Program-made: the position numbers and the translations under genes
Part shown: positions 1 through 60,576 of the stretch, piece by piece
How the letters are laid out: the number at the start of each line of letters is the position of its first letter
Numbering within the stretch: position 1 is the first letter of the stretch
The notes under the pieces: model-generated
Told to the model about the DNA's origin: nothing
Databases searched by the model: none
What the model saw: the letters and a program-made list of their open reading frames with translations, nothing else
NCBI GenBank assembly: GCA_021786105.1
Contig: JAJYNW010000016.1
Coordinates: 1-60,576, forward strand
DNA from: a bacterium
Lineage (GTDB): Bacteria > Patescibacteriota > Microgenomatia > Daviesbacterales > UBA10151
Reading direction: 5' to 3'
DNA length: 60,576 bases

Positions 1-272
1 CAATAATATTTTCTCTACAGTCTCGGACTATCTTCAAAAATTCTTCTAAATTTTCCTAGAGACAGATCAAAATCCTACCCTTTAAAAGAAAATTGTCCCA
101 TTTATTTCAAATCTGCAGGTGGGTCAGCTGTACCACCTCGGAAATTCACTAATCGTTCAGTTTCCGGTTCCCCTGAGTCGCAAACCCTGCGATTTTTTAA
201 CGCCCTCTGCATCAATTGCAGAATACATTAAGAGACATTGTTTTAGGTTTACCAAAGGGGTAAAATCTGGTT

Positions 273-650
273 ATGAAGACAAAAGTAGAAACCCTAAACG
301 CTCCAAAAGCGACTGGGCCTTTTTCGCAGGCTGTAATTTCTGGTAACCTAGTTTTTACTTCAGAACAGGTTTATTTAACTCCAGAAGGAAAACTTTTAGA
401 AGGAAGTATTGAGGAGCAAACTCACCAGGTCATGAAAAATTTAAAAGGCATTTTGGAAAGTGCCGGAGTAACTTTTGCTGATGTAGTTAAAACTACCATT
501 TATGTTACTGATATGGGAAATTACGGAAAAATTAATGAAGTTTATGGAAGCTATTTTTCTGATCCCTATCCTGCCAGGGAAACGGTTTGCGTGGCAGCGC
601 TTCCTCTAGGTGCAGTGTTGGAAATCAGCATGATGGCTGTAAAGCCATAG
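273..650 (+). CDS. ridA: RidA/YjgF family enamine/imine deaminase
   Basis: 125 aa with APKATGPFSQAV, VVKTTIYVTDM and PARETV (catalytic Arg) motifs. Confidence 0.9.
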   Translation: MKTKVETLNAPKATGPFSQAVISGNLVFTSEQVYLTPEGKLLEGSIEEQTHQVMKNLKGILESAGVTFADVVKTTIYVTDMGNYGKINEVYGSYFSDPYPARETVCVAALPLGAVLEISMMAVKP

Positions 651-810
651 AAATTTAACCTGTTTTTAAAATTTTAGTTAATTTCTAGAACTCATACCAC
701 TCAAAATAGATCAGCCTACACAACATCTGGTATATTGACAGTTTACGATATCAATATGTTAAGGTAAGCGTAATTTCTGCCCAAGTAGGGCAGCACTGGT
801 TTAAGAGAAA

Positions 811-1734
811 ATGGAATGGCGAGGGAGAGATGATCCCTACTCTGATTCAATACAAACATTGTTACAAAGGCGTATTGTTGAATTTTTACGCAGATATCTT
901 GGCCTTAAAAAAGCAGTAACCGCTATTTTATTAGTTTTTATTCTGTGGCTTGTCGTCATTGGTATTTCAGAAATATTTAATATTGCAACAGGCTACAAAG
1001 CTCTCTTCTTGTCCAAAAGTTCAGCAGAACAAGAAGAGTATCTTCCAAAGAGTAGCCCTTTGTCTACTCCTATTGAGAAGAGAACGCCGATGAGTGACGT
1101 AAGAGGGTTGAAGAGTGTAGATAGGCCATGTCAAGGAGAGTCGTTTGATGTGATTCAGCAACTTGATGATGTTTGGGGTAAGGAGCGGCCATTTCCAGCA
1201 GATCCTGATGATCCTGATGTTATTTCTGCTAGTGGTTCGGCAAACTTTCAAGTAGCTAAAAAATATTCCTTCCCTTGTAAAGCGCCTTTTACAGCGAAAC
1301 TTTCATTTATTCCATTAAAAGAGCGATCGATAGGGGTATTTGTTGAATTTGAGGATGTTTTTAAAGTTTTGGTAGGAGATGGAGATAGATTAACTTGGAA
1401 AATTGAAGAAAATTCCGGTAATAGGAAACAGCCTTGGTTAATCAGATTGCGGGAAAAAATGAAGAATGGTCCAATATCTCTCAATAAAGAAGCAACTTTA
1501 ATTTTGGATGCAAAGCCTTCATTAAATGGGTTAGATTTAAAGATAACTTTTAGTTATATCCCAGAGGGAAAAAGTGATCGGGTATTTGAGTATGAAACTT
1601 CGGCCGTTAAAGCAAGTGTTACTGATTTGATTAATTCTCCAGCTAGAACATTCCGTATAGGCTTAAATGATTTTAGATATAAAGGTAGCGGTTCAGAGAT
1701 ACGATTTGGTGCTTTTAGTGTGAAAGGCCTTTAG
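811..1734 (+). CDS. Hypothetical single-TM membrane-anchored protein with beta-rich C-terminal domain
   Basis: 307-aa ORF, hydrophobic stretch AVTAILLVFILWLVVIGI; no family recognised. Confidence 0.6.
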   Translation: MEWRGRDDPYSDSIQTLLQRRIVEFLRRYLGLKKAVTAILLVFILWLVVIGISEIFNIATGYKALFLSKSSAEQEEYLPKSSPLSTPIEKRTPMSDVRGLKSVDRPCQGESFDVIQQLDDVWGKERPFPADPDDPDVISASGSANFQVAKKYSFPCKAPFTAKLSFIPLKERSIGVFVEFEDVFKVLVGDGDRLTWKIEENSGNRKQPWLIRLREKMKNGPISLNKEATLILDAKPSLNGLDLKITFSYIPEGKSDRVFEYETSAVKASVTDLINSPARTFRIGLNDFRYKGSGSEIRFGAFSVKGL

Positions 1735-1781
1735 AAAAAGAATGCCAAAAGTTATTAATATTTTGAAAGGAGGTGAAGAAA

Positions 1782-1907
1782 ATGGCAAAGAAAGTAACAG
1801 GTAAGAAGGCAGCAAGCGCTGCTTCAGATGTATTAAGTAATAAAAGACAGGATAAAAAGTCTAAAACAGCTGCTGCAAGTGCCTTCACAAAGAGAAAAAG
1901 GGCGTAA
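1782..1907 (+). CDS. 41-aa Lys/Ala/Ser-rich small protein (absent from ORF track)
   Basis: MAKKVTGKKAASAASDVLSNKRQDKKSKTAAASAFTKRKRA*, preceded by GAAAGGAGGTGA at 1765-1776. Confidence 0.7.
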   Translation: MAKKVTGKKAASAASDVLSNKRQDKKSKTAAASAFTKRKRA

Positions 1908-1947
1908 AATCTCTAAAAAGAAGTAATTCCTGATATAATCCTCAAGT

Positions 1948-3117
1948 ATGAGTTTAAAAGTTGGAATTATAGGAATGCCCAATGTGGGGAAAAGTACCCT
2001 TTTTAATGCCCTTTTGAAAAAGAGGGTGGCTTTAAGTGCTAATTACCCGTTTGCTACCATTGAGCCGAATGTGGGGGTGGTGGCGGTGCCTGATTCTAGG
2101 TTAAATGAGCTGGCGGAATTGGTAGCTGTGGAGGAGGGAATGATCCCGCAGGAGATCCTGAAACAAGTTCAGGATGACACCCCTGGGGTGGAGGCACAAA
2201 AATATTTTCCCCCGATTGTGCCGGCAGTGGTAGAGTTTGTAGATATTGCCGGTTTAGTTAAAGGTGCGGCAACTGGGGCAGGATTAGGGAATAAATTTTT
2301 ATCTCATATCCGGGAAGTGGATGCAATTGTGCATGTTTTACGGGATTTTGAAGATGCCAATATTATCAGGGAAGGCTCAGAAAACCCAAAATCAGATAAA
2401 GAGATCATAGAAACAGAGTTAATCCTGGCAGATATTGAAACAATAGATAAATTAATTTCTTTTGCAGAAAAAGAATTAAAGTTCTCTAAGGATCCTTTAG
2501 ACCCTAAAAAATTAGAGATTTTAAAAAAGATTAAAGAAGATTTAGATAAGGGAACTTGTATAGGGGATAAATTAATAAAAACCGCTGAAGGTATGGATCA
2601 GAGAATGCGGGGCTGGATTACTACGTTACCTCTTTTATCAATTAAACCGGTTTTATATGTTTACAATGTAGGAGAGGATCAATATAGTCAAATATCCTCC
2701 GATCGTGGTACAAATGAAAATGAAATGGCTATTTCAGCCAAAATGGAAGAGGAGTTAGCTGATTTGTCAGATGAGGAGAGGTTGGAATACTTAAAAGAGT
2801 TAGGGGTTGAGGAAACTGGTTTGGAAAGGCTGATTAAAAAGGCTTATGTTTTACTCGGATTAATTTCCTTTTTGACAGCCGGCAAAAAAGAAGTCCGGGC
2901 CTGGACTATAAAAAAAGGAACTTTGGCTCCCCAGGCTGCTGGGGTAATCCATACTGATTTTGAAAAAGGTTTTATTAGAGCTCAAGTTGTTAGCTTTGAA
3001 AAATTAATTGAAGCAGGATCTTTAGCAGTTGCTAAATCAAAAGGCTGGGTGAGGACTGAAGGAAAAGATTATATTATGCAGGATGGAGACGTGGTGGAGT
3101 TCTTGATCAGTTCTTAG
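1948..3117 (+). CDS. ychF: Ribosome-binding ATPase YchF
   Basis: GMPNVGKST, ANYPFATIEPN, DIAGLVKGA, C-terminal TGS domain (GKDYIMQDGDVVEF). Confidence 0.97.
   Translation: MSLKVGIIGMPNVGKSTLFNALLKKRVALSANYPFATIEPNVGVVAVPDSRLNELAELVAVEEGMIPQEILKQVQDDTPGVEAQKYFPPIVPAVVEFVDIAGLVKGAATGAGLGNKFLSHIREVDAIVHVLRDFEDANIIREGSENPKSDKEIIETELILADIETIDKLISFAEKELKFSKDPLDPKKLEILKKIKEDLDKGTCIGDKLIKTAEGMDQRMRGWITTLPLLSIKPVLYVYNVGEDQYSQISSDRGTNENEMAISAKMEEELADLSDEERLEYLKELGVEETGLERLIKKAYVLLGLISFLTAGKKEVRAWTIKKGTLAPQAAGVIHTDFEKGFIRAQVVSFEKLIEAGSLAVAKSKGWVRTEGKDYIMQDGDVVEFLISS
2152..2190. repeat. Two abutting palindromic repeat modules inserted in frame in ychF
   Basis: gagatcctgaaacaagttcaggatgac (2152-2178) then cacccctggggtg (2178-2190); encodes EILKQVQDDTPGV. 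Confidence 0.75.
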
Positions 3118-4121
3118 CCTTGCAAGGCTGGTTCTTTTAAGGCTATCTCGTAATATACCCCTTTAGTATTACCCCGTTTTTTAATTAAGTCCTGGTCCTG
3201 TAATTTTTTTAAATCGTATCGTAAAGTTCGTTCATTAATTGCTACGAACCTTCTTCTGATTATGTCAAAGCTAACTGATTTATGGTCTTTAATGATATTT
3301 AAAATCTCAGCGCGTCTGGGTAACAGTAAGTCTTCAATATCTACTTTTTGTTTTTCTAAGACTAATTTTTTAGCATTTTCAGCAGTTTCAGCTATAGCTT
3401 CTAACATAAATTCCAAATAATCTGTCACATCTTTTTCCGGTTCATTTAAAACCTGATAATATTCACTACGGTGGTTATCTAAATATTCCTCCAGTGCTAC
3501 TAATCCTTTCATTCCGTAATTGCCTTTTACTAAAACTGCCTGCAGCAGCAATCTGCCTACTCGGCCATTTCCATCTAAAAAAGGATGGATTTTTTCAAAA
3601 ATGAAATGGGCCAGGCAAGCTCTAACAGGAGTAAATTGCTCTTTTGGACTATTCGCAAATTTTAATAAACGTTGGGTTAAAGGAAGGATTTGGGAGGGTT
3701 TGGGAGGTAAATAAATTGCGATCCCCGCCGAATTAAATATCGCTTCCAAACCAGTTCTGAATTTTCCTGAATCCTGCTTATCTGTGAGTCCCTCCATCAC
3801 CATTTTATGCAGCTCTAAAATATCCTTAATATTTAGATCTTTGTATTTTTTTTGATGGATCCAGTTTAGGGCCTTAAGGATATTAAAAACCTCGGCTTTT
3901 TTTTGACTCTTGGAGGGATTTATTTGAATTTCCTTCATGGTGAGAGGGTTACCTTCAATTCGAGCTGAAAACAAGGAGCTTTTTAAAGTTGAATTTCTGC
4001 GAATGTTTATTTCTAATTCTGGTGGAATATCTACTGAATTAATTACTTCTTTTGAGGCTTCAATTGATTGAAGGAATTGAGAAATTTTAGCTGTAAGGAT
4101 ATATTTAGGAGGAATTAACAT
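3114..4121 (-). CDS. Fic family protein with C-terminal DeoR-like winged HTH
   Basis: Intact Fic motif HPFLDGNGRVGR; C-terminal INERTLRYDLKKL...KRGNTKGVYY. Confidence 0.92.
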   Translation of the reverse strand: MLIPPKYILTAKISQFLQSIEASKEVINSVDIPPELEINIRRNSTLKSSLFSARIEGNPLTMKEIQINPSKSQKKAEVFNILKALNWIHQKKYKDLNIKDILELHKMVMEGLTDKQDSGKFRTGLEAIFNSAGIAIYLPPKPSQILPLTQRLLKFANSPKEQFTPVRACLAHFIFEKIHPFLDGNGRVGRLLLQAVLVKGNYGMKGLVALEEYLDNHRSEYYQVLNEPEKDVTDYLEFMLEAIAETAENAKKLVLEKQKVDIEDLLLPRRAEILNIIKDHKSVSFDIIRRRFVAINERTLRYDLKKLQDQDLIKKRGNTKGVYYEIALKEPALQG

Positions 4122-4126
4122 ATATT

Positions 4127-4166
4127 CCTAATATTACCAGATATTACCTAATGTTGTCAGATATTG
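4127..4166. promoter_or_regulatory. Imperfect 20-bp tandem repeat over the fic promoter (candidate operator)
   Basis: cctaatattaccagatatta / cctaatgttgtcagatattg, 16/20 identical, directly upstream of the fic ATG. Confidence 0.45.
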
Positions 4167-4190
4167 CTAAATAATTCCTGAATTGATTGG

Positions 4191-4247
4191 AGAAAAGATA
4201 ATATTATCCAGGATGTTGATGTGGTGGAGTTTTTGGTAAGCAGTTAA
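4191..4247 (+). pseudogene. Degenerate duplicate of the last 19 codons of ychF
   Basis: RKDNIIQDVDVVEFLVSS* vs GKDYIMQDGDVVEFLISS* (3061-3117); 44/57 nt identical, no gaps. Confidence 0.85.
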
Positions 4248-4278
4248 TTGGGATTTTTATGCTAAATTCCCTTTGGTA

Positions 4279-5079
4279 TTAAGTTTGGGTGATTTTGTTT
4301 ATTCGTGTTTTAGGCCTGTAAGCTTCAGGGGCTAATTCAAGCATGCTCTCGTAAGCCCATTGGTCAATGTCCCCCTTAATTTTTCCTCTTTTAACAGTTC
4401 TGCCTAAAGTAAGAGTATATTTCCTCCATAAGTTAAGACCTTTTAGGTTTGAGTAATCAGTTACTCCTTCAATTTCCAACCCTACCGAGAAAACAGGTAT
4501 CTTGTCGGGATTTACGCCTTTTTCTCCTGCCCGATCCATCAGTCGGGAAAGAGGGCCTCCTCTAAACGGGCGAAGCGAATCTCTTCTTCCGCCTTGGGGG
4601 GCCAGAAAGACTAAGCCGCCTTGTTCTAATTCTTCAATTGAAGTATCCAGATAGTCATTCATTGCTTCGGTTGGATTAATGTTCCGCCAGGGAATAGGTT
4701 TACCTTTCGTTTTGAGTTCGTTCTCTTTTAGTCTGGTGTCTCCGGTAATGATGGTTGCCAAACTAACATCGCCAAGTCCGCATAGTATGTCCAGATAAAA
4801 AGGTCTCTGGTGTGCTGCAATAGGAATCCTAGTCGGTCGTCTTCTGGCTTCTTTGCTATTAAGATTTAGAGCTACTAAATCTGCCAAAAAATCTCCTTTG
4901 GAAAAATGCGGTGTTAAACCAATTGCTCCGTTGCCTTCGGCAAGTGCTTCGTTGAGCGCTGTGAGATTCCCAGCGGCCGCTTCCCTGAATTCAATGGACC
5001 ACAAGGTTTTTAATCCATAAGCAGTAACTACTCTTCTGACGGGGGTGACTATATTTTTAATTCTTTCTAAATCCGCCAT
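4279..5079 (-). CDS. PlsC-like (lyso)phospholipid acyltransferase, divergent
   Basis: HX4D motif PHFSKGD and block-III-like VFLAPQGGR. Confidence 0.7.
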   Translation of the reverse strand: MADLERIKNIVTPVRRVVTAYGLKTLWSIEFREAAAGNLTALNEALAEGNGAIGLTPHFSKGDFLADLVALNLNSKEARRRPTRIPIAAHQRPFYLDILCGLGDVSLATIITGDTRLKENELKTKGKPIPWRNINPTEAMNDYLDTSIEELEQGGLVFLAPQGGRRDSLRPFRGGPLSRLMDRAGEKGVNPDKIPVFSVGLEIEGVTDYSNLKGLNLWRKYTLTLGRTVKRGKIKGDIDQWAYESMLELAPEAYRPKTRINKITQT

Positions 5080-5165
5080 AATTTATGGGATATATTACTT
5101 GAGTGATGGGGTGAAATCAAGTCGGTTGGTTGATTTCCGCAGGGGATTAAGTATAATGACTGATT

Positions 5166-6089
5166 ATGCAAATCGAATTAGACTCAAGGTCATTATTTGA
5201 AAGATATGTTGCTCCTCGTTTTGACGAGATGGTGCATCTGAATGTAGATCCAGCAGTAGGCGAAGAATATGTAGAATTAATGGCTAAAGGCGGCAGGCCG
5301 GTCCTTTATGGGAATCATCAGGGGCACGGGGACGGGTGGCTTTTAGGTAAAGTTGTAGAGTATTTAAGAGAAAAAGCTAAGGAGGCAGGAGTAGAATTTC
5401 CCGGTGTTGTTTTACCTCTTGCTCGGTCAATGTTTACTGGAGACCAAGGATGGGTTCTTAAAAAGATAACTGAATTATCGGCTCCTATTCTACAGAGAAG
5501 AGGATTGCATATGATTCCGTATACAAGAAATAAAGACGAAATAAATTATGGATTAAAGAAAAACCAAGCCGAGGTAAGAGAGATGGCTAAAGCAGCAAGA
5601 GAGGGCTATGGTTTTTGTTACTTACCAGAAGCGAGTATACAAGGGGGCAGACACAAACATTTTTGGGGATTTTTCCTGGGTGGAGAAGTAAATGGTGTAA
5701 TAGCTGCTGATGATAAAGACGGGTTTGCCGGTTTTTACGATTTGATTAACAGATTTGGTCATGTTAAAGGAGAGACATTCTTTATGGGTGTTGCAATGGA
5801 AGGAAGCTATCGGTTTATGGGAGCAGATATTCCTATTCCAACTATGGAATTGTTTCAAAGCTTATTTGCAGATTCATCTCGTCCTGCGCAAGTTACTATA
5901 GAAAGCCCCATTACTGTAGCAAGATTGAAGAGTGAGCTCCAAGAAGATTGGCGGGCAGATGGTCATCTCCTTAATAAATTTTTGATGAGATCGGTAGTCA
6001 AAGATCTTCCCCTTGCTTCGAGGGGGATTTATCGTAATATGCCAGATTTAGAGTTTGCAGCTAAACCTGCTGTGTTGAGCAGCCGTTAA
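5166..6089 (+). CDS. PlsC-like acyltransferase, divergent
   Basis: HX4D motif NHQGHGD and CYLPEASIQGGR. Confidence 0.65.
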   Translation: MQIELDSRSLFERYVAPRFDEMVHLNVDPAVGEEYVELMAKGGRPVLYGNHQGHGDGWLLGKVVEYLREKAKEAGVEFPGVVLPLARSMFTGDQGWVLKKITELSAPILQRRGLHMIPYTRNKDEINYGLKKNQAEVREMAKAAREGYGFCYLPEASIQGGRHKHFWGFFLGGEVNGVIAADDKDGFAGFYDLINRFGHVKGETFFMGVAMEGSYRFMGADIPIPTMELFQSLFADSSRPAQVTIESPITVARLKSELQEDWRADGHLLNKFLMRSVVKDLPLASRGIYRNMPDLEFAAKPAVLSSR

Positions 6090-6135
6090 TCTACGGGATT
6101 GAATTATAGGCATTATCCTAGTACAATTACACACA

Positions 6136-6417
6136 ATGAATTCATATTATTTAACATTAGTTATAAAACCTGACTTGGAAGAGAAGGACCGGAAGGATCT
6201 GTTGGACTCTCTTGTTAAAAAGCTAGTGGGAGAAGACGGCAAAGTGGAAAAGGAAGATTTGTGGGGAGCCCGTTCTTTGGCTTACCCAATCAAAAGGCAA
6301 ACCTCAGGTTACTATGCCCACTATGAAGTTCAGGCTGATCCTAAAAATGCCAAAATTCTTGACAAAAGTTTAAAAATGGAAGAAGATATTTTACGATACC
6401 TGCTTGTGAGAAAGTAA
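6136..6417 (+). CDS. rpsF: 30S ribosomal protein S6
   Basis: EDLWGARSLAYPIK, EDILRYLLVR; rpsF-ssb-rpsR order. Confidence 0.97.
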   Translation: MNSYYLTLVIKPDLEEKDRKDLLDSLVKKLVGEDGKVEKEDLWGARSLAYPIKRQTSGYYAHYEVQADPKNAKILDKSLKMEEDILRYLLVRK

Positions 6418-6423
6418 ATTGAG

Positions 6424-6921
6424 ATGGCGAGTAGATCTTGGAATAGAGTTGAACTGATCGGTAATTTAACAAGGGATCCTGAACTGCGTTATACCCCCAA
6501 TGGTGCAGCTGTAGTCACTTTTGGTATAGCCACCAACCGCACTTATGTTACTGAAGGCGAAAGAAAAGAAGAAGTAGATTTCCATAAATTAGTAGCCTGG
6601 AATAAATTAGCCGAACTTTGCAATCAGCTTTTAAAAAAGGGTATGCGGGTGTTCGTTTCCGGCAGACTGCAAACCCGGTCATGGGAAGGCCAAGATGGCC
6701 AGCAAAGGCAAACTACGGAAATTGTGATAGAAGATATGATTATCCTGTCTCCTAAGAATAACGGTACGGGGACTACGCCTGAAGATGTAGATGTGGGACA
6801 TGCACCTATTGAGAAGGAAGAACCTAAGGAAAAAGAATCAAAGGCACCGGAGGAAAAAGAAAAACCAGCACCAGACGAAAAAGCCCCTCAAGAAGAAGTA
6901 AAAGACGACCTTCCGTTCTGA
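6424..6921 (+). CDS. ssb: Single-stranded DNA-binding protein
   Basis: NRVELIGNLTRDPELRYT and acidic DDLPF tail. Confidence 0.98.
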   Translation: MASRSWNRVELIGNLTRDPELRYTPNGAAVVTFGIATNRTYVTEGERKEEVDFHKLVAWNKLAELCNQLLKKGMRVFVSGRLQTRSWEGQDGQQRQTTEIVIEDMIILSPKNNGTGTTPEDVDVGHAPIEKEEPKEKESKAPEEKEKPAPDEKAPQEEVKDDLPF

Positions 6922-7006
6922 AAAGTCTCCAATTTTAAATTCATTTAAAAATTTTTATTTTGTATCTATTGATGTAGAAGTAGATTTAATATATAATCTC
7001 CAAAAT

Positions 7007-7327
7007 ATGGCTGAAAAGAAAGTAACCAGAAAAGTAATTTCTAAAGGTAAAGTAACTGCAAAAGAGGCTGTGAAAGAGCCGGTTGAAGTTACCCAACAAG
7101 CTGAAGAGATGCAAAAAGAAAAACCTAAAAAGGCTTGTTTGTTTTGCCAGGGCAAAAATTGTCCCTCTTATACAGATGTAGCTACCTTGCGCCGTTATAT
7201 GTCAGACCGGGCTAAAATTGTCGCCCGCGCCAAAAGCAACTTATGCAGTAAGCACCAAAGACGGGTGGCTAAACAAATTAAATATGCCAGACATTTAGCT
7301 TTGCTTCCTTTCACCCCAAAGGTATAA
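7007..7327 (+). CDS. rpsR: 30S ribosomal protein S18 (Zn-binding type, K/E-rich N-terminal extension)
   Basis: CLFC...LCSKHQRRVAKQIKYARHLALLPF. Confidence 0.95.
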   Translation: MAEKKVTRKVISKGKVTAKEAVKEPVEVTQQAEEMQKEKPKKACLFCQGKNCPSYTDVATLRRYMSDRAKIVARAKSNLCSKHQRRVAKQIKYARHLALLPFTPKV

Positions 7328-7349
7328 TTTAGTGGTACACTAGATAGAT

Positions 7350-7991
7350 ATGCCCACGCCGATCGGACTGTTTGACAGCTTCGATAACCTGGATCAGCTT
7401 TCTCTAGAGGCTATAGCCGCATGGCTGAAGCCGGTTCCTCAGCTCGATTATTTAGAGGATTATTTGGCAAATAGAATTTTATATCCTCAAACTATTCCCC
7501 AAACGGAGCGTGATATGCAGATTGACTTGGCAATTCTGCGGGAAGCCTTGAAAGCCAGCAGCCCCAAGCCGGGGGAAAATCCCTTTTTGAATGTGGCGTT
7601 AAGAAAGCTGCTTATACCTGCCAAGCTTTTAAACTTTGTTCCTGATCTTGCCTCTTTGACTTGGGCCTTTATTGATGCTTTTTTCCTGGATCATCAAAGA
7701 AAGGAATGGGTTGAAGACCTTTGGACGATAGTTTTAATGGATGATATTGATGAGGTAGTGGGTTCTGTTATGCTTCCGCATTTTGACAACACCGGCGGGG
7801 TGATGAGAGTGATACTAATGAATAAAAATTACGAAATCCGAAAAGGCAACTTAATGTTAATACCTTGCCCCAGAGAAAGATGCGAAATAGCGTATAAACT
7901 TATGGCGGGTAAGGTTTTAGGCAAGACCGAGAATGCAATTGAAGTTTACGGCGGAAAATTAGGATTAGTCGTGGATGGGAGGGGGGCGTGA
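7350..7991 (+). CDS. Conserved hypothetical protein; C-terminus resembles GlmL/MutL-like (glutamate mutase L) proteins
   Basis: 213 aa ending GGKLGLVVDGRG; family link is from recall only. Confidence 0.5.
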   Translation: MPTPIGLFDSFDNLDQLSLEAIAAWLKPVPQLDYLEDYLANRILYPQTIPQTERDMQIDLAILREALKASSPKPGENPFLNVALRKLLIPAKLLNFVPDLASLTWAFIDAFFLDHQRKEWVEDLWTIVLMDDIDEVVGSVMLPHFDNTGGVMRVILMNKNYEIRKGNLMLIPCPRERCEIAYKLMAGKVLGKTENAIEVYGGKLGLVVDGRGA

Positions 7992-9133
7992 AACAGCGGG
8001 TTTTTACCAGGTTGCGTATAGAAAAGAATATAGTGACTAGGGTAGTAAGAACCCTGAAGGGAAAAGGTGATTTTATCGTCAGGGTAGGACAAGAGGTTAT
8101 GCCGGCAGAGATTATAGGCAGCGCAACTTTTTCTTCTGGTTTTAGGACTTTAAACTTATCTTCTTTACTTTCCGTTCCTCCGGCTCAGGCGGAGAAATAC
8201 CTGAAAAGAAGAATCGGCGAAAAGATTTACAAGGGGGAATTGTTGGCTTTAAAACAAGGCTGGCTGGCCGGGAAAATGGTTATAACTTCTCCGACAGACG
8301 GTGTGTTGGAGTTAGTAAATAACCGGACCGGGGAGCTAAAAATTTCCTTCCTGCCGAAAAAAGTTGACTTGCCGGCCGGGGTGTATGGGGTTGTTGAAGG
8401 GATTAATCCTGAAAAGGGACAGGTGATAATCCGGACTGAAGTCAGCCGGGTTCACGGTGTATGCGGTTCCGGCAGATCCCGCGACGGCTCGCTCCATGTT
8501 TTAGGGGAGAAAGATGATTTAATATCGGAAAATAAACTGGAAGCAAATTATGACGGGCAGGTATTGGTGGGGGGCAGTTTTATTTATAAAGACGGGATTT
8601 CTGCTGCTATTTCAAGCGAAGTCAGCGGTATAATTACCGGGGGGATTAGTGCCGAGGATTATAAAGGAATAGCAGGCGGGTATTTGGCTTTTCCCAAGAA
8701 ATTCCCCAATGATATTGGTGTTTCAATTGTAGTTTGCGAAGGTTTTGGCTCGATCCCGATGGGCCAGGATATTTTTGGATTTTTGGCGGAATATGAAGGA
8801 AAATTTGTTTTTATTGACGGGGATAAAGCTACAATTACTCTTCCTTCATTAATTTCCTCCAGTCTAACAAAAGTAAAAAATACTAAACTACCCCCATTTC
8901 AGGCTGATGATTTATCAGCAGGTTTAGATCAGGTTCTGGCGGCTTCAGAACTTGGAGTGGGTTTTAATGTTAGGGTGGTGGGAAGTTCTTACTGCGGGGA
9001 GCAGGGGAAGGTTTTGGCGATTGATGATTCTTTGACGCTTTTGCCTTCCCGGGTTAGGGCATATCTCGCTACGGTTGAGACAAAAACCAGGAAAATCAGG
9101 GTGCCGGTTGCGAATCTTGAAATAATAATGTAA
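7988..9133 (+). CDS. Conserved hypothetical protein with barrel-sandwich-hybrid-like repeats and KOW-like C-terminus
   Basis: 381 aa; VRVGQEV, IGEKIYKGELLA, SPTDGVLE; 4-nt overlap with the upstream ORF. Confidence 0.55.
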   Translation: MKQRVFTRLRIEKNIVTRVVRTLKGKGDFIVRVGQEVMPAEIIGSATFSSGFRTLNLSSLLSVPPAQAEKYLKRRIGEKIYKGELLALKQGWLAGKMVITSPTDGVLELVNNRTGELKISFLPKKVDLPAGVYGVVEGINPEKGQVIIRTEVSRVHGVCGSGRSRDGSLHVLGEKDDLISENKLEANYDGQVLVGGSFIYKDGISAAISSEVSGIITGGISAEDYKGIAGGYLAFPKKFPNDIGVSIVVCEGFGSIPMGQDIFGFLAEYEGKFVFIDGDKATITLPSLISSSLTKVKNTKLPPFQADDLSAGLDQVLAASELGVGFNVRVVGSSYCGEQGKVLAIDDSLTLLPSRVRAYLATVETKTRKIRVPVANLEIIM

Positions 9134-9154
9134 GCTATCCAACAGTTTGAATTC

Positions 9155-10378
9155 ATGAAAGACTTCTTTCGAAATATTAATGCCAGGACAGTATTAGTCA
9201 TTATCCTTTCGTTTCTGTTAGGTTGGCAGTTAGGCCATCAGGACGTACAGGTAAAACTAGTAAACTACCGTCCCTCAATTTCCGTCATCAATAAAGAGCC
9301 ACCCAAAAATGTTAATGTTGACTTCAAGTTGTTCTGGGATACTTGGGATCTTGTATCTCGTTCCTATTTAGATAAAAGCGCTATAGATCCGAATAAGTTA
9401 TTTTACGGGGCTATCTCCGGTATGGTTTCTGCGCTGGGGGATCCTTACACTGTCTTTCTACCGCCTGAGCAACAGAAATTCTCCAAGGAGGAATTGAATG
9501 GTAGCTTTGAAGGAGTCGGCATCCAGTTGGGCTTTAATAAAGATAAAAGGTTAGTGGTGATTGCTCCTTTGGAAGGTACACCCGCTCAAAAAGCAGGCAT
9601 TAAGCCGCAGGATCTGATTGTTAAGATTGATGATAAGGATACAACCAATATGACTTTGCCGGAGGCGGTTAACCTGATCAGGGGTCCAAAAGGCACAAAG
9701 ATCAACTTGACTATTTTTAGGGAAGGAGATTCGGATACCAGAGCCGTTGCCATGACCAGGGATGACATTATTGTTAAGAGTGTAGAAGTCTCTTACAAAG
9801 AAACTCCTGCAGGTAAAAAAGTAGCGGTTATTAAGCTGTCGCGTTTTGGAGAAAGAACTAAAGATGAATGGAATGAGGCGGTAACCAATTTGCTCTCAGC
9901 GAATTCTCAGGCTGTTGTTTTAGACTTAAGAAATAATCCAGGGGGATTTCTGGATGGGGCAGTGTTTATAGGTTCGGAATTTTTGGACGGTGGGGATGTA
10001 GTTTTACAGGAAAACAGCCAAGGTCAGCAGACGGCCTTTAAAGTGACCAGAGTCGGAAAGTTAACCCAAATCCCTATGGATGTTTTGATTAACAAAGGAT
10101 CGGCGTCGGCTTCGGAGATTGTGGCAGGTGCCATCCAGGACAGGAAAAGAGGTAAGCTGGTGGGGGAGAAGTCATTTGGTAAAGGAACGATTCAGGAAGC
10201 GCAGGATATGGAGGGCGGAACAGGTATTCATATCACTGTGGCCAAATGGTTGACGCCAAACGCCAGGTGGGTCAATAGTACTCAAGGCCTTGATCCTGAT
10301 GTTAAAATTGATATGGATAAAGAAGATATGACAAAAGATCCGCAACTGGACAAAGCAATAGAATTACTCGATCAATGA
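9155..10378 (+). CDS. ctpA: S41 carboxy-terminal processing protease with PDZ domain
   Basis: LDLRNNPGG, SASASEIVAGA, GEKSFGKG; N-terminal TM. Confidence 0.95.
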   Translation: MKDFFRNINARTVLVIILSFLLGWQLGHQDVQVKLVNYRPSISVINKEPPKNVNVDFKLFWDTWDLVSRSYLDKSAIDPNKLFYGAISGMVSALGDPYTVFLPPEQQKFSKEELNGSFEGVGIQLGFNKDKRLVVIAPLEGTPAQKAGIKPQDLIVKIDDKDTTNMTLPEAVNLIRGPKGTKINLTIFREGDSDTRAVAMTRDDIIVKSVEVSYKETPAGKKVAVIKLSRFGERTKDEWNEAVTNLLSANSQAVVLDLRNNPGGFLDGAVFIGSEFLDGGDVVLQENSQGQQTAFKVTRVGKLTQIPMDVLINKGSASASEIVAGAIQDRKRGKLVGEKSFGKGTIQEAQDMEGGTGIHITVAKWLTPNARWVNSTQGLDPDVKIDMDKEDMTKDPQLDKAIELLDQ

Positions 10379-10384
10379 TTTAAG

Positions 10385-11509
10385 ATGGAATATCCAAAAC
10401 TGCCAAAACTCAATTTATTTGGAATAACGATAGCCGTGATACTGGGGGTAGTAACGGCAGTGGTTTTTTATCAGGCTCAAATCAGAGGTTTTATTCCCGG
10501 ATTAAATATTAAACTACCGGTTCAAAGTAATTCAGAAACCAGGACTATTGTCCAGGAAGAAAATGCGGTTATTTCGGTGGTGGATAAGACCTCGCCTTCA
10601 GTGGTGGCAATCGGTGCTACACAAAAAGTTTTTAACCCTTTTGATCCTTTTTCCGTTCCCAAAAGCCAAAATAGCACCATCGGCACCGGTTTTGTGGTTT
10701 CCGACAAAGGTATTATTGTCACCAATAAACACGTGGTCTCAGATGCTGATCTTCACTACACCGTGGTTACAAAAGACGGCAAAAAGTTTGAAATTAAGAA
10801 AATTTACCGTGACCCGATCCTGGATTTAGCAGTAGTCCAGGTGGATGGCGATAAGATGCAGGCTTTGGAATTCGGAGATTCTTCTAAATTAAAAGTCGGT
10901 CAGACAGTAATTGCTATCGGTAATGCCTTGGGGAAATTTACCAATACGGTTACCACCGGCGTAGTGTCCGGTTTGGGCAGGAAGGTGACGGCAGGGGATC
11001 CTTTTTCCGGTTCGGCAGAATCTTTGGATGATCTGATTCAAACAGATGCCGCGATTAATCCGGGTAATTCCGGAGGGCCACTTCTTAATTCAGCTGGTCA
11101 GGTGATTGGAGTAAATGTGGCAACCACTGAGGGGGCGCAAAATATCGGGTTTGCCGTGCCCAGTAATGCAGTCAAAAAGATTGCTGATGAATTTGTTCAA
11201 AATGGGTCTGTTTCCCGGCCCTTCTTAGGTATCAGTTACCGGTTTATTTCTAAAGATGTGGCAATTATGAATGAAGTCCCCCAGGGGGCCTATATCCAGG
11301 ATGTGGTACCAAATTCTTCCGCTGATAAGGCTGGTATCAGGCAAGGGGATATCATTACTAAAGTGGATGGTCAGTCAGTAGACTCTGAATCAAAGATCTC
11401 CCAAATTATTGCTAATAAGAAAATAGGTGATAGTTTGGGTTTGACTGTCTGGAATGACAGTAAGGAAAGATTGGCAACAGCTACCTTACAAGATATGCCT
11501 AATCAGTAA
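10385..11509 (+). CDS. htrA: HtrA/DegP-type trypsin-like serine protease with PDZ domain
   Basis: TNKHVV, DLAVV, QTDAAINPGNSGGPL. Confidence 0.95.
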   Translation: MEYPKLPKLNLFGITIAVILGVVTAVVFYQAQIRGFIPGLNIKLPVQSNSETRTIVQEENAVISVVDKTSPSVVAIGATQKVFNPFDPFSVPKSQNSTIGTGFVVSDKGIIVTNKHVVSDADLHYTVVTKDGKKFEIKKIYRDPILDLAVVQVDGDKMQALEFGDSSKLKVGQTVIAIGNALGKFTNTVTTGVVSGLGRKVTAGDPFSGSAESLDDLIQTDAAINPGNSGGPLLNSAGQVIGVNVATTEGAQNIGFAVPSNAVKKIADEFVQNGSVSRPFLGISYRFISKDVAIMNEVPQGAYIQDVVPNSSADKAGIRQGDIITKVDGQSVDSESKISQIIANKKIGDSLGLTVWNDSKERLATATLQDMPNQ

Positions 11510-12183
11510 TCTGTTTTGATGGCTAATATTCTTTGTAAGTGGGCCAGGTCTTTCTTAACTTCAATTTCAGCTTTAGGAAAATATTTTTGCGCTTCAATTG
11601 CTGCCAGCTCGCCGTGAGTATAATCAATTTCTCCTATAATTAAGTTAGGTTTTAAACCTTTGTTTTTAATTTGCTGAAATAATTTTCGATAAAGTTCAAA
11701 GCCGTCTTCACCGCCATCCAAAGCTACGTGTGGTTCAAAATCTTTGACCGAAGAATCAAGGTAAGGAATCCTTGGAGTAGGAATATAAGGCAGGTTGGCA
11801 ACAATAATTAGTATTTCGTATTTAGTATTTAGTATTAAGAGATTTTCAAGTAAATTACTTTGACCGAATTTTATTCTTTTTGTTACTCCGTGTAGCCTGG
11901 AATTGTCTTTAGCTGCCTTTAATGCAGAAGGAGATATGTCAGTTGCAATTATTTTTACTTGAGAAGTATTTTTAGCAATGCTTATGGCTATATTTCCTGC
12001 TCCAGTTCCAACATCTATGACTAATATAGCTTTTTCCTTAATGCCCTTAATACTCTTCAGTACTTCGTCTACTAAGAGTTCTGTCTCCGGGCGTGGAATG
12101 AGAACATCAGGAGTAACTTTGAACTTGAGCTTGTAGAATTCAACCCAGCCTTTAATGTATTGAGAGGGCTTCAATGATGTCAT
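11503..12183 (-). CDS. prmC: Release factor glutamine methyltransferase, lacking the usual N-terminal helical domain
   Basis: [20 protein letters not shown]; start overlaps the prfA end, AGGAG upstream. Confidence 0.93.
11809..11836. repeat. 4 x 7-bp tandem repeat in frame in prmC (peptide ILNTKYEIL)
   Basis: tagtatt tcgtatt tagtatt tagtatt. Confidence 0.7.
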
Positions 12184-13075
12184 TTAAGTCTCCTTCTAAG
12201 ATTTTATCCAAATTATGCCAGGATTTGCCGATCCGGTGGTCAGTTACCCGGTTTTGGGGAAAATTGTAAGTCCTGATTTTTTCTGCCCTTTCACCGGTTC
12301 CCACCTGAAGGGCTCTTTGTTCCTCAATATTGCCAACCTTTTTTTGCTGTTCTATTTCCCAGATTTTGGAACGTAACAAGCTTAAGGCGTTTTCCCGGTT
12401 TTGCAGTTGCGATCTTTCAGTTTGACAGGTAACGACAATCCCGGTGGGAATATGTTTTAGCCTGACGGCTGTTGAGACTTTATTAACATTTTGCCCGCCG
12501 GCTCCGCCTGAGCGGAAAGCTTCAAATTCAATCTCAGCCGGATTGATGGTAACTTGAGCTGGAGTAACTTGTGGCAAAACGGCCACCGTGGCGGTAGAAG
12601 TGTGAATTCGGCCTCCGGATTCAGTAGCGGGTACTCTTTGTACCCGATGAACACCGGATTCAAATTTTAGCTTATTGTATGCATCTTTTCCGGCAATTTT
12701 GAGTACAATTTCTTTGATCTGTCCCAGCTTGCCTTCTGACCTGTCTAGCTCTTCTGTTTTCCAGCCTTGGTTTTGAGCAAATCTGGTGTACATCCGAAGC
12801 AAATCTCCGGCAAAAAGCCCGGCTTCATCTCCACCGGCAGCTGACCGGATTTCCAAAATTGCCACATTGGGATTGACCCCGGATTCCGGGTCGGTTTCAT
12901 CTTCTTGCGGTTGGGTATCCGAAGCAGAGGACTCTAAAACTTGCTTTTGGCTCTCCAGTTCTTTAATCTCTTCTGCTGCCAGTTCCGCCATTTCCGGATC
13001 CTCAAGTAACGGCCGAATATCCTTAATCCGCTGGCTCAATTCATCTATTTGTTGCTTTAAGTAATCGTTGTTCAT
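12152..13075 (-). CDS. prfA: Peptide chain release factor 1
   Basis: GGQ motif, [26 protein letters not shown]; start set at MNNDY (13075) because the longer frame runs through a repeat element. Confidence 0.95.
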
Positions 13076-13123
13076 AAGAAAATCTTGCGAGCTAATCGCT
13101 CTTAGGATTATTATACCTTTTAT

Positions 13124-13200
13124 GTCATTGCGAGGTCGAGACTTCGACCCGTGGCAATCTTCCATGGGCGTGGAAGATTCCTCACTACGTTCGGAATGAC
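13124..13200. repeat. GTCAT...ATGAC dimeric palindromic repeat (CGTC-REP/RPE-like), intergenic
   Basis: gtcattgcgaggtcgagacttcgacccgtggcaatct ... agattcctcactacgttcggaatgac. Confidence 0.85.
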
Positions 13201-13207
13201 AAAGTAG

Positions 13208-13534
13208 CTAACTTGGGATTTGTTTGCGAGCCTGCATGAGCAGGTCTTTGAGGGATGGCCGTTCTTTCTTTTTCTCTGCAACCTTAGATTTTCTAGCTTC
13301 CAAAATTCTCTTTCTCTCTTCCTGTTTAGCTTTGGAGTTTTCAGTTTTCTTAATAAATCTGTCTACTTGACCCAAAGTATCAACAAATTTTTGCTGGCCC
13401 GTAAAAAGCGGGTGACACTGGCTGCAAATTTCCACGCGGATGGCCGGCAGGGTTGACCCTGTCGTAAAAGTTGCGCCACAAGCGCAGGTTACTTTTGCTT
13501 CCGGATACCACTGAGGGTGTGTGTTTGCTTTCAT
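13208..13534 (-). CDS. rpmE: 50S ribosomal protein L31 with long basic C-terminal extension
   Basis: HPQWY, CACG, CSQCHPLFTG, DTLGQVDRF. Confidence 0.96.
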   Translation of the reverse strand: MKANTHPQWYPEAKVTCACGATFTTGSTLPAIRVEICSQCHPLFTGQQKFVDTLGQVDRFIKKTENSKAKQEERKRILEARKSKVAEKKKERPSLKDLLMQARKQIPS

Positions 13535-13589
13535 GATAGTGGGATTATATCAAAGATAGGTTCAAATCGCAAAGCCTCATTTTAAAAAT

Positions 13590-13734
13590 TAATCTAATTA
13601 CTAATTAATCTAATTTCTAAAGAATAACTAATGAGTAAATTACTATAGAGCGATTAGCTCTCAAGCTTTGCTTATTTAGACATTAGGACATTTAGTCATT
13701 AATTAGAAATTAGTAATTAAAAATTAGAAATTTT
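13590..13734. repeat. AT-rich imperfect inverted repeat built from CTAATT(T/A)-like heptamers
   Basis: ctaattactaatt...ctaatttctaa on the left; ttagaaattagtaatt...ttagaaatt on the right. Confidence 0.55.
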
Positions 13735-14673
13735 CTAAACTCTATGCGCTTTGTGGTGTCGGTGATGAGCCTCTTTAGCCAGAGTTCCCAGATAGGCGCC
13801 AACCGCAATTAAAGCTCCGCCGATTAAAAATTGGTGGGAGACTTTTTCCGCCAAAAGCAGGATAGCTAAGGCTGTAGCTATAAAAGGCTCAATATATTGA
13901 AAAAGGTCGGCAACCATAATGGAGGTTTTGGATAAACCCCATTCAAAAAGAAAATAGGCTGAGATTGAGGCCAGTAGGGCCATAAACACCAGGCCTGTGA
14001 TGCCTAATATGGTAACCTGGTTTATCCAGCCGGGATTTTGGATATATTCCAAAGCGGCCGGAATAAAAAAGGCCACCGTCCCCACTAAAAAAGCTATAGC
14101 GGTGATGATCAAAGAGGAATATTTGCCGACAAGATTTTTGGAAATGGTGGCACCTAATACCCAGGAAACTGAGGCCAAAACTATTAGGATATTGCCGGTC
14201 AGCATCTGCGGGGAGATGGTACCGGTGATAAGCTGGGGCAGGCCGATGATTACTAATGTCCCTACTAGCCCTAAAGCTATCCCAAAAAGATTAACCAAAT
14301 AAATCTTTTCTTTTAAAAACCACCAGCCTAAAAGTACAGATAACATAGGAATAAGTAAGGATAAAAATGAGGCATCAATAGCAGTAGTTCTTTTGATTCC
14401 TTCAAAGAAAAAGGTAATGTTTAAAACAATAATTAAAACTCCGACGGCAATCAGCTTGGGCAAATCTTGTTTTTCAATTTTGACCTTTTTGGTTTCTGCC
14501 AAAAAAAACGGGACCAGCAGAAGTGAGGCGATGGCAAAGCGAAGCAGGGCTAAACTCATGGGCGGAAACTCCTGTAGAGTAATTTTTGCGACAACATAGT
14601 TGGCACCCCAGAAAATGTGAGCCAGGATCAGGGCTATGTAAGGAATGGGCCTTTTAATGATTGGCGATGACAC
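13735..14673 (-). CDS. DMT/EamA family transporter
   Basis: 10 hydrophobic segments in two repeats; FWGANY, YIEPFIA. Confidence 0.92.
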   Translation of the reverse strand: MSSPIIKRPIPYIALILAHIFWGANYVVAKITLQEFPPMSLALLRFAIASLLLVPFFLAETKKVKIEKQDLPKLIAVGVLIIVLNITFFFEGIKRTTAIDASFLSLLIPMLSVLLGWWFLKEKIYLVNLFGIALGLVGTLVIIGLPQLITGTISPQMLTGNILIVLASVSWVLGATISKNLVGKYSSLIITAIAFLVGTVAFFIPAALEYIQNPGWINQVTILGITGLVFMALLASISAYFLFEWGLSKTSIMVADLFQYIEPFIATALAILLLAEKVSHQFLIGGALIAVGAYLGTLAKEAHHRHHKAHRV

Positions 14674-14677
14674 CTAT

Positions 14678-15934
14678 TTATAATGTCAGTTTTTGGATAG
14701 CTTCGTCAAGTGAAATGGTTTGCTGAGATTTATTTTTTAAGTCTTTCAAAGTAACTTTGTTTTCTTGGACTTCGTTTGGACCAATGATGACAACAAATGG
14801 AATACCTTTTTGGTTGGCGTATTTTAATTGCTTATCTAATTTTGACTGAGGATCCAGCCATAGTTCAGTGTTGATGTTATTGGAACGTAAACAAGAAGCA
14901 ACTTCTGCAGATTTCTGTTCCAGATCTTTGGAAAAAATAGTTACTAAAACTTGACTGGTGGTTAAATCAGCCGGAAAAAGACCTAATTGATCCATGACTT
15001 CTATCAGCCGGTCAAAGCCAAAGGCAAAACCAACAGCCGGAACAGTTTGTTTGGAAAATAAGCCAATTAAATTATCATACCTGCCTCCGCCGCCCACCGA
15101 GCCGGCAGTGTATCCTTCAATCTCAACTTCAAATATCAAGCCCGTGTAATAATCCAAGCCGCGGGCCAGTGTGGGAGAGAATTCATATTTTTCTTTTGAT
15201 ATGCCCAGTTCTTCTTCCAGAGCTTTGAATATGTCTTTCAAGTTTTGTGTTGGTTTACTGTCTTCTAAAGTACATAGAATTGATGTAGCCGAACTTTCAT
15301 CGCCTGAAGTAATTTTTTCTGTTAATTCATCAATGACTTCCTCATACCCAATTTTATTCAATTTATCAACTATGCGAATAATAGAGAAAAGATTGTAATC
15401 TTTGAAAATTGCATTATTGACCAAATCTGAAAAGATAGTTCTATCATTTATTATGGCTTTAAAGTTTTTAAAGCCTAAAGTTTCAAGGCTTTTAATAGTG
15501 CACGCAATTACTTCTGCATCAGACAGGGGAGAGTTTAAACCAACAGTATCGATATCACACTGCAGAAATTCCCTAAACCGGCCTCTTTGGGGGTTTTCCG
15601 CCCGCCAGACGGGTTGGATTTGGTATCTTTTGAAAGGAATAGGCAACTGATTTTGGTACTGGGCCACCACACGGGCTAAAGGCACGGTCTGGTCATACCT
15701 TAAAGCTACTCTGCGGCCCCCCTGATCAGTAAAACGGTACATTAATTTATCACCCTCATCCCCATATTTGCCCAGGAGTATTTCCTCATACTCCAAAGCT
15801 GGAGTCTCCAAAGGTTCAAATCCAAAGGATTCAAACACCTGTTTGAGCAAATTTTGCACATACTGTCTCTTCCCCGATTCTCGGGGCAAAAAATCCCTAA
15901 AACCTTTCAATGTCTGTGCCGTTATGTTACCCAT
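14678..15934 (-). CDS. hisS: Histidine--tRNA ligase
   Basis: KGFRDF, LRYDQTVPLAR, GRFREFLQCD, RGLDYYTG, GGGGRYD. Confidence 0.98.
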   Translation of the reverse strand: MGNITAQTLKGFRDFLPRESGKRQYVQNLLKQVFESFGFEPLETPALEYEEILLGKYGDEGDKLMYRFTDQGGRRVALRYDQTVPLARVVAQYQNQLPIPFKRYQIQPVWRAENPQRGRFREFLQCDIDTVGLNSPLSDAEVIACTIKSLETLGFKNFKAIINDRTIFSDLVNNAIFKDYNLFSIIRIVDKLNKIGYEEVIDELTEKITSGDESSATSILCTLEDSKPTQNLKDIFKALEEELGISKEKYEFSPTLARGLDYYTGLIFEVEIEGYTAGSVGGGGRYDNLIGLFSKQTVPAVGFAFGFDRLIEVMDQLGLFPADLTTSQVLVTIFSKDLEQKSAEVASCLRSNNINTELWLDPQSKLDKQLKYANQKGIPFVVIIGPNEVQENKVTLKDLKNKSQQTISLDEAIQKLTL

Positions 15935-16853
15935 ATATTTTCTCCATTAGATCTATGATAGCACGATCGTTTCTATTTGGAATTATTTGTTTAGGTGATA
16001 ATTCCAAAATATCCTTTGCTCCGGCTTCTTGTAACTCAGAAATTATCATTCTAAAATTACGACGAGGTATCAAGGAACTTATAGCCCACCACCCGCTTTC
16101 GTTTAATGGGGACATCGTTGGTGATTCTCCGCTGGGCAGTAAATCTGTTATTGTTTGTCTGGCAGATTCTGGTGCGTTCATAACAATATAGGTAAAGTTT
16201 CTAACTCTCAAAGCTGATTCGATACCCATTAAGAATTCTTTGACAAAGCGTTCGCTGCCTCTTTTTTCCCGAAGCTTTGGGCTGGCCACTAACATGGCTT
16301 CTGATTCAAGTAACACATCATAGGCTGTAATTCCGTTTGCCCTCATTGAATCACCGCTTGAGCTAATATCAACACAAGCTTGAGCTTCTCCTGATTTAAC
16401 ATATTTTTCTATTGAACCAGATCTTACTAACAAATCTACGTTTGTATTGCTTTTCGCAAAAAAATCACGGCTCAAATTTGGGTAAGAAGTGGCAACAGTT
16501 AAACCGTTTAAGTCTGAAGGTTTTTCGTAAGGTACGTCTTTTTTAACCCCCAGTTGTAGCCGGCACTTACCAAATCCTAAGGGCATTAATGGAATTACTG
16601 CTGACTCTGCTTCAGCTAAAGAGTTTTGCCCGACAATTCCAAAGTCAGCATAACCTCTTTCGACATCATTTGGGATATCTCCAATGCGGACCAGCTCAAT
16701 GCTTAAAGGAAAATCTTCTACCTCGCAAATATCGACCCTGCCTCCTATCTGAAAGCTAAAATTTGCCGCAGAAAGCAAGGCCGTTGAGTCTTGACCCATT
16801 CTGCCATCGGTTTTCTGTATTGCTATTTTTAATTTTGTTTCAAATTCACTCAT
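15927..16853 (-). CDS. hisG: ATP phosphoribosyltransferase, long form with regulatory C-terminal domain
   Basis: IAIQKTDGRM, DIPNDV...ADFGIVGQN, LGFGKCRL, VATSYP, PTMSPL. Confidence 0.92.
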   Translation of the reverse strand: MSEFETKLKIAIQKTDGRMGQDSTALLSAANFSFQIGGRVDICEVEDFPLSIELVRIGDIPNDVERGYADFGIVGQNSLAEAESAVIPLMPLGFGKCRLQLGVKKDVPYEKPSDLNGLTVATSYPNLSRDFFAKSNTNVDLLVRSGSIEKYVKSGEAQACVDISSSGDSMRANGITAYDVLLESEAMLVASPKLREKRGSERFVKEFLMGIESALRVRNFTYIVMNAPESARQTITDLLPSGESPTMSPLNESGWWAISSLIPRRNFRMIISELQEAGAKDILELSPKQIIPNRNDRAIIDLMEKIYG

Positions 16854-16884
16854 AATTTCTCACCTTCTTTCTTTTAAAATTCAC

Positions 16885-17199
16885 TCACTTGGTTTTTTCT
16901 GCGTGCCTCCTGGTTAATTCCTCCAAAACTTCTTCTAGAGTAATATTTGAGGCAACTAGACTTACTAGAGAGTGAAACCACAGATCAGCTGTTTCTCCGA
17001 TTACTGCGTCTCTTCCTTGACCAGTAAGGCTGAATCTGCTGACTGCTAGGGCAACTTCCACTCCTTCTTCTCCCACTTTTTGGGCAATACGAGATGGGCC
17101 TTTTCTAAAAAGGGAAGCTACATAAGATCCCTCCGGCATTTCTTCCTGCCGTTTCTTAACTATTCCGTATAAACCTTCAAGTGTTATTCTTTCTGTCAT
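16885..17199 (-). CDS. hisE: Phosphoribosyl-ATP pyrophosphohydrolase
   Basis: GSYVASLF, IAQKVGEEGVEV, ETADLWFH; ATG at 17199 follows GAAAGGAGGTGA. Confidence 0.93.
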   Translation of the reverse strand: MTERITLEGLYGIVKKRQEEMPEGSYVASLFRKGPSRIAQKVGEEGVEVALAVSRFSLTGQGRDAVIGETADLWFHSLVSLVASNITLEEVLEELTRRHAEKTK

Positions 17200-17227
17200 A
17201 TTTTTCACCTCCTTTCAAAATTTGCAC

Positions 17228-17289
17228 AAAAAAACCTTCCGTTCACTGCCCACTACCCAAAAATAGGGTAATGAACAAGGAACGGAAGG
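17228..17289 (-). terminator. Intrinsic terminator of the T-box leader
   Basis: 10-bp stem CCUUCCGUUC/GAACGGAAGG followed by U7. Confidence 0.88.
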
Positions 17290-17460
17290 CATTAAAAAAG
17301 GACCTCCCGCGGTCCCATCCTGTTTTCTGCAATCTATTGCTAAACTACAGCTCTTAGTGGCGACTCCGCTAGGCGACATCGTCTGTTTCATTTTACGGTT
17401 AAACTTCCGTAGAGTATTTGGCTCTCAGCTTTTGGATCGTGACTCCAATGCAAACGCTTT
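17228..17460 (-). promoter_or_regulatory. T-box riboswitch leader, probably tRNA-His specific
   Basis: Minus strand AGGA-UGGGACC-GCGGGAGGU pairs with GCCUUCCGU-UCCU (antiterminator); mutually exclusive terminator follows. Confidence 0.85.
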
Positions 17461-17501
17461 TTATCCCGATTTAATCGGGATAAATATTCAATTGTGTAAT
17501 T

Positions 17502-17529
17502 AGTATACCACAAAACCTTTCCTTGTCAA
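17502..17529 (-). promoter_or_regulatory. sigma70-type promoter of the his leader
   Basis: TTGACA-N16-TATACT with TGn extension. Confidence 0.75.
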
Positions 17530-17563
17530 ATTTACTATCGGTTACCGCAGGTGTCAATATAAA

Positions 17564-17580
17564 TACACCCCTAGGGTGCA
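17564..17580. repeat. CACCC-N-GGGTG short palindrome (REP-like)
   Basis: tacacccctagggtgca; related copies at 2178, 56388, 60093, 60118. Confidence 0.55.
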
Positions 17581-17682
17581 AGGTGCACTATATTGTGATA
17601 ATTGAATATAAATTGTTTGACAACTGCTTAGTTCAATGACGAATTAGGAAGTCTGTGGTATATTATTCTTGTAGACGTGGAC

Positions 17683-17784
17683 TATAATCGCTTGCGATTA
17701 CATCGCGACGCTTCTTGTAACGCGTTGCGTTATAATCGCTTGCGATTACATCGCGACGCTTCTTGTAACGCGTTGCGTTATAAT
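17683..17784. repeat. Perfect 2 x 48-bp tandem duplication upstream of manC
   Basis: tataatcgcttgcgattacatcgcgacgcttcttgtaacgcgttgcgt at 17683 and 17731, plus a third tataat at 17779. Confidence 0.92.
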
Positions 17785-17804
17785 TCTTCGTTATTACTCG
17801 AATT

Positions 17805-18887
17805 ATGAAAATTGTCATCTTTGCTGGCGGAGTTGGAACCAGGTTGTGGCCGCTATCACGTAAGAATACCCCTAAGCAATTTGAAAAGGTAATTGACGAT
17901 AAATCGATGCTGCAGATTTCCATTTCCAAAGTGTTTCCGGATTTTGACTGGAGTGACATTTATATTTCGACCAATAAGCAATATGAGCAAATACTTAAAA
18001 GTCAGTTCCCGGAAATCCCCGAGTCAAATCTGATTTTTGAGCCAGCCATGCGCGATGTAGGTCCGGCAGTGGGCTTGGTTATTGCTAACTTTATGAAGAA
18101 AAATCCGGATGAGCAAATAGCCATACTTTGGGGGGATCACCTGATTAAAAAAGACGATGAATTCAGAAAAGCTTTGAAAATTGCGGAGAAACTCAGCCAG
18201 GACGATCCGGAGAAGATTATTTTTGTGGGACAAAAACCCCGGTTTGCCAGTGTGAATTTGGGTTATATTGAATTTGGCAGCGAGGTTAAAAAGGAAGGGG
18301 AAACTCCGGTTTATGAATTTAAAGGTTTTAAATACCGGCCCGATGAGAATTTAGCCCGAAGTTTTTTAGCAGACGGTCAGCATGCTTGGAACTTAGGTTA
18401 TTTTGTGACCACCCCCAAATTTTTGTGGAAGTCTTATGAAAAGTTTGCCCCCGGTCTTTTTGAGAAATTAAGGTTAATTTCGGATGCAGTAGGGACGGCG
18501 GGCTACGAAAAATTTGTCGATGAAGTTTACCCGGCCATGGAAAAAATTTCTTTTGACAATGCCATTTTGGAAAAGCTGGATCCGGCAAACGGCTTGGTAT
18601 TATCAGTAGATATTGGCTGGAGCGATATTGGGGCTTGGGAGGCATTAAAAGAGGCTTTGGCCAAATCCGAAGATGAAAATGTGATTAAAGGTAATGTAGA
18701 GCTGTTGGATTCAACGGATAATTTGGTATTTAACTATAACGGCCAGCTAATTGTGGGGATTGATTTAAAAGGGATGCTCGTCATCAATACCGGAGACGTT
18801 TTGCTGGTTTGTCCAAAGACTTCAGTCCCCAAAATTAAAAAATACGTGGAGAGTTTAGCCGGTACCCCTAACGAGAAGTTGGCTTAG
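17805..18887 (+). CDS. manC: Mannose-1-phosphate guanylyltransferase-type nucleotidyltransferase
   Basis: AGGVGTRLWPLSRKNTPKQF, SFDNAILEK, WSDIGAW. Confidence 0.9.
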   Translation: MKIVIFAGGVGTRLWPLSRKNTPKQFEKVIDDKSMLQISISKVFPDFDWSDIYISTNKQYEQILKSQFPEIPESNLIFEPAMRDVGPAVGLVIANFMKKNPDEQIAILWGDHLIKKDDEFRKALKIAEKLSQDDPEKIIFVGQKPRFASVNLGYIEFGSEVKKEGETPVYEFKGFKYRPDENLARSFLADGQHAWNLGYFVTTPKFLWKSYEKFAPGLFEKLRLISDAVGTAGYEKFVDEVYPAMEKISFDNAILEKLDPANGLVLSVDIGWSDIGAWEALKEALAKSEDENVIKGNVELLDSTDNLVFNYNGQLIVGIDLKGMLVINTGDVLLVCPKTSVPKIKKYVESLAGTPNEKLA

Positions 18888-19606
18888 GGGGTGGGTTTGG
18901 ATTTGGTACCGCCGGTAGCAGGATGAACTGATGGGGTGGAGATTTGGGCAGAAGGAGTGGCTACTTTTTTGGGTTTTATTGTTCCGCCTTGGGGGATGAC
19001 ATAAGCAAATCTGGCATCAAAAATATTATTTTTATCTTCATTGCCGGTAAGGATCACAAAATTATTTAGTTTTACTTCAGATCGATCAGGCAGGGTGGTG
19101 GCTATATTTTTAAATTGATTATTCCTGAGTGTTACCAGTTGGTCTGAGATTGAAACAATCTGACCCCATAAATAAGTTTTGGGCTGATCTTTAGGTGCGG
19201 GCAGCAGAATAATCTCTTTGGCGGTTAAGACGCCGGTTTCATCGCTGTCTCCTAAGGCAGCAATGTAGTCTTCCAGAGCCATAGTTTTTTGGGAAAATTT
19301 GGTTTTAGACTTGACGTTACTGTCAAAAACAGTGTCCTGGTTAATACTGACTATTTTTGGTCCGGAGTCGGTTGCTACAGTTATAGAGGTATCTGACTTG
19401 GATTTAATCTTTCCTACATAAGCTTTGTCTTTTAATTTGCGGTCAATAATTTGTTTTAATTTTGCTGCCTTTGAGGCAATTTCTTCTTTTAGCTCCTCAA
19501 GTTTAGCTCGGATATCGGCAGAAGGACTACTCTCAGCAGCATATGCTATATACGGTGCATTAAGTAATATTATTGCCAGTAAAATAACTGTAACCTTTTT
19601 TATCAT
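18884..19606 (-). CDS. Secreted hypothetical protein, coiled coil plus OB-like (DUF5666-like) repeats
   Basis: Signal peptide; GKIKSKSDTSITV and GQIVSISDQLVTL repeats. Confidence 0.6.
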   Translation of the reverse strand: MIKKVTVILLAIILLNAPYIAYAAESSPSADIRAKLEELKEEIASKAAKLKQIIDRKLKDKAYVGKIKSKSDTSITVATDSGPKIVSINQDTVFDSNVKSKTKFSQKTMALEDYIAALGDSDETGVLTAKEIILLPAPKDQPKTYLWGQIVSISDQLVTLRNNQFKNIATTLPDRSEVKLNNFVILTGNEDKNNIFDARFAYVIPQGGTIKPKKVATPSAQISTPSVHPATGGTKSKPTP

Positions 19607-20058
19607 AGTTTTTCTTTGGAATAGTAGACTGTTCGTTTAATGGATTTGGAATCGCCGGTTGGGTCAAAAACTACCACCGTAATTTGATTAACTCCTTCAT
19701 CCAAATCTAACACAGTGGAAAAGGAGCCGTCCGGCTTTGATTGGATGATTGTATCGTTGATGTCGGTTGAGATTAATACATTAAGTTTGGGGGCGGTTTG
19801 ACCGGAAACAACTATTGAGGATTGGAATGTTAGGGAATTGTCATCAGGTTGATCTAAGTCCAGTTGAAGAGTTTTGGGTAGAGCGGTCACCGGTCCGTTT
19901 TCAAAAACTTTTGGAGGTTTTTGATACTGGATGTTGACGATGTAATAAAGCCCAGCCAGAAATGAAAGGCTGACGATTAATATCAATAACTGGGACAAAA
20001 TAAACTGTTTGGTGGATAATTTCTTCCGGAGTTGCATGGCTAGAATCAATTTTAACAT
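19603..20058 (-). CDS. Single-TM protein with Ig-like domain
   Basis: TM segment then VSGQTAP...DGSFS...LDEGVNQITV. Confidence 0.65.
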   Translation of the reverse strand: MLKLILAMQLRKKLSTKQFILSQLLILIVSLSFLAGLYYIVNIQYQKPPKVFENGPVTALPKTLQLDLDQPDDNSLTFQSSIVVSGQTAPKLNVLISTDINDTIIQSKPDGSFSTVLDLDEGVNQITVVVFDPTGDSKSIKRTVYYSKEKL

Positions 20059-20110
20059 ACCTGTCCCGATTTGAGGGATTGTTCGGTAATGAAGTTTTTG
20101 CTAATATCTT

Positions 20111-20779
20111 TTGGCGATGGATATTTACTGGTATGGACAAGCATGTTTTAAAATAAAAGGTAAAACTGCTACTGTCGTGATAGATCCACACGATCCTCAA
20201 TTTACCGGTCTCAAACTTCCCAAAGAAAAAGAGTTACAAGCAGATGTGGCATTGGTGACACATGATCATCAGGATCATAATTTTATTTCAGCGGTTACTA
20301 TGCCGGATGGCAGTAAACCAATGGTTTTTGATAAACCCGGAGAATACGAAGTAGCGGGGGCGGTTATTACCGGTATACGTTCTTTCCATGATAATTCTGA
20401 AGGGTCCGAAAGAGGGCTAAATACTATTTTCCATTTATTTATGGATAATTTGGATATTGTGCATTTGGGGGATTTGGGGCAAGGCAAACTAACCGAGGAG
20501 CAAGTTGCCGAAATTGGCCCAACTGATATTTTGCTTATTCCGGTGGGGGGCACATACACCATAAACTCTGAAATAGCTTCAAATATTGTTTCCCAGTTGG
20601 AACCAAAAATTATTATCCCAATGCATTACAAAATAGAAGGATTAAAGTTTGAACTTGATAGTGTTGACGGGTTTTTGAAGGAAATGGGAGCAGAAGGAGC
20701 CATCCTGCAACCCAAGCTTTCGATAACCAAAGAAAAACTGCCCGAAGAGCCACAGGTGGTGGTGTTAAGTAAGAGCTAG
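20111..20779 (+). CDS. MBL-fold metallo-hydrolase
   Basis: WYGQACF, THDHQDHN, HLGDLG, IPMHY. Confidence 0.9.
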   Translation: MAMDIYWYGQACFKIKGKTATVVIDPHDPQFTGLKLPKEKELQADVALVTHDHQDHNFISAVTMPDGSKPMVFDKPGEYEVAGAVITGIRSFHDNSEGSERGLNTIFHLFMDNLDIVHLGDLGQGKLTEEQVAEIGPTDILLIPVGGTYTINSEIASNIVSQLEPKIIIPMHYKIEGLKFELDSVDGFLKEMGAEGAILQPKLSITKEKLPEEPQVVVLSKS

Positions 20780-20920
20780 CTCGTCGGTGCGCAAAAAACC
20801 GCTCGCGCGTCCAAGTCGCTCGCTTGGAGTTTGTTTCGCGCCGGGTGGTGACTGGATCAGGAATTCTGCGGTGCGCTCAACTGCACTGCATTTTTTGACT
20901 GCACTCGACTTCGCTGCTCT
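20772..20920. repeat. Structured dispersed element, copy 1 (candidate ncRNA or MITE)
   Basis: Blocks 50/55 and 27/28 identical to 35869-36012; ends are self-complementary. Confidence 0.85.
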
Positions 20921-20932
20921 TTTAATAAAGAT

Positions 20933-22291
20933 ATGTCTAATGCAGTTAAACTTCCTCCGCAAAATATAGATGCAGAGCAGTCCCTTTTGGGCTCTCTTTT
21001 AATTGATAAAGATGCGATTGTCCGGATTTCCGAAATTTTGCACCCCCAAAACTTTTACCGTACTGACCAGCATGGTCCTATTTATGAAGCGATTCAGGCC
21101 TTGTTTGAGAGGCGTGAACCGATAGATTTGGTAACTGTTACCGAAGAGCTGAAAAGAAAAAATGCTTATGATAGAGTTGGCGGGTCTGCATATTTGGCTT
21201 CCCTGATCAATATTGTTCCCACCTCAGCCCACATCGAACATTATGCCAAGATTATTAAGGATCATGCTATAAGGAGAAGCTTAATTGCCCAAGCTACCTT
21301 ACTTGTTCAGCATGCTTATGATGAAGGGGAGCCGGTAGAGGAGCTATTGGAAAAGGCGGAAGCGGCGATATTTTCTTTATCCCAGGATCATGTCAGCCGG
21401 GATTTCCGGCCGATCAAAGATGCCTTAACCGAGAGTTTTGATAGATTAGATGAACTGCAAAAATCTTCCGGAAAATTACGGGGGGTGCCTACCGGTTTTC
21501 GGGATTTGGATTCCAAGCTGGCCGGTATGCAGAATTCGAATTTGATCATTTTAGCCTCCCGGCCAGGCCAGGGTAAAACTTCCATGGCTTTAAATATTGC
21601 CCAATATGTGGCCGTTACTGCCGGACTGCCAGTAGGGATGTTTTCTTTGGAAATGAGCCAGGAAGAGTTAGTGGACAGGTTGTTGGTTGGTCAGGCGGAT
21701 ATTGAAGCCTGGAAGCTAAAAACCGGCAGATTGGATGAGAAAGATTTTGACAAGTTGTCTTTGGCTATGGGGGAGCTGGCCGAGGCGCCAATTTATATTG
21801 ATGATACTCCGGGTATTAATATTTCCGAGATGCGGACAAAAGCCAGGAGGTTGCAAATTGAGCATGGTTTGAAACTCCTGATTGTGGATTACTTGCAGCT
21901 TGTTCATGGCCGGAGTTTAGACAACAGGGTGCAGGAAGTTTCGGAAATTTCCCAAAGCTTGAAAAATATCGCCCGGGAGTTAAAGATTCCAGTGTTGGCA
22001 ATTTCCCAATTGTCCCGGGCAGTTGAACAGCGGGGAACCAGAAAGCCGCAGTTGGCAGATCTACGGGAATCAGGGGCGATTGAACAGGATGCGGATGTGG
22101 TGATGTTTATTTACCGGGAAGACCCGGAGCATATTGAGCAGGTGACTTTGGATATCCAAAAACACCGGAACGGTCCGGTGGGAGAAATACCGCTAATGTT
22201 TCGGGCTGACCGGACCAAGTTTTACGGCATGGAAAAAACCAGAGGCAGACCGGTGGAAAAAACTGGTAAAGAATCCGCCGCAGCTGCATGA
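20933..22291 (+). CDS. dnaB: Replicative DNA helicase
   Basis: PPQNIDAEQ, ASRPGQGKT, VDYLQL, LRESGAIEQDAD; no intein. Confidence 0.98.
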   Translation: MSNAVKLPPQNIDAEQSLLGSLLIDKDAIVRISEILHPQNFYRTDQHGPIYEAIQALFERREPIDLVTVTEELKRKNAYDRVGGSAYLASLINIVPTSAHIEHYAKIIKDHAIRRSLIAQATLLVQHAYDEGEPVEELLEKAEAAIFSLSQDHVSRDFRPIKDALTESFDRLDELQKSSGKLRGVPTGFRDLDSKLAGMQNSNLIILASRPGQGKTSMALNIAQYVAVTAGLPVGMFSLEMSQEELVDRLLVGQADIEAWKLKTGRLDEKDFDKLSLAMGELAEAPIYIDDTPGINISEMRTKARRLQIEHGLKLLIVDYLQLVHGRSLDNRVQEVSEISQSLKNIARELKIPVLAISQLSRAVEQRGTRKPQLADLRESGAIEQDADVVMFIYREDPEHIEQVTLDIQKHRNGPVGEIPLMFRADRTKFYGMEKTRGRPVEKTGKESAAAA

Positions 22292-22306
22292 TGTTTTGAT
22301 GCATCA

Positions 22307-22558
22307 TTAATTATAGATATTAGCTCGGTGGCCAGCGGCGAGAATATGTATTATTTTGTCTTCCTTGTTAACTTTGTAGATGATCCTATAAATTCCGATT
22401 CGATAAGAATATCTATTGGTTAATTCTCTGGATAAGGATTTTCCAACTAAGGGATTTTCCTTAATTTCTTCTAAAGCCAGTCCGATTGCTGATTGATGAA
22501 GCTTTTTAATTTTTCCGAGCTCTTTTTTGGCCTTAGCGGTTAATTTAATCTTATACAT
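22307..22558 (-). CDS. RelE/ParE family toxin
   Basis: 83 aa, YSYRIGIYRIIYKV; overlaps the antitoxin. Confidence 0.9.
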   Translation of the reverse strand: MYKIKLTAKAKKELGKIKKLHQSAIGLALEEIKENPLVGKSLSRELTNRYSYRIGIYRIIYKVNKEDKIIHILAAGHRANIYN

Positions 22559-22826
22559 TTATTCCGAGCTCTTTTTTAACCTCTTCCCAGTCATATACTT
22601 TACCTTCTTCAATATCTTTCTCTCCTTGTCTGATAGCTTTCATCAACTTCTCGTCAGCTAAGATCTCATTGGTTTCTTTCCATGACTCATATTCATCCAC
22701 AGACATCAAAACGGCGGCAGGCTTGCCGTTAACAGTAATAATATATTCATCCCAGATTTTATTGGCTTTATCAACTAGATTGGTTAATTTCTCTCTTGCT
22801 TCAGTAATAGGTAAAGTTTTAACCAT
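22551..22826 (-). CDS. Phd/YefM family antitoxin
   Basis: ITEAREKL, IITVNGKPAAVLMS. Confidence 0.92.
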   Translation of the reverse strand: MVKTLPITEAREKLTNLVDKANKIWDEYIITVNGKPAAVLMSVDEYESWKETNEILADEKLMKAIRQGEKDIEEGKVYDWEEVKKELGINV

Positions 22827-22835
22827 AATACGCTT

Positions 22836-22864
22836 ATCTTACAGAATTATGTACAGATTGTCAA
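22836..22864 (-). promoter_or_regulatory. TA operon promoter with TGTACA palindrome in the spacer
   Basis: TTGACA-N17-TAAGAT; tgtaca at 22850-22855. Confidence 0.7.
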
Positions 22865-23574
22865 TCCTGAATTAGTTTATACAATTTATCCCCAAGCTCA
22901 AAAAATTGTTCTGATCTTCTGTTTCTAGGTCTTTGTAAATTAACCTCCGTTACCTCTTTCAGGTTGCCATCTTTCATGATCCCAATTCTGTCTGCCAATA
23001 ATATGGCTTCTTCCAACAGGTGGGAAACCATGATGATAGTAATCTTGGTATCCTGCCAGATTTTCAAAAGGTCTTGGTGAAGCTCTTCAGTGGTTAGAGG
23101 ATCCAGGGCGGAGAAGGGTTCGTCAAGAAGTAGCACTTCCGGTTTGACAGCCAAAGCCCGGGCAATTCCCACCCGTTGTCTTTGCCCGCCGGATAACTGC
23201 CGGGGATATTTGTAATTAAAGCCAACTAGATTAACCATTCGTAAATATTCTGCAACTTGGCTTTCTATTAAATGTTTGGGGGTGTTGGCCATTTTCAAAC
23301 CAAAAGTTACATTTTCTTTTACAGTCAGCCAGGGCAGTAAGGCTCCAGATTGGAAAACCATGGAGATATTGCTGGGTTTGGTGATGTTGCCGGAGGTTGG
23401 TGTTTCGATACCGGCGATCATTTTTAGCAGAGTTGATTTGCCACAGCCCGAAGGACCAATCAGACAAAAAAATTCTCCCTGGCTAACTTTTAGGTTGACA
23501 TTTTGCACCACCCATTTGTCTGGAGTGCCGGGATATTTTTTACTGATATTGTCTAAAGTTACAACATGATTCAT
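22861..23574 (-). CDS. ABC transporter ATPase, nitrate/sulfonate (TauB/SsuB-like)
   Basis: GPSGCGKS, LSGGQ, LLLDEPF. Confidence 0.93.
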   Translation of the reverse strand: MNHVVTLDNISKKYPGTPDKWVVQNVNLKVSQGEFFCLIGPSGCGKSTLLKMIAGIETPTSGNITKPSNISMVFQSGALLPWLTVKENVTFGLKMANTPKHLIESQVAEYLRMVNLVGFNYKYPRQLSGGQRQRVGIARALAVKPEVLLLDEPFSALDPLTTEELHQDLLKIWQDTKITIIMVSHLLEEAILLADRIGIMKDGNLKEVTEVNLQRPRNRRSEQFFELGDKLYKLIQD

Positions 23575-23588
23575 TTTAGTATTTTTCC

Positions 23589-23702
23589 GTCATTCCTGCG
23601 AAAGCAGGAATCCAATTATCCGAACATAGTGAGGATAATAGTCCACGTCTATTAACCATTTAAGCTTGTGTTTAATTGGATCCCGACATTCGTCGGGATG
23701 AC
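23589..23702. repeat. GTCAT...ATGAC dimeric palindromic repeat, intergenic within the ABC operon
   Basis: gtcattcctgcgaaagcaggaatcca ... tggatcccgacattcgtcgggatgac. Confidence 0.88.
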
Positions 23703-23710
23703 ACTTTGTG

Positions 23711-24529
23711 TCAGTCAAATTTGTACCTTTCTACAAAATGCAACAGTTTTTGCCAGATGAAGAAATTTAATAGGGTAATTAAAATCACCATCACTAAAAT
23801 AGAAGCTAAAAAGATGGAATTTTTGCCTTGGTATGAAGCCTGGACCAACAAACTACCCAGACCAAATAAATCATAAAAGCTGGTGCCGCCGGGAATATAG
23901 TTATGCAGCACTTCTGCCACAATGATGACATTCCAGCCCTGGGCCCAGGCTAGCAGCGATCCGGTAATAATATAGGGAAAGATAGCCGGTAAAGTAATGT
24001 TAAAAAGCTTCTTCCATCCAGTGGCTTTAAAAACAAATGCTGCTGATTCAATATCCTGCGGAATAGTTTTCAGCCCGCCGATCATACTAAAAACTAAATT
24101 CCAAAGCATGGACAAAAAAATGATAAAAACAGCTGCCCCATCAAAGAAGTTAGCCTTGATAAAAACCAAGACAATGATAGGGAAGAAAGCCAAGGCCGGA
24201 ATGGACTGCAAAATATCAAAAAAAGGCAACAGGACTTTTTCCACTTTAGGCTTGCTGGTGATTAACAAGGCAAGGGGTATAGATGTTACTAATGCCAGGA
24301 TATACGCCCAAGTTAAGCGGTAAAAAGTGACAAAAGTTGCCTCCAGCAAATCCAGGGCTGAGATTTGGTCTAAATTGATTAAAGGTTTGGTGGGGGTAAT
24401 AAACCTAAAGGCAAAAAATAGCAGCAAAAACAATACAAACAGAACTACCAAAACAGATAGGAAATGTCTTTTTAAGGAGGTAGTGTAGGAAAAATGATAA
24501 TGGTGGTGATAATGCCGGACAGCCGCCAT
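23711..24529 (-). CDS. ABC transporter permease (TauC/SsuC-like)
   Basis: LQSIPALAFFP, TLPAIFPYIITG, multiple TMs. Confidence 0.9.
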   Translation of the reverse strand: MAAVRHYHHHYHFSYTTSLKRHFLSVLVVLFVLFLLLFFAFRFITPTKPLINLDQISALDLLEATFVTFYRLTWAYILALVTSIPLALLITSKPKVEKVLLPFFDILQSIPALAFFPIIVLVFIKANFFDGAAVFIIFLSMLWNLVFSMIGGLKTIPQDIESAAFVFKATGWKKLFNITLPAIFPYIITGSLLAWAQGWNVIIVAEVLHNYIPGGTSFYDLFGLGSLLVQASYQGKNSIFLASILVMVILITLLNFFIWQKLLHFVERYKFD

Positions 24530-24533
24530 GATC

Positions 24534-25115
24534 TTAGCTTATCATATTTAACTTTTGAATTTTGGCTTTAAATTCCTCCAAGGTGCCGTTGTTTTCGATC
24601 TTAATGTCGGCTTTTTTGGAAATTTGGGGAATGTCTTTTTCTGCTTTGGATTTTTCTTCTTTTAAAAATTGCTCAAAGGTCAGCCCAACTTCGCCGACTT
24701 TTTCACTTCTGGTCTTTAACCTTTGGTATCTTAATTTTTGGCCGGCGGTAATATAAATTAGAGTACTGTTTTTAAAGCTTCGAACTAATCTGGCTTCAGC
24801 TTCACGTCTGACTCCGTCAAAAATCACAATGTCAGCAGTATCGCCTTCAACGGAAAACTTGGCCGCTTTAGCCAAAGCTGTCTGGCCAAAAGTTTCACTC
24901 ATCATTAAGGCCAACTTTTGTAAATTGGCTCTGGTGATGGGAATATCCCACATAATTAAAGTTTCGGCCAAAATATCGGAAAACCTTACCTGCCTAATTT
25001 TTAATACCTCCCCTTTGTCATTGCGAGGACTGTAGGACGAAGCAATCTGTTTTATAAAATTGACAAAGGTTTGCTTGCCGGATCCTTTTTCGCCCACTAA
25101 ACCAAAAATTTGCAT
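24534..25115 (-). CDS. P-loop NMP kinase / dephospho-CoA kinase-like protein
   Basis: GLVGEKGSGK, FDGVRR, ADIKIENNGTLEEF; contains a repeat-derived insertion. Confidence 0.75.
   Translation of the reverse strand: MQIFGLVGEKGSGKQTFVNFIKQIASSYSPRNDKGEVLKIRQVRFSDILAETLIMWDIPITRANLQKLALMMSETFGQTALAKAAKFSVEGDTADIVIFDGVRREAEARLVRSFKNSTLIYITAGQKLRYQRLKTRSEKVGEVGLTFEQFLKEEKSKAEKDIPQISKKADIKIENNGTLEEFKAKIQKLNMIS
25017..25048. repeat. Half GTCAT-family repeat in frame in the kinase gene
   Basis: gtcattgcgaggactgtaggacgaagcaatct; its reverse complement is 31/32 identical to 34196-34227. Confidence 0.88.
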
Positions 25116-25352
25116 GCATTGTTTTTAACAGATTTTTGGCCGGGGAGTCAATCAGAAGATATTATGAAGAGTTTTTAACCTTTTGATAATGAACATGGCA
25201 ATAAACAAAGCCCAGACGGTAATGGAGTTAGACCGGATATAAGCCGGCAGCAAAAATATCCTTAATAAATAACGCATGAGAAGTAATTTTAAAAGTTACT
25301 TTTAAGAAGCAAGTTAATTTTTGGTAAGAAGTTGGGAAGCAAGAAACTCACT

Positions 25353-26618
25353 TCATTGCTCAGCTAAGGCCACTGTTGGTTGGAGGGATTCGGCATGCTT
25401 TTGCAGGCGGTATTTGTGCAAATAATAAGCTCCGATACCATAAAGGAAAATTAAAACGGTAAATACCCGGATAGCCATTTGCGGGCCAAAAACCGAGGAG
25501 ATCGAGCCAATTAGAATATTACCGATAGGTGATAGTCCAATAAACATTAAAGAGTAAATACTGGACACCCGGCCCCGGAAATCTTCATGGACCAGTTTTT
25601 GAATGGTGGTGTAAACAGATGAAAACTGGATAGTTAGCCCCAGTCCGGCAAAGAAAAGCAAGATGGATGCCAAATAAATGTTGGCGGCAAAAGAGAAGGC
25701 AAAGGTGGCCGCCATAAACAGGGCACTGCCGATCATAATAAATTTCTTGGCTTTGGCTTTTTTATACCGGGAGGAAATTATTAAAGAACCCACCAGTGCT
25801 CCCACTCCGGTAGAGGAAAGCAAAAATCCCAAAGTTTGAGCGTTGCCCGAGAAAACTTTGGCTACCAGAACCGGCATCATGGTGGCTTGGGAAAAACAAA
25901 GAATGGCCCCCATGCCGGCGGTCAAAAGCAATAAACTGATGGAAGGATGAGAGGAGGCATAAGCAATGCCTTCTTTTATGGCCTTGAGAGGTTTGTCCTT
26001 TTTGCGGTTGATTAAAGGATTGACTTCAATTAAACATAAGCTGATTAAAATAGCTAGGAAGCTTAAGGCGTTAATTAAAAAGATATTACCCATTCCCGCC
26101 AAGGCAATTAAAAATCCAGCTGCAGCCGGGCCGACCACCCGGCCGGTATTGAATATGGCTGAATTCAAGCCAATGGCTGAATGTAAATCGTCTTTCTGGA
26201 TAATATCTATCAAAAATGCCTGCGAAGCCGGGCCGTCCAAAGAATCGGTGATGCCGGAGAGTAAAGTAATCAACATTAATATAGGCAGAGTAATAGTGTG
26301 GGTGATGACTAATATGCCCAGGGTGGCGGCCAATATTAGGGAGCTGGTTTGGGTGCAAATTAAGATTTTCTTTCTGTTTAATTTGTCCACTAAGAATCCG
26401 CCAAAAAGGGAGAAAAACAAAACAGGTGAAGCTGACAGGGCAGAAATTGCCCCCAACCAAAAGGCAGAATGGGTCAGTTGATAGACCAGCCAGCCATAGG
26501 CTACCCCATGCAGCCAGGAACCGGTATAAGATATAAGTTGCCCCGTGAAATATAACCTGTAGTTTCTATATTTGAACGCGGGAAATGTTTTTTGTAATTT
26601 CTCGAGCAGTTTTAGCAT
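25353..26618 (-). CDS. MFS transporter (transmembrane secretion effector/H+ antiporter-like)
   Basis: About 12 TMs, YRNYRLYFTGQLIS, GFLVDKLNRKK; start could also be 26642. Confidence 0.9.
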   Translation of the reverse strand: MLKLLEKLQKTFPAFKYRNYRLYFTGQLISYTGSWLHGVAYGWLVYQLTHSAFWLGAISALSASPVLFFSLFGGFLVDKLNRKKILICTQTSSLILAATLGILVITHTITLPILMLITLLSGITDSLDGPASQAFLIDIIQKDDLHSAIGLNSAIFNTGRVVGPAAAGFLIALAGMGNIFLINALSFLAILISLCLIEVNPLINRKKDKPLKAIKEGIAYASSHPSISLLLLTAGMGAILCFSQATMMPVLVAKVFSGNAQTLGFLLSSTGVGALVGSLIISSRYKKAKAKKFIMIGSALFMAATFAFSFAANIYLASILLFFAGLGLTIQFSSVYTTIQKLVHEDFRGRVSSIYSLMFIGLSPIGNILIGSISSVFGPQMAIRVFTVLIFLYGIGAYYLHKYRLQKHAESLQPTVALAEQ

Positions 26619-26763
26619 CACTAAAGGGGCCGATGTTAGCACAATATGAAGTTGATGTAAAGGCTTTTCTTTCCTTCTTCTTACACTTTTCTAATATTCC
26701 TTTTATCCGGGGTGCCTATGATGGATTTAAGCGGTGGAATTTTGAAATTCCATCGTATTATTT

Positions 26764-27774
26764 ATGAAGATTGCAGTTTTTCGGGCACTGAAATTGGGAG
26801 ATTTACTATGTTGCGTTCCGGCTTTAAGGAGTTTGAGAAGGGCTTATCCTAAGGCGGAAATTACACTGATTGGTTTGCCATGGGCAAAAGATTTTGCCTT
26901 AAGGTTTAACCACTTGATTGATAAATTTGTGGAATTTCCAGGCTATCCGGGTTTGAGAGAAAGTGCCGGTAATTTACGGGGGATTGTAAAGTTTGTGACC
27001 CAAATGCAGGAAGAAAATTTCGATTTGGTGATACAAATGCACGGTAACGGGAAGGTGACTAATTCCTTAATCAGAAGTTTAAGACCGCAGTTAGAAGCCG
27101 GCTATTGGAAAGGAGAGGTCTGTCCGAATCCCCAAACTTTTATGCGGTATGTGGATAACCAGCATGAAATTAAAAGACACTTAATGCTGATGAAATTTTT
27201 GGGGATAGAGCCTCAGGGTGCTGATCTGGAATTTCCCATTAAACCTAGTGAAAAACGGCAGTTTCAGGAAAACATTGATCAATGGAAGCTGGAAACCGGA
27301 AATTTTGTAGTTATTCATTCCGGTGCTTATGCGAAGCGAAGACGATGGCCGGCCCAAAGGTTTGCCCAAGTGGCTGATTATTTAGCCGGCTTAGGCTACC
27401 AAATTGTTTTAACCGGAGTTGAAGAAGAAAAAGAGATTATTTCAGCGGTTTTGAAGGAGATGCTTCATCCGGCAGTTAACCTGGCGGGGAAGACTGATTT
27501 GGGGCAATTGGGAATGATTATTAAAAATGCCCGGGTTTTGGTTTCAAACGATACCGGTGTTTCTCACCTGGCCGCAGCTGTTAAAACCCCCAGCGTGATT
27601 ATTTCCTATTTAAAAAACCCTAACCTTTGGGCTCCGCTTAACCAGGATCTTCACAGAGTTCTGCAGGCTAAGGAAGCAGAAGATATAAGCCAGGTCTTTA
27701 TGGAGCTCGATTTGCTGCTCAATATCCACTGGAGAAGAGGAATAGCTGGTTTCCCAAGAATACTCAGTGTATGA
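26764..27774 (+). CDS. Glycosyltransferase family 9 (heptosyltransferase-like)
   Basis: KLGDLL, RRWPAQRFAQVA, VSNDTGVSHLAAA. Confidence 0.92.
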   Translation: MKIAVFRALKLGDLLCCVPALRSLRRAYPKAEITLIGLPWAKDFALRFNHLIDKFVEFPGYPGLRESAGNLRGIVKFVTQMQEENFDLVIQMHGNGKVTNSLIRSLRPQLEAGYWKGEVCPNPQTFMRYVDNQHEIKRHLMLMKFLGIEPQGADLEFPIKPSEKRQFQENIDQWKLETGNFVVIHSGAYAKRRRWPAQRFAQVADYLAGLGYQIVLTGVEEEKEIISAVLKEMLHPAVNLAGKTDLGQLGMIIKNARVLVSNDTGVSHLAAAVKTPSVIISYLKNPNLWAPLNQDLHRVLQAKEAEDISQVFMELDLLLNIHWRRGIAGFPRILSV

Positions 27775-28709
27775 GGAGAATATTAACCTGGCATGTCCAC
27801 GGGAATTATTTATATTATTTAACCCGAGTTAAATCCTGCGATTTTTATATCCCGTTTAAAAAAAGCGGTGGATTGGGGTATGAGGCTATCGGATCAGGAT
27901 TCCCTTGGGGAAAAAATGTTCACCAGGTGCCGGCAGAAGAGATTAAGAGGCTTGGGCTGGATTTAATCCTTTTCCAGTCCAGCTATCCGGAGAATAAAAT
28001 TTACTTACAGGATCAGTTTGAGATTTTATCAAAGGATCAATTAACTCTGCCAAAAGTTTATCTGGAACATGAGCCTCCCAGGGATTTGCCAACTGATACC
28101 AAACATATAACTGCCAGCTCAGATACCTTCTTGGTGCATGTGACTCATTTTAATAATTTGATGTGGGATAGCGGACAAACCGCTACCAGGGTGATTGAGC
28201 ATGGTGTGGTGGCGCCTGAAATACCTTACATTGGCGACCTGCCAAAAGGGGCGGTGGTAATTAATAATTTGGACAAAAGAGGTAGAAGATTGGGCCGGGA
28301 TGTTTTTGAAAGGGTGAAGAAGGAAGTGCCTTTGGATTTAATCGGCATTGATTCGGAAAACTTAGGCGGTTTAGGCGAAATACCGCATCAAGAATTACTT
28401 AAAGCTTTATCTCGTTACCGGTTTTTGTTTAATCCGGCTCGCTATACCTCGCTGGGGTTGGCAATTTGTGAGGCAATGATGATTGGTCTGCCGGTGGTTG
28501 GTTTGGCTACGACGGAAATGGTTACCGTAGTTCAAAGTGGAATCTCAGGCTTTTTGGATACGAATATCGAGGCTTTAATTCCCCAGATGAAACTATTGAT
28601 TAATGATCAAAATTTGGCCCGGCAAATGGGAAAAGAAAGCCGGCAAATTGCCCAGAAAAGATTCGACATTCAGAGGTTTGTCAAAGACTGGGAGGAGGTA
28701 CTGGGATGA
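27771..28709 (+). CDS. GT-B glycosyltransferase (GT4-like)
   Basis: LGLAICEAMMIGLPVV, SGISGF. Confidence 0.85.
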   Translation: MRRILTWHVHGNYLYYLTRVKSCDFYIPFKKSGGLGYEAIGSGFPWGKNVHQVPAEEIKRLGLDLILFQSSYPENKIYLQDQFEILSKDQLTLPKVYLEHEPPRDLPTDTKHITASSDTFLVHVTHFNNLMWDSGQTATRVIEHGVVAPEIPYIGDLPKGAVVINNLDKRGRRLGRDVFERVKKEVPLDLIGIDSENLGGLGEIPHQELLKALSRYRFLFNPARYTSLGLAICEAMMIGLPVVGLATTEMVTVVQSGISGFLDTNIEALIPQMKLLINDQNLARQMGKESRQIAQKRFDIQRFVKDWEEVLG

Positions 28710-30619
28710 AGCGCAAAATTGCTTTTATCAGTCATGAATCGCCGCTTGCCACTTTGGGCGGGGTGGATGCCGGCGGCCAGGTGATTTATATCGGCCAGAT
28801 TGCCAAGAAGTTGAGCCGGTTGGGTTATGAGGTAGATATTTTCACCCGCTGGGATGATGCCAGGCTGCCGCAAGTGGTGGAATGGGATAACGGCGTCAGG
28901 GTGATTCAAGTCAAGGCCGGGCCGATTACCTTTATAAATAAGGAAAAATTGTTTCCCCACATGAAAGAGTTTACTGATAACATGATTGATTTTATGAAAA
29001 CGGAAAAAGATCCTTACCGGCTGATCCATGCTAATTTTTGGCTGGCGGTAATCCCGGCCATGGAAATTAAACAAAGATTTAATATTCCATTTGTGGTGAC
29101 TTTCCATGCTTTGGGTAAAATCCGACGGATCTTTCAGGGGAAAGATGATAAATTCCCGGATAACCGTTTTGGAATTGAAGAGAAAGCTATGAGAGAGGCA
29201 GCCGCCATTATTGCCGAATGTCCCCAAGATCGGGAAGATATGATTAATTACTATAATGCTAACCCGGACAAAATTACTATCATCCCGGCTGGTTTTGACC
29301 CCAATGAATTTTATCCGATTGATAAACTGTTGTGCCGGATGGTTTTAGATTTAAACCCCAAAGAGCCAATCATCCTACAGCTAGGTAGGGTTATCAAAAG
29401 AAAGGGGATTGATAATGTGATTGCTGTCCTGCCAATTTTGCGGAGAAAGTTTAGAGTTAAAGCCAAGTTGCTGATTGTAGGGGGTGACAGTGATGTGCCT
29501 AACGCCAGACTTACTCCGGAAATCAGAAGATTGAGGCGAATTGCCAGACAGGAAAAGGTAGAAGATTGTGTTCGATTTGTTGGCCGGAGAGGCAGAGAAA
29601 CGCTGAAATATTTTTATAATGCCGCTGATGTGTTTACTACCACTCCCTGGTATGAACCCTTTGGCATTACGCCTTTGGAAGCGATGGCTTGTGGTACGCC
29701 GGTAGTGGGGTCAAATGTGGGCGGTATCAAATATACGGTTTTAGACGGAAAAACCGGTTATTTAGTTCCTCCAAATGACGCGGAAAGCTTGGCGCAAAAG
29801 TTGGCCGATATATTCAAAAACCGCAAAATTGCCAACTTTTTTAAAGAAAACGGCCTGAAAAGAGTCAATAATGCCTTTACCTGGGAAAAAATTGCCAGCT
29901 CTATTTCTCAAGTTTACGAAAAAGTGCTTTTTGGTGACATTCAAATCCCGGAAAAGGAAAAACAGCTTCATATTATTGAAAGCGGTTTTAGGGCTTTATC
30001 CCAAACTGTGGAACAATCGCAGTTTGCCTTGCGTATTCCGATGCTGGACGCTGCCCAAGCCATTGCCCGCAGTTTCCAGGAGGGTGGTAAAGTTTTGGTC
30101 TGCGGTAACGGCGGATCAGCGGCTGATTCTCAGCATCTGGCAGCGGAGCTAGTCGGCCGCTTCCAAATTTCCTTAAGGCAGGGACTGCCGGTGATTTCCC
30201 TGACTAGTGATACTTCGTTTTTGACTGCCTGGGGGAACGACTTTTCCTTTGATGAGATATTCTCAAGACAAGTGAATGCTTTGGGGCAGGCAAATGATAT
30301 TTTAATCGGCATCTCAACTAGCGGAAATTCCGAAAACGTTAACCTGGCTTTCATTGAAGCTCATAAGAAGGGAATGGTTTGTATAGGGTTGTTAGGGAAA
30401 AAGGGAGGCGAAGCAGCTGAGTTGTGTGATGTGGCCTTAATAGTTCCTTCTGATGATACCCAAAGAATTCAGGAAATCCATACTAATGTGATCCACACGA
30501 TTTGCGAGTTAATAGAAAAACAGTTATTTACCTCAGAAGACCGGCCGGAAACTGTTTTGCCAAAATCTCTGCCGGTTAAACCGAAATTACCTTACGTGTT
30601 GAAGGAGCAAATGAAATGA
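28706..30619 (+). CDS. GT4 (MshA-like) glycosyltransferase fused to GmhA-type SIS phosphoheptose isomerase
   Basis: DAGGQ, YEPFGITPLEAMACG; C-terminal CGNGGSAADSQH, ISTSGNS, QRIQEIH. Confidence 0.9.
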   Translation: MKRKIAFISHESPLATLGGVDAGGQVIYIGQIAKKLSRLGYEVDIFTRWDDARLPQVVEWDNGVRVIQVKAGPITFINKEKLFPHMKEFTDNMIDFMKTEKDPYRLIHANFWLAVIPAMEIKQRFNIPFVVTFHALGKIRRIFQGKDDKFPDNRFGIEEKAMREAAAIIAECPQDREDMINYYNANPDKITIIPAGFDPNEFYPIDKLLCRMVLDLNPKEPIILQLGRVIKRKGIDNVIAVLPILRRKFRVKAKLLIVGGDSDVPNARLTPEIRRLRRIARQEKVEDCVRFVGRRGRETLKYFYNAADVFTTTPWYEPFGITPLEAMACGTPVVGSNVGGIKYTVLDGKTGYLVPPNDAESLAQKLADIFKNRKIANFFKENGLKRVNNAFTWEKIASSISQVYEKVLFGDIQIPEKEKQLHIIESGFRALSQTVEQSQFALRIPMLDAAQAIARSFQEGGKVLVCGNGGSAADSQHLAAELVGRFQISLRQGLPVISLTSDTSFLTAWGNDFSFDEIFSRQVNALGQANDILIGISTSGNSENVNLAFIEAHKKGMVCIGLLGKKGGEAAELCDVALIVPSDDTQRIQEIHTNVIHTICELIEKQLFTSEDRPETVLPKSLPVKPKLPYVLKEQMK

Positions 30620-31338
30620 ATGCTTTCAAAGGCAAAATTGCTTTAGTAACCGGTGGGGGTCAAGGTTTAGGTCAAGAAATTTGCCGAAGTTTGGCTAAGG
30701 AGGGGGCTTTAGTGATTGTGGCTGATGTTAATAAACAGAAAGCGGAAAAAGCTGCCAAATGGATAAAATACCAAAGGGGAAAGGCTCAGGCGATAGAATT
30801 GGATGTAAGCGATGAGCTTTCTGTAAAAAAAGTTTTTGATGAGTTGGATAAACAGTTTGGGGTTTTAGATATTTTAATTAATAATGCCGGGATAGATTTT
30901 ACTAAATCTTTGGACGAAATTTTGACCGATGAGTGGCAGAAGGTGCTAAAAGTTAATCTGATTGGGGCGTTTTTAATGACTAAACATGCCTTCTCCGTTA
31001 TGGGTAAAAAAGAGCCTGGGCAAGTGATTAATATCTGTTCTACAGCTTCCAAAAGAGCCTGGGCTAATGCTTCAGCTTACCATGCTAGCAAATGGGGTTT
31101 GTTGGGTTTTTCCCACGCCGCACATGTAGAAGGCCGGGAGAAAAATATCAAAGTTACAGCTTTGGTTTCCGGCGGGATGAAAACACCCTTTATTTTAGAA
31201 AGATTTCCGGAGGCAGAGCCTAATTTGCAGGATCCAAAAAATGTGGCAGAGGTAATTAAGTTTGTTTTATCTTTACCTAAAGAAACAGCTATTCCTGAGG
31301 TGATGGTGATTCCAATGAGGGAAACAAGCTGGCCTTAA
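30616..31338 (+). CDS. Short-chain dehydrogenase/reductase
   Basis: TGGGQGLG, NNAG, YHASK. Confidence 0.93.
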   Translation: MNAFKGKIALVTGGGQGLGQEICRSLAKEGALVIVADVNKQKAEKAAKWIKYQRGKAQAIELDVSDELSVKKVFDELDKQFGVLDILINNAGIDFTKSLDEILTDEWQKVLKVNLIGAFLMTKHAFSVMGKKEPGQVINICSTASKRAWANASAYHASKWGLLGFSHAAHVEGREKNIKVTALVSGGMKTPFILERFPEAEPNLQDPKNVAEVIKFVLSLPKETAIPEVMVIPMRETSWP

Positions 31339-31349
31339 ATACTTACTTG

Positions 31350-31432
31350 TGCCGAGGGAGGGAGTCGAACCCTCATGATCTTGCGATCAATAGATTTTGA
31401 GTCTATCGTGTCTACCATTCCACCACCTCGGC
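31350..31432 (-). tRNA. tRNA-Leu(CAA)
   Basis: Acceptor stem GCCGAGG/CCTCGGC, anticodon arm ATAGA-CTCAAAA-TCTAT, long variable arm, GGTTCGACT; CCA not encoded. Confidence 0.96.
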
Positions 31433-31509
31433 AATTTAACTACTTGAGGCATTATACCAATTTTAGCTTTACGAAGAAAGAATAAAGAGATGCTTTATTT
31501 TATGTCTGT

Positions 31510-31534
31510 ACAAATGTCCTCCGGCCGTGGTACA
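31510..31534. repeat. 25-bp direct repeat, left copy (inverted arms acaaatgt/acatttgt span 31510-31539)
   Basis: acaaatgtcctccggccgtggtaca, identical to 32041-32065. Confidence 0.93.
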
Positions 31535-31544
31535 TTTGTGATAA

Positions 31545-32039
31545 ATGACTAGGTTTCCTAGCAAGCGAAAGGCTTTAACTGATTTAGTTTTACTCGCTTT
31601 GGAGAAATCAGTTGATGGTTATGTGAGTTTTGAAGATTTTATCTATAATCCTTTGCTGGAAAGACCGGTTAAGAAACCAGCTCTTTCCCAAGTAATTAAA
31701 CGATTAAGAGAAAAAGGTTTTATTGAATTTGTAAAGGATGAAGAATTGATTTTACGATTAACAGATTCCGGTAAAGATAGAGCATTGTGGGCAAAAATGA
31801 GAAGTGGAGATGAGAAATGGGATGGTAAATGGAGGTTGGTGGTTTGGGATATTCCAGAGAAAAGAAGACAGGCTCGCGATTTGTTAAGGTTTAAATTGAA
31901 ACAGCTAGGATTTAAACAATGGCAGCAAAGTATTTGGGCTTCAAAGATAAACTGCACAAAGCTATTAAGAGATTTTATTAAGCAAGTCGGGATAGAGGAT
32001 TGGGTGATGGTAATTGAATCTGATAATATTGGGAATTGA
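31545..32039 (+). CDS. wHTH plus Cas2-like (PaaX central domain) protein
   Basis: ALSQVIKRLREKGFI...LRLTDSGK then WDGKWRLVVWDIPEKRR...LKQLGF...QQSIW. Confidence 0.88.
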   Translation: MTRFPSKRKALTDLVLLALEKSVDGYVSFEDFIYNPLLERPVKKPALSQVIKRLREKGFIEFVKDEELILRLTDSGKDRALWAKMRSGDEKWDGKWRLVVWDIPEKRRQARDLLRFKLKQLGFKQWQQSIWASKINCTKLLRDFIKQVGIEDWVMVIESDNIGN

Positions 32040-32040
32040 G

Positions 32041-32065
32041 ACAAATGTCCTCCGGCCGTGGTACA
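32041..32065. repeat. 25-bp direct repeat, right copy
   Basis: Separated from the stop codon by 1 nt; identical to 31510-31534. Confidence 0.93.
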
Positions 32066-32157
32066 AATGAAATATAAAGGATTTAGATCGGGTAAGACTG
32101 GACAAGAGATTGTGATTTAGGTAAAGTACCAAACAGAATTAAGGAAAGGGGTAAACT

Positions 32158-34746
32158 ATGAAAAACAAAGTTAGATTACCGGTACATGTTAAACCCCAGC
32201 GCTACAAAATTATGCTCCGGCCGGACCTTGAGCAGTTTACCTTTTACGGCGAAGAAACAATCGAATTGTTGCTGGATAAACCCGCTAAGCAAATCACTCT
32301 CCACTCAGCTGAGCTGGAAATAGATTCAGCAGAATTCATCCATCAAGATAAACAGGTCTGGGCAGGTAGGATCTCCTATGATGTTAAAGCTGAAACCGCC
32401 ACCTTTACTTTTCCCAAAACTCTTCTCAAAGGCAGAGGGCAGCTAAAACTAATGTTTAGGGGAATTTTAAATGATAAAATGCGGGGTTTTTACCGTTCAC
32501 GCTATGAAGTGGGCGGAGTTTCAAAACATATCGCGACCACCCAATTTGAATCGACTGATGCCAGGCGGGCTTTTCCTTCTTTTGATGAGCCTTCACAAAA
32601 AGCTATTTTTGATGTGACTTTAATGGTGCCGGCTAATTTAACCGCTATTTCAAACACTATGGAATCTAATGTGTTGGAGCATGAAAGCGGTTACAAAACT
32701 GTTGAATTTGCCCCTACCCCAAAAATGTCTACCTATTTGCTGGCCTTTATTGTGGGAGATTTTGAATATATTGAAAAAGAGACTGAAGATAAAGTCAGGG
32801 TCAGAGTTTTTACCACTCCTGGTAAAAAAGCCCAAGCCAAGTTTGCGTTAGATGTGGCAGCCAAATGCTTGGAATTTTACAATGATTATTTTGGAATTAA
32901 ATACCCGCTGCCCGTACTTGACATGATTGCTATCCCGGATTTTGCAGCCGGAGCCATGGAGAATTGGGGAGCGGTAACTTACCGGGAATCCACTTTGTTG
33001 ATTGACGAAGCCAGTTCCTCTTCAGCCAATAAACAATGGGTGGCCATGGTGATTGCCCACGAACTGGCCCACCAGTGGTTTGGTGATTTGGTTACTATGG
33101 AGTGGTGGACTCATTTGTGGTTAAACGAAGGCTTTGCTTCGTTCATTGAATATTTAGCTGTAGATCATATCTTTCCGGAGTGGGATATCTGGACTCAATT
33201 TGTAGCTACCGAGTTGTCTGATGCTTTTGAGCTGGATTCGTTAAAAAATACGCACCCGATTGAGGTGGAAGTAAAAAATCCGGCTGAAATTTCCGAGATT
33301 TTTGACCGGGTGTCATATTCCAAGGGAGCTTCGGTTTTAAGAATGTTGTGGAAGTATTTAGGGGAGAAGGATTTCCAAAAAGGTTTGCAGTATTATTTGA
33401 AAAAACATGCCTACGGTAATGCCCAAACTGAAGATTTATGGCAAGATTTGGAAGAAAAATCCGGTAAACCCGTCAAAAAGGTAATGAAAAACTGGACCTT
33501 GCGGGCGGGACACCCGGCGGTAAGGGTACAGGTAACAGGCAACAGGCTACTGTTAAAACAGAGTAGATTCTTTTCTAGTCCAATCTCTAAGAATCAAACT
33601 AAGGATAATACAATTTGGAATATTCCGGTGAGAATAGGAAAGGAGCAGTTTTTGCTGGATAAAAAATCTATGTCCATTCCCAACCAGGGAGAAAAGTTAA
33701 ATAGCGGGGAAGTATCTTTGGTCCGGGTGGATTACCCCCGAGATTATTTGTATGGATTGGAAGATTCAATAAAAAGCGGTAAATTATCTGCTCCGGACAG
33801 GTTGGGACTAATTAGGGATAGCTTTGATTTGGCTCAATCAGGTAATTCCCCGACCACTTTAGCTTTGGAGCTGGCTTTAAATTATATAAACGAGGAAGAC
33901 TACACAGTTTGGTCAACACTCACCGGGCACCTTAGTCAGTTGGACAGCTTATTGGCGTATGAGGATTTCTACGAAGATTTTAGAAGCTTTGGCAGAAAAA
34001 TTTACAGCGGAATTGCCGAAAAATTAGGTTGGGAAAAGAAAAAAGGGGAAAAGCACACCGACGGATTGCTTCGGGGCATAGTGTTATATAAATTAGGCTC
34101 TTTTGGAGAGTTGGAAACAATCAAAAAAGCCCAGGAATTATTTTCCTCCTCCCGTCATTCTGAGCGATTAGCGAAGAATCTTCCACGATCGGAGAAGATT
34201 GCTTCGTCCTACAGTCCTCGCAACGACAAGGGTATTGATCCGGATCTTCGCAGCCTGGTTTATAACCTGGTGGCTCAAAATGGCAGCACCAAAGAATTTA
34301 ATACTTTAGTTAAGATGTACAAAGAGGCAGATAACCAGCAGGAAAAAGACCGGATTGGCCGCAGTTTAGGTTTATTCCCGTCTAAAACTATTTTGCAAAA
34401 GGCTTTGGATTTTGCCATTTCCAAACATGTCAGATACCAAAATAGTTTGCAGATAATTGCTTCGGTCTGGAGTAATCCTCAGGGGCGGTATTTGGCCTGG
34501 GAATTCGCTAAAAAGAACTGGAAACTACTCAAAGAAAGGTATGCCGGCGGACATTATTTTACCCGGGTTTTCGCCCCGGCAGGCGAGTTTACCAAAAAAG
34601 AAGATGCCAAAGATATTGAAAGGTTTGTGAAGATTAACCCGGTGCCTGAGGCCAAAAGAACCATTGCTCAAGCCTTGGAGCAAATTTATTCCAATGCGGA
34701 GTGGTTAAAAAGGGATAAGGATAAGATTAAAAATTTTTTAGGGTAA
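32158..34746 (+). CDS. pepN: M1 family aminopeptidase with ERAP1-like C-terminal domain
   Basis: GAMENWG, HELAHQW...E (HEXXH-18-E), YSKG. Confidence 0.96.
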   Translation: MKNKVRLPVHVKPQRYKIMLRPDLEQFTFYGEETIELLLDKPAKQITLHSAELEIDSAEFIHQDKQVWAGRISYDVKAETATFTFPKTLLKGRGQLKLMFRGILNDKMRGFYRSRYEVGGVSKHIATTQFESTDARRAFPSFDEPSQKAIFDVTLMVPANLTAISNTMESNVLEHESGYKTVEFAPTPKMSTYLLAFIVGDFEYIEKETEDKVRVRVFTTPGKKAQAKFALDVAAKCLEFYNDYFGIKYPLPVLDMIAIPDFAAGAMENWGAVTYRESTLLIDEASSSSANKQWVAMVIAHELAHQWFGDLVTMEWWTHLWLNEGFASFIEYLAVDHIFPEWDIWTQFVATELSDAFELDSLKNTHPIEVEVKNPAEISEIFDRVSYSKGASVLRMLWKYLGEKDFQKGLQYYLKKHAYGNAQTEDLWQDLEEKSGKPVKKVMKNWTLRAGHPAVRVQVTGNRLLLKQSRFFSSPISKNQTKDNTIWNIPVRIGKEQFLLDKKSMSIPNQGEKLNSGEVSLVRVDYPRDYLYGLEDSIKSGKLSAPDRLGLIRDSFDLAQSGNSPTTLALELALNYINEEDYTVWSTLTGHLSQLDSLLAYEDFYEDFRSFGRKIYSGIAEKLGWEKKKGEKHTDGLLRGIVLYKLGSFGELETIKKAQELFSSSRHSERLAKNLPRSEKIASSYSPRNDKGIDPDLRSLVYNLVAQNGSTKEFNTLVKMYKEADNQQEKDRIGRSLGLFPSKTILQKALDFAISKHVRYQNSLQIIASVWSNPQGRYLAWEFAKKNWKLLKERYAGGHYFTRVFAPAGEFTKKEDAKDIERFVKINPVPEAKRTIAQALEQIYSNAEWLKRDKDKIKNFLG
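34154..34227. repeat. Full GTCAT-family dimeric repeat in frame in pepN
   Basis: gtcattctgagcgattagcgaagaatct...agattgcttcgtcctacagtcctcgcaacgac; encodes RHSERLAKNLPRSEKIASSYSPRND. Confidence 0.9.
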
Positions 34747-34749
34747 AAA

Positions 34750-35211
34750 TTAGCTTTGGGGCTTGTTTTCGTCCTGGTTTTCAATAGGCTCCTGGAATTC
34801 AACGGAGGAGATTTGAATCTTGCGCAACGCGGCCCCCATGGTTTGAAGCCTTCTTCTATCCCTAAAGGTATCCTTACCCAGATAATAAGTTCCGATGGCA
34901 GCTAAAATTCCCACCCCCAATTGTGTTTCTGAATATAGGCTAAGTTGAGCTAAGATTGGATAATTGTTTAAAGGAATTAAATCAGCAGAGATTAAAGGAA
35001 AAATTGATTTGGAAAGCTCGGTTGCGGCATCTGCGGCAAGAATTAAAGAAATGCCTATTTTAAACCTATTCTTCCACTTAGCCCAGTCCACCATAGCACC
35101 TAAATCTCCCGTATGTAAAAAACGCTCCTTTGTTTCTTCTGTAGTAGTAACATCGATTGCTCCGGCAAAGTTTGGTACGGGGCCGATGCGAACCTCTAAA
35201 GTTTTCCGCAT
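34750..35211 (-). CDS. Hypothetical two-TM protein
   Basis: 153-aa ORF with two hydrophobic segments. Confidence 0.55.
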   Translation of the reverse strand: MRKTLEVRIGPVPNFAGAIDVTTTEETKERFLHTGDLGAMVDWAKWKNRFKIGISLILAADAATELSKSIFPLISADLIPLNNYPILAQLSLYSETQLGVGILAAIGTYYLGKDTFRDRRRLQTMGAALRKIQISSVEFQEPIENQDENKPQS

Positions 35212-35305
35212 TCCAACTAAGATATTAGAAGAGATATATAATAAATCTTTAACAAATAAGTAAATATTTGGAAATAATTTCCTGTTTTATGGTAAAATCC
35301 CCTAC

Positions 35306-35869
35306 ATGGCTTTAAATGTTACAGATTTAAGAAACGGTACTTTTTATAAAGAGGGGAAGGATATTTTTCTTGTTTTAACTTATGAGCACGTTAAGACGGG
35401 TAGAGGTTCCGGCAATATCAAAGTTAAAGTCCGCAACATCAGGACTGGTTCGGTGGTGGAAAAATCCTTTATTACCGGGGCTCGGGTGGATGAGGCTGAT
35501 GTGGAGAAGAAAAAAGCCCAATTTCTTTATAAAGACGGGGAAACTTTTAATTTCATGGATCCGGCTTCCTTTGAGCAATTTTCCTTGTCGGCCCCAGTTT
35601 TAGGGGATCAAGCTAAGTATCTAAAAGATGGCCTGGAAGTGATCCTGATTGTGGGGGAAGGTGAGGCTTTAGGATTGGAATTACCCATGAGCTTGGTGTA
35701 TGAAATTACCGAAACCGGTCCGGAAGAAAAAGGTAATACGGTTTCCAATGTTTTTAAAGAAGCAGTTTTAGATAATGGTTTAGTGGTCAGGGTGCCGATG
35801 TTTATGAAAGTAGGAGAAAAAGTGAAAGTTGATACTCGTTCTGGAGAATACATTGAGAGAGTGAAATGA
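35306..35869 (+). CDS. efp: Elongation factor P
   Basis: HVKTGRGSG, AQFLYKD, VPMFMKVGEKVKVDTRSGEY. Confidence 0.97.
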   Translation: MALNVTDLRNGTFYKEGKDIFLVLTYEHVKTGRGSGNIKVKVRNIRTGSVVEKSFITGARVDEADVEKKKAQFLYKDGETFNFMDPASFEQFSLSAPVLGDQAKYLKDGLEVILIVGEGEALGLELPMSLVYEITETGPEEKGNTVSNVFKEAVLDNGLVVRVPMFMKVGEKVKVDTRSGEYIERVK

Positions 35870-36012
35870 GCGGCTTGTCACAGTACAAAAAACCGCTCGC
35901 GCGACCAGGTCGCTCGCTTGAAGTTCGTTTCGCGCCGAGTAAAAGGTGGATCATGGATAAAGTGGTGCGCTCAACTGCACTACATTTTTTGGTTACTTGT
36001 GACTACGCCGCT
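35869..36012. repeat. Structured dispersed element, copy 2 (candidate ncRNA or MITE)
   Basis: See 20772-20920; ends agcggc..gtcaca pair with tgtgac..gccgct. Confidence 0.85.
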
Positions 36013-36035
36013 TTTTAGTGGTATATTTTACTAAT

Positions 36036-36929
36036 ATGACAAAAAAGATAACTAAAGCTCTAATCCCTGCTGCCGGATTTGGTACCAGATTTCTTCCTCA
36101 AACTAAAGCCATGCCCAAAGAGATGTTGCCAATTGTGGACAAGCCGGTTATTCAATACGTGGTAGAGGAAATTGTGGCTTCCGGTATAGAAGACATTGTG
36201 ATTGTGACTGGTGCCACCAAGCGGGCCATTGAAGATCACTTTGATGCTCCGAATGAGGATTTAGTTCAAAATTTAATTAACGGTAATAAAGAAAAAGTTT
36301 TAGAGCAGTTAAAGCATATTTCCGAGATGGCCAATTTCATCTACATTAGGCAAAAAGGTCCGTACGGCAATGGTACGCCTGTTTTGGAAGGTGAATCAGT
36401 GATTGGTGATGAGCCGTTTGCGGTTGTGTGGGGGGATGAATTTATTTATGCCGAGCCTCCCAGGTTAAAGCAAATGACAGACGTCCATGAGAAATATGGA
36501 GGAATGGTTATTTCCGGGGTCAAAATTGACAAAAAAGAGGATTTAAAAAGGTATGGTATAGCAGATTTGGAGCCGGTAGAAGGAAATGTCTACAAAATTA
36601 AAAAAATTGTAGAAAAGCCGGATCCTGATCAAGCCCCATCCAATATTGCTACTCATGGTGCCTATATCCTGCCGCCGGAGATTTTCGGAGCCTTAAAAAG
36701 GCTTTCCCCCGGTCAAAAAGGGGAAATTTGGCTAACTGATGCCATTAATCTGCTGCGGGATGAAGGCGTGTCTTTGTATGCAGTGGTGGTGGAAAATGGC
36801 AAATATTATGATACCGGCAATAAATTGGAATATATGAAAACCGCAGTGGATTTGGCTACAAAACATGCCGAAATAGGTGAACAGTTTAATGAATATCTTA
36901 AAGAGTTAGTGAATGGTACGAAGAACTAA
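36036..36929 (+). CDS. galU: UTP--glucose-1-phosphate uridylyltransferase
   Basis: PAAGFGTRFLPQTKAMPKEMLPIVDKP, VEKP, YDTGNK; ATG at 36036 preferred over GTG at 36018. Confidence 0.96.
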   Translation: MTKKITKALIPAAGFGTRFLPQTKAMPKEMLPIVDKPVIQYVVEEIVASGIEDIVIVTGATKRAIEDHFDAPNEDLVQNLINGNKEKVLEQLKHISEMANFIYIRQKGPYGNGTPVLEGESVIGDEPFAVVWGDEFIYAEPPRLKQMTDVHEKYGGMVISGVKIDKKEDLKRYGIADLEPVEGNVYKIKKIVEKPDPDQAPSNIATHGAYILPPEIFGALKRLSPGQKGEIWLTDAINLLRDEGVSLYAVVVENGKYYDTGNKLEYMKTAVDLATKHAEIGEQFNEYLKELVNGTKN

Positions 36930-37349
36930 AACCAGGCCGGTGACTGTGGCGGCCTGCGTTAGAATTCCCCAAGGCATTTTGGCTTTTCCGTTGGTTTGAT
37001 GGCCAAACTCATAAAAGGCGGAAAAGGGAAAGAATTTCCAGTTAAACAGTAGATACGGCATTTGTAAAATATCCCAGGATTCGGACATGAATATACAGAC
37101 CAGCAGATAAGTTCGGTCAGTCATGTTGCCGAATAGCAGGAAAGTGATGATTACTCCAAAAGCCAAATCTGCAAAAGATTCAAAAAAAAGCAAAGCCTTG
37201 CTTTTCTTTTTCCAACCCAAGCCAAAATCCCAATGAGGGATCATATCGGCAAGCGGGTGGGAAATGGCGGAAAGGGTAATACCTAATTTGGGATCCGGAA
37301 CCGCGGCGGCAATGGCTCCTCCGATTAAAGCGTGCGCTGTTGCTGTCAT
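36906..37349 (-). CDS. Small membrane protein, possible metal-dependent hydrolase
   Basis: TAHALIG and SHPLADMIPHWD motifs, 3-4 TMs. Confidence 0.6.
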   Translation of the reverse strand: MTATAHALIGGAIAAAVPDPKLGITLSAISHPLADMIPHWDFGLGWKKKSKALLFFESFADLAFGVIITFLLFGNMTDRTYLLVCIFMSESWDILQMPYLLFNWKFFPFSAFYEFGHQTNGKAKMPWGILTQAATVTGLVLVLRTIH

Positions 37350-37375
37350 GTGTTTTTTTAGTATACCGCACCTTG

Positions 37376-37834
37376 TCAATTTGATTCAAATTGGAGTTTT
37401 TGTAAAAGTTTTAAGCATTCAGTCAAAGATGTAACTATATAACTTGGTTCTTGAGTCTTATCCTCTGGTTCTTCCTTAGCAAATTTACCTTGTTTCGCCC
37501 AAATGGTAGTTGCACCCAGCTTTTTACCAATTTTCAGTTCAGACCTGACTCGATCTCCAATTAAAAGAGTCTTTTTAGGATTATCTTTTGAAAGATGAGG
37601 TATAAAAGATTGCGGGTCCTTCTCTCCTTCAGCAAATACAATGTGCCTGAAATACTTACCTACCCCCAAACGTTCCACCTCCAGTTGCATATCTTCTCCT
37701 CCTTTACCAATTAAAATCATGGGGATATTTTTACTTTTGATGAAATCCAGAAGCTCGGTTATCCCATCAATCACAACCCTCCGATCCGGATCATACAAAG
37801 TTCTTTTCCAGTCAAAAATTACTGTGTCAAACAT
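37376..37834 (-). CDS. HAD-superfamily hydrolase, degenerate motif I
   Basis: VIFDWKRTLYD, LLIGDRVRSELKIGKKLG. Confidence 0.8.
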   Translation of the reverse strand: MFDTVIFDWKRTLYDPDRRVVIDGITELLDFIKSKNIPMILIGKGGEDMQLEVERLGVGKYFRHIVFAEGEKDPQSFIPHLSKDNPKKTLLIGDRVRSELKIGKKLGATTIWAKQGKFAKEEPEDKTQEPSYIVTSLTECLKLLQKLQFESN

Positions 37835-37836
37835 AA

Positions 37837-40095
37837 TTAGGCAACTGCCGTATTTATACTTCCGGTAGATGCATGAATATAATTTGTCTTTTCACAACCA
37901 GTAGCTTTAATCGCTAACAATTGTCCGTGATTGCTTTCTGTCATCGAAAAATAAGGGGTAATTCTGATTCTTGCAGCCATTTCTGTTAACGAAGATTCGT
38001 AGCCTTCATCGAACATCCTATGTTCTTCTGCCTTCCTAAATTCCTGGATTATGTATAATGAGGACGAGTCCTCTGTTGCATTATGCAAGAGTTCTTGTGT
38101 TTTGGCAACAGATTTCTCCTGGAGAAAATTTACTCCTTCTGCCCAAGAGCTACCATTTCCAAAACCTGATTTTTTCAGGACAAAATTACGCTTCGATTTA
38201 GAGAGCGAAGCCAATCCTTCCGTTAACTCAATTCCATCCGGTAGACCAAGCGAGAAAAACCGCTCTTGTCCTATAATCCAAGTCGGAGGGATAACTTTCC
38301 TCAAGTGTTTAACCGAAGAAGCCCCTAATTGCGCAGCAAAAAATGCTTCCCATCTTTTATCCCAGATTAGGGCTAGTAGCGCTTTCTCTTCCATGTGAGG
38401 CGTGAATGACGGAATAACTTCTGGAGTTTGCCTCCCGGCATAGAGTTGTATGATATTATTAACAGCTGGATCGTCCAAACATTCGTGCTGGTAAAATGCT
38501 CTGTATAGCGCTAGAGAAGTTGTATCCAAAACAGAGCCAGCTTGCTCAACACACCATTTTCTGTCATTACCGGAAAGCACTTTATCTGCCAGGAATTGTA
38601 GTTGTCCGGCATAAGAAGCAGTATGTTGACTATAAACTATGCTTCCTCTATTTGGAGTATGTCCTCTCATAAATTTTGTCAACATATCGTCCGATACTAA
38701 AGTTTCAAAACCGGCAAATCTATATGCCCTATTTAATAATTCTGCCAAAGCTAATCCAAAGGGAGATGTCTCGATCTCGCACACAGAGAATCCTCCTTGA
38801 GTAATGATTACATCCGGCCTGACAAAAAGGTAATGCGTCAATCTTCCTGTCTTAAGCAAATCAGGTTTTCCTCTATCAAGTAATTCTTTTAAATCGCCAT
38901 CTGTTCGGTATAACTCGTCTGCTGCATCTATAAATTCCACAATATCCCTGCCTATTCTTAATATTTCTTGTGTCTCTTGGGGGGATAGATTTAAGGGAGA
39001 AGGAGATACCCGGAAAGGAATTTTTTGTTCTGTATGATATTCTTCTCTCCGTATCTTATACCAGTCGTAACCATCTCCGAAGACTTCTAATACCATCCTC
39101 ATGCTCCTTTCTGTTTTAGGTTGACGACTTGGCCTTTCAGATAAAACGCCTTTTTTTAAAACAAAAAGATTATTCTTATTTTGCGTAATTAACATTGTCA
39201 ATTCTGGGAAACGCACAGCAGAGTCTTCCAGTTTCCCGGCTTCTCTTAAAACCTCTGCAACCTGTTGGTTGTGAGTCACCACTATCGCTAATTTATTACC
39301 GTTTTTTCTGTCGGCGTATTCAACGAAACTGCTAATTGTATTGATGATTACTTCTGACTGGCTCATGCCGCTCTTTGGTATTTTGCATAATTTGTCTACC
39401 AGTTGGGGATTCCATGGCATTACACCTGAAGGTAGATCAGCCAATAAGTCTTCTTCAGTCACAGGAGGCTGGTCGACTTCATCTTTATATGTGATACAGT
39501 TTAACCCTTCAAGGGTAGATATGACAGAACCAGAAATGACTGTAGAAATTATATATGCTACCTCCTTCGCCCTTACGTTCTCGGAAGAAAAAATACGGGT
39601 TCTTCTACCTGTCAAAACTTGGGTATGCAGCAAAGCTAAAGCTGTAACAAATACATCAACCAAACCGTTATTTGTCAGTAAATCCTGTTTGTTAAAAGGG
39701 TCCCGCATCATCCGTATTTTCCGTAAACCAGGATCAGCTAAGGAGAATATCCATTCAGGAGGGCTTTGTTCGCCGTGCCGCATAAAAATAACTCTGTTTC
39801 CTTTACCTGAAATGATGTCGGTTAATTGTACCAACTTCTCCTCGTTGATAGAACTAAAACTGCTTCCCTCGTTTCCAACTCCAATTGCTTTGCTAATCGT
39901 ACTCGAGAGTTCCTCTGCCAGTAAAACAACTTGCATTGGTTTCATTGTACCTATTTCGCTAAGCTGTTGGGTGTGATTCAAACTAAACTCTGTCCAACCC
40001 CTAAAGGCCCTAGGTAGGCGGGGATCGGTAAGATCGGCTTGAGGAGGCAAATCAATAATAGAACTTGATACAGACGTACCTTGTTCTTTGCCCAT
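37837..40095 (-). CDS. Histidine phosphatase domain fused to an ATP-grasp-like (circularly permuted/GSP synthetase-like) ligase domain
   Basis: N-half FMRHGEQ, SS..VRAKE, VTHNQ; C-half VRPDV, VCEIETSP, FVLKKSG, YIIQEF. Confidence 0.7.
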   Translation of the reverse strand: MGKEQGTSVSSSIIDLPPQADLTDPRLPRAFRGWTEFSLNHTQQLSEIGTMKPMQVVLLAEELSSTISKAIGVGNEGSSFSSINEEKLVQLTDIISGKGNRVIFMRHGEQSPPEWIFSLADPGLRKIRMMRDPFNKQDLLTNNGLVDVFVTALALLHTQVLTGRRTRIFSSENVRAKEVAYIISTVISGSVISTLEGLNCITYKDEVDQPPVTEEDLLADLPSGVMPWNPQLVDKLCKIPKSGMSQSEVIINTISSFVEYADRKNGNKLAIVVTHNQQVAEVLREAGKLEDSAVRFPELTMLITQNKNNLFVLKKGVLSERPSRQPKTERSMRMVLEVFGDGYDWYKIRREEYHTEQKIPFRVSPSPLNLSPQETQEILRIGRDIVEFIDAADELYRTDGDLKELLDRGKPDLLKTGRLTHYLFVRPDVIITQGGFSVCEIETSPFGLALAELLNRAYRFAGFETLVSDDMLTKFMRGHTPNRGSIVYSQHTASYAGQLQFLADKVLSGNDRKWCVEQAGSVLDTTSLALYRAFYQHECLDDPAVNNIIQLYAGRQTPEVIPSFTPHMEEKALLALIWDKRWEAFFAAQLGASSVKHLRKVIPPTWIIGQERFFSLGLPDGIELTEGLASLSKSKRNFVLKKSGFGNGSSWAEGVNFLQEKSVAKTQELLHNATEDSSSLYIIQEFRKAEEHRMFDEGYESSLTEMAARIRITPYFSMTESNHGQLLAIKATGCEKTNYIHASTGSINTAVA

Positions 40096-40169
40096 TTTAG
40101 GGAAAAAAATAATCTAACACTTATGTCAAATGTTGTCAACTATTCGGTTTTTGTGGTAGGCTATGGGGG

Positions 40170-41060
40170 ATGTTTCCGGTATTATTTTCTATTGGCAGCT
40201 TATCCGTTTCCTCGTTTGGGATCTTTTTGGCGTTGGGTTTTTTGTTGGGTTTGTTTTTAATTTGGAGATTGACCCGAGCCTGGGATTTGGATGAGGAAAA
40301 AGTCTTGGATTTGATATTGATAATTTTTGTCGGCGGGATGATTTTTGCCCGGGTCTTTTTTGCCTTAGAAAACTTGCCATATTTTACCTCTTCACCTTTA
40401 AACTTAATCAAGTTTAGCAAAGTTCCTGGTTTTTCTTTCTGGGGCGGTTTTTTGGGGGGATGGTTAACCCTTTATATTTTTGCCAAACGTAAGCGGTTTG
40501 ATTTTTGGCAACTGGCTGACATTGCTTTCGTGGGGCTTTTGGGTGGGTTAATTTTAGCCCAGGTGGGGTGTTTTTTGGGCGGATGCAATGTTGGTGCCCC
40601 GTCGAAGTTTTTCTTTGCGGTAAATATGGCGGGGTTTGTGGGGAAAAGGTGGCCGGTTCAGGTCATCGAGGTAATATTTTTGAGTATAAGCTTATTAAAA
40701 ATTTGGTCTCAGGCTACCCATTTTCACCAAAGAGGAAAAATAGCCGGAATGGGGTTAATTTTGGTGGGTGTAATCAAATTAGTGCTCGAGCCTCTAAAAC
40801 AAAACCACTCAGAAGTGATTTTTCCGCTGCTTTTTGTTCTTTTGGGAGTAGTTATTCTTTATAAAGTTACCAGAAAAAGCCCCATTGTTCAGTTAAAGGG
40901 TTTGATGACATTCCTCGGTGACTTTTTTACTGATGCAAAAGCCAGAAAGAAAGTGGTACAAAATCTTGGTAAATGCTGGTATAATCAGAAGACGAGTTTT
41001 GGTTGGAAGCTTAGAAACCTGAAGAAATTATTAAGGAGAAGTAATGTTAAATTTTCCTAA
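40170..41060 (+). CDS. lgt: Prolipoprotein diacylglyceryl transferase family protein, divergent motifs
   Basis: MFPVLFSIG, IFARVFF, FSFWGG, AQVGCFLGG, RWPVQVIE. Confidence 0.8.
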   Translation: MFPVLFSIGSLSVSSFGIFLALGFLLGLFLIWRLTRAWDLDEEKVLDLILIIFVGGMIFARVFFALENLPYFTSSPLNLIKFSKVPGFSFWGGFLGGWLTLYIFAKRKRFDFWQLADIAFVGLLGGLILAQVGCFLGGCNVGAPSKFFFAVNMAGFVGKRWPVQVIEVIFLSISLLKIWSQATHFHQRGKIAGMGLILVGVIKLVLEPLKQNHSEVIFPLLFVLLGVVILYKVTRKSPIVQLKGLMTFLGDFFTDAKARKKVVQNLGKCWYNQKTSFGWKLRNLKKLLRRSNVKFS

Positions 41061-41406
41061 AAAAACCCTGAAATTCATTCAAAGGTATCTTTTAAGACAA
41101 CAAAAAGAGATTGATGAAAACCTGAAAAAGGTGAGTGAGGATGATCCGGCCCGAAGCCCGGCTTTGGCAGAGTCTTCTGAGCCCGGTACCGATTCTTACA
41201 TTGCTGATACTCACGCTAAAACTTTGGTTTTGGAACAGCAACTAAAAAATACCAAAACCAGCATTATGACCGCCTTGGCCAAAATTAAAAAAGGTACCTA
41301 CGGGAAGTGCGAAAAATGTGACAAGCAAATTGAGGTAGGAAGACTCATGATCATGCCAACCGCCCAATACTGTATTGCTGATTCCCAAAAAGCTGTAAAA
41401 AAATAA
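41044..41406 (+). CDS. TraR/DksA family zinc-finger protein
   Basis: Coiled coil then ALAKIKKGTYGKCEKCDKQIEVGRL..MPTAQYC. Confidence 0.9.
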   Translation: MLNFPKKTLKFIQRYLLRQQKEIDENLKKVSEDDPARSPALAESSEPGTDSYIADTHAKTLVLEQQLKNTKTSIMTALAKIKKGTYGKCEKCDKQIEVGRLMIMPTAQYCIADSQKAVKK

Positions 41407-41453
41407 AGTTAGCTTCAAACTATATCCCTTAGTAATTTTAACACTTGATAATT

Positions 41454-41507
41454 TTGACTTCTTGCGCATATTATGGTACTATAGGATTACACTTAGAAAG
41501 TGTAATC
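41454..41507 (+). promoter_or_regulatory. sigma70-type promoter followed by a perfect 9-bp inverted repeat
   Basis: TTGACT-N17-TACTAT (41454-41482); gattacact-tagaa-agtgtaatc (41485-41507). Confidence 0.6.
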
Positions 41508-41558
41508 TGCAAGGATTTTATTTCTAAGGACAACAATAATACCGAGCAGGGTATTCAT

Positions 41559-43292
41559 ATGTCAACAAGGCCAGAAATCCATTTTCAAAATGGATTGGGT
41601 CAGAACTTAATAGACTTTTCAGCATTGCCTGGTTACAGTGCCGGGATTCCTCCTTTTTCTCAGTACGCAGCTGTTAGTGCTGAAGCTTTAGCTGATATAG
41701 TAGATTCTTCCAATTCATGCCGCAACCAGGATCTCTGGATGCTTACTAGGCAGCTAAGAGAAGGGATTTATGTTCCTGAGCTTGCTGAAGCTTATGCCGT
41801 TGATTTGACTTCATTAACAACTCCAAGAAGACCGCTGTCGATCCATCACCGTTTACGTAATGCTGTCGGTTCAGCTGTAAAGGGAATAGCAGCTGCTGTT
41901 TTGTTGTTTGCCGCTACTGAAGGTTTGATCGGACAGTTAGATAATGGGAAGGTAGTGGCTCAAACTGATCCCTGTGCCGGTTATACCAAAATTGCCAATG
42001 ATATGTATGGACCGGAAGAAAGTTTGGCTTGTTTGGAATCCCGTTATCCAATAGAAATTGGGGCGGTAGATTATAGTCGAGACGCAGATGGAAATGTCAC
42101 TAAAGAGAAAATGGTGGTGGCTGCTGACCAGGGTTTAAGCCAGCCTCATGATTACTACGAAAGCACGAAGGACCCGGTCAGTGGTAATTTTTCCAAAGGC
42201 TTTCAGTTTCGCTATCAGATACCAATGAATAATGTGACTGCCATGGCCAGTTCTTCTTCTGATAGTTTCCAGCTATTTGGAGGAAGCGCTGAAGGTGTTG
42301 CTTTTTTAACTCTAACTGGTACTTTTGATCAGGGCAAAACTTTCCAAAATACTAATTCTCCGTTCCCCGGTGTGAATGCTGAGGGGATAGCAGATTTAGT
42401 TAGGTTAACTGACAGCAAATATTTGGGTAATGCCATTTCATCGGATGGTACCAGAATTTACGGAGGATTATTTACTTTATCTGTTAATCCGGATAATAAA
42501 CAAATTTCCTCCCCGCAACTTGTCTCTCCAGATTTAGGGAAAGTGAACAATCTACTTGTTACTTCGGTTTACACACCTACCCACACCGCAGACTTTATTG
42601 CCGCCGGTTCGTACAATTATCAGAATGGTTTACTGGTGGGTAGTTTGGATTATGAAAATAATACAGTAACTTTTGAACATATCACCACAGCTACCTTCAA
42701 TGGTACTTCGTATTATCTTGGCCAGCTTTCTGAAGCTAAGCTATATAAAGATACCCAAAATCGCCGACATGTCAAAACCAGTGGTTTTATGGATCAAATT
42801 CTTTATGACATTAATATTGATACTCCTGCAAAAGAAGCAACTTGGTTAAATTATGCCAATCTTTGCGATAATAAATTGCCTGACTACATCAACGGATCTT
42901 TGCGAATAGGACCTATTGATGTTTATACAGATGCCCAGGGGAATTTGCATACTTGGTTAGGTGGAGGGGGTAATAAAATTGGATGGAACGGGGTCAGTTA
43001 CGCCGTGATAGTAGAATTGGAAAGCGATAGTTGTGCTGTTTTAACTCCTGATGTTCCTTCGGGTGTATTAAATATACAAAGAGAAAAATTTAATGGGCAG
43101 ATGGTAGAGGAGGCAATTATAGAGAGGACAGGTAAAGCTTCCAAATTGGGTGCAGATCCAGTTATATTTACCACCCGGGGATTAGGTATTAAACCTGTTG
43201 TACCTACTCCGACGCCAACTGTCACTCCTAAACCAACTTTAACCCCGGTAATGAGACCGAGGGTTTACCTGCCAATAGTGACTAAACCTTAA
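41559..43292 (+). CDS. Large beta-rich surface protein with Pro/Thr linker and C-terminal YLPIV motif
   Basis: TM AVKGIAAAVLLFAA, PTPTPTVTPKPT linker, ends RVYLPIVTKP; ATG at 41559 preferred. Confidence 0.65.
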   Translation: MSTRPEIHFQNGLGQNLIDFSALPGYSAGIPPFSQYAAVSAEALADIVDSSNSCRNQDLWMLTRQLREGIYVPELAEAYAVDLTSLTTPRRPLSIHHRLRNAVGSAVKGIAAAVLLFAATEGLIGQLDNGKVVAQTDPCAGYTKIANDMYGPEESLACLESRYPIEIGAVDYSRDADGNVTKEKMVVAADQGLSQPHDYYESTKDPVSGNFSKGFQFRYQIPMNNVTAMASSSSDSFQLFGGSAEGVAFLTLTGTFDQGKTFQNTNSPFPGVNAEGIADLVRLTDSKYLGNAISSDGTRIYGGLFTLSVNPDNKQISSPQLVSPDLGKVNNLLVTSVYTPTHTADFIAAGSYNYQNGLLVGSLDYENNTVTFEHITTATFNGTSYYLGQLSEAKLYKDTQNRRHVKTSGFMDQILYDINIDTPAKEATWLNYANLCDNKLPDYINGSLRIGPIDVYTDAQGNLHTWLGGGGNKIGWNGVSYAVIVELESDSCAVLTPDVPSGVLNIQREKFNGQMVEEAIIERTGKASKLGADPVIFTTRGLGIKPVVPTPTPTVTPKPTLTPVMRPRVYLPIVTKP

Positions 43293-44992
43293 GGGGTAAT
43301 TGGGGTCATGGCAGTACTGGTTTCAATACCACCCACATCAGCCCGTAAATAGCTGTAAGTTCCCCATCTTCTGGAGGCTAATTTACTAAATAACCTAACT
43401 GTGAATTGAGTATCTCCTGGTGGTGCTGAAGTTGCTCCTTTGTTTACAAAAATAGCATTATCTGTTGTATTGGTGCTAGTGGTCGGAATTGTTCCGGTGT
43501 AACCGCCTGATAATATTGGTCCAGACCAAATACCATTAAAGTAGGCGTAATAGTTCCCGGCACAGAAGTTATAAGTGGCACAGCCGGATTGGCCGACTCC
43601 AGTACCAGCAACTGGTCCAGCTGTATGCGTGGTATTTTTGTTGGCATAAATTAAGACAGCGCCATTATTGGCATCAGCACTATTTTTAAGGTCTTGCAGC
43701 TTGTTGGAGCCAAAGGTAACCGAGGTTTGAGTCAGGGCCATGCCGACTAAAGACACATTGACTCCTGTACTGTCGCCAGTAACATGGGGGGTGATATTTA
43801 AGGAGTTGTAATAGTTTCTTCCGGAATTAGCAGGCATGGGGTCATCTGCCCTTAAACCGCTGACGCCGTAAGTGGCTGTCGGTACTCCTACCGCACCTTC
43901 GGTAGTATTAGGACCAATCATTAAACTGGTGACTTGAGGCTGAGGAACCGGGACAATGTATCTGACGTCATAAGTTCCGGAGGGAAGAAATCTGTCAAAC
44001 CTGGCATCCCAAGTAGGCGGGTTCCAGTATCTGGCATAGGTGATTAAAGAATTAGGCGGGGAGCCGTATGGCTGGTAGGCTATCTCAGTATCGTTTATAA
44101 TGCTGCCCGTGTCTGATTCCAGTCCGACATAAGCGGCGGTATTAGAATAGCCGCCCGGCCCAATGGTGATTGTCCGGGTGTGAGTACCGGTAGTAGCAGT
44201 GTCTTCAGTCCAGACCAGAGGGCTGGGCGGCCAAATTGTATAAAAGAATCTGACAGGGACGATTGTTACCACATTGCCATTACTGTCAACCGGTATGGCA
44301 TTAATTGTCCAGGTGGGATTAGGAAGTACGGTAGGTACAGGTGTAGGTGGGGGTGGTGTAGGTGTTGGGGTTGGGGTAGGCGGAGGCGGACTGATCATAA
44401 TGACGCTCATATCATCAAAATAAAGATCATTGGGATCAGTTGATCCGGTTTGAGAATTAGTCCAGGCATCCAGCCAGAGAGTCATAGTTGCATCAGTTGC
44501 CACCACGTCGAATTGAATGTAATACCAGGTTTGTGAATTGGGAGCTTGAGAGTAGTAAAGCAATTGGTCTGTTTTTGCTCCTGTCCCAAATTGCCAGCTT
44601 ATGGCCGGGCCGCTTCGGTCGCTCCACCGTTTATCCCGGCCGAAAATCCGGTAGGTGGCGCCGGGGGTGACAGCAAAGGTTTGATAGATGGCGCTGTCGC
44701 CGGAAAAGTAGGCACCGCTGTGCTTGGCGCTGCAGCAGGAATTAATATAAGTGGCAGTCTCCCTTTTCCAGCCTGGGGCCGCTCCGGGATTAGGCGACCA
44801 GCCTGAGGGCATATTATTTTGGGTGGTGTCATAGTTAGGATCATTAACCCAACCTTGATCCATATTTCCGTTATGAAGGTAACCTAAGTCGCTCCAAGCC
44901 AGAGCCGGTTCGATGGTGGTAAAAGCCACCAGAATGGAGAATAAAGGTAGTATTAGCAAGTGAAGCAAGTATTTTGAAACTTTTTTTTGCAT
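43289..44992 (-). CDS. Secreted protein with CBM/galactose-binding-like N-domain and Pro/Thr linker
   Basis: Signal peptide (..EPALA), NGNMD..PSGWS, YQTFAVTPGATYRI, LYFDDMSV, PPPPTPTPT. Confidence 0.7.
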   Translation of the reverse strand: MQKKVSKYLLHLLILPLFSILVAFTTIEPALAWSDLGYLHNGNMDQGWVNDPNYDTTQNNMPSGWSPNPGAAPGWKRETATYINSCCSAKHSGAYFSGDSAIYQTFAVTPGATYRIFGRDKRWSDRSGPAISWQFGTGAKTDQLLYYSQAPNSQTWYYIQFDVVATDATMTLWLDAWTNSQTGSTDPNDLYFDDMSVIMISPPPPTPTPTPTPPPPTPVPTVLPNPTWTINAIPVDSNGNVVTIVPVRFFYTIWPPSPLVWTEDTATTGTHTRTITIGPGGYSNTAAYVGLESDTGSIINDTEIAYQPYGSPPNSLITYARYWNPPTWDARFDRFLPSGTYDVRYIVPVPQPQVTSLMIGPNTTEGAVGVPTATYGVSGLRADDPMPANSGRNYYNSLNITPHVTGDSTGVNVSLVGMALTQTSVTFGSNKLQDLKNSADANNGAVLIYANKNTTHTAGPVAGTGVGQSGCATYNFCAGNYYAYFNGIWSGPILSGGYTGTIPTTSTNTTDNAIFVNKGATSAPPGDTQFTVRLFSKLASRRWGTYSYLRADVGGIETSTAMTPITP

Positions 44993-44996
44993 AGTT

Positions 44997-45482
44997 TTAC
45001 CTCATTATTTCTATTTCCTGCTTGATAATTTTACCGCCGCTTTCCCGAATTAGGACTAGTACAGTATCTCCAACCTTCAAATCTGAGGCGCTAGCTTTAA
45101 CAGGTACTGTTGTGATGGAGCTGATGGTGGCTGTTTTGGGGAGATTGGGTTTAGTAGGGAGGATCTTGATTTCTGAGGGGAGGGAAAGATTGATTGTTTG
45201 TGTTTGATTGGCAGTAGCTTTGACAGTTATGGAGTTTTTATCAATTGCGGTGATGACACCGTTAAAAAAATTAGTAGTAGGTTGTTGAACCTCAGTAGGA
45301 GTTTTGGCAGGCTTGGAGGAGGGGGATGTTAGGTTTTGCCAACGGTAAATTGCTGCTCCAGCCACAATTAAGATGGCAATAATCAGTAAAACTGGAAGGA
45401 GAAAAGGTTTGGATTCAGGCGGGAGACCCGCAGAATTTTGTTTGGGGCTTAAATTCGAGTCTGCCTTTTTATAATTGAACAT
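44997..45482 (-). CDS. Single-TM protein with OB-like (DUF5666-like) domain
   Basis: TM segment then FNGVITAIDKNSITV...DLKVGDTVLV. Confidence 0.6.
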   Translation of the reverse strand: MFNYKKADSNLSPKQNSAGLPPESKPFLLPVLLIIAILIVAGAAIYRWQNLTSPSSKPAKTPTEVQQPTTNFFNGVITAIDKNSITVKATANQTQTINLSLPSEIKILPTKPNLPKTATISSITTVPVKASASDLKVGDTVLVLIRESGGKIIKQEIEIMR

Positions 45483-45553
45483 AGTGAAATTACAGTCTAC
45501 GTCTATGGTAAGCTAAATGATTGAGTCTTTTCAAGTGCTGAGGGAAAAAAAAT

Positions 45554-45700
45554 TTAAAGATCGTACTTGGATAGTTCAACAAATAACTTTTTTCTTTGTT
45601 TTTCAGAAAGAGCCAGGATAAAGTGAAGGAGGAATTTCAGTTCTCCGTCAGGGACTATTGGGTTAGTATGCTGGTTTGAGCTATTCTTGGGTTGATTCAT
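45554..45700 (-). CDS. 48-aa small ORF divergent from the Xre regulator (absent from ORF track)
   Basis: MNQPKNSSNQHTNPIVPDGELKFLLHFILALSEKQRKKLFVELSKYDL*; own TTGACA-N17-TAAATT promoter. Confidence 0.5.
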   Translation of the reverse strand: MNQPKNSSNQHTNPIVPDGELKFLLHFILALSEKQRKKLFVELSKYDL

Positions 45701-45716
45701 CTTCGAGTGTAAATAA

Positions 45717-45778
45717 AATTTAACACACAATTAAACTCCTGTCAAATATTTGATAACTAATTATTGACAGACTATAAT
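45717..45778. promoter_or_regulatory. Back-to-back sigma70 promoters with inverted repeat
   Basis: Minus strand TTGACA(45740-45745)-N17-TAAATT; plus strand TTGATA(45750-45755)-N17-TATAAT; ctgtcaa...ttgacag inverted repeat. Confidence 0.7.
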
Positions 45779-45791
45779 AAACCTTAGAAAT

Positions 45792-46565
45792 ATGCTTACT
45801 GCAACTTTGGGGGGATTAATTAAAGATTACAGACTTAAGAAGAGGCTTTCACAGCTGGAAGTTTCTTTAAAAATTGGCTGGAAAGATACGAGCCGGCTCT
45901 CCAAAATTGAACAGGGAAGAGTAGGAAAACCTACCCGGGAAACAATTGAAAAGATTATTCAAGCTTTGGATTTGGATGATCAGGAAAAAGGGGAATTTTT
46001 ATTGGTTGGGGGCTATTTGCCTACAGATGAGGAAATAGAAAAAGTTATTAAGGAAGTAGAAGAAAGAATAGATACCTGGCAATATCCAGCTTATTTAATA
46101 GATTTTTCCTGGAGATGTTTTTTGATGAACAAAGAAACAGCTAAAGTTTTTGGTTTCCCACAGGAATTAGTAAGTCAAGCGTCTAGGATAAAACCTAATC
46201 TTTTGGAATTTGTTATAGCTCCTAGAGAACTAATGCCTGCAAAGATTTGGAAAGGTGATGATGAAGAAAACTTAAAACCATTTGGAATTGCTCAAGTAGC
46301 GCAATTTAAGGTTGAACAATTAGGCAGAGAATCTGATGGTTGGTATAAAAAATTAATCGCTAAATTAATCGAGAATAATCAGTTCAGGAAACTTTGGATG
46401 GAGGTTAAACCTGGATTTTATCATAAAAAACTTTTAGATTATGAGTATAAAGTTGTTAAATTATCAGGGAAACAACTGAAAACCTTTAAATTCCATATTT
46501 TTACCTCCCGCTTAATTTCTGATCAAAGATTCCAAATAGTTTTATATTTACCTGTTCACGAGTAA
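45792..46565 (+). CDS. Xre HTH regulator with MmyB-like ligand-binding domain
   Basis: RLKKRLSQLEVS...LSKIEQGRV; YPAYLIDFSWRCFLMN, NLLEF, QFRKLW. Confidence 0.85.
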   Translation: MLTATLGGLIKDYRLKKRLSQLEVSLKIGWKDTSRLSKIEQGRVGKPTRETIEKIIQALDLDDQEKGEFLLVGGYLPTDEEIEKVIKEVEERIDTWQYPAYLIDFSWRCFLMNKETAKVFGFPQELVSQASRIKPNLLEFVIAPRELMPAKIWKGDDEENLKPFGIAQVAQFKVEQLGRESDGWYKKLIAKLIENNQFRKLWMEVKPGFYHKKLLDYEYKVVKLSGKQLKTFKFHIFTSRLISDQRFQIVLYLPVHE

Positions 46566-46703
46566 TAAGGGATAAATTAGAGAACATCTTAGATACTTAG
46601 TTTACTAACAGTTTGGCTGAAGAGGAATAAAAAAGAATTTTCCAGCGCTGAAGATTTACAAGGGAGGATGAAAGAATAAAAGCTGTGTCAGTGGTTATTT
46701 ATT

Positions 46704-46922
46704 TTATTCTTTGCGTCCTTTGCCCCAAGGAATTTTATTCCAAGCTCTTTCATGGATATAGTATAAGATTGTTCCTAAAATTATGGACATTGTAGCGATT
46801 GAAATAGTGAGATCAAGTTTTCTTGTATATAAAAAAACTACTGTTGAACTGGAAAATAATTTTAGAAACTCATAGGTTAATGTCTTTATCAATGAACGCT
46901 TGTTATGTTCATAAAACTTCAT
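46704..46922 (-). CDS. DUF2061 small membrane protein
   Basis: RSLIKTLTY...LYYIHERAWNKIPWG. Confidence 0.85.
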   Translation of the reverse strand: MKFYEHNKRSLIKTLTYEFLKLFSSSTVVFLYTRKLDLTISIATMSIILGTILYYIHERAWNKIPWGKGRKE

Positions 46923-47061
46923 TAAGTTAATCTTATGATAAAAGATAGATAGAAGTAAAGGTGGAAGCCTTAAAGATATTGAGAAGCAATTTTATTTTAA
47001 TCATTGACAAAGTTTCCATTTTTTTAGATAGTGTTAAGTAGGAGACAAAATAATATTAATT

Positions 47062-47460
47062 ATGGATTGGTCAAAAATAGAAAAAGCTATTAAGGCGGCA
47101 GAAGCTAAAGCAAAAGAATTAGGAACATTAGTCTCGATAGCAATAGTTGATGATCATGGTTATTTAATTGGTTTTAGTCGAATGGAAGGAGCTTTACCGA
47201 TAAGCAGTAAATTCTCAGTAGCGAAAGCATATACTGCAGGTACTATTGGTATGCCTACCGAGGATATTTCTGTTTATGCTGTTGAAGGGAAGCCTTTTTT
47301 TGGTATTAATACTATGTTAGGTGGAGAGTTTACTATTTTAGGAGGAGGATTACCTGTTAAATCCAATAATAGAATTGTAGGCGGTATTGGAGTAGGAGGT
47401 TCCTACGAAGTTAAGCAAGATATCGCGTGCGCGAAAGCAGCTTTAGCCGAATTTGAATAG
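47062..47460 (+). CDS. GlcG/HbpS family heme-binding protein
   Basis: VSIAIVDDHG, RMEGA, KAYTA, GGGLPV, GGIGVGG, QDIACA. Confidence 0.92.
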   Translation: MDWSKIEKAIKAAEAKAKELGTLVSIAIVDDHGYLIGFSRMEGALPISSKFSVAKAYTAGTIGMPTEDISVYAVEGKPFFGINTMLGGEFTILGGGLPVKSNNRIVGGIGVGGSYEVKQDIACAKAALAEFE

Positions 47461-47525
47461 ATGTTAATAACACTGCCAGAGAATTAGTACTTGATTTCCA
47501 ACCTATAGTGTGCTAGTATATTTTC

Positions 47526-48725
47526 ATGATATCTGAATCAGGTATAGAGCTGAGACCATATTTTGATCAATTTAGAGTCCAGGCAGGAAATCATCCTGGT
47601 GGAGAGAGCATGAGAGCTCTTTTTGCGAGTTTAGGAGAGCGGGAACAAGATAAAGCTCTTAGATATTTTATTGAAGATGCTGTTCAAAAAAGGCCTTATT
47701 TAGATTCTTTATGTTTTGCTAATTTACTACCTAGAGCTATTCAATACGAGCTTTATTTTAATGAACATAACCGCAAGTATCCAGAGTATGCGAAGGAAGA
47801 TTGGGACTGTTTCTTTGATGATTTATTAGATCCAGATAATCAATCAAGGCCAAAAATTCAAGAAATTTTAGAGAGAAATAGAAATAACACTACTATAATA
47901 GAAAGGTATTTAGGACCAAAATTAGTTTTAAAGAAGGTTTATCCTAATCGGGGAATTTATATAGCAGATTTTGGTTGTAGCCTAGCATTAGGGGTAAGGG
48001 AATTAGAACTAGGTAATGGTATTTGTGAAGTAGAAGATAAGACTGAAGATAAAATTACTGAAAGGTTAAGCAAGGTTCGTCTTAATATCGTGGGTGGTGT
48101 AGCAACGGATCGAGAATACCTTGAAGATAAGGTCGATTGGGTTGCGGCTTGCTCGGTATATTTTAATGATATTGACCGCCTAGGTTTTTTGCTTGCAAGG
48201 CATGCTTTCACAAAAAGGAATTCTGGGATAGATTTTCATCAAGCAGATATGCTGGATCTAAACTTGGTAGCAGAACCAAATAATCAACATGCAAGGGATA
48301 GATATCAGATTAAGAAAGGTGCATACGATGCCTCAATGGTTTTGACTGCTTTATATCAACTGCCAGATGACGATGTCTTTAAAGCATTAACTAATCTTAG
48401 AAAGGCTACAAAACCAGGAGGAGTAGTTATCGTGCAGGATTTTTTTGGTTTAGAGGAGAAGTCATTGAGAAATAGGGATATCCCTTCAATTCCTTTGGAG
48501 TCTTTAGGAATTGAAGATCGTAGATCAATTGTGCGGTATCAGGACTTCTATGCCGGAGAACCCTATCGAACATTAGTATTAAGATTAGATAAAGATCAGA
48601 GGTTTAACAGAGCTTGGGAAGTCTTGCGATGGAATCATGCTAGATGTGAGTCTTTATCTGCTGGATCCGATTACGCTATATTTATGGAGGAGAACAGCAG
48701 GAATAGATTAAGGAAGGCTTCGTAA
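47526..48725 (+). CDS. Divergent class I SAM-dependent methyltransferase-like protein
   Basis: IADFGCSLALG, FHQADML, YDASMVLTALYQL, LRKATKPGGVVIVQD. Confidence 0.55.
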   Translation: MISESGIELRPYFDQFRVQAGNHPGGESMRALFASLGEREQDKALRYFIEDAVQKRPYLDSLCFANLLPRAIQYELYFNEHNRKYPEYAKEDWDCFFDDLLDPDNQSRPKIQEILERNRNNTTIIERYLGPKLVLKKVYPNRGIYIADFGCSLALGVRELELGNGICEVEDKTEDKITERLSKVRLNIVGGVATDREYLEDKVDWVAACSVYFNDIDRLGFLLARHAFTKRNSGIDFHQADMLDLNLVAEPNNQHARDRYQIKKGAYDASMVLTALYQLPDDDVFKALTNLRKATKPGGVVIVQDFFGLEEKSLRNRDIPSIPLESLGIEDRRSIVRYQDFYAGEPYRTLVLRLDKDQRFNRAWEVLRWNHARCESLSAGSDYAIFMEENSRNRLRKAS

Positions 48726-48739
48726 TTTAAATTATAACT

Positions 48740-49582
48740 ATGATTAGCAGAGAAATACTTTTACCGAAGGAAAAGAAAGTTGCAATATTAACTACCAAGG
48801 ATAATTGGATGGAATACGCAACAGATGCCTTTTTAGAAGGAGAAACTTGCATTTTGCCTGTGGGATGTGGCGCTTACATCTTAGCTGGAGGGATTTCGGT
48901 TCATAAAAAAGAGTCTAGAGAAGTTGCGCGATTAATTAATACTCAAAAAGGAAGATCGCCAGATCGCGCTGTCGCTTATGATATGCCTCCTGAGGAAATG
49001 CCATTTTGGGTAGATGAGCGTTATCAAGAGAGAGTTGGAAGAGTAGCTAATAAGCTTATGGGAAGACCTTTTGGAATTATTGCTCCTGTTAATGAAAAAG
49101 TTCCAGAATGGCACAGCAAGTTTGATCATTTACATAAAGTACATGAAAAACTATTTGTTTGGGCGGATATGGATAATATCGGGCCTTTAGCTGATTTATA
49201 TCGTTATATACGCGAGCAGAGAAAACTTTCACCAGCAGATTTAACTTTAATTGCTACTTCTGGTAACATGAGTGGTTTGCCAAATAATAATAGTTTCAAT
49301 AAGGCCTATGAACAACTCGGAAATAGTGATGGTATTGCTTATGCCGTAATGGATCCTAACGAAGGAGGCGACTATAGTGATAAGCCTGTGACTATTGTTA
49401 CTGCTCTGCCTTGGACCAGAGGAAGAGAAAAACTTTTTGTTATTAGGTCAGGTAGTATGAAACGGACAGAGCTTCAGAGTCTTTTACCAGAAGCAACTCA
49501 AAAATCAACATTAGGCTTGATGTTTTATCGTTTTCAGGTTAAGCTAGAAGAGTCTATAAAGAGTAATATCTTGAAAAGATAA
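48740..49582 (+). CDS. Divergent YrdC/Sua5-like protein
   Basis: GETCILPVG, INTQKGRS (KxR), IATSGNMSG, VRSG-like IRSG near the C-terminus. Confidence 0.6.
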   Translation: MISREILLPKEKKVAILTTKDNWMEYATDAFLEGETCILPVGCGAYILAGGISVHKKESREVARLINTQKGRSPDRAVAYDMPPEEMPFWVDERYQERVGRVANKLMGRPFGIIAPVNEKVPEWHSKFDHLHKVHEKLFVWADMDNIGPLADLYRYIREQRKLSPADLTLIATSGNMSGLPNNNSFNKAYEQLGNSDGIAYAVMDPNEGGDYSDKPVTIVTALPWTRGREKLFVIRSGSMKRTELQSLLPEATQKSTLGLMFYRFQVKLEESIKSNILKR

Positions 49583-49594
49583 AAAAGAAGTTTA

Positions 49595-51115
49595 ATGAGT
49601 GCACTGTCTGCCTCTAATAGTATAAATCATTCTCAGCTTGCATTAGTAGCATTTTTTTTTCTAAGTTTTGCCATTTTTCTATACTTTCTTAAAAAGATAA
49701 ACGATAAGACAAAGCAGCTCTCGAGGCAAAATCAGTTATTGTTGGCTATTCAGGAGTTAGATCGAGTGATTTTAACGAAATCAGTTACTAGTATTGATAT
49801 ACTTGCCCAAGAAGTAGTTGATTTGGCTCAAGAAAAATTAGGATATTTTTTTGTGACAATTGCCTTGGTCGATTCCTCTGTAAACGGAATTCGAAGAGTT
49901 GCTATATCCAAAACCCCTGGTTTAGAGAATATAAGACAAATTTTACACCTTCCTATAAATCAACAAATAGTCCCTTTCGGAACTATTGACAATTTATTTA
50001 TCAAAGCGATAAATGATCATAAAAGTTATAGTTCTCCCCAATTATTTGATATTCACAGAGGTGTTTTTTCTCAGGCAGTTTCAGATCAAGTTCAAAAGAC
50101 TTTAAGAATCAGAGGAGTTTTTGTTTATCCTTTAATTGCTAATAATAAAGCCTTTGGTGTTATTGCTTATGGTTCTGGTAAATATGAAAAAGATTTTACA
50201 CAATTTGACGTTTCTATTATGAAGGATTTTGCAGCAGAAGTATCTAGATTTTTAGATCACGTATTGCTTTACCAAAACCTGAAAGAAACCTCTCGAAAAT
50301 TAGCAATAGCCAATGAGAGACTTAAAATAATAGATCAGCTTAAGGATGATTTTGTGTCAATTGCTTCGCATGAACTGAGAACTCCCATGACTGCTATCCG
50401 TTCTTATGCCTGGATGGCTTTGCATAAAGCTGATGTGCCCTTGTCGGAAAAACTGCAAAAATATTTAGTCAGGGTTTTGTTGTCAACCGAGCGCTTGATT
50501 AATCTGGTTAACGATATGCTTAATGTTTCCAGGATTGAATCAGGCAGGATTGAAATTAACCCTGAGGCAGTTGATCTGCACGCGCTAATTAAAGATATTA
50601 TCGACGAGCTTTATTTTTCTAAATCACAGGAAAAACAAATCCAGTTTGTGGTATTGGAAAAACAGGTGCCCAAAGCCTTCGGGGATCCGGAGAAATTGCG
50701 GCAGGTATTTCTTAATTTGGTAGGTAACTCTTTAAAATTTACCCCCAATGGCGGTAAAATTATCTTTGACTTCTTTTCTGACGGTCAGATAGTAGAAGTT
50801 TCGGTTTCAGATACCGGAGTCGGGATATCAAAAGAAGATCTTAGCAGGCTATTCCATAAATTCTCAAGACTCGATAATTCCTATACAGCAGCCGCCACCT
50901 CCGGCGGTACCGGTTTGGGATTATATATTTCTAAAAATTTGATAGAACTGATGCATGGCAGGATTTGGGCTTCATCTGAGGGTGCGGGTAAAGGAACAAC
51001 TTTTACTGTGGCTTTGCCGGTAGCTACTAAAGATAGAATTGATCACGCCAGTGAATATGCCGTCAAGCCAAAGGAGGGAGAAGCTAAGCCGTTGGAACCG
51101 GTGGCGGTAGTATGA
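49595..51115 (+). CDS. GAF-domain sensor histidine kinase
   Basis: TM, GAF, SHELRTP, NLVGNSLKFT, DTGVGI, GTGLGL. Confidence 0.95.
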   Translation: MSALSASNSINHSQLALVAFFFLSFAIFLYFLKKINDKTKQLSRQNQLLLAIQELDRVILTKSVTSIDILAQEVVDLAQEKLGYFFVTIALVDSSVNGIRRVAISKTPGLENIRQILHLPINQQIVPFGTIDNLFIKAINDHKSYSSPQLFDIHRGVFSQAVSDQVQKTLRIRGVFVYPLIANNKAFGVIAYGSGKYEKDFTQFDVSIMKDFAAEVSRFLDHVLLYQNLKETSRKLAIANERLKIIDQLKDDFVSIASHELRTPMTAIRSYAWMALHKADVPLSEKLQKYLVRVLLSTERLINLVNDMLNVSRIESGRIEINPEAVDLHALIKDIIDELYFSKSQEKQIQFVVLEKQVPKAFGDPEKLRQVFLNLVGNSLKFTPNGGKIIFDFFSDGQIVEVSVSDTGVGISKEDLSRLFHKFSRLDNSYTAAATSGGTGLGLYISKNLIELMHGRIWASSEGAGKGTTFTVALPVATKDRIDHASEYAVKPKEGEAKPLEPVAVV

Positions 51116-52602
51116 TTTCCGGATTTACCCTTTTCATTGTTTTATATGGATTCATTTTAATTGCTTTGTTGGTTTTTGTGCTTGGCAGGATCAGCGCGCC
51201 CCGGATTTCTCCCGGGTCCTATCAAAATAAATTACTTGTTGCTCTTAGGCACCTGGGGATTGCGGCTATCCCTATTACAGAAGTTGAACCGGCCTGTCAG
51301 GAAATAGTTGATATTATCCGTGAAGAATTAGGCTACCTTTTCGGGTCAATTGCCCTAATAGATCATGAAGGCGGCGGTTTAAGGAGGATTGCCATATCCA
51401 GTTATCCTGAAATGGATAGAATTATTAAAAGTTTGCCAATTGAATATAAAAAACAGGTAGTGCCGTTTGATCAGTCAGATAATTTACTTATTCAGTCTTT
51501 GCAGCAAAGAAAAGTTTTATACAGCGAACGTTTGTATGATGTCCAAAAAGGCATCTTTACGCCGGAAATTTCCGACCGCCTTCAAAAGGAACTCAAAATT
51601 AAAGGACTGTTCGTTTATCCGTTATATACCAAACAGGGGCTGGCTGGGATAATTTATTATTGTACTTTTGTTGAGAGAAAGAAATTTTCCTCGTTTGAAT
51701 TTGAGATTATGGATGAGTTCACCAGGGAAGTATCTATGGTGTTGGATAACGTGTTTCTCTATCAGCATTCAAAAGAATCTGCCGCTCAACTGATGGAGGC
51801 AAATAAAGAACTTAAAGAGGCTGATAAGCTTAAAGATGATTTTGTGTCAATTGTCTCGCATGAACTGAGAACTCCCATGACTGCTATCCGTTCCTATGCC
51901 TGGATGGCTTTGCATAGATCAGATATGCACCCTTCAGAAAAAATGACCAGGTATTTAATCAGGGTAATGCTGTCAACCGAGCGTTTGATTAATTTAGTCA
52001 ACGATATATTGAATTTGTCCAGGATTGAATCAGGTAAAATTGAAATTGATCCGGAGGCAGTTGACCTCTATCCATTAATCAGGGATATTGTTGATGAGGT
52101 TTATTTCTCTAAATCTCAAGAGAAGCAAATTCAGTTTGAAGTACTGGAAAAGGATATCCCTAAAGTTTTTGCTGACCCCGGAAAGTTGCGGCAGGTGTTT
52201 TTAAACATTGTGGGGAATGCCTTAAAATTTACCCCTCATGACGGTAAAATTATTTTTGATTTTTCTTCTGACGGACAAATGGTAGAAGCTTCGGTTTCAG
52301 ATACCGGGGTGGGGATAGCAAAAGAGGATATCAGCAGGCTATTCCATAAATTCGGCAGGCTGGATAATTCTTATACATCAGCTGCAACTTCTGGCGGAAC
52401 AGGTTTAGGATTATATATATCCAAAAATCTGGTGGAACTAATGCATGGCAGGATTTGGGCTTCATCTGAGGGTGCGGGTAAAGGAACAACTTTTACTGTG
52501 GCTTTGCCGGTAGCTACTAAAGATAGAATTGATCACGCCAATGAATATGCTGTCAAGCCAAAGGAGGGAGAAGCTAAGCCGTTGGAATCAGCGTCAATAT
52601 AA
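51112..52602 (+). CDS. GAF-domain sensor histidine kinase (tandem paralog)
   Basis: Same architecture, SHELRTP, NIVGNALKFT, GTGLGL. Confidence 0.95.
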   Translation: MISGFTLFIVLYGFILIALLVFVLGRISAPRISPGSYQNKLLVALRHLGIAAIPITEVEPACQEIVDIIREELGYLFGSIALIDHEGGGLRRIAISSYPEMDRIIKSLPIEYKKQVVPFDQSDNLLIQSLQQRKVLYSERLYDVQKGIFTPEISDRLQKELKIKGLFVYPLYTKQGLAGIIYYCTFVERKKFSSFEFEIMDEFTREVSMVLDNVFLYQHSKESAAQLMEANKELKEADKLKDDFVSIVSHELRTPMTAIRSYAWMALHRSDMHPSEKMTRYLIRVMLSTERLINLVNDILNLSRIESGKIEIDPEAVDLYPLIRDIVDEVYFSKSQEKQIQFEVLEKDIPKVFADPGKLRQVFLNIVGNALKFTPHDGKIIFDFSSDGQMVEASVSDTGVGIAKEDISRLFHKFGRLDNSYTSAATSGGTGLGLYISKNLVELMHGRIWASSEGAGKGTTFTVALPVATKDRIDHANEYAVKPKEGEAKPLESASI

Positions 52603-52705
52603 TAGTGGTTTTTATTTGCGGATTTGTGGTATAAAGAAATTATATACATGACTGATTTACAAATATGAAAAAGATTCTTGTTTCTGAGAGAAAGAGGATT
52701 TGAGC

Positions 52706-53080
52706 ATGGCGAAAATACTCATAGTTGAAGATGATCAGTTTTTAAGAGAGTTCTATGAAGAACTTTTGCAGGGAGAAGGGTATATTGTAGATACAGCTGA
52801 AGATGGGGCAATTGGTTTATCGAAATTACAAAACGGTGAATTTGATTTGGTGCTTCTTGATATCATGCTTCCCAAAAAAGACGGGGTGCAAATTTTGAGG
52901 GATTTACAAGTGGCCCCGCCTAAATCTGCGAATATCGCGATTGTTGTCCTTACTAATTTGGGTCAGGAATCACTGATAAAGCAGTGCTTTGATCTGGGGG
53001 CAGAAGGGTATTTGATTAAATCCGCCTTAAATCCCGACCAAGTGCTTACTGAGATCAGAAGCTATCTTCAAAAGGGCTAA
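52706..53080 (+). CDS. Stand-alone response regulator receiver
   Basis: ILIVEDD, LLDIMLP, LTN, YLIK; ATG at 52706. Confidence 0.93.
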   Translation: MAKILIVEDDQFLREFYEELLQGEGYIVDTAEDGAIGLSKLQNGEFDLVLLDIMLPKKDGVQILRDLQVAPPKSANIAIVVLTNLGQESLIKQCFDLGAEGYLIKSALNPDQVLTEIRSYLQKG

Positions 53081-53082
53081 TA

Positions 53083-53835
53083 ATGGTCCCAAAAATTATT
53101 TACCAGGATGACTATCTTTTGGTTTTGGATAAACCTCCCGGGTTGGTAGTAGATACTGCTGAAACTGTTAAACAGGAAACCTTAGAGGATATTTTAAAAA
53201 GAGATTTTAATATTCAAATAGTTCGCGGCGGGATTGTTCACAGACTGGATAAAGATACCTCAGGAATTATACTGGTGGCAAAAACTGAAAAAGCCTTGGA
53301 AAATTTACAGGCACAATTTAAAGAAAGAATCACCAAAAAAGAATATTTGGCTTTGGTTCATGGTTTAGTGACCGAATCAGGGGTGGTGGAGGGAAGTATC
53401 GGAAGGAATCCGGGAAATAGAGAAAAGTTTATTGTCTTGGAGGAAGGTAAGGAAGCAGTAACAGAATATGAACCTGTGGAGCGGTTGCAGCTGACGGGTG
53501 AGAGGTTACAGGAAATTTTTCCTGATTTTAATAAAATCCAGATGAGGAAACTGGAAAAACAGCGTTACGGGGAATTTACCTTGCTGCGGTGTAAGCCCAA
53601 AACTGGACGGACCCACCAAATTAGGGTACATTTAAAATATATAAATCACCCAATTGTGGCCGATGAAAAATATGCCGGCAGAAAAACATACAGGTTAGAC
53701 AAAAGATGGTGCCCAAGGATGTTTTTGCATGCCCAAAAAATTGGTTTTGAACATCCGGCAACAGGGGAATGGATGGAGTTGGAAAGCAGTTTGCCGGAAG
53801 ATTTGAAGAAAGTGCTAAATGTATTGTCATCCTGA
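53083..53835 (+). CDS. RluA-family pseudouridine synthase without S4 domain
   Basis: VHRLDKDTSG, TGRTHQIRVH, IVADEKY, MFLHA. Confidence 0.95.
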   Translation: MVPKIIYQDDYLLVLDKPPGLVVDTAETVKQETLEDILKRDFNIQIVRGGIVHRLDKDTSGIILVAKTEKALENLQAQFKERITKKEYLALVHGLVTESGVVEGSIGRNPGNREKFIVLEEGKEAVTEYEPVERLQLTGERLQEIFPDFNKIQMRKLEKQRYGEFTLLRCKPKTGRTHQIRVHLKYINHPIVADEKYAGRKTYRLDKRWCPRMFLHAQKIGFEHPATGEWMELESSLPEDLKKVLNVLSS

Positions 53836-53909
53836 GCGAAGCGAAGGATCTTAAGACTAAAAAGGAATCTAGAGATTCTTCGGGTCGAGGCTTCGACCCT
53901 CAGAATGAC
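53826..53909. repeat. GTCAT-family dimeric repeat overlapping the rluA-family stop codon
   Basis: gtcatcctgagcgaagcgaaggatct...agattcttcgggtcgaggcttcgaccctcagaatgac. Confidence 0.88.
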
Positions 53910-53920
53910 AGTGAGGGGAT

Positions 53921-55624
53921 ATGAACAATATTTTCATACAATTGGCTGTTATTTTAACTTTTTCCTCTGCCCTGGGGTTGGTTGTTTACAAACTAAAACT
54001 GCCACTCCTTATCGCTTACCTGATTACCGGATTATTGCTTTCTGCGGCAGCTACTTTTGATATCAGCAAATCCCTGGCTCTGTCTTTTTTGCCTGATATT
54101 GGTATTGCTTTTGTTTTGTTTTTGGTAGGCATGGAATTAGATCTTCGCGAGCTGAGAAGCTTTGGTAAACAAATCCTGACTGCCGGAATCCTGCAAGTTA
54201 TTATTACCGGAACGCTAGGTACTTATATTGCCCAAAGCTTTGGATTTAATACCCGGGAAGCAATTTATATGGGCGTGGGTTTATCGTTCTCGTCAACCCT
54301 GGTGGTGGTTAAGTTGCTTTTGGACAGAAAAGACTTGACCTCTCTATATGGAAAATTATCAGTGGGGGTGTTGCTTTTAGAAGATTTAATAGCAGTGGTA
54401 ATTTTATTGGGCTTTTCCTCCTCTTTATCTATTTCGAGTTTAGGAATAGCCAATCTTTTGCCGCTTTCCCTGTTTGCTGTTAAAGTCATTGCCCTATTTT
54501 CTTTGGCAGTATTTATTAACCGATTTATCTTATCAGCGGTTTTTAAGGCTGTTTCAGATTCAGGAGAATTGCTGTTTTTGACCGCCTTGGCTTGGTGTTT
54601 TGGTTTTATTACTTTATCAGTACTGATGGGGTTTTCTATTATGATCGGGGCATTTCTGGCTGGGGTAGCTTTGGCTTCTTCTCCTTATCACTTTCAAATT
54701 CAAGGCAAAATCAAACCAATGAGGGATTTTTTTACCGCCCTCTTTTTTGTCTATTTAGGCACTAAAGTTAGTTTTCCGTCAAATTTGTCTATTTATCCCT
54801 TGATCCTAATTTTTTCTTTTTATGCAGTTGTGGCAAAACCAGTTATCTTTTTGCTTTTGTTTGGCATTTTTGGATTTAGAAAGCATACTATGTTCAGGAC
54901 TGCCATTAATTTATCCCAAGTTTCTGAATTTTCCATGATTATTCTTTTGATGGGCTTTAAGATGGGGATAGTCAGCCAATCTGCCTTAACGGTAATTGCC
55001 TTATCTTCGGTAACTTCATTTATCGCTTCTTCTTTAATGATTTCTAGATCAGAAAAAATCTATAAATTTATTTCCTCAGGTGTCGGATTTTTTGAACGTA
55101 AGAGAAGCCCGGTTTTGGAAAAAGAACCAGATGCAAGATTAGAGGATCATGTAGTGATTGTGGGTGCCCACCGGGTGGGGGGAGAAATAGCCAGGTTTTT
55201 GCGGAAAGAAAGATCACCTTTGGTGGTTTTAGACTTTAATCCGCATCAAGTCGAAACTTTGCTAAAACAAGAAATTCCAGTGATTTATGGAGATATGTCT
55301 GATCCGGATGTTTTGGATGTACTAAATTTGGATGAGGCCAGGATGATTATTTCCACCGCTCCTGATTTGGAAGGAAATAAAACTTTGCTGGAGGATTTGA
55401 AATTACGGAAAATAAACATTCCGGTTATAGTTAGGGCAGAAACTGTTAAGGATGCCAAAGCTTTGTATAAAAGAGGAGCAGATTTGGTCATAATTCCAGA
55501 AGTTATGGCTGGGGATATGCTGTTGGATACTTTAAAAGATCATTTAAACGAAAAAAGCTATTTTAAAGACAGACCCAGGATTGAACTGGAAAAGCTTTCC
55601 CGTAAAACTTTAGCTTGGGGTTGA
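53921..55624 (+). CDS. CPA2 cation:proton antiporter with TrkA-N (KTN) domain, Kef-like
   Basis: IGIAFVLFLVGMELD, FSSTLVVVKLL, LEDLIAV, VVIVGAHRVG, IYGDMSD. Confidence 0.93.
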   Translation: MNNIFIQLAVILTFSSALGLVVYKLKLPLLIAYLITGLLLSAAATFDISKSLALSFLPDIGIAFVLFLVGMELDLRELRSFGKQILTAGILQVIITGTLGTYIAQSFGFNTREAIYMGVGLSFSSTLVVVKLLLDRKDLTSLYGKLSVGVLLLEDLIAVVILLGFSSSLSISSLGIANLLPLSLFAVKVIALFSLAVFINRFILSAVFKAVSDSGELLFLTALAWCFGFITLSVLMGFSIMIGAFLAGVALASSPYHFQIQGKIKPMRDFFTALFFVYLGTKVSFPSNLSIYPLILIFSFYAVVAKPVIFLLLFGIFGFRKHTMFRTAINLSQVSEFSMIILLMGFKMGIVSQSALTVIALSSVTSFIASSLMISRSEKIYKFISSGVGFFERKRSPVLEKEPDARLEDHVVIVGAHRVGGEIARFLRKERSPLVVLDFNPHQVETLLKQEIPVIYGDMSDPDVLDVLNLDEARMIISTAPDLEGNKTLLEDLKLRKINIPVIVRAETVKDAKALYKRGADLVIIPEVMAGDMLLDTLKDHLNEKSYFKDRPRIELEKLSRKTLAWG

Positions 55625-55757
55625 AGTAACTAACGTTACTTCAACGGGATAACAACATACTAATCCGCATACAGCGGATAACTTTAAATTAGTGTTATCC
55701 CAGGGATTTTTGAGAAGGATAAGTTTCTTGATTATCTTATTAGTGTAGAATATCTCC

Positions 55758-56990
55758 ATGAAAAAATTTAAGATTTTGGCAAAGGATGGCAAGGCTAGAG
55801 TTGGGCAGTTAGAAACCCCACACGGGGTGATTGAAACTCCGAATTTTAACCCAGTAGGGACGCAGGGGTCAGTTAAGGCTTTAGGGCCGCGAGAGCTCAA
55901 GGAAATCGGCGTCCAGATAATTTTAGGCAATACTTATCATTTAATGCTCAGGCCCGGTATTGACCTTATAAAGAAGTTTGGAGGACTGCATAAGTTTATC
56001 AACTGGGATAAGCCGATTATGACTGATTCCGGAGGTTTTCAGGTATTTTCCTTGGGGATAGCGTTGGAACACGGCAACAGTAAAGTGCTGCGGGAAGACG
56101 AGGGCGAGCTGGAGGCTGATAACTTTAAAAAGCGACCCAGGCTAAACAAAATCACGGAAGATGGGGTTATTTTTCAGTCTCATTTGGATGGGTCCAGGCA
56201 CGTTTTGACCCCGGAAAAATCCATTCAAATCCAGCGTGATTTAGGAGCGGATTTAATTGTGGCTTTTGATGACCACGAATCGGCAAAGCATACCAAAGCG
56301 GAAATGGAAAAATCTTTGGAACTGACAGAAAAGTGGGGTTTGAGAAGCTTGAAGGAGTACAAAGAGAGAAAGGGTGTAAACGTAAATCACCCGGAGGGTG
56401 TTAATGTAGCTACACCTCTTCTTTATGGGGTGGTGCACGGAGGGACACATAAAGATTTAAGGATCAGATCAGCCCAGTTTACTGATGAAAACTTTGAAGC
56501 TATAGCTATCGGCGGAATTTATGGAGATCACCAACAGCTTTGCCAAATCATTGAGTGGGTGAATCAAGCGACCTCGGAAGAAAAACCCCGGCATTTACTG
56601 GGAATTGGTGAAGTTCAGGATTTGTTTAACGGCATAGAGCGAGGCATGGATTTTTTTGATTGCGTTGCTCCAACGAGACGTGCCCGCTTTGGTTCTTTGT
56701 ATATCAGTCCTAAAAACGGTGGCAGCAGAAAAAATAGTTTTACCATAAATATCAGGCAGAGCGGTTATATTTCTGATAAAAAACCAATTGATCCGGGTTG
56801 TCTTTGCTACACCTGTCAAAACTTCAGCCGGGCCTACTTGCGCCATCTTTATATTGCTGGAGAAATTCTCTATCATCAGTTAGCCACATATCACAATATC
56901 TACTTTATAACTAAACTGGTAGGAAATATTAGACAAGCTATCAAAAACGGTGAATTTAAGAGAATGAAAAATGAATATATCGGCAGGTAA
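55758..56990 (+). CDS. tgt: Queuine tRNA-ribosyltransferase
   Basis: TDSGGFQVFSL, HLLGIG, FDCVAPTR, CLCYTC...H zinc site; insertion GVNVNHPEGVNVATP. Confidence 0.97.
   Translation: MKKFKILAKDGKARVGQLETPHGVIETPNFNPVGTQGSVKALGPRELKEIGVQIILGNTYHLMLRPGIDLIKKFGGLHKFINWDKPIMTDSGGFQVFSLGIALEHGNSKVLREDEGELEADNFKKRPRLNKITEDGVIFQSHLDGSRHVLTPEKSIQIQRDLGADLIVAFDDHESAKHTKAEMEKSLELTEKWGLRSLKEYKERKGVNVNHPEGVNVATPLLYGVVHGGTHKDLRIRSAQFTDENFEAIAIGGIYGDHQQLCQIIEWVNQATSEEKPRHLLGIGEVQDLFNGIERGMDFFDCVAPTRRARFGSLYISPKNGGSRKNSFTINIRQSGYISDKKPIDPGCLCYTCQNFSRAYLRHLYIAGEILYHQLATYHNIYFITKLVGNIRQAIKNGEFKRMKNEYIGR
56371..56419. repeat. CACCC-N-GGGTG REP-like modules in frame in tgt
   Basis: agggtgtaaacgtaaatcacccggagggtgttaatgtagctacacctct. 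Confidence 0.6.
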
Positions 56991-57082
56991 GAGGAAGAGT
57001 AAGTGTAGCCTGCGATAACTCCATTATTTAAGAACAAGAGCTAAAAACTGCAACTCTTACTCAAACCTCTTACGTAAAACTT

Positions 57083-57337
57083 CTAAACTACAGGTGCTCC
57101 TCCGCCTTGTTCACCGGTTCCGCTTTCGGATCCAGTTGGTGGGGTAGGCATACCCGGATTGCTCTCAGCTGCAGGTGCTGCCGGAGCAGGCATTCCCTGA
57201 TCGCTAGCAACTGGTGCTGCTGGCATTCCCATTGCTGGTTCGGGTGCAGGCGGAACGACTGGTTCTGGTTGAACCGGACTCGGATTAGCATTTGGGTCAG
57301 CTGGATTAGGATTACCTGGGTTATTCTGATTGTCCAT
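57083..57337 (-). CDS. 84-aa Pro/Ala-rich low-complexity protein
   Basis: MDNQNNPGNPNPADP...; SD GAAAGGGGGTGA upstream. Confidence 0.7.
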   Translation of the reverse strand: MDNQNNPGNPNPADPNANPSPVQPEPVVPPAPEPAMGMPAAPVASDQGMPAPAAPAAESNPGMPTPPTGSESGTGEQGGGAPVV

Positions 57338-57513
57338 AAATTAATTTCACCCCCTTTCGACACTAGTGTATCTTGTCACCAGTTGCGCGGTCAAGAGTCT
57401 ATTGTTTCATAAAATACCCAGCACTTTAGTGCGGGGTTACAAATGAAACAAGAACTTTCGTTTACGATACCTCGCATCTTGATGTGAGGTAGTTCATTAG
57501 GTACACTAAAAGC

Positions 57514-58587
57514 ATGCCCTCAAAACAAGTTTTACAAAGAGGCAGATCTGTCCATAAGAATAGCTGGAAGGTTGCTCAATCAAAAGCCAGAATCAAAAGA
57601 AGAAGCAAAATTGCCCTGGGAATTTTAGCAATTATTATTGGTCTGTTGATTTTATCGTGGGTAATCCGTTTTACCCACAGCCTATTTACCCCATGGAAGT
57701 TATCAGAAAAGCATCCCAGAAACTATATGTGGAATGGAGAACTTAATATAAATTTACTTGTCCGCACCTCAACCATTTCTTTGTTTTCTTATAATCCTAA
57801 GGAAGAAAAGATTGAGATTGTTGATATTCCTGACGAAACCTTTCTCGAGGTGCCTGCCGGGTTTGGCTCATGGCAGCTCCGTTCTGTTTATGGGCTGGGC
57901 CAAACCCAAAAAGATTTGGGAGGAGATAAGCTGTTAATTGATACCCTGACATCCTTTTTTGCCCTCCCGATTGACGGCTATTTGGATTTAAGTTCTCTGC
58001 CGGGACAAAAAACTCCTACCGAAGTTATCGAAGAGCTCCGTCAAAGTCCGATTTCTGGACTTAAATTCTTGTCTGTTTTAAAGACCGATCTAACCCCTTT
58101 GGAATTGTTGAGGCTTAAATTCAGTCTTAGCTCTGTTAGATTTGACAAGGTTTATAAAACTGATCTGTTGAAGCTTAATGTGTTGGATAAAGAAAGCTTG
58201 CCCGACGGAACAGAAGTATACCGGACAGATCCGGTGAAGCTGGATAGCGCTTTGTCGGATTTAGTAGATCCGGCAATCGTGTTGGAGCACAAAACTATTG
58301 CTGTTTTTAATGCCACGGATCAACCGCAACTTGCTGGCAAATGGGCCAGGTTAATTACCAATTTGGGCGGTAATGTTATTATTACTTCTAATGCCAAAGC
58401 CAGGCTTTCAAAAACGCAGGTGTTAGGCGAACAGTCACTGACTTTAAGGAGATTGCAGCAGGTTTTTGGTAATTTGGATTGTCAAAACAACCCAAAATGT
58501 GATAAAATAAGCACGCTCAAGGAGGACCTAAATTCTTCCCGTGCGCAAATAAATGTGTTTGTGGGGGAAGATTTTGTTAATAGATGA
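57514..58587 (+). CDS. LCP (LytR-CpsA-Psr)-like protein with LytR_C domain, degenerate active site
   Basis: TM, IVDIPDET (canonical SIPRD), IAVFNAT..LAGK, VFVGEDF. Confidence 0.8.
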   Translation: MPSKQVLQRGRSVHKNSWKVAQSKARIKRRSKIALGILAIIIGLLILSWVIRFTHSLFTPWKLSEKHPRNYMWNGELNINLLVRTSTISLFSYNPKEEKIEIVDIPDETFLEVPAGFGSWQLRSVYGLGQTQKDLGGDKLLIDTLTSFFALPIDGYLDLSSLPGQKTPTEVIEELRQSPISGLKFLSVLKTDLTPLELLRLKFSLSSVRFDKVYKTDLLKLNVLDKESLPDGTEVYRTDPVKLDSALSDLVDPAIVLEHKTIAVFNATDQPQLAGKWARLITNLGGNVIITSNAKARLSKTQVLGEQSLTLRRLQQVFGNLDCQNNPKCDKISTLKEDLNSSRAQINVFVGEDFVNR

Positions 58588-59273
58588 TTTTGTGGCTGGC
58601 GCTTTTTGTGCTGGTGATTGCAATTTCGTTTGTTCTGGCATTGCAGTCAATGAGAGATTATCAGGAAATTCCTCAAAAGCCTAAAGAAGAGTATGGCTTA
58701 TTTTTGATACGCAGATTGGATAATTTTAATCCTGTAATTTTAGAATCCATCCTAAAACAAGTTTTTGCCAAAAACCTTATTATCAGTATCGAAAGGTTAT
58801 TTAAAGGTAACCAAACCGCTCTGACTATCTTTGGTTCAAAAACGATTCTGCAAAGGTTTAACAATGATCTGGATTTTTTAGAGTTAGAAGATTATGCTTT
58901 AAACTTAGACAGCAAGGATGTATCTGTTTGGGAGATGGGGGTGCGGGATGCTGATAAATTTAATGAGGATAATCTAGGTGACATTTTTCATAATTTTCCT
59001 AAACTGGAAGATGAGGATCAATTTTTTTGGCAGGTGGTGGTAGGTAAAGAGCGGGCACAAATCCGGGCCGCACTTTATTCCAAAAAACCGGCCAGAAGAA
59101 AAGTTTTGGCACCTGTATTGCAAAATTTAACTTTAGGTACATTGATTAAAGTTCCCAAGCCTTTTTCTATCGAGCAAATGATGGGGTTTTACCGCAGCCG
59201 GAGTTTGGGTAAAGACAGTAAAGCGCCAGATTTGGATTCTGCAGGAGTGATGCGTCTTTTAAAATTTTCCTAA
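58584..59273 (+). CDS. Hypothetical N-terminally anchored membrane protein
   Basis: MILWLALFVLVIAISFVLAL; overlaps the upstream stop. Confidence 0.6.
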   Translation: MILWLALFVLVIAISFVLALQSMRDYQEIPQKPKEEYGLFLIRRLDNFNPVILESILKQVFAKNLIISIERLFKGNQTALTIFGSKTILQRFNNDLDFLELEDYALNLDSKDVSVWEMGVRDADKFNEDNLGDIFHNFPKLEDEDQFFWQVVVGKERAQIRAALYSKKPARRKVLAPVLQNLTLGTLIKVPKPFSIEQMMGFYRSRSLGKDSKAPDLDSAGVMRLLKFS

Positions 59274-59286
59274 TCCGTAAGCTGGA

Positions 59287-60018
59287 TTAGACTTCCTGCT
59301 CTTCCTCAGCTTCGTCCGTTTCCTCTTCAGAGCCTGACCCGTCATATGAAGTTAAAATGTTGGTGGTGCCTGAATCTTTTGAGTATTCCAAAAATGACGG
59401 CTGGTTTTTAAATTTTTTGCTTCGAAAAACCTCTTTAATTATTATGGCTAAACTGTTAACCCGGACTGATTTGACAAAGAGTTCATACTTATTGCCGCCT
59501 TTAAACAATCGGATTAGGTGGTGGTTGACATCGTCCGGTAAAACTCCCAAATAATTACCGTTTGCGTCAACAATAGTGATTTTTCTGTTTTTAACAGTCA
59601 TTTCCACTTTCATCCCGCAAAAAGCGTGAGATAGTTTTTGAGGTTCGGCTACCTTTAACAAGTTAACGATTTTGGTTTTACCGGGTTCTTGTAAAAACAA
59701 AGAGGGGGAAAGCCGGCTCTGATTGCAGGGAATAGTAGGTTGGCCATTGGCTTTAAAAGATTTTATAATCTTTAAATTTTTTTGAGCGATTGGGTTGTAA
59801 GGATCAATTTTCAAAACTTCCGAGTAATACTTTTTAGCCAGGTTTGGTTTGCCAAGTTCCATGTAAGCTTTGGCCTGGCGGTTTAGGGCATCAATATTCT
59901 GCGGATCCAGCTTGATTATTTGCTTATTGATTGCCAAAGCCTCTTCCCACTTGGAATCTAAGGCTGCGTCAATTGCTTGCTGGTAAAGACTGGAAGTATC
60001 AGAGGTGGTGGGGTCCAT
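59287..60018 (-). CDS. TPR-repeat protein with acidic tail
   Basis: WEEALAINKQIIKLDPQNIDALNRQAKAY...KYYSEVLKIDPYNPIA. Confidence 0.85.
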   Translation of the reverse strand: MDPTTSDTSSLYQQAIDAALDSKWEEALAINKQIIKLDPQNIDALNRQAKAYMELGKPNLAKKYYSEVLKIDPYNPIAQKNLKIIKSFKANGQPTIPCNQSRLSPSLFLQEPGKTKIVNLLKVAEPQKLSHAFCGMKVEMTVKNRKITIVDANGNYLGVLPDDVNHHLIRLFKGGNKYELFVKSVRVNSLAIIIKEVFRSKKFKNQPSFLEYSKDSGTTNILTSYDGSGSEEETDEAEEEQEV

Positions 60019-60090
60019 CTAAGTGAAGAAGTATAGATAGAAAGTATATTGATTGTCAATGGTCCGGATTTTCTAAGGATTTCATCCAAT

Positions 60091-60135
60091 TTCACCCTAG
60101 GAGTGGAATTAGGTTTGCACCCCAGGAGGTTAGAG
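60091..60135. repeat. REP-like palindromes downstream of the RAYT-like gene
   Basis: caccctaggagtg (60093-60105), caccccaggaggtt (60118-60131). Confidence 0.6.
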
Positions 60136-60181
60136 GTTAGTGCATTAGTAAGCTCAGAATTTCAGCTCCAGGAATGTTAAT

Positions 60182-60422
60182 TTAATCATCAATCACTAAA
60201 TCCTTAATAAAAGCTAATTTTCTTTGGTAATCAACCTGATCTGCAACAAATTTCATATATTTTTCCCTTGTTCCAAACATTTTTAAAAGAAAATCCGAAT
60301 TGATAAATGCAGTTTGCTCACCGGCACCGCTAGCATATGCGGGAAAAGAGGTCCACTCAAAAGTGGCTAATTTATCAAATTTAATCATGTATGCAGTGAC
60401 CGGATTTAAATGAACATAATTA
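60182..60422 (-). pseudogene. 3' fragment of a REP-associated (RAYT-like) Y1 tyrosine transposase
   Basis: NYVHLNP...FEWTSFPAY...YMKFV; upstream frame turns into unrelated sequence and hits a stop near 60545. Confidence 0.75.
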
Positions 60423-60576
60423 ACCGCTGGTAACTCCGCCCTTTTAGGGGGGGCGGAAAGCGGTAAGCACAAAACTGGTAGGGTAAAATATCTAGGTGGG
60501 ATTAAAAAAGTACAATCATTCAGTTGGTGAGTATATCTATCACTTTACCTTCATACCAAAATATCGAAAGAGAAGG
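60423..60576 (+). mobile_element. tnpA: Left end of an IS200/IS605 element with start of tnpA (GTG 60496, runs off the window)
   Basis: Hairpin accgct..ccgccc-ttttagggg-gggcgg..agcggt; MGLKKYNHSVGEYIYHFTFIPKYRKRR matches the TnpA N-terminal H-x-x-x-x-x-x-YH...PKYR pattern. Confidence 0.85.

Follow-up and report, generated by a model that had tools for sequence, protein, structure and literature searches.

Do the short palindromic repeats that are dispersed over the genes and gene junctions of a Daviesbacteria genome belong to one mobile family, and which enzyme could have spread them? This question is raised by contig JAJYNW010000016.1 (GCA_021786105.1) of an ultra-small bacterium of the candidate phyla radiation (CPR) whose genome is contained in samples of mine drainage and tailings; of this contig a stretch of 60,576 nt, in the following called the window, was analyzed. 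A preliminary description had reported six copies of one GTCAT...ATGAC palindromic family with interchangeable modules, resembling CGTC-type REPs and RPEs and moved by an enzyme encoded outside the window, with a GIY-YIG nuclease as candidate. As set out below, the repeats are hairpin insertions such as have been described before in Neisseria, Rickettsia and numerous further bacteria, and the six copies belong to two sister families, designated type A and type B.

Repeat Arms in the Window

Each of the six places holds repeat units, and their number greatly exceeds the chance expectation. The strict arm definition finds nine arms in the window compared to 0.12 expected (300 dinucleotide shuffles, maximum 2), and a relaxed scan of the window adds a tenth arm at 34197-34227 with the tag GTCGT and no copies beyond these, which gives 10 arms in 60.6 kb spread over six sites. 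Likewise, the pattern GTCATYSNGMG has five matches in the window vs. 0.24 expected, and five or more were reached in 0 of 100 shuffles. The question of chance was answered by these counts of regular expressions in real and shuffled sequence; in an alignment that mixes both arm types, the 3' halves fall out of register. The sole match of an Rfam scan was a tRNA, and a literature search by arm sequence returned primer matches only.

All ten window arms have the same order of parts, which is a YGTC tag (8 TGTC, 2 CGTC), a stem beginning with AT, an upper part that varies, the returning strand of the stem, and a terminal C, so that the resemblance to CGTC-type REPs holds. The stems have covarying partners in each case (ATTGC/GCAAT, ATTCT/AGAAT, ATCCT/AGGAT, ATTCC/GGAAT, and ATCCC/GGGAT). 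Every arm of both types has GTC ahead of its palindrome and C directly behind, and position -1 is a pyrimidine in about 95% of 733 arms. Most units occur in tags-outward pairs, which can also fold as one long hairpin. Such GTCAT...ATGAC pairs occupy four sites (13124-13200, 23589-23702, 34154-34227, and 53826-53909), whereas the other two, 2154-2178 (minus strand) and 25017-25047, hold single arms and are not the palindromic copies they had been taken for. The element at 13124 (left arm) and the one at 53826 (right arm) do have the inner hairpin GGTCGA-GRCT-TCGACC in common, and positions 25012-25048 match 34196-34232 over 37 nt with 95%. With standard DNA parameters, shuffled sequences fold as well as the short arms of type B and the dimer at 34154.

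Two Sister Families That Do Not Mix

The idea of a single family with interchangeable modules does not stand. Among 80 dimers, 53 consist of two type A arms and 27 of two type B arms, and not one is mixed; heterodimers are frequent inside each family, which is a known trait of REPs. Type A comprises the sites 2154 and 23589 (three arms), type B the sites 13124, 25017, 34154, and 53826 (seven arms). Type A arms are characterized by a perfect 8-bp stem, and the three in the window agree with the superfamily of CGTC/TGTC-tagged REPs, which has stems of 8-9 bp beginning with A-T and T-A and loops of 4-5 nt. In the seven type B arms, AT also comes first, followed up to a total of five Watson-Crick pairs by the rest of the basal stem, a tandem G·A, and then two further pairs or a nested hairpin. 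The tails differ as well. Over all loci type A ends in ATC-C(85%)-A(92%), in agreement with the published tail, and CCA is present on both 23589 arms, whereas the 2154 arm instead ends in ATC-TC; type B has ATC-T/C followed by C/A, with the A not conserved. Moreover, type B dimers have a regular architecture of one short and one long arm. Both types are nevertheless found together in one genome, namely in the window and at the loci L003, L016, L048, and L050. Head-gene modules of phages, as well as plasmids from cultured cyanobacteria and methanotrophs, are further places where type B is common.

Insertion Sites and Their Empty Counterparts

Three of the six copies lie in frame within genes, as had been proposed. 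The first is a type-A-like single arm, GTC-ATCCTGAA-CTTGT-TTCAGGAT-C (2154-2178, minus strand), which is translated inside YchF, where residues 59-85 stand in the place of only five residues in the Thermus YchF 2dby. As single-stranded DNA it folds with -6.1 kcal/mol (z -3.4), and a CACCCC-T-GGGGTG palindrome at 2178-2190 abuts it. The second, a type B single long arm on the plus strand (25017-25047), encodes IASSYSPRND in the minus-strand gene of a P-loop kinase-like protein. The orthologue at locus L319 of a relative (73% identical) is without these 10 residues at the exact place, which at the DNA level corresponds to 37 nt in place of 7 nt beside a pre-existing AGATTGC. The third is a type B tags-outward dimer in the M1 aminopeptidase gene (34154-34227), consisting of a short arm (34154-34180, plus), a spacer, and the long arm with the tag GTCGT (34197-34227, minus), with a net gain of 78 nt or 26 codons. 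The boundary of this element was corrected and is now placed at 34227. The aminopeptidase with the insert is identical on seven contigs, and the same metagenomes contain additional contigs with further copies of the 34197 arm. This site is empty in L317 and L319 at the DNA level and, by protein alignment, in the nearest homologs P0099 and P0032 (loci L320 and L321).

The two copies described as intergenic lie between genes indeed. A type B tags-outward dimer (13124-13200) is located between the stop of the L31 gene and the start of the RF gene, with a long arm at 13124-13159 (plus) that contains the inner hairpin GGTCGA-GACT-TCGACC, the spacer TTCCATGGGCGTGGAA, and a short arm at 13176-13200 (minus); it folds as single-stranded DNA with -24.1 kcal/mol (z -6.8), and the same junction in the relative L319 is just 3 nt long. 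The type A tags-outward dimer at 23589-23702 separates the ABC permease gene from the ATPase gene. Its arms (23589-23612, plus; 23679-23702, minus) each have an 8-bp stem and a 4-nt loop, the 66-nt spacer has the complementary ends CAATTA/TAATTG, and the z score of the fold is -5.7. In the relative L320 this site is empty and both genes overlap. The sixth copy, a type B tags-outward dimer at 53826-53909 (-17.7 kcal/mol, z -3.3), covers the end of a pseudouridine synthase gene, and the next gene follows 12 nt downstream of the element. Its short arm (53826-53850, plus) contributes the TGA stop codon of the synthase gene (53833-53835), as first noticed, and its long arm (53874-53909, minus) carries the inner hairpin GGGTCGA-AGCC-TCGACCC.

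The comparison of filled and empty sites in close relatives, which had been suggested as a check, thus found empty sites at four window loci (13124, 23589, 25017, and 34154). In this lineage, the repeats have entered junctions between genes and also permissive protein loops, and in the latter they are translated. None of the four filled/empty comparisons contains a target-site duplication, and the repeats do not fit MITEs, which combine terminal inverted repeats with such a duplication and a matching transposase. That the family is active may be read only from gains and losses between relatives; within the population, no filled/empty variation was visible in the assembled contigs of the metagenome runs.

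Could the hairpins instead be immobile, that is, locally evolved regulatory or structural elements under selection, such as mRNA stabilizers or gene punctuation? The intergenic copies lie exactly at junctions of co-directional genes, a stop codon comes from one copy, the start codon of the ABC ATPase gene just downstream of another is ATG instead of an overlapping TTG, and RNA-level action of REPs is known in other bacteria (PMC3733652). However, near-identical arms are present at unrelated loci, in unrelated phyla, on phage contigs and on plasmids, three copies lie within coding sequence, and presence and absence at orthologous sites are scattered on the host-protein tree. Any such function would come second to insertion, and immobility as such is very improbable.

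One codon site of the M1 aminopeptidase gene carries different type B dimers in different Daviesbacteria, and also a type A dimer. The junction codon TCC after TTT is found at this site in the window, L316, and L326. Because of these different fillings, and because empty sites are scattered between them on the tree, the doublets might integrate by a targeted, nuclease-driven route, which would refill the same few sites or overwrite a resident copy. We put this forward tentatively, and only jointly with the view that type B is a distinct family extending across many phyla and phages; both together are rather unlikely to hold.

Ssn-Type Nucleases and the Search for a Type B Partner

Small GIY-YIG nucleases named Ssn cut hairpins as single-stranded DNA (Chenal et al., 2025, Nat Commun 16:2388; PMC11893778). 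For SsnA, the C that follows the palindrome was found to matter most for binding, and the three nucleotides that precede it for cutting; the identity of the loop is dispensable, loop extensions are tolerated, and cleavage occurs a few nucleotides upstream and in ssDNA only (PMC11893778). Among 82 loci with Ssn-type GIY-YIG genes, 78 have an arm within 250 bp of the gene, and in 61 of the 82 arms flank the gene on both sides, mostly with tags outward. The density amounts to 10 arms per kb up to 100 bp from these genes compared to 0.1 per kb beyond 800 bp, a 100-fold difference. As a control, a second small GIY-YIG clade (SYYIGST...RHNQGRSKYTK) has no arm within 100 bp in 80 loci, and this clade was also discarded as partner of the repeats. 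Two of the 82 loci with bracketing arms, L003 and L004, are from Daviesbacteria and encode Ssn proteins of 93 aa, and the arm GTCATTCCTGCGAAAGCAGGAATC is found verbatim both in the window (left arm at 23589) and beside the Ssn gene at L004. The window itself contains no Ssn gene, as a search of all six frames with the Ssn profile found nothing, which agrees with the earlier proposal of an enzyme encoded elsewhere. At L006, the arm is found in very large numbers in the source metagenomes; ssn fragments are present there, too, which are not assignable to this genome.

For type A, with its arms at 2154 and 23589, the link to the enzyme has good support, and here the GIY-YIG candidate stands. For the type B arms at 13124, 25017, 34154, and 53826, i.e., four of the six copies, it is drawn by analogy only, and no partner was found. 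Only 3 of 22 type B arms are within 400 bp of an Ssn gene. At least 120 viral contigs with type B arms were analyzed by a spacing histogram, cargo ORFs, profiles of Ssn and of the second clade, and clustering of neighboring ORFs; these 1.2 Mb revealed not a single gene enclosed by type B arms, nor did a spaced-pattern scan of viral contigs or the annotated plasmid matches, and the tail peptides of 240 GIY-YIG proteins yielded no type B partner either. Genes for four-helix bundles (23S IVS), considered as possible cargo, were dismissed, as none is near arms in the loci examined.

Type B could be a separate family with a partner enzyme of its own, possibly from another GIY-YIG clade or another kind of nuclease, that shares only the tag geometry with the Ssn hairpins. 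The lack of mixed dimers, the tail other than ATC-CA, the stem of 5 bp plus tandem G·A, and the short-plus-long architecture described above speak for it, together with the missing enrichment beside the sampled Ssn clade and a putative 110-aa GIY-YIG gene reported from another genome between units of the GTCATTGCGAG type. On the other hand, the searches among viral contigs, plasmids, and GIY-YIG tails did not find its gene, and type B keeps everything that SsnA needs in vitro, namely GTC, a basal stem, and a C directly behind it; changes in loop and upper stem are tolerated by SsnA (PMC11893778). Both types also occur together in the window and at the four loci named above. We consider such a separate family with its own enzyme possible, although unlikely. 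What can be said is that the type B arms retain three features that are important for SsnA in vitro, yet form a separate lineage.

Our preferred explanation, with a probability of about 0.7 as a whole, assigns the repeats of both types as non-autonomous hairpin units to the CGTC/TGTC-tagged REP superfamily, also known as NTS or Ssn-related motifs. In this view, the hairpins would form in single-stranded DNA, where a small nuclease of the GIY-YIG Ssn type, with its gene in another part of the genome, may recognize and bind tag, basal stem, and the C behind the stem, and may cut the strand a few bases to the 5' side of the tag; cleavage followed by repair or copying could then lead to the spread or the replacement of copies. 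In Neisseria, the role shown for Ssn is the restriction of transforming ssDNA, and Ssn is not known to move these repeats.

Relation to Known Repeat Systems

For the CGTC/TGTC-tagged REPs, which include dRS3 of Neisseria and RPE-4 and RPE-6 of Rickettsia, Di Nocera, De Gregorio & Rocco (2013, BMC Genomics 14:522; PMC3733652) describe a tag, stems that begin with AT, pairing of units to dimers and heterodimers, spacers with structure, and copies that lie in frame. The window repeats share with them units of 20-40 nt with AT-first stems and a tag at one end, often TGTC, dimers that are often heterodimers with structured spacers, the location at gene ends, the in-frame presence within housekeeping genes, and different REPs at one gene site in related species. 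They differ from these REPs as known in that the host belongs to the candidate phyla radiation. Judged by the text description of the REPs, the type B stem of 5 bp plus tandem G·A, the long nested upper hairpins, and the tail without CCA are different, too.

Regarding NTS, the 23589 arm CGTCATTCCTGCGAAAGCAGGAATCCA is almost identical to the NTS consensus CGTCATTCCCGCGMAVGCGGGAATCYRG, and relatives have the hairpin-gene-hairpin layout around Ssn-like genes with type A arms of variable loop. Different from NTS, of which only 2% are genic in Neisseria (PMC11893778), three of the six window sites are; different from the Ssn system as a whole, the type B arms have no Ssn linkage and the window has no ssn gene. 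The SRM string HGTCWYN(0-2)YYVSBRHN(0-5)WNVSBRGN(0-2)RNCYNB has 0 matches in the window (shuffle mean 0.18) and misses every arm; as published, it demands a GC-rich upper stem. With the RPEs, as far as they are covered by PMC3733652 (Ogata et al., 2000, cited therein), the repeats share that palindromic units lie in frame in essential genes and are translated as extra loops. According to the same account, however, RPE-1 is longer and of unrelated sequence and only RPE-4 and RPE-6 are CGTC REPs, so that the resemblance to RPEs as described there is one of behavior and no proof of membership.

A last comparison concerns REPINs, the doublets of GTAG REPs moved by RAYT. The inverted doublets of short hairpins that can fold as one long hairpin are REPIN-like, and in both systems the units are non-autonomous and bracket a single-copy enzyme gene. 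This raises the alternative that a Y1 (IS200/RAYT-type) tyrosine transposase moves the repeats, and a Y1_Tnp gene is located 2 kb from the Ssn gene in the Daviesbacteria locus L003. However, this sole Y1 gene seen has no arm within about 1 kb, and none is present among the window ORFs scanned. Furthermore, the tag is YGTC rather than GTAG, CGTC units flank no tyrosine transposase gene according to Di Nocera et al. (PMC3733652), and the associated gene encodes a GIY-YIG nuclease instead of a Y1 HUH transposase. Movement by a Y1 enzyme is thus hardly credible, and in further difference to REPINs, enzyme-driven mobilization of the YGTC repeats is putative.

Significance

The assignment extends the Ssn-type hairpin repeats into the ultra-small genomes of the CPR. 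Half of the window sites (three of six) are inside essential genes and are translated, and others reshape gene junctions, where they supply a stop codon or lie at a gene that now has a different start codon. For annotation this means that such repeats yield false N-terminal extensions and spurious small ORFs. That the very same site of a conserved enzyme was filled repeatedly bears on whether and how Ssn nucleases spread hairpins. If type B is distinct and integration is targeted, the repeats would represent a novel class of mobile elements, in which a GIY-YIG single-strand nuclease takes the place of a transposase as the driving enzyme.

Tagged hairpins of a known kind

Judged by homologues, the host is a Candidatus Daviesbacteria (Microgenomates/CPR group). 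Reading of the sites together with a scan for tagged hairpins gave ten arms at six places of the window. Each runs from YGTC through AT and three further bases, a variable middle part and the complement of those three bases with AT to a closing C. The preliminary description had listed six palindromic GTCAT...ATGAC copies, which is correct for four sites with two facing arms, a tags-outward dimer: 13124-13200 lies between the L31 and peptide-chain release factor genes, 23589-23702 between the genes of an ABC permease and its ATPase, 34154-34227 in frame in an M1 aminopeptidase, and in 53826-53909 the left arm holds the TGA stop of a pseudouridine synthase (53833-53835). However, 2154-2178 (minus strand, in frame in YchF) and 25017-25047 (in frame in a P-loop kinase-like protein) are single arms (gene identities from Pfam). 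The repeats are real, as 9 arms of strict definition are present compared to 0.12 in 300 dinucleotide shuffles (maximum 2), and the motif GTCATYSNGMG matches 5 times against 0.24 expected, a number reached in 0 of 100 shuffles; a relaxed scan of the window added no copies. One match of the tagged-hairpin scan, at 5962, fails the strict definition and probably arose by chance. The basal stems covary among the copies (ATTGC/GCAAT, ATTCT/AGAAT, ATCCT/AGGAT, ATTCC/GGAAT, ATCCC/GGGAT). Folded as single-stranded DNA, the elements 13124 (z -6.8), 23589 (z -5.7) and 53826 (z -3.3) do far better than shuffles; with standard parameters this is not true of the 34154 element or of the short arms with G·A. 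The long release-factor ORF beginning within the 13124 element probably has a false N-terminal extension.

The window elements belong to an already known kind of repeat, the CGTC-tagged REPs (repetitive hairpin units) defined by Di Nocera et al. (2013; PMC3733652). Their tag is frequently TGTC, and an AT-initiated stem of 8-9 bp carries a loop of 4-5 nt and is followed by a CCA tail. Dimers and heterodimers with complementary spacer ends are frequent, and copies are located at gene ends and in frame within housekeeping genes; Di Nocera et al. found no transposase (PMC3733652). The resemblance noticed before holds for tag, AT-first stems, dimers as well as gene-end and in-frame positions. The Neisseria hairpin of this kind, NTS (CGTCATTCCCGCGMAVGCGGGAATCYRG), is a substrate that SsnA binds and cuts; this GIY-YIG protein of 94 aa has a single domain, and the NTS-type motif typically lies on both sides of its gene (Chenal et al., 2025; PMC11893778). 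SsnA is active on single-stranded DNA only. For binding, the C that follows the palindrome matters most, for cutting the three bases that precede it; cleavage takes place a few bases upstream, and removal or extension of the loop is tolerated (PMC11893778). The 23589 arm of the window, CGTCATTCCTGCGAAAGCAGGAATCCA, has nearly the same sequence as NTS. The tolerance of SsnA for loop changes explains the look of interchangeable modules in the upper arm parts. The published degenerate SRM search string matched 0 of the window's arms because it demands a GC-rich upper stem.

Two arm families

The copies had been taken as a single family, which had to be given up, as there are two arm types and 0 mixed pairs among 80 tags-outward dimers of all loci examined (53 A+A, 27 B+B), even within loci carrying both types. 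Type A arms (2154 and 23589 in the window) have a perfect stem of at least 7 bp, a short loop and usually the tail ATC-CA (C 85%, A 92%; all loci, n = 337), which both 23589 arms fit, the 2154 arm ending ATC-TC. Type B arms (13124, 25017, 34154, 53826) have five Watson-Crick pairs followed by 5'-GA/3'-AG mismatches and a tail ATC-T/C lacking the conserved A (n = 396). They are either short (about 26 nt) with a tiny top hairpin such as GCGAAGC, or long (32-36 nt) with a longer nested one, and B+B dimers usually combine one of each, e.g., 13124, 34154, and 53826.

The window contains further small repeats. The L31 gene and the 13124 element are enclosed by a 29-nt inverted repeat (90%; 13074-13102 and 13647-13675) with GAGCGATTAGC in it, a string that also forms the top of the 34154 left arm; the inverted repeat may thus be either a relative without the tag or a member of some other small palindrome family. 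The single 2154 arm is abutted by the palindrome CACCCC-T-GGGGTG (2178-2190), both together making up an extra loop of YchF. A 39-nt direct repeat with the core TCCTCCGRYCGTGGTACAAATG lies once inside ychF (2681-2719) and twice (31503-31541, 32034-32072) around a PaaX_M-like gene beside the tRNA 31350-31432. A 48-nt unit (TATAATCGCTTGCGATTACATCGCGACGCTTCTTGTAACGCGTTGCGT) is perfectly duplicated in tandem at 17683-17778, just upstream of or overlapping the ORFs 17663-17959 and 17805-18887.

Filled and empty sites

Empty counterparts of four sites were found in the relatives L317, L319 (aminopeptidase, L31/release factor, kinase) and L320 (ABC transporter), and judged from these sequence comparisons the window repeats are insertions. 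About 77 of 117 aminopeptidase homologues read ...LFKKGKIDPDL... at a place where the window has 26 additional codons (net +78 nt). The closest aminopeptidases, P0099 (80% identity) and P0032, as placed by a tree made without the insert columns, are short at this place in the protein alignment, as in an empty site, and the site is empty at the DNA level in L317 and L319. The ABC permease and ATPase genes overlap in L320 (TTGACTGA), whereas in the window they are parted by the 114-nt dimer plus extra unshared flanking bases on both sides, and the ATPase gene has a different start, an ATG. A ParE/Phd toxin-antitoxin pair (Pfam) lies at 22307-22826 between dnaB and the ABC transporter genes; in L320 the ATPase gene follows dnaB directly without such a pair. 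From the L31 stop to the release-factor start there are 3 nt in L319 versus 132 nt in the window, and the relatives L316 (3395-3470; GTCATCGAGG followed by the common GGTATAATAAT) and L318 (2244-2262; ATTCCGAAGGAATC) have short remnants without a full element, which look like decayed or partly deleted arms. The L319 kinase orthologue (73% identical) lacks exactly 10 residues, SSYSPRNDKG-like; in the DNA 37 nt stand in place of 7 nt, adjoining an AGATTGC already present in the empty site. The 2154 site, with 27 residues compared to 5 in Thermus YchF, is the least secure insertion because this comparison is distant. No target-site duplication is visible at any site compared.

The aminopeptidase site has been occupied in different ways. 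A dimer-sized insert is present in 24 of the 117 homologues and shorter extras in 16. Filled and empty states require 20 changes on the tree versus 21.7 for shuffled labels and are therefore not clustered, and well-supported branches alone force at least five changes for type B and at least four for type A; these counts are rough, since the tree was built with FastTree from metagenome proteins, the insert columns left out, and has many weak branches. At the DNA level, the window, L316 and L318 carry three different B+B dimers, and the relative L326 has an A+A dimer with a left arm identical to the window 23589 arm. All four dimers are flanked by the same codons, TTT/TTC on the left and ATT-GAY on the right. 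At the left junction the window, L316 and L326 have a TCC codon in common, and in several copies AAGG adjoins the right tag on its outer side. Such a distribution could result from recurrent insertion at a single site that is preferred or permissive, or else from one copy replacing a resident one. Near this region L318 (16113-16517) and L326 (2942-3198) contain four-helix-bundle genes (23S rRNA IVS protein, PF05635), absent in the window and seemingly another small mobile gene of these genomes.

A stretch of 37 nt, 5 nt of it past the tag, is 95% identical between the long arm 34197-34227 and the solo arm 25017-25047, which points to recent copying within the genome. The 34197-type arm also occurs with an AAGG flank on other contigs of the source metagenomes; a 46-kb contig with the depth of the window's genome in the sequencing run X2 has the arm itself with four differences. 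Seven contigs, at least two of them from different sequencing runs, carry the identical aminopeptidase including the insert, and the insert is thus fixed.

Link to Ssn-type GIY-YIG genes

No Ssn-like protein is encoded in any frame of the window, in line with the earlier supposition that a mobilizing enzyme lies elsewhere. A query with a consensus retrieved thousands of GIY-YIG proteins of 93-100 aa, two of them from Daviesbacteria; the label Ssn-type rests on size, the single GIY-YIG domain and the arm-bracketed layout of the retrieved clade. In one Daviesbacteria locus (L003) TGTCATTCCCGCGTAGGCGGGAATCCAGG lies 7 nt before the start codon of the Ssn-type gene and a tags-outward dimer after its stop, and in the other (L004) the exact window 23589 arm follows the stop. 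In 82 loci of many phyla, 80 of them taken from a single genome for each species, the arms reach a density of 10 per kb in the 100 bp next to the Ssn-type gene and fall to 0.1 per kb at distances above 800 bp. The nearest arm is no more than 250 bp away in 78 loci, and in 61 the gene is flanked by arms on either side, the tags mostly pointing outward. A control clade of small GIY-YIG proteins had 0 arms within 100 bp (80 metagenome loci). Some Ssn-type gene calls (P0176, P0218, P0201) run into flanking arms, and the resulting N- or C-terminal extensions, e.g., IPAYAGMT...LRGND, are a recurrent annotation artifact. The geometry of genes and repeats suggests that Ssn may spread the repeats. For type A, the earlier proposal of a GIY-YIG nuclease is favored by the arms bracketing Ssn-type genes in relatives, but type B arms, although found in Ssn loci of many phyla, are mostly kilobases away from the gene.

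Type B arms in plasmids and phages

Type B arms are present in plasmids of Aulosira, Calothrix, Nostoc, Methylocystis, Methylosinus, Halomonas, and Novosphingobium, always outside annotated genes, and are common in IMG/VR (at least 120 contigs). No gene bracketed by type B arms was found among the IMG/VR contigs and GIY-YIG proteins examined. In a group of related phages (IMG/VR contigs L085, L213, L300, and L307) they lie in the head-packaging modules, separating head, portal and terminase genes or placed within a portal-like gene, which is interrupted by the arm so that its reading frame runs into it (...EIATPSARND). The repeats thus invade phage genomes as well.

What the first reader, a model, noticed from the sequence alone, without database searches (positions are those of the whole stretch)
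3061..4247. Fic gene sits between ychF and a decayed copy of the ychF 3' end (integration scar)
Seen: 57-nt direct repeats (44/57 identical) enclose the fic gene, and the downstream copy has lost conserved residues (Y to N, DGD to DVD). Known: elements integrating into gene 3' ends restore the gene with a replacement terminus. Inference: ychF is an attB site, and this 1.1-kb Fic cassette is the relic of an integrative element whose integrase is gone.
Basis: partly seen in the sequence, partly recalled or inferred. Interest (0 to 1): 0.62.

Follow-up and report, generated by a model that had tools for sequence, protein, structure and literature searches.

The report
Fic cassette insertion scar at ychF
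A one-gene Fic (SoFic-type defence-like) cassette sits at the very end of the essential-type GTPase gene ychF of an ultra-small groundwater bacterium and is bracketed by two copies of the gene's last ~20 codons; the same cassette is bracketed in the same way at other genes in related bacteria, so it is a small mobile unit that carries no integrase of its own.

Summary
Window 3061-3117 (end of ychF) and 4191-4247 are 44/57 identical, in frame, and both end in a stop codon; 0 of 2000 shuffles come close.

The reading "insertion scar with a substitute gene end" is supported. The reading [quoted passage not shown] is not.

What lies between the copies is a complete 1.06-kb unit: a class II Fic AMP-transferase with a winged-helix tail (PADLOC SoFic model, E 5.6e-53), preceded by five 10-nt iteron-like repeats (4129-4178) that end one base before the relic. 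Fic gene and repeat array recur together in about 90 distinct Microgenomates loci, a third of them next to ychF. About one locus in ten shows the same bracket: a 31-100 nt duplication of whatever was hit (ychF three times, an M1 peptidase, a glycosyltransferase, a xer-like gene, a terminator).

No integrase or transposase turned up among 30 neighbouring cargo genes. Differences between the copies are mostly synonymous (26 against 13 codons), so the two ends diverged as working gene ends in different lineages.

Unexpected: within this one species the relic has two alleles that differ at 18 positions in 50 nt, inside 9.9 kb that is otherwise identical.

The parts
1948..3117 (+). ychF, intact (389 aa)
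   Evidence: Pfam MMR_HSR1 plus YchF-GTPase_C covering profile positions 1-82 of 84; the only full copy in the genome.
3052..3117 (+). Resident copy of the ychF end (repeat copy 1), the working terminus RTEGKDYIMQDGDVVEFLISS*
3114..3131 (+). Terminator-like hairpin directly after the ychF stop, lying inside the last fic codons on the other strand. The ychF stop and the fic stop overlap in TTAG (3114-3117).
   Evidence: sequence. The same overlapping-stop junction is seen in L122 (ychF) and L066 (pepN).
3114..4121 (-). fic: class II Fic AMP-transferase with HPFLDGNGRVGR, an N-terminal inhibitory SxxxEG helix (SARIEG) and a C-terminal winged helix; SoFic type
   Evidence: Pfam Fic 1.6e-18 and HTH_12; PADLOC SoFic 5.6e-53 over residues 34-324; PDB relatives 4rgl, FICD, SoFic.
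4129..4178 (-). Array of five 10-nt iteron-like repeats (GGYAATATYW) directly upstream of the fic start; the conserved 5' end of the cassette
   Evidence: 5 matches against 0.36 expected; the array is present upstream of fic in all 27 distinct contexts printed.
4180..4229 (.). Variable patch: the only place where two same-species assemblies differ (17 substitutions and 1 indel); left part of the relic
4191..4247 (+). Relic copy of the ychF end (repeat copy 2, allele A), non-coding, with an in-frame stop at 4245-4247
   Evidence: an in-frame TGA lies upstream at 4179-4181
4279..5079 (-). orf266, a PlsC-like acyltransferase (HX4D); the gene that faced ychF before the insertion
   Evidence: HFSKGD motif. 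Homologues lie directly convergent with ychF in L094/L096 and sit with gpsA and KAS genes in L091, L095, L097.
5166..6089 (+). orf307dn, a second PlsC-like acyltransferase (HX4D), a common resident just upstream of rpsF
   Evidence: the unclustered neighbour L047:2272-3315 hits Pfam Acyltransferase.
6136..6417 (+). rpsF, start of the conserved backbone rpsF-ssb-rpsR that closes the variable interval

Best explanation
The 1.06-kb stretch 3118-4179 is a self-contained single-gene cassette. It holds a SoFic-type Fic AMP-transferase with a DNA-binding winged-helix tail and five 10-nt repeats in front of it; these are probably the protein's own binding sites, which is inferred. The cassette was inserted at the last codons of ychF. 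The insertion left two copies of the ychF end. The upstream copy completes the working gene, and its stop codon overlaps the fic stop. The downstream copy is a non-coding leftover still joined to the gene that used to face ychF, a PlsC-like acyltransferase. Shown: the cassette, not a larger integrase element, is the recurring unit, and it is bracketed in the same way at several different genes. Inferred: the two ychF ends come from different lineages, because their differences are mostly synonymous. So the cassette most likely arrived together with a piece of a foreign ychF end and entered by the host's own recombination. One route is a looped-out circle [gene end-fic-repeats] recombining with the orthologous gene (Campbell type). 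Another is one homologous end plus one illegitimate end. This would also explain why a third of all copies sit at ychF. How the cassette reaches a new target gene in the first place is unknown.
For: The repeat is real and in frame. The iteron array ends at 4178 and the relic or variable patch starts at 4180. Array plus fic are conserved together in every context, whether or not ychF is the neighbour. Brackets of the same geometry, with one copy at the fic 3' end and one just beyond the array, occur at these places: ychF in G036 (81 nt, extending 46 nt past the stop) and L122 (53 nt, 87%); pepN in L066, whose relic starts directly at the array and whose gene end matches the window's own intact pepN end; a GT2 gene in L174; a xer-like gene in L176; an fn3 ORF in L057; and a cyclophilin terminator in L159 (31/32). 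Empty ychF-acyltransferase junctions exist. Differing codons are 26 synonymous against 13 changed (P = 5e-8 against neutral decay, 0.005 against 45%). Relic allele B matches G030's working ychF end at 55/66 nt and 18/18 at the end, against 46/66 to the resident end. The fic tree is star-like while ychF shows a deep, 100%-supported split, and fic identity stays near 65% whether ychF identity is 48% or 75%. Fic of L092 is 78.6% identical although ychF is 68% and orf266 is 51%. ychF relationships disagree with DnaB within the genus. No recombinase was found among 30 cargo ORFs and the genome has no reverse transcriptase.
Against: The AU test does not reject host-like topology for fic (p 0.24), so horizontal spread rests on branch lengths and identities. 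Near-identical non-coding brackets (L159 31/32, L174 35/39) fit a duplication made at insertion as well as, or better than, an imported end. About 90% of loci show no bracket; this is read as age, which is an assumption. Some paralogues have the iteron array itself on both sides (own genome C14, L164), so not every flanking repeat is target-derived. First insertion into a new gene is not explained by homologous recombination. The two-allele patch is not explained by this model alone.
Confidence: 0.6

Rival explanations
1. Target-site duplication made at insertion. An enzyme acting in trans, encoded elsewhere or lost, cuts the two strands 30-100 nt apart, joins the cassette, and gap filling duplicates the target. 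The copies were identical at birth; the upstream one then stayed under selection while the downstream one decayed.
For: The near-identical brackets include non-coding targets: L159 31/32, L174 35/39, L122 47/54. The G036 duplication runs 46 nt past the stop. The left 39 nt of allele A look like a neutrally decayed copy of the resident end, with 1 synonymous and 4 changed codons. The cassette has sharp ends 0-25 nt beyond the array and 0-16 nt beyond the fic stop.
Against: For window allele B, synonymous sites between the copies are saturated (10 synonymous codons of 22) while only 4 residues changed and Y, DGD and VVEF are intact. A relic evolving neutrally for that time would be unrecognisable. 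Overall there is an excess of synonymous differences (P 0.005 even if 45% are allowed). No transposase, terminal inverted repeats or reverse transcriptase were found. No known prokaryotic transposase makes duplications this long and this variable (own knowledge).
Confidence: 0.2
2. ychF's 3' end is the attB of an integrase-driven integrative element whose attP carries a substitute ychF end, as with e14 in icd; the integrase and the rest of the element were later deleted, leaving fic.
For: The architecture is that of icd-e14-icdC, with a working gene with a substitute end, cargo, and a displaced end fragment (PMC13626634). Differences are synonymous-biased as in that case. ychF is hit at least three times.
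Against: No integrase was found in any of about 35 ychF-rpsF intervals or beside any bracketed copy. The relic abuts the conserved cassette end within one base, leaving no room for deleted element DNA. The same cassette is bracketed at unrelated genes. Bracket lengths of 31-100 nt and differing junctions argue against one att core. The genome's only two tyrosine recombinases are on other contigs.
Confidence: 0.1
3. Reverse polarity. fic was already resident next to ychF, and the segment [foreign ychF end - acyltransferase genes] was imported from a fic-less relative. The import was anchored by homology in rpsF/ssb and joined illegitimately next to the fic repeats.
For: fic and ychF of the window both group with G015, which also has ychF-fic. 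The relic is contiguous with orf266 just as in the empty-site genomes. Homology-facilitated illegitimate recombination is documented (PMC3240628).
Against: It does not explain why the join falls exactly at the cassette's conserved end here and in L066, L122, L159 and L174. It does not explain brackets whose outer flank is not a conserved anchor gene. The window's ychF-fic junction (4-nt stop overlap plus hairpin) differs from G015's 49-nt overlap, so the left side was also remade.
Confidence: 0.07
4. The downstream copy is not a scar but a functional site (operator, promoter or RNA) that resembles ychF by chance or convergence.
For: It lies 70-126 nt upstream of fic. Allele A carries a perfect 12-nt palindrome. 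Some Fic paralogues are flanked by their own repeat arrays.
Against: It is in frame, stop-aligned, and 83% identical to a real ychF end of another genus. No promoter-like site was found there. Folding is no better than shuffles. It is absent from most fic loci.
Confidence: 0.03

Closest known systems
e14 cryptic prophage in icd of E. coli K-12 (icd ... e14 ... icdC)
   Same: The inserted DNA sits in the 3' end of a housekeeping gene. The gene stays intact through a substitute end. The displaced original end remains as a fragment on the far side. Differences between the two ends are largely synonymous or conservative (PMC13626634).
   Different: e14 is 15 kb with its own integrase and SOS-induced excision. 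Here the insert is 1.06 kb, holds one gene, and has no recombinase in it or near it. The same insert is bracketed at several unrelated genes with variable duplication length.
SoFic-type Fic proteins (class II Fic AMP-transferases with a winged-helix domain; single-gene candidate anti-phage system in PADLOC)
   Same: Near full-length match to the PADLOC SoFic model (E 5.6e-53). HPFxDGNGRxxR motif, SxxxEG inhibitory helix and C-terminal winged helix are present. Solved relatives include SoFic, FICD and 4rgl.
   Different: Below the NCBIfam equivalog cut-off for SoFic (64 against 550 bits). To my knowledge, SoFic has not been described with the 10-nt repeat array or the bracketed insertion.
Homology-facilitated illegitimate recombination and Campbell-type single-crossover insertion during natural transformation
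   Same: They need no element-encoded enzyme. One homologous anchor in a conserved gene explains re-entry at the same gene in other lineages and the diverged duplicate (PMC3240628). Mosaic, discontinuous donor tracts are reported after transformation (PMC13344027), which could bear on the two-allele patch.
   Different: These are generic processes, not tied to one cassette. The sharp, recurring cassette ends and the insertions at new targets suggest something more specific.
Transposable elements with target-site duplications
   Same: Direct repeats of target sequence flank a discrete insert found at many sites.
   Different: The duplications here are 31-100 nt, variable and often diverged. No terminal inverted repeats and no transposase were found. 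Known prokaryotic duplications are short and of fixed length (own knowledge).

Membership tests
Integrase-driven integrative element at a gene 3' end (e14/icd type) | Direct repeats made of the target gene's 3' end bracket the insert, and the upstream copy keeps the gene intact | tested here: met
Integrase-driven integrative element at a gene 3' end (e14/icd type) | A tyrosine or serine recombinase is encoded inside the bracket, here or in related occupied sites | tested here: not met
   Only fic lies inside the bracket. There was no recombinase hit among 30 cargo ORFs of relatives, and orf520 of G036 has no family. The genome's two PF00589 genes are on contigs C12 and C15.
Integrase-driven integrative element at a gene 3' end (e14/icd type) | One fixed attachment core and one target gene | tested here: not met
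   Brackets of 31, 32, 39, 40, 53, 57-66, 81 and about 100 nt occur at ychF, pepN, a GT2 gene, a xer-like gene, an fn3 ORF and a terminator.
Integrase-driven integrative element at a gene 3' end (e14/icd type) | Excision restores a chimeric gene and yields a circle | not testable with these tools
Pattern scans of metagenome and genome collections found no other copy of the junction.
Fic family, class II (auto-inhibited AMP-transferase), SoFic type | Catalytic motif HPFx[D/E]GN[G/K]RxxR | tested here: met
   HPFLDGNGRVGR; invariant H179 P180 F181 G184 G186 R187 R190 in 15 homologues; Pfam Fic.
Fic family, class II (auto-inhibited AMP-transferase), SoFic type | N-terminal inhibitory helix (S/T)xxxE(G/N) | tested here: met
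   SARIEGN, with S52, E56, G57 and N58 invariant. The class definition is from my own knowledge.
Fic family, class II (auto-inhibited AMP-transferase), SoFic type | Full-length match to the SoFic model and C-terminal winged helix | tested here: met
   PADLOC PDLC03963 at 5.6e-53, residues 34-324; Pfam HTH_12. However, the protein is below the NCBIfam equivalog cut-off.
Fic family, class II (auto-inhibited AMP-transferase), SoFic type | AMPylation activity and anti-phage effect | not testable with these tools
   Needs expression and assay.
DDE or other transposon with target-site duplication | Transposase gene, terminal inverted repeats, and a short duplication of fixed length | tested here: not met
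   No transposase. No inverted repeat at 3118/4179 among the pairs listed. Duplications are long and variable.
Diversity-generating retroelement (considered for the two-allele patch) | Reverse transcriptase, a template repeat, and adenine-specific changes | tested here: not met
   No RVT_1 in the genome. No third copy. The changes involve all four bases.

The most novel reading that the evidence does not exclude
The SoFic-type gene plus its 10-nt repeat array is a new kind of minimal mobile defence cassette of CPR bacteria. It encodes no recombinase, yet it inserts at gene ends and terminators with long (31-100 nt) target duplications, and it then hops between orthologous sites of different lineages by carrying a piece of the neighbouring gene end. 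The brackets stay recombinationally active, producing the two sharply different relic alleles seen in one otherwise identical population.
Probability: 0.22. Interest if true: 0.85.

Novelty: new variant of a known kind. Interest (0 to 1): 0.62.

Why it matters
Insertion into the end of a gene, with a substitute end supplied, is classically the work of phage-type integrases. Here the same footprint surrounds a 1-kb, one-gene, defence-like cassette with no recombinase, in genomes of about 1 Mb that have very few mobile elements. It recurs at several genes across Microgenomates. If the cassette moves by host recombination using a carried gene end, this is a simple route by which defence genes spread through streamlined, uncultivated bacteria, and it makes a conserved gene (ychF) a shared landing pad. 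It also warns annotators that the last codons of ychF, pepN and similar genes in these genomes may be imported. The two-allele patch offers a natural marker for recombination in a population that is otherwise clonal.

Tried and rejected
- **Chance similarity:** rejected by shuffles and by the genome-wide search.
- **Structured RNA in the relic or intergenic region:** z-scores of -1.0 and -0.1, so rejected.
- **Promoter inside the relic:** none found. The only minus-strand promoter-like site lies in the repeat array, 4131-4160.
- **Diversity-generating retroelement for the variable patch:** rejected.
- **A silent allele-B cassette elsewhere in the genome:** none found.
- **Relics at ychF in the other relatives:** none in 27 short loci or 14 of the long ones, and none in L092.
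- **ychF-end fragments travelling with fic to non-ychF loci:** none found. The 'PIKNSTTSPS' Fic tails of G015, G014, G003 and L092 are simply read-through of the antisense ychF end.
- **Exact-pattern scans for the relic's right end:** 0 hits in metagenome contigs and in genome contigs.
- **AU test of fic against the host split:** not rejected (p 0.24), so no claim of topological conflict is made.
- **Which ychF end is native:** undecided. G015's end matches the resident copy at 51/66 and relic B at 47/66. G001's matches at 45 and 49.
- **Do resident ends of the window and L122 resemble each other more than the relics do?** A hand count gave 74-76% like-with-like against 69-70% crosswise, too weak to use.
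- **orf520 of G036 as a hidden recombinase:** no family hit, and only faint AAA+ similarity.
Full report
**Setting.** The window is contig C22 of a 1.04-Mb, 92%-complete genome of a Microgenomates (CPR/Patescibacteria) bacterium. Earlier notes call it Candidatus Daviesbacteria, and the related records carry Davies-, Levy- and Blackburnbacteria names. The gene order is:
- ychF (1948-3117, plus strand)
- fic (4121-3114, minus strand)
- a 157-nt spacer
- orf266 (5079-4279, minus strand)
- orf307dn (5166-6089, plus strand)
- rpsF-ssb-rpsR

**The observation.**
- Positions 3061-3117 and 4191-4247 are 44/57 identical without gaps. The repeat finder gives 49 nt at 84%.
- Both copies are in the ychF frame and end in a stop: GKDYIMQDGDVVEFLISS* against RKDNIIQDVDVVEFLVSS*.
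- The local alignment score is 58. In 2000 shuffles of the downstream 3 kb the mean was 20 and the maximum 31. Nothing else in the window exceeds 23.
- The genome has no third copy.

**What lies between the copies.** Fic is a class II Fic AMP-transferase.
- It has the HPFLDGNGRVGR motif, the N-terminal inhibitory SARIEGN helix and a C-terminal winged helix.
- It matches the PADLOC SoFic model almost end to end (E 5.6e-53).
- Solved relatives are SoFic, FICD and 4rgl.

Directly upstream of its ATG lie five 10-nt repeats, GGYAATATYW, at 4129-4178 (5 matches against 0.36 expected). I extracted the 160 nt upstream of fic from all loci fetched up to that point. Every one of the 27 distinct contexts carries three to six such repeats just before the start codon, whether or not ychF is the neighbour. 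The conserved protein ends at ...GVYYE plus 2-5 residues. So the recurring unit is [repeat array + fic], about 1.06 kb. In the window the array ends at 4178 and the ychF-like sequence begins at 4180-4183. At the other end the fic stop overlaps the ychF stop in TTAG, and a terminator-like hairpin for ychF (3114-3131) lies inside the last fic codons.

**The neighbourhood in relatives.** In 55 of 61 relatives ychF was found, and the backbone is ychF-[0 to 4.9 kb]-rpsF-ssb-rpsR-orf213-orf381. The interval may be:
- empty;
- occupied by fic alone;
- occupied by fic plus other genes;
- occupied by quite different genes.

Clustering 59 interval ORFs gave fic (11), the orf307dn family (9), a third family (7) and 31 singletons. 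Pfam on 30 of them found gpsA, acyltransferase, a trypsin-like peptidase, a glycosyl hydrolase, HSP20, UPF0047 and a histidine kinase. It found no integrase, transposase or phage gene.

orf266 and orf307dn both carry HX4D. Their homologues sit with gpsA and ketoacyl synthase genes.

In L094/L096 an orf266 homologue lies directly convergent with ychF, 4 nt apart. That is the arrangement expected before fic came in. The window's relic stands in exactly that relation to orf266, 31 nt apart.

**The same bracket elsewhere.** I searched each relative's own ychF end against its interval.
- **G036** (another genus): YGDVVEFLIGS* lies beyond fic and a 520-aa ORF (score 43, 0/2000 shuffles). Later alignment showed an 81-nt duplication running 46 nt past the stop.

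I then asked whether fic copies at other genes are bracketed by the end of their neighbour. They are.
- **L066** (Daviesbacteria): fic abuts an M1 peptidase gene, with overlapping stops in TTAA. A copy of that gene's last ~16 codons starts directly at the repeat array. The window's own intact orthologue ends with the same peptide, which proves the repeat is target-derived.

A scan of 90 distinct fic loci added further cases:
- **L122:** ychF, 53 nt, with the relic KEYVMKDGDVVEFLVGN* just before rpsF and the same TTAG junction as the window.
- **L174:** a GT2 glycosyltransferase end, 35/39.
- **L176:** a xer-like recombinase gene end, about 100 nt.
- **L057:** an fn3 ORF end, 27/31.
- **L159:** a palindromic terminator after a cyclophilin gene, 31/32.

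In all, about one locus in ten is bracketed. 27 of 77 loci in the second batch have ychF as neighbour.

Not all flanking repeats are target-derived. A distant paralogue in the window's own genome (C14) and L164 have the repeat array itself on both sides.

**Were the two copies identical at birth?**
- Across five coding brackets the differing codons are 26 synonymous and 13 changed. P = 5e-8 if one expects 25% synonymous. P = 0.005 if one allows 45%, the rough value for one selected and one decaying copy.
- The strongest case is the window's second allele (below). It has 10 synonymous and 4 changed codons in 22, with Y, DGD and VVEF intact.
- At the DNA level this allele is as good a ychF end as any. 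It is 55/66 identical to G030's, 18/18 over the last 18 nt, but only 46/66 to the resident end.
- A relic drifting neutrally long enough to saturate the synonymous sites of its partner would be unrecognisable. So these two ends diverged as working ends in different lineages and were then brought together.
- The near-identical non-coding brackets (L159, L174) would fit a duplication made at insertion. Both processes may occur.

**Is fic moving between lineages?**
- fic identity stays near 65% whether ychF identity is 48% or 75% (r = 0.43).
- The ychF tree has a deep split of length about 0.9 with 100% support. The fic tree is a star.
- The AU test does not reject the host split for fic (p 0.24), so this is a conflict of branch lengths, not of topology.
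- L092 has ychF-fic-orf266 in the same order, with fic 78.6% identical but ychF 68% and orf266 51%.
- Within the genus, DnaB places G001 closest (92%) and G015 at 87% like the rest. ychF is 82-90% identical to G015, about 72% to the others and 51-65% to G001's two copies.
- The ychF region itself is therefore exchanged.

**Two alleles.** L082/L086 (GCA_023487645.1) is 100% identical to the window over 9.9 kb except for 17 substitutions and one indel, all within 4180-4229.
- Allele A (the window's) is also in L081, L083, L084 and L089.
- Allele B is in L082/L086 and L088.
- In SRR10252151 one contig ends at 4179 and another begins at 4230. That is what an assembly graph does when both alleles are present.

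Allele B reads KRTERKDYVMADGDVVEFLVSS*.

Allele A is a mosaic. Its left 39 nt look like a neutrally decayed copy of the resident end, with 1 synonymous and 4 changed codons. Its right 18 nt equal allele B, with 4 synonymous and 1 changed against the resident end. Two private changes of allele A create a perfect palindrome, GATAATATTATC (4197-4208).

Several explanations are excluded:
- The changes are not adenine-specific.
- The genome has no reverse transcriptase.
- There is no donor copy in the genome.
- There is no RNA structure.

I cannot explain this. Two candidates remain. One is ectopic exchange between the two bracket copies with error-prone repair. The other is old alleles that escape homogenisation because the patch is too diverged for homologous exchange; mosaic transformation tracts are reported in PMC13344027.

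**Verdict.** The scar reading is right. The closest known case is icd-e14-icdC (PMC13626634).
- The unit is the complete fic cassette itself.
- It has no integrase here or in any relative examined.
- It is not tied to ychF.
- Its brackets vary in length.

My best account is a recombinase-less defence-type cassette. It is inserted with a duplication of the target, and it then spreads between orthologous sites by host recombination, taking a piece of the neighbouring gene end along. The first step, entry into a new target, remains unexplained. I file it as a new variant of a known kind.

Noticed in passing
window 4180-4229 (and L082/L086, L088, L085, L087): Two sharply different alleles of the relic's left part within one species: 18 differences in 50 nt and none in the other 9.9 kb. 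Both alleles appear to coexist in one sample, because the assembly breaks exactly at 4179 and 4230.
   Followed up: partly
window 4197-4208: A perfect 12-nt palindrome, GATAATATTATC, is present only in allele A. It is created by that allele's two private changes relative to the ychF sequence GATTATATTATG.
   Followed up: no
own genome C14:2178-2207 and 3311-3340 (L006): A distant Fic paralogue (28% identical) is flanked by perfect 30-nt direct repeats. The repeats are themselves three GCGCGCAA units spaced 10-11 nt apart, so its own repeat array lies on both sides of the gene.
   Followed up: partly
window 4279-6089; L091, L094-L097, L038: The ychF-rpsF interval often holds a small lipid gene set (gpsA, ketoacyl synthases, FabD-like, two HX4D acyltransferases) in these CPR genomes.
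   Followed up: partly
G001:C4 (L099) and G001:C17 (L100): G001, the closest relative by DnaB (92%), has two ychF copies that are only 51-65% identical to the window's. The copy next to fic is split into two ORFs (273 and 85 aa).
   Followed up: partly
L176:3122-3448 and 4740-5672 (locus turned so that fic is on the minus strand): In a Curtissbacteria contig the fic cassette lies between a full xer-like tyrosine recombinase gene and a duplicated fragment of that gene's C-terminal end (about 100 nt, 78% at protein level).
   Followed up: partly
L046:2266-3825 (G036): A 520-aa ORF with no family and only faint AAA+ similarity lies inside the ychF bracket together with fic. It may be a partner gene.
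   Followed up: partly
G015, G014, G003, L092 (L033, L008, L026, L093): In these genomes the fic ORF runs 49 nt into the antisense of the ychF end. This gives Fic a tail, ...PIKNSTTSPS, that is merely the reverse reading of GDVVEF.
   Followed up: yes
window 55916-55935: A single weak match (3 mismatches) to two units of the 10-nt repeat, far from any fic gene; probably chance.
   Followed up: no

Follow-up and report, generated by a model that had tools for sequence, protein, structure and literature searches.

The window, as we call the whole stretch of 60,576 nucleotides analysed here, belongs to a Candidatus Daviesbacteria (CPR) genome of 1.04 Mb (92% complete, 26 contigs) and carries on its minus strand, in this order, a His-type T-box leader followed by hisE, hisG, hisS and eamA. 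The features of the locus are:

17502..17529, minus strand: sigma-70-type promoter, TTGACA-16 nt-TATACT with an extended -10 TG (11/12 matches)
17227..17544, minus strand: T-box leader, probably specific for tRNA-His (Rfam RF00230 and reading of the sequence)
16885..17199, minus strand: hisE, phosphoribosyl-ATP pyrophosphohydrolase, 104 aa from the ATG at 17199 (PF01503, TIGR03188)
15927..16853, minus strand: hisG, long-form ATP phosphoribosyltransferase of clade B1a, 308 aa (PF01634 and PF08029, TIGR00070)
14678..15934, minus strand: hisS, histidyl-tRNA synthetase, 418 aa (TIGR00442, PF03129)
13735..14673, minus strand: eamA-family (DMT) transporter gene (PF00892, 3.6e-44)

The hisE, hisG and hisS genes lie, on the minus strand, at the positions given in a preliminary description of this DNA, which had missed both the continuation of the operon into eamA and the T-box leader ahead of it. 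A gap of 31 nt separates hisE from hisG, the reading frames of hisG and hisS share 8 nt, and eamA follows hisS after 4 nt. A scan of the minus strand returned no terminator-like sites from the leader terminator to 13940, which is within the 3' part of eamA. The tight spacing of the four genes supports a single transcript, and we infer from this layout that hisE, hisG, hisS and eamA are co-transcribed. The strong Shine-Dalgarno (SD) motifs of hisE (AGGAGGT) and hisG (AGGTGA) do set them apart from their neighbours, as had been described: an SD match of at least 6 nt occurs in only 3 of the 59 window ORFs of at least 100 aa, and these two genes account for two of the three.

The promoter is the best promoter-like site within 13000-18000. 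In the leader, a CAC is found at 17496-17494 (minus strand) and the T-box sequence AGGAUGGGACCGCG, with its UGGN bulge, at 17321-17308, while the terminator (17288-17227; stem 17288-17279/17243-17234, then T7) lies 3' of the T-box sequence and upstream of the aaRS operon. The RF00230 model matches the leader over the full model length at 28.7 bits (E=2e-4), which is below the Rfam gathering score of 93, and in 13 related loci the identical T-box 14-mer stands ahead of the operon's first gene. The UGGG of the leader presumably fits the C73 discriminator of tRNA-His, and the leader is probably specific for that tRNA. In Firmicutes, T-box(His) leaders control his operons, hisS and histidine transporters, and auxotrophs keep T-box control of their uptake genes (PMC9413887). 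The window leader resembles these systems in that it appears to be of the uncharged-tRNA-sensing type and stands ahead of genes for a tRNA ligase and for what is probably a transporter, but it falls short of their model in score, as given above, and, unlike the operons of the Firmicutes auxotrophs, the operon behind it still holds the first two biosynthetic enzymes.

HisG proved to be the intact long form that it had been called, with catalytic and regulatory motifs kept. Its catalytic domain (PF01634, 3.5e-38, 131.5 bits against a cut-off of 25.5; TIGR00070, 142.3 bits against 75.75) is accompanied by a C-terminal histidine-binding domain (PF08029, 7.9e-19, 68 bits; TIGR03455, 69.8 bits; both exceeding their cut-offs), and the presence of PF01634 together with PF08029 identifies the long form. 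Both the window HisG and the sequences P0002-P0009 retain the catalytic motifs GR, DIP, CR and SYP, together with the Glu of GSVE and the P-loop D-I-S-S-S-G-D-S-M, and the window protein keeps the invariant C-domain residues N226, P245/T246, P249/L250, W255 and G278/A279. Compared by eye with PROSITE PS01316, the HisG signature including the PRPP-binding P-loop, the protein reads E-KYVKS-G-E-A-QA-C-V-D-I-SS-S-G-D-S-M, with two deviations from the strict pattern (C for I/V and S for T), while it keeps the Asp, the S/T-G and also the Glu of GS[VI]E.

An AF2 model of HisG (pLDDT 94.4, pTM 0.88) predicts a three-domain fold that agrees with solved HisG_L structures, with Foldseek TMq/TMt values of 0.82/0.85 for 4yb6, 0.82/0.87 for 2vd3 and 0.82/0.91 for 1nh8. 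The same architecture, a PF01634 core plus PF08029, is found in the HisG_L of E. coli (1h3d), C. jejuni (4yb5-7), M. tuberculosis (1nh7/1nh8) and V. cholerae (7dah), and full-length alignment to such structures, including 7dah, 1h3d and 4yb5, gave E of about 1e-34 to 1e-36 at an identity of about 30%. Unlike these known enzymes, the window HisG belongs to a Daviesbacteria-only clade, has an extra, clade-specific C-terminal helix (residues ~297-307, IPNRNDRAIIDLMEKIYG), deviates from the signature at the two positions named, is encoded by a gene that overlaps hisS, and lacks a downstream pathway.

HisE (PF01503, 5.8e-19, 68.7 bits against a cut-off of 21.3; TIGR03188, 87.6 bits against 42.7) resembles the HisE/PRA-PH, MazG-like all-alpha NTP pyrophosphohydrolases (2a7w, 1yvw, 1yxb; HisIE 6j2l), and when aligned to 2a7w and 6j2l it keeps the acidic metal-binding motifs EExxE...ExxD (EEGVE, ETADLWFH). 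It differs from the known enzymes in being encoded by a stand-alone gene upstream of hisG and not at an operon end beside hisI, in having no HisI partner in the genome, and in a 5-residue insertion (RFSLTGQGR region), which is common to the orthologue in the closest relative, L036.

HisS scores 405.5 bits against TIGR00442 (cut-off 286.75) and carries the anticodon-binding domain PF03129 (3e-19), and tblastn returned no second HisRS copy in the genome. An identification of this gene as HisZ was rejected, since TIGR00443 gave 194.3 bits, below its cut-off of 271.65, and the anticodon-binding domain is present. The arrangement is akin to the HisZ-HisG_S hetero-octameric ATP-PRT (L. lactis 1z7m, P. 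arcticus 5m8h, A. baumannii 8oy0), where hisG is likewise paired with a HisRS-family gene, but the window HisRS is genuine, full-length and the only copy, and HisG is the long, self-regulating form. In some relatives HisRS is only ~300 aa, the architecture of HisZ; a HisZ identity was rejected here too, as this protein is the sole HisRS in those genomes and is also found without HisG (G007, G023).

No further his gene (hisI/A/F/H/B/C/D) was seen in the window, in agreement with the preliminary description, and their presence elsewhere in the genome, which that description had named as the finding that would overturn its interpretation, was rejected as well. Profile searches for HisA/F (PF00977), HisD (PF00815), HisI (PF01502) and HisB (PF00475) gave 0 matches in the genome, the same searches being positive in 14/14 control genomes, and genome tblastn with the operon proteins of the same-genus relative G001 returned none of HisD, HisA, HisF and HisI, and weak generic matches only for the HisB, HisC and HisH queries. 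From this gene content, lacking HisI, HisA/F, HisB and HisD, we conclude that the cell does not use hisE-hisG for histidine synthesis. For the supply of PRPP the genome has two Prs genes together with a PurF-like gene, and no SLOG or NYN companion genes were found in it.

The HisG phylogeny that had been called for was built and placed the window HisG in subclade B1a of a separate Daviesbacteria clade, B1, which is set apart, with branch support 84/100, from HisG of the canonical kind and from that of the complete operons. Within B1, the support for each of the subclades B1a, B1b and B1c is 99%. Throughout B1, hisG lies just upstream of hisS, either adjacent to it or with one small gene between; the 8-nt hisG/hisS overlap of the window recurs in L033, L034, L036 and L037, and L036 has the identical order T-box-hisE-hisG-hisS. 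The order hisS-eamA-rpmE-prfA is kept in nearly every Daviesbacteria locus examined with flanks available. Most genomes with a B1 HisG have no hisE, so HisE is not an obligatory partner. Relatives were also searched, as had been proposed, and G057, G049, G036, G005 and G027 (95-99% complete, hisG beside hisS) are all without HisD, and without HisA where tested.

Relative to L036, dN/dS (NG86) is 0.10 for hisG and 0.28 for hisE (dS 0.84). Other B1 pairs gave 0.11-0.21, and for one pair, with a ratio of 0.21, the dS of 0.32 is not saturated, whereas several comparisons have a saturated dS. On these ratios, hisE and hisG are both under purifying selection, and values of 0.1-0.2 led us to reject hisG as a mere upstream ORF for the translational coupling of hisS. 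In subclade B1b the DIP, CR and P-loop Asp positions are changed, yet dN/dS is 0.18-0.21, and these altered catalytic positions under continued selection hint that selection within this clade may be acting on something other than ATP-PRT catalysis. Between G049 and G036, the dS of hisG is 0.32 against more than 1.8 for the flanking genes, a sign of horizontal exchange.

Two relatives of the same genus, G001 and G015, have a complete hisGDCBHAFIE operon at the same site, and decayed his remnants occur in the family (G058 has a hisI interrupted by a TAG stop, G047 has hisF/hisI fragments), so that pathway erosion is really ongoing. The HisG of these complete operons is only 34% identical to that of the window, and a simple internal deletion of a complete operon was rejected on this identity, on the different clade and on the hisE-hisG order, which does not fit. 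A recent foreign acquisition was likewise rejected: the GC content of the locus shows no anomaly, and the close homologues all appear to come from Daviesbacteria genomes or short metagenome contigs with the same hisS/eamA context. A further search for related loci in genome contigs returned only an unrelated Bacteroidota HisG.

In a sample of 401 CPR genomes HisG was present in 22, and 12 of the 21 other HisG-bearing genomes are without HisD. Among these 12, hisI adjoins hisG in six and hisE in two (hisG-hisE-hisS in G270, hisG-hisE-prs in G184), and a SLOG gene is additionally present in one. SLOG cluster4 genes (LOG-like superfamily, PF18306) stand beside hisG in the T-box operons of G005, G036 and L038 and beside hisG-hisI in G455, and unannotated ORFs occur in two further T-box operons, those of G012 and G039. 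Judged by gene content, sets restricted to the early his steps (G, E, I, sometimes with SLOG/LOG-like or prs) recur in unrelated CPR families. We found no literature on orphan HisG in CPR, and a paper on Woesearchaeota merely lists hisG as a gained gene.

The reading that we favour, with a confidence somewhat short of even, is a maintained, histidine-gated module that would convert ATP and PRPP to PR-AMP, and it is built on the gene content, the missing pathway, the conservation, the purifying selection and the recurrence described above. Promoter, T-box(His) leader, hisE, hisG, hisS and eamA would form one histidine-controlled operon, in which uncharged tRNA-His would make the leader permit read-through transcription and thereby yield more HisRS, EamA transporter, long-form ATP phosphoribosyltransferase and PR-ATP pyrophosphohydrolase. 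HisG and HisE, presumably active, would condense ATP with PRPP to PR-AMP, the step being made irreversible, and because HisG keeps its histidine-binding C-terminal domain, histidine would gate the reaction twice, by transcription and by allostery. The pair would be a selectively maintained member of the Daviesbacteria-specific B1 clade and not a rotting leftover, and would exemplify a broader tendency among CPR to retain only the first two or three his steps. Purifying selection and the recurrence in other CPR lineages indicate that hisE-hisG probably serves a purpose other than histidine synthesis; we know of no use of PR-AMP outside histidine synthesis. As to what the role might be, a draw on the ATP/PRPP pool triggered by histidine starvation, or PR-AMP as a metabolite or signal, is speculative and rather unlikely. 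Possible, though doubtful, is the broader proposal that orphan HisG with its variable partners HisE, HisI, SLOG/LOG-like and Prs forms the core of a CPR-wide, histidine-starvation-induced nucleotide conversion, which under T-box or other histidine control would turn ATP and PRPP into PR-AMP/ProFAR as a starvation signal, a growth brake or a PRA/AICAR shunt, in a role independent of histidine synthesis.

Counted against the module are the lack of any known other use of PR-AMP and of HisI or SLOG to process it in this genome, as well as the absence of hisE from most B1-HisG genomes, the 92% completeness, the B1b changes, the PROSITE deviations, the full operons at the same site, the decayed remnants in the family and the saturated dS. 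The interpretation given in the preliminary description stands in part: its factual core, an orphan HisG and HisE with hisS and the rest absent, holds, and among its explanations the evidence favours the repurposed His-regulated module. A stranded fragment is disfavoured by dN/dS of 0.10 and 0.28, the distinct HisG clade and the recurrence in unrelated CPR families, and an acquisition from outside, in the sense of a recent one, is unsupported, the close homologues being apparently of the same lineage and the GC content unremarkable.

That B1 HisG might be non-catalytic, a histidine-sensing partner of HisRS or EamA comparable to HisZ-HisG complexes or to regulators of the PII type, with hisE as a passenger, is in our estimation unlikely. 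It would agree with the position of B1 hisG just ahead of hisS and the overlap in the window and four further loci, with the replaced catalytic-motif residues of B1b at a dN/dS still of 0.18-0.21, with the C-terminal regulatory domain and clade-specific helix that all B1 members keep, with the known binding of the HisRS-like HisZ to HisG in the complexes cited above, and with the lack of hisE in most B1 genomes; however, the window subclade B1a retains every catalytic motif, hisE is itself under purifying selection with its position kept in L036, and hisI, SLOG and prs accompany orphan hisG elsewhere, nucleotide-processing neighbours that suggest chemistry and not sensing alone. Selection also bears on slow erosion, in which an ancestral T-box-hisG...hisI-hisE-hisS operon would have lost its middle, the useless end genes persisting since deletions must spare the leader and hisS. 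With dN/dS staying at 0.10-0.28 across a long divergence and unbroken ORFs in upwards of 15 lineages, we hold this to be distinctly unlikely, the more so as the hisE-hisG order, kept in L036, is not derivable from hisG...hisE by simple internal deletion, the window HisG is of another clade than the complete-operon HisG at 34% identity, hisG shows signs of horizontal exchange (G049/G036), and G/E/I sets recur in other CPR families in other gene orders. Erosion would nonetheless account for the complete operons of G001 and G015 at exactly the window site, for family leftovers directly upstream of hisS that are always G, I or E, the operon-end genes (hisG-hisI in G027, hisI only in G012, the interrupted hisI in G058), and for hisF/hisI fragments elsewhere in G047 and G001.

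In Salmonella hisA mutants, which have a truncated pathway, ProFAR from HisG-E-I supports PurF-independent PRA formation (PMC3485032), and reduced symbionts are reported to retain fragmented pathways (PMC4306246). These cases are alike in that early histidine steps without the rest can matter metabolically, and unlike the laboratory mutants and insect endosymbionts the window truncation is natural, one step shorter (no HisI) and recurrent phylum-wide. An unrecognised route might accordingly break PR-AMP/ProFAR down to PRA, R5P or AICAR, which would then enter purine or thiamine metabolism, or supply histidine non-canonically through unannotated or lineage-variable downstream enzymes. The SLOG cluster4 genes beside hisG or hisG-hisI and the unannotated ORFs of the G012 and G039 operons would fit such a route. 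We regard such a route as very unlikely, given that the window genome has neither HisI nor SLOG, that the operon holds no ORF of undefined product, that the PurF-like gene makes a PRA bypass seem unnecessary, and that ProFAR gave no PRA in vitro (PMC3485032). A pathway that is complete after all, its missing genes lying in the unassembled ~8% or being supplied by a host or partner cell, is highly improbable: a compact his operon could fit one gap of this 92% complete assembly in 26 contigs, and ARAGORN found no tRNA-His gene among the 37 tRNAs of the genome, so some essential items are absent from the assembly or escape detection, but the full operon of the two same-genus relatives occupies this very locus, which is contiguous here. 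In addition, several orphan-hisG relatives that are 96-100% complete are without HisD, and without HisA/F where tested (G057, G049), and G281 of the CPR sample, a one-contig genome tested for HisD only, is without HisD. To our knowledge, phosphorylated intermediates are normally not exchanged between cells, which counts against supply by a partner.

CPR bacteria are regarded as auxotrophic for amino acids, and their partial pathways are usually dismissed as noise or as products of decay. In the present genome, the first two enzymes of histidine synthesis are intact, under purifying selection and joined to a putative tRNA-His sensor and a tRNA ligase in an auxotroph. If the enzymes are active, PR-AMP would be made specifically under histidine shortage, which would point to a starvation response or metabolic shunt that has so far gone unrecognised in a very large and poorly understood part of bacterial diversity, and two small soluble enzymes and one riboswitch offer a directly testable handle. 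For metabolic reconstruction, the locus advises caution, in that hisG alone should not score pathway presence. A minor point of annotation concerns the start of hisE: the ORF list places it at GTG 17208, which falls within the strong SD AGGAGGTG, and the ATG at 17199 lies 7 nt past this motif.

In the window, the ORF listing contains four head-to-tail, tightly spaced minus-strand ORFs, and these are preceded by a promoter and a leader with T-box features:

17529-17502, minus strand: strong promoter, TTGACA-16-TATACT, upstream of hisE
17321-17308, minus strand: T-box sequence AGGAUGGGACCGCG, inside the leader
17288-17279/17243-17234, minus strand: terminator stem followed by T7, inside the leader
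17199-16885, minus strand: hisE, ATG start at 17199
16853-15927, minus strand: hisG, 308 aa
15934-14678, minus strand: hisS, 418 aa, its start overlapping the hisG stop by 8 nt
14673-13735, minus strand: EamA/DMT transporter gene, 4 nt past hisS

All three his products exceeded the cut-offs of their families, including PF01503 (68.7 bits, cut-off 21.3) and TIGR03188 (87.6 bits, cut-off 42.7) for HisE, and the catalytic PF01634 (E 3.5e-38), the C-terminal regulatory PF08029 (E 7.9e-19) and TIGR00070 (142 bits, cut-off 75.75) for HisG. HisS matched TIGR00442 (405 bits, cut-off 286.75), did not reach the cut-off of the HisZ family TIGR00443 (194 bits, cut-off 271.65) and carries an anticodon-binding domain; tblastn found no second copy in the genome (G000). 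Its closest named relatives are 'Candidatus Daviesbacteria bacterium', taxonomic placement here following the names carried by homologues. The ATG start proposed for hisE in the preliminary description was kept, since the alternative GTG at 17208 in the ORF listing falls within the Shine-Dalgarno (SD) sequence AGGAGGTG. The unusually strong SD motifs described for hisE and hisG were likewise borne out, both genes being among the 3 of 59 window ORFs (at least 100 aa) with a match of at least 6 nt. Such motifs are rare in the window, and 38 of the 59 ORFs have no match of at least 4 nt.

The leader aligned with the Rfam T-box model over its full length (E=2e-4), with a score of 28.7 bits that is far under the gathering score of 93, and the CAC at 17496-17494 occupies the model's specifier position. 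The UGGG bulge would fit a C73 discriminator, which is typical of bacterial tRNA-His. Despite this apparently tRNA-His-sensing leader, no tRNA-His was among the 37 tRNAs found by ARAGORN in the whole genome; it may have fallen into a gap of the assembly or be unusual in structure. Among Firmicutes, examples of T-box control are known for both his operons and histidine transporters (PMC9413887).

Over its entire length the window's HisG can be aligned with solved long-form enzymes. It retains the motifs GR, DIP, CR, SYP and GS[VI]E as well as the P-loop, with two conservative departures from the strict signature, and the invariant residues of its histidine-binding domain are retained. Its AF2 model (pLDDT 94.4) superimposes on 4yb6, 2vd3 and 1nh8 with TM 0.82-0.87, and the acidic motifs of HisE are also retained. 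The nearest relative, L036, is a contig of 1.6 kb that begins within the T-box sequence and continues with hisE-hisG-hisS in the same order as in the window, its HisG being 72% identical. Between these two loci, Nei-Gojobori estimates gave dN/dS 0.10 for hisG (dS 1.9, near saturation) and 0.28 for hisE (dS 0.84). Other hisG pairs within B1, the Daviesbacteria clade that includes the window's HisG, gave dN/dS 0.11-0.21, with dS saturated in many of the compared pairs. The genomes G049 and G036 form an unsaturated pair (dN/dS 0.21, dS 0.32) with flanking genes at dS >1.8, and therefore point to a recent exchange of hisG between lineages; the same discordance was found in further pairs. Purifying selection rules out both a neutral leftover and an ORF retained solely for the translational coupling of hisS.

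A HisG-family gene was present in 21 of 100 relatives (genomes G, fetched loci L and homologous proteins P below), in four groups:

(a) complete operons with hisG, hisD, hisA/F, hisI and hisE together: G001, G015, G017 (partly assembled), G034, G041, G056, G095
(b) clade B1: the window, G049, G036, a second copy in G056, G027, G005 and metagenomic P0002-P0011
(c) short or aberrant HisG adjoining hisS: G057, G008, G039, G004, L059
(d) very divergent HisG-like protein adjoining lysS/serS: G037, G029, G033, G011, G024, G006, G088 (seven genomes; loci L015-L017, L025-L028)

In the same genus, G001 and G015 carry a complete T-box-hisGDCBHAFIE between manC and hisS-eamA-rpmE-prfA, which is the window's site, and their HisG is 34% identical to the window's, against 69-84% (G001) and 53-85% (G015) for flanking proteins. 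B1 HisG is the long form plus a C-terminal extension of about 20 residues, missing from canonical HisG in the alignment and confidently predicted as a helix in the AF2 model, and its gene lies just upstream of hisS in every case. In the HisG tree, B1a (window and P0002-P0009), B1b and B1c each received 99% support and a branch with 84/100 support sets them apart from all else, while complete-operon HisG clusters with a clade holding P0020 (NCBI name Thermomicrobiales; support 100/97) and group (d) forms a separate supported clade. The group (d) proteins have 255-330 aa (PF01634 E 1e-32 to 3e-9), with an unannotated protein of about 450 aa on the side opposite lysS/serS. G056 (L029, G056:C3:136000-152000) combines a B1 hisG at its hisS locus with a complete operon under its own T-box on another contig. 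The HisG of that operon and its G001 counterpart are nearly identical, though G001 belongs to another genus, and serine recombinase-like and GIY-YIG-like ORFs (judged by eye) lie within a few kb, which together suggest that the complete operon spreads horizontally.

The preliminary description had seen only the first two pathway steps in the window, and the genome-wide searches agree: none of the profiles His_biosynth (HisA/F), Histidinol_dh, PRA-CH and IGPD matched anything in G000 (14 of 14 control genomes positive each time), and tblastn with proteins of the same-genus complete operon found no HisD, HisA, HisF or HisI and only weak, generic matches for HisB, HisC and HisH. Histidine synthesis thus cannot be the module's purpose in this cell. 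The best-supported reading is that hisE and hisG would constitute a maintained, doubly histidine-gated module converting ATP and PRPP to PR-AMP, PRPP being on hand because the genome encodes two PRPP synthetases and a PurF-like amidotransferase. Uncharged tRNA-His would lead to co-expression of the module, HisRS and the probable transporter. As to its role, a starvation-linked drain or signal is our preferred guess, a weakly supported one. That incomplete assembly hides the remaining genes remains a rival for a genome of 1.04 Mb in 26 contigs (completeness 92%, contamination 1.2%), as does an unknown downstream route fed by the early steps, with which the dependence of PRA formation on ProFAR in Salmonella may be compared (PMC3485032).

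Slow erosion of the pathway also remains a rival, and erosion in this family is real: one hisI immediately upstream of hisS has an internal TAG stop (G058, L045:3861-4145), G012 has only hisI-hisS, and short hisF and hisI fragments lie away from hisS in G047 (L044:3357-3757) and G001 (G001:C67:23697-24079). Only G, I or E survive immediately upstream of hisS, and since the ancestral operon had these genes at its ends, the geometry of deletions accounts for which genes could survive. Early-steps-only sets, however, recur in unrelated CPR families in differing gene orders, a pattern for which chance decay is a poor explanation. Among 401 evenly sampled Patescibacteria genomes, HisG occurred in 22; the other 21 HisG-bearing genomes, sorted by HisD presence, comprised 9 with and 12 without it, and 11 of the 12 HisD-less loci were inspected, plus the twelfth (G088) as L028. 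hisI adjoins hisG in six of these genomes (G184, G281, closed in one contig, G323, G358, G455, G473), hisG-hisE precedes a Pfam-confirmed PRPP synthetase gene, prs, in G184 (L049:591-2704), and G270, of another family, has hisG-hisE-hisS. No publication on orphan HisG in CPR emerged from a literature search. A regulatory partnership of HisG with HisRS or EamA remains a further rival to the PR-AMP module: hisE is absent from most B1 genomes, B1b has replacements at DIP, CR and the P-loop Asp, and selection across B1 as a whole may act on a property other than catalysis.

The companions of B1 hisG within the T-box operon differ by lineage. hisE lies upstream in the window and L036 and downstream in L035, and hisI accompanies it in G027. 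SLOG cluster4 genes (PF18306, LOG-like superfamily) occur in G005, G036 and L038, in the two genomes downstream of a T-box motif, and directly adjoin orphan hisG at L021:5586-6140, L022:6941-7648, L038:144-722 and L055:4783-5373; in G455, from another CPR family, the SLOG gene after hisG-hisI is 63% identical to that of G005. An inserted NYN gene is found in G049, G036 and L035, between hisG and hisS (L018:5548-6075, L022:5424-5945, L035:1359-1955). In G049 and G036 the N-terminus of its product nearly equals the start of the downstream HisRS (MIKAPPT.K), suggesting that the insertion duplicated the hisS start.

G005 and G008, which have no HisA, HisD or HisI, carry a lone HisH-HisF-like pair distant from hisG (L042:2918-4377, L043:2836-4312), 44-49% identical to operon copies; this pair may function as a glycan amidotransferase and not in the histidine pathway. 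In G133 and G381, which like G184 belong to other CPR families, a lone HisG-like gene is preceded by a small ORF (L047:6174-6506 and L054:2596-2874, respectively) that resembles TrpR/YerC-type regulators when judged solely by eye. Two T-box(His) operons contain an ORF without a Pfam match, one of 246 aa immediately ahead of hisI-hisS in G012 (L039:4008-4748) and one of 257 aa immediately ahead of hisS in G039 (L020:5161-5934). Additionally, many Daviesbacteria (G057, G008, G049, G036, G007, G023) encode a HisRS of about 300-338 aa lacking the anticodon-binding domain (for example L013:6912-7832, L018:4570-5478, L040:4423-5322), which is the sole HisRS-family gene found per genome, including genomes that are 99-100% complete, and occurs with or without an adjoining hisG.

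Follow-up and report, generated by a model that had tools for sequence, protein, structure and literature searches.

The minus strand of the window (the whole stretch of DNA that was analysed, 60,576 nt) carries, upstream of hisE, a leader that is very probably a functional, histidine-specific T-box riboswitch acting on transcription. It appears to be a variant in which a class I expression platform is combined with a short Stem I bearing an apical-loop specifier, a miniature Stem II, a linker hairpin and a terminator-like hairpin, T1, located inside the antiterminator. The structural elements, their conservation and covariation among homologous leaders, the mutual exclusivity of antiterminator and terminator, the gene context and the matching features of tRNA-His were observed directly, and they suggest that the leader binds tRNA and discriminates between its charged and uncharged forms.

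The leader and the genes it controls

The positions of the leader, its promoter and the surrounding genes in the window are as follows.

17805-18887, plus strand: manC-like gene, the divergent neighbour
17529-17228, minus strand: whole leader, between the manC-like gene and hisE
17502-17529, minus strand: sigma-70-type promoter, composed of TTGACA (17529-17524), a 16-nt spacer and an extended -10 element, TGgTATACT
17507-17502, minus strand: -10 element of the leader promoter
17460-17484, minus strand: window-specific, perfect 11-bp hairpin UUUAUCCCGAU-UAA-AUCGGGAUAAA, 25 nt, in the 5' tail of the leader
17215-17206, minus strand: RBS, AAAGGAGG, outside the main terminator T2
14678-17199, minus strand: regulated operon hisE-hisG-hisS (Pfam)
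16885-17199, minus strand: hisE (PRA-PH; Pfam)
15927-16853, minus strand: hisG, long form (Pfam)
14678-15934, minus strand: hisS, encoding a complete HisRS (Pfam)

Both the promoter and the hisE-hisG-hisS operon had been proposed in a preliminary description of this DNA, and both were recovered at these positions. In a promoter scan, 11 of 12 positions matched, together with the TG of the extended -10 element, and no other site within the first 20 kb of the window scored better as a promoter. RNA polymerase is predicted to start near 17495. The products of the operon were assigned by Pfam to PRA-PH, long-form HisG and HisRS, and translation of hisE most likely begins at the ATG at 17199, downstream of the RBS. 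The latter lies 13 nt 3' of the U7 tail of T2 and is unpaired in every conserved helix. The folding energy of the leader corresponds to a z score of -7.1 relative to shuffled sequences. The hairpin at 17484-17460 is missing in all 12 homologous leaders and present as a single copy in the window, and appears to be an insertion outside the conserved switch.

Homologous leaders and their hosts

Homologous leaders were sought on the contigs of HisG, HisE and HisS homologues and by a pattern scan of metagenomes. Including that of the window, 13 distinct leaders were obtained, the 12 others being L002, L004, L006, L007, L008, L030, L062, L088, L131, L133, L134 and L136; duplicates were also encountered (L009 and L010 are identical to L008, L132 is identical to L131, and L135 is near-identical to L133). 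The HisG-derived contigs L002-L005 mostly end before the leader. The metagenome pattern scan contributed three true family members among the at least 119 loci listed, while the HisG-query scan of genome contigs returned a distant Bacteroidota locus only. A covariance model built from nine leaders (R1) scored all members at 99-124 bits and identified exactly one site in the window.

The leaders precede hisS, hisG, hisE, hisI or tRNA-His, and L133 is located upstream of a LOG-family gene followed by hisE-hisI-hisS. The HisG proteins across the family are 44-72 % identical; since the apical loop and T-box core are invariant and the helices covary despite this divergence, the switch appears to be under purifying selection. 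L136 stems from a MAG at NCBI in which the HisRS carries the name Candidatus Daviesbacteria, and the neighbourhood of this leader is that of the window: DnaB, a metallo-beta-lactamase-fold protein (Pfam Lactamase_B_3), a ManC-like gene, the leader, hisS, EamA, L31 and RF-1. A CPR origin of the window is thus supported, because its HisRS relatives are named Ca. Daviesbacteria and the same leader is present in a Daviesbacteria MAG. Full-text literature searches returned neither a published T-box from CPR, Patescibacteria or Microgenomates nor a published description of such a leader. The preliminary description had already remarked that T-boxes are unexpected in CPR.

The locus is present in DNA runs and was not found in any RNA run of the organism. 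RNA-labelled aquatic runs contained dozens of related leader contigs, the ends of which are assembly graph breaks at conserved words rather than RNA 3' ends.

Ultrashort Stem I and the probable histidine specifier

The 5' half of the conserved leader forms a decoding module, followed by a linker hairpin, hp4.

17428-17457, minus strand: ultrashort Stem I, 30 nt, with a GC/GC base, a degenerate K-turn-like GA motif, a helix and a loop
17448-17444 with 17436-17432, minus strand: 5-bp helix of Stem I, UUGGA/UCCAA
17443-17437, minus strand: apical loop of Stem I, GUCACGA, 7 nt
17439-17441, minus strand: specifier CAC, a His codon complementary to anticodon GUG, invariant in 13 leaders
17410-17426, minus strand: miniature Stem II, a 5-pair helix with an A-rich loop and compensatory changes at three of five pairs
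17385-17409, minus strand: Stem IIA (CGG/CCG), F-box CCGUAA and IIB pseudoknot
17404-17401 with 17388-17385, minus strand: IIB pseudoknot, loop GUUU paired with AAAC
17359-17383, minus strand: hp4, an additional hairpin in the linker, whose UGU/GAG internal loop is invariant

The loop GUCACGA is identical in 13 of 13 leaders, while the 5-bp helix that carries it shows compensatory changes at four of its five pairs, with 100 % of cells in the leader alignment paired. The variants of this helix among the 13 leaders are UUGGA/UCCAA, GUGAA/UUCAC, GGGAA/UUCCC, CCAGA/UCUGG, UAGGA/UCCUA, CUGGA/UCCAG, UCGGA/UCCGA and GUGGA/UCCAC. In the decoding module as a whole, both-sided changes were found at 14 of 28 pairs and 91.7 % of cells are paired; none of 500 shuffles was as good, and pairing falls to 27-42 % when the partners are slid by 1-3 columns. 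RNAalifold, applied to eight leaders, independently recovered Stem I, Stem II, IIA, hp4 and Stem III. Moreover, when the homologues were aligned to the Rfam T-box model RF00230 with Infernal, the GUCACGA hairpin was placed on Stem I, with the middle 62-76 consensus positions deleted.

The CAC triplet occupies loop positions 3-5, with a U before it and a purine, G, after it, a placement that appears to resemble that of an anticodon loop. It is the sole His codon that is invariant across the leader family, and it complies with both rules given for T-box specifiers in PMC7583486, the 'C rule' and the 3'-purine rule. A canonical Stem I with a different specifier was sought in the window and in the homologous leaders and was not found, and the leader contains neither a bulge-type specifier loop nor another hairpin able to hold one. 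In nine leaders (window, L004, L008, L002, L030, L062, L088, L131 and L136) the promoter is located 25-30 nt upstream of Stem I, and three other leaders start directly after a hisG stop codon; with a promoter or stop codon so close, there is no room for a long Stem I.

These results bear out the preliminary description, in which a canonical long Stem I could not be folded and an ultrashort Stem I with an apical-loop specifier was proposed, together with an alignment of homologous leaders for covariation. The hairpin at 17448-17432 with CAC in its loop is present as it was drawn there, but it does not lie at the very 5' end, as in the window it is preceded by the hairpin at 17484-17460.

Other placements of Stem I and its specifier were considered and rejected. 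Infernal set Stem I of the window over the promoter (17544-17480), a position that the homologues do not support, as in them the GUCACGA hairpin is aligned instead. The hairpin at 17484-17460 is unconserved, and the same holds for the CAC triplets in the 5' tail and in the flank of hp4.

The base of Stem I is less uniform. The canonical GA...GA consensus of a K-turn is found in L004, L008, L030 and L088 and partly in L062, that is in approximately 5 of the 13 leaders; the corresponding site reads GCA...AA, a degenerate form, in the window and AA...AA in L131. At this position RNAalifold proposes a regular GUUU/RAGC helix instead of a K-turn.

Stem II, pseudoknot and linker

The hairpin at 17426-17410 follows Stem I immediately and was for that reason taken to be Stem II; a corresponding role is presumed. 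Its loop is CAAAAU in most leaders and CAAAU in the window, where the loop-closing pair is a C-A mismatch. An S-turn is not visible in Stem II in the sequences of the leaders. Stem IIA is invariant. The IIB pseudoknot covaries both in leaders with 8-nt loops (GUUU/AAAC, GUUG/CAAC, AUUG/CAAU and GUUC/GAAC) and in those with 11-nt loops (UCUA/UAGA, CUUA/UAAG and GAUU/AAUC); it was judged by positional covariation, a per-sequence shuffle test being powerless for 4-bp AU-rich helices.

The linker hairpin hp4 is absent from the Rfam T-box consensus and was handled as an insertion in the alignment of the window. Its outer stem changes in a compensatory manner and its U-G/G-A/U-G internal loop is invariant, while its tip is variable and carries insertions of 30-50 nt in L007, L062 and L133. 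A role for hp4 in the switch may be presumed, and either Stem II or the UGU/GAG loop of hp4 could supply S-turn-type purines.

Discriminator, antiterminator, terminator T2 and terminator-like hairpin T1

The 3' half of the leader contains the following elements.

17322-17355, minus strand: RAG box AAGAG (17355-17351), Stem III (17350-17327) and the 3' AA flank (AAAAC)
17278-17321, minus strand: antiterminator, comprising A1, a 7-nt bulge, 8-bp A2 and a 13-nt loop
17321-17318 with 17281-17278, minus strand: A1 (AGGA) paired with A1' (UCCU)
17317-17311, minus strand: bulge UGGGACC, with UGGG next to A1
17310-17303 with 17289-17282, minus strand: A2, GCGGGAGG paired with CCUUCCGU
17294-17316, minus strand: T1, a terminator-like hairpin inside the antiterminator, GGGACC/GGUCCU followed by U6
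17228-17290, minus strand: T2, the main intrinsic terminator, with 24 pairs (hairpin 17290-17235) and U7 (17234-17228)

The T-box core, AGGAUGGGACCGCG at 17321-17308, fits the T-box consensus quoted in PMC11297988, AGGGUGGNACCGCG, at 13 of 14 positions. An RRRxG-Stem III-AA arrangement and a G-U wobble as the basal pair of A2 are regarded as hallmarks of the T-box discriminator (PMC7583486), and both were found in all discriminator-bearing leaders; G17310-U17282 is G-U in nine of nine aligned leaders, and Stem III covaries. In the antiterminator helices A1 and A2, 99 % of cells are paired and only one-sided changes occur, double compensatory changes being absent because these helices are too conserved. 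In T2, compensatory changes were found at 10 pairs and 96.6 % of cells are paired. For the window, an energy of -12.5 kcal/mol was calculated for the antiterminator, compared with -38.7 kcal/mol for T2.

T2 shares positions 17289-17278 with A2' and A1'. These 3' strands of the antiterminator helices are part of the 5' arm of T2, so that T2 and the antiterminator are mutually exclusive. The position of the RBS outside any conserved helix indicates control by termination and not by sequestration of the Shine-Dalgarno sequence, and translational control was rejected because the RBS is free. The earlier claims of an antiterminator with the 7-nt bulge UGGGACC and of a mutually exclusive U7 terminator therefore hold, and that of coupling to transcription termination is supported by the 10 covarying pairs of T2, its U-run and an RBS that lies outside it.

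The presumed ligand is encoded next to some of the leaders. A tRNA-His gene is located directly 3' of T2 in L007, L088 and L134, and has anticodon GUG, an encoded G-1 and C73 (perfect cloverleaf with encoded CCA in L088; one or two acceptor-stem mismatches in L007 and L134). Because the tRNA-His of these relatives has GUG, G-1 and C73, both the pairing of CAC with GUG and that of UGGG with CCCA fit, and the deduction of a C73 tRNA-His that had been made earlier from the UGGG bulge is matched by actual genes. Histidine specificity is thus supported by three independent lines: the invariant CAC, the agreement of UGGG with C73-CCA, and the nature of the regulated genes (hisS, hisG, hisE, hisI and tRNA-His).

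In the mechanism that we propose, the decoding module would fold once transcribed from the start near 17495, presenting CAC in the 7-nt anticodon-loop-like apical loop of Stem I alongside the miniature Stem II and the IIA/B pseudoknot. The module would capture tRNA-His through CAC-GUG pairing, with no contact to the tRNA elbow. The C73-C-C-A end of an uncharged tRNA would then pair with UGGG in the bulge, while with charged tRNA the 24 pairs and U7 of T2 would form and transcription would stop at approximately 17228.

Detection by the Rfam T-box model

In a local scan with RF00230, a comparison that the preliminary description had recommended, the alignment of the window's leader spanned the entire model and scored 28.7 bits (E = 2e-4), and the homologues scored 34-42 bits. 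As the gathering score is 93, routine annotation misses the leader. The shortfall results from the deleted 62-76 Stem I positions together with the insertions.

T1 and alternative readings

T1 forms when GGGACC of the bulge pairs with GGUCCU, which comprises the end of the A2 5' strand and part of the loop. It was flagged by the terminator scan and has an energy of approximately -10 kcal/mol, followed by U6. T1 occurs in the same register in L136, L131, L008, L088, L030 and L062, and L004 has a register-shifted form (GACCGC/GCGGUU followed by U7), so that T1 is kept, in two registers, in 8 of 11 discriminator-bearing leaders. Neither the UGGN bulge nor Stem III nor T2 has survived in L002 and L006, which retain the decoding module and a T1-like hairpin with a U-run, in which one pair is changed on both sides, from A-U to C-G. 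[quoted passage not shown]

It is possible, although we consider it rather doubtful, that T1 and not T2 makes the first and main decision, with T2 checking again, or that T1 only pauses the polymerase and thereby buys time for a slow, elbow-less module. Since GGGACC of the bulge is the 5' arm of T1, an uncharged CCCA end would, on the first of these readings, have to occupy UGGG before T1 folds. The stability of T1 and its U6 are consistent with such a checkpoint, as is its maintenance in two registers, and the T1-like hairpins are the sole terminators left in L002 and L006. In L062 and L136, moreover, insertions pair with the T1 U-run, which has been kept. It has also been argued that transcriptional switches need fast tRNA association (PMC7583486), which the present module should lack. 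However, T1 is absent in L007, L133 and L134, which are operon-internal leaders and otherwise look intact. Its conservation elsewhere is largely by descent and represents few independent events. In addition, the 3' strand of A1 is untranscribed when T1 emerges, so that the known discriminator fold could not yet hold the tRNA end. The retention of the decoding module without a discriminator in L002 and L006 also means that the module may have a role outside the proposed model.

The same two leaders demonstrate erosion within the lineage and raise the question of whether the leader of the window is itself a decayed, constitutive attenuator, a T-box descendant that no longer responds to tRNA and sets a fixed level of termination. 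The degenerate K-turn of the window and its low Rfam score would agree with decay. Nevertheless, we regard this as very unlikely, because every functional element can be found intact in the window, from CAC and the RAG box to UGGG beside A1, the basal G-U pair of A2 and an exclusive T2, and because purifying selection is evident from an invariant loop and core and covarying helices at 44-72 % HisG identity. It is likewise highly improbable that the apical CAC is not the specifier and that the tRNA, or some other ligand, is read elsewhere, with the GUCACGA loop making a tertiary contact. The loop is so invariant that the family offers no covariation with the tRNA, and in most leaders a pairing between its ACGA and the UCGU in the 3' strand of A2 is conceivable, but this pairing is lost in the window, which has CCGU. 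The leader contains no second conserved His codon and no bulge-type specifier loop, nor room for one, while the position of the codon fits the short Stem I elements as they are presented in PMC7583486 and in PMC3896937 (citing Sherwood 2015 and Vitreschak 2008). The histidine-specific T-box with CAC as its specifier and T2 as its main terminator is consequently the reading that we prefer.

Comparison with known T-boxes

With the class I transcriptional T-boxes of Firmicutes (RF00230, including the leaders of hisS and his operons), the present leader shares the T-box core, the 7-nt bulge with UGGN next to A1, the G-U pair at the base of A2, RAG-Stem III-AA, and the IIA/B pseudoknot with the F-box. 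It also shares an antiterminator that excludes an intrinsic terminator, an NNC specifier with a purine on its 3' side, and control of aminoacyl-tRNA synthetase and biosynthesis genes. The long Stem I of class I T-boxes, with its S-turn-containing specifier bulge, its AG bulge and its distal T-loop elbow platform (IDTM), is absent. Stem II comprises only 5 bp with an A-rich loop, the linker carries an additional hairpin, and T1 is embedded in the antiterminator.

Actinobacterial T-boxes that act on translation are known to present the specifier in the apical loop of a short Stem I (PMC7583486; PMC3896937, citing Vitreschak 2008; TBDB methods, 10.1101/2020.06.17.157016). Set side by side by description with the short-Stem-I ileS T-boxes from Nocardia farcinica and Mycobacterium (Sherwood 2015, in the summaries of PMC7583486 and PMC11297988), the present leader shares with them the apical-loop specifier, the predicted absence of an elbow contact, a decoding module of Stem I, Stem II and IIA/B, and the discriminator core; the base of its Stem I may likewise be K-turn-like. 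According to the same summaries, however, the actinobacterial leaders sequester the Shine-Dalgarno sequence and have a long Stem II with an essential S-turn, whereas here a 24-pair terminator with U7 is combined with a free RBS and no S-turn is visible; they respond to Ile in Actinobacteria, and the present leader to all appearances responds to His in CPR.

A further point of comparison is the T-box-like leader of Corynebacterium glutamicum hisD (Jung 2010, as reported in PMC3896937), which is likewise a short, His-related leader with a CAC/CAU codon and UGGN. In that account it lacks Stems II and III and has a poorly conserved T-box sequence with UGGA, whereas the present leader has all of the discriminator hallmarks and UGGG. 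The T-box status of the C. glutamicum hisD leader is questioned in PMC3896937.

Ultrashort Stem I elements are considered a feature of translational T-boxes (PMC7583486; Stem I length is treated likewise in TBDB, PMC7778990), and transcriptional T-boxes are said to need the elbow-binding platform, which is held to be essential for fast tRNA capture (PMC7583486). Measured against these reviews, the combination found here is an unfavourable one; the preliminary description had called it unusual. A natural, conserved family in which a Stem I of approximately 30 nt is joined to a strong intrinsic terminator would constitute a direct counter-example to the division into transcriptional T-boxes with long and translational T-boxes with short Stem I. 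At approximately 230 nt it also provides a compact system for asking what minimum of RNA is required to read a tRNA during transcription.

The family further implies that tRNA-sensing riboswitches exist in CPR bacteria, and as standard models miss such T-boxes, the regulatory RNA content of CPR genomes is probably underestimated. A bolder reading, which we consider rather unlikely, is that the T-boxes of CPR (Microgenomates) form an architectural class of their own, in which a co-transcriptional terminator decision is made with neither an elbow platform nor a recognisable S-turn. Compensation would come from the UGU/GAG linker hairpin and from T1, whose 5' arm is the tRNA-acceptor site, so that an uncharged 3' end would be checked twice, at T1 before T2. 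The switch would also drive a tRNA-His gene in some lineages, and in others only the decoding half and T1 would survive. The location of T1 inside the antiterminator may in itself represent a new way of timing or double-checking a riboswitch decision.

Histidine tRNA genes and reduced leaders in relatives

In three of the related contigs, a tRNA-His gene is located 17-53 nt 3′ of the T-box terminator and upstream of hisE or hisG:

L007, 1822-1895: tRNA-His gene
L088, 3735-3809: tRNA-His gene
L134, about 1306-1385: tRNA-His gene

This position between the terminator and hisE/hisG suggests that the riboswitch may control the gene encoding its own ligand in these contigs, as judged from gene order. 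The tRNA-His copies of L007 and L134 contain acceptor-stem mismatches.

Two other relatives carry reduced leaders:

L002, 48-206: reduced leader
L006, 10-175: reduced leader

Both retain the full decoding module (Stem I with the CAC specifier, Stem II, the pseudoknot and the linker hairpin hp4), while the UGGN bulge (the predicted pairing site of the tRNA 3′ end), Stem III and the main terminator T2 are missing. The sole element between the decoding module and the gene is a short hairpin with a U-run, which resembles T1, the terminator-like hairpin inside the antiterminator.

Genes downstream of the leader

The histidine-pathway enzymes encoded by the window operon (14678-17199, minus strand) are limited to the first two, long-form HisG and HisE, beside hisS; the operons of relatives additionally include hisI. 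In L133 (834-1388), a LOG-family gene (Pfam LDcluster4) is the first after the T-box and is followed by hisE-hisI-hisS. The window HisRS is complete (418 aa). In some relatives the enzyme is only about 304 aa long and lacks the anticodon-binding domain; an NYN-domain gene precedes it in L008, L009 and L005. Short HisRS loci are as follows:

L008, 6738-8241
L005, 1359-2860
L131, 4941-5855

Leader-like contigs in aquatic sequencing runs

Comparison with window segment 17293-17461 at a similarity of 80 % or more identified 32-47 leader-like assembler contigs, with depths of up to about 240, in two aquatic runs labelled RNA-Seq (X14 and X15). One of these contigs shows CCGAA-GUCACGA-UUCGG as its Stem I. 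In another, Stem I is replaced by an unlike hairpin of greater length, CAUGAACC-GAAUUUAUUCU-GGUUCAUG; this contig may represent a sibling leader of other specificity.

The 5′ tail and the divergent promoter region

Two features were observed in the 5′ tail of the window leader:

17487-17497, minus strand: motif (U)ACAAnUnAAUA, immediately 3′ of the predicted start site
17460-17484, minus strand: perfect palindromic hairpin of 25 nt, inserted into the tail

The motif is kept at the equivalent place in the promoter-bearing leaders of relatives, and an A-rich run comes between it and Stem I; a search for its pairing partner found none. The hairpin occurs once within the window and in none of the 12 relatives, and may have arisen through insertion of a small mobile hairpin.

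A further feature separates the leader from the divergent manC-like gene:

17683-17784, both strands: perfect tandem duplication

It comprises 2.1 copies of a 48-bp unit (TATAATCGCTTGCGATTACATCGCGACGCTTCTTGTAACGCGTTGCGT) with 100 % identity. Two short palindromes are present in every unit, and a promoter-like site for the plus-strand manC-like gene lies partly or wholly within the array.
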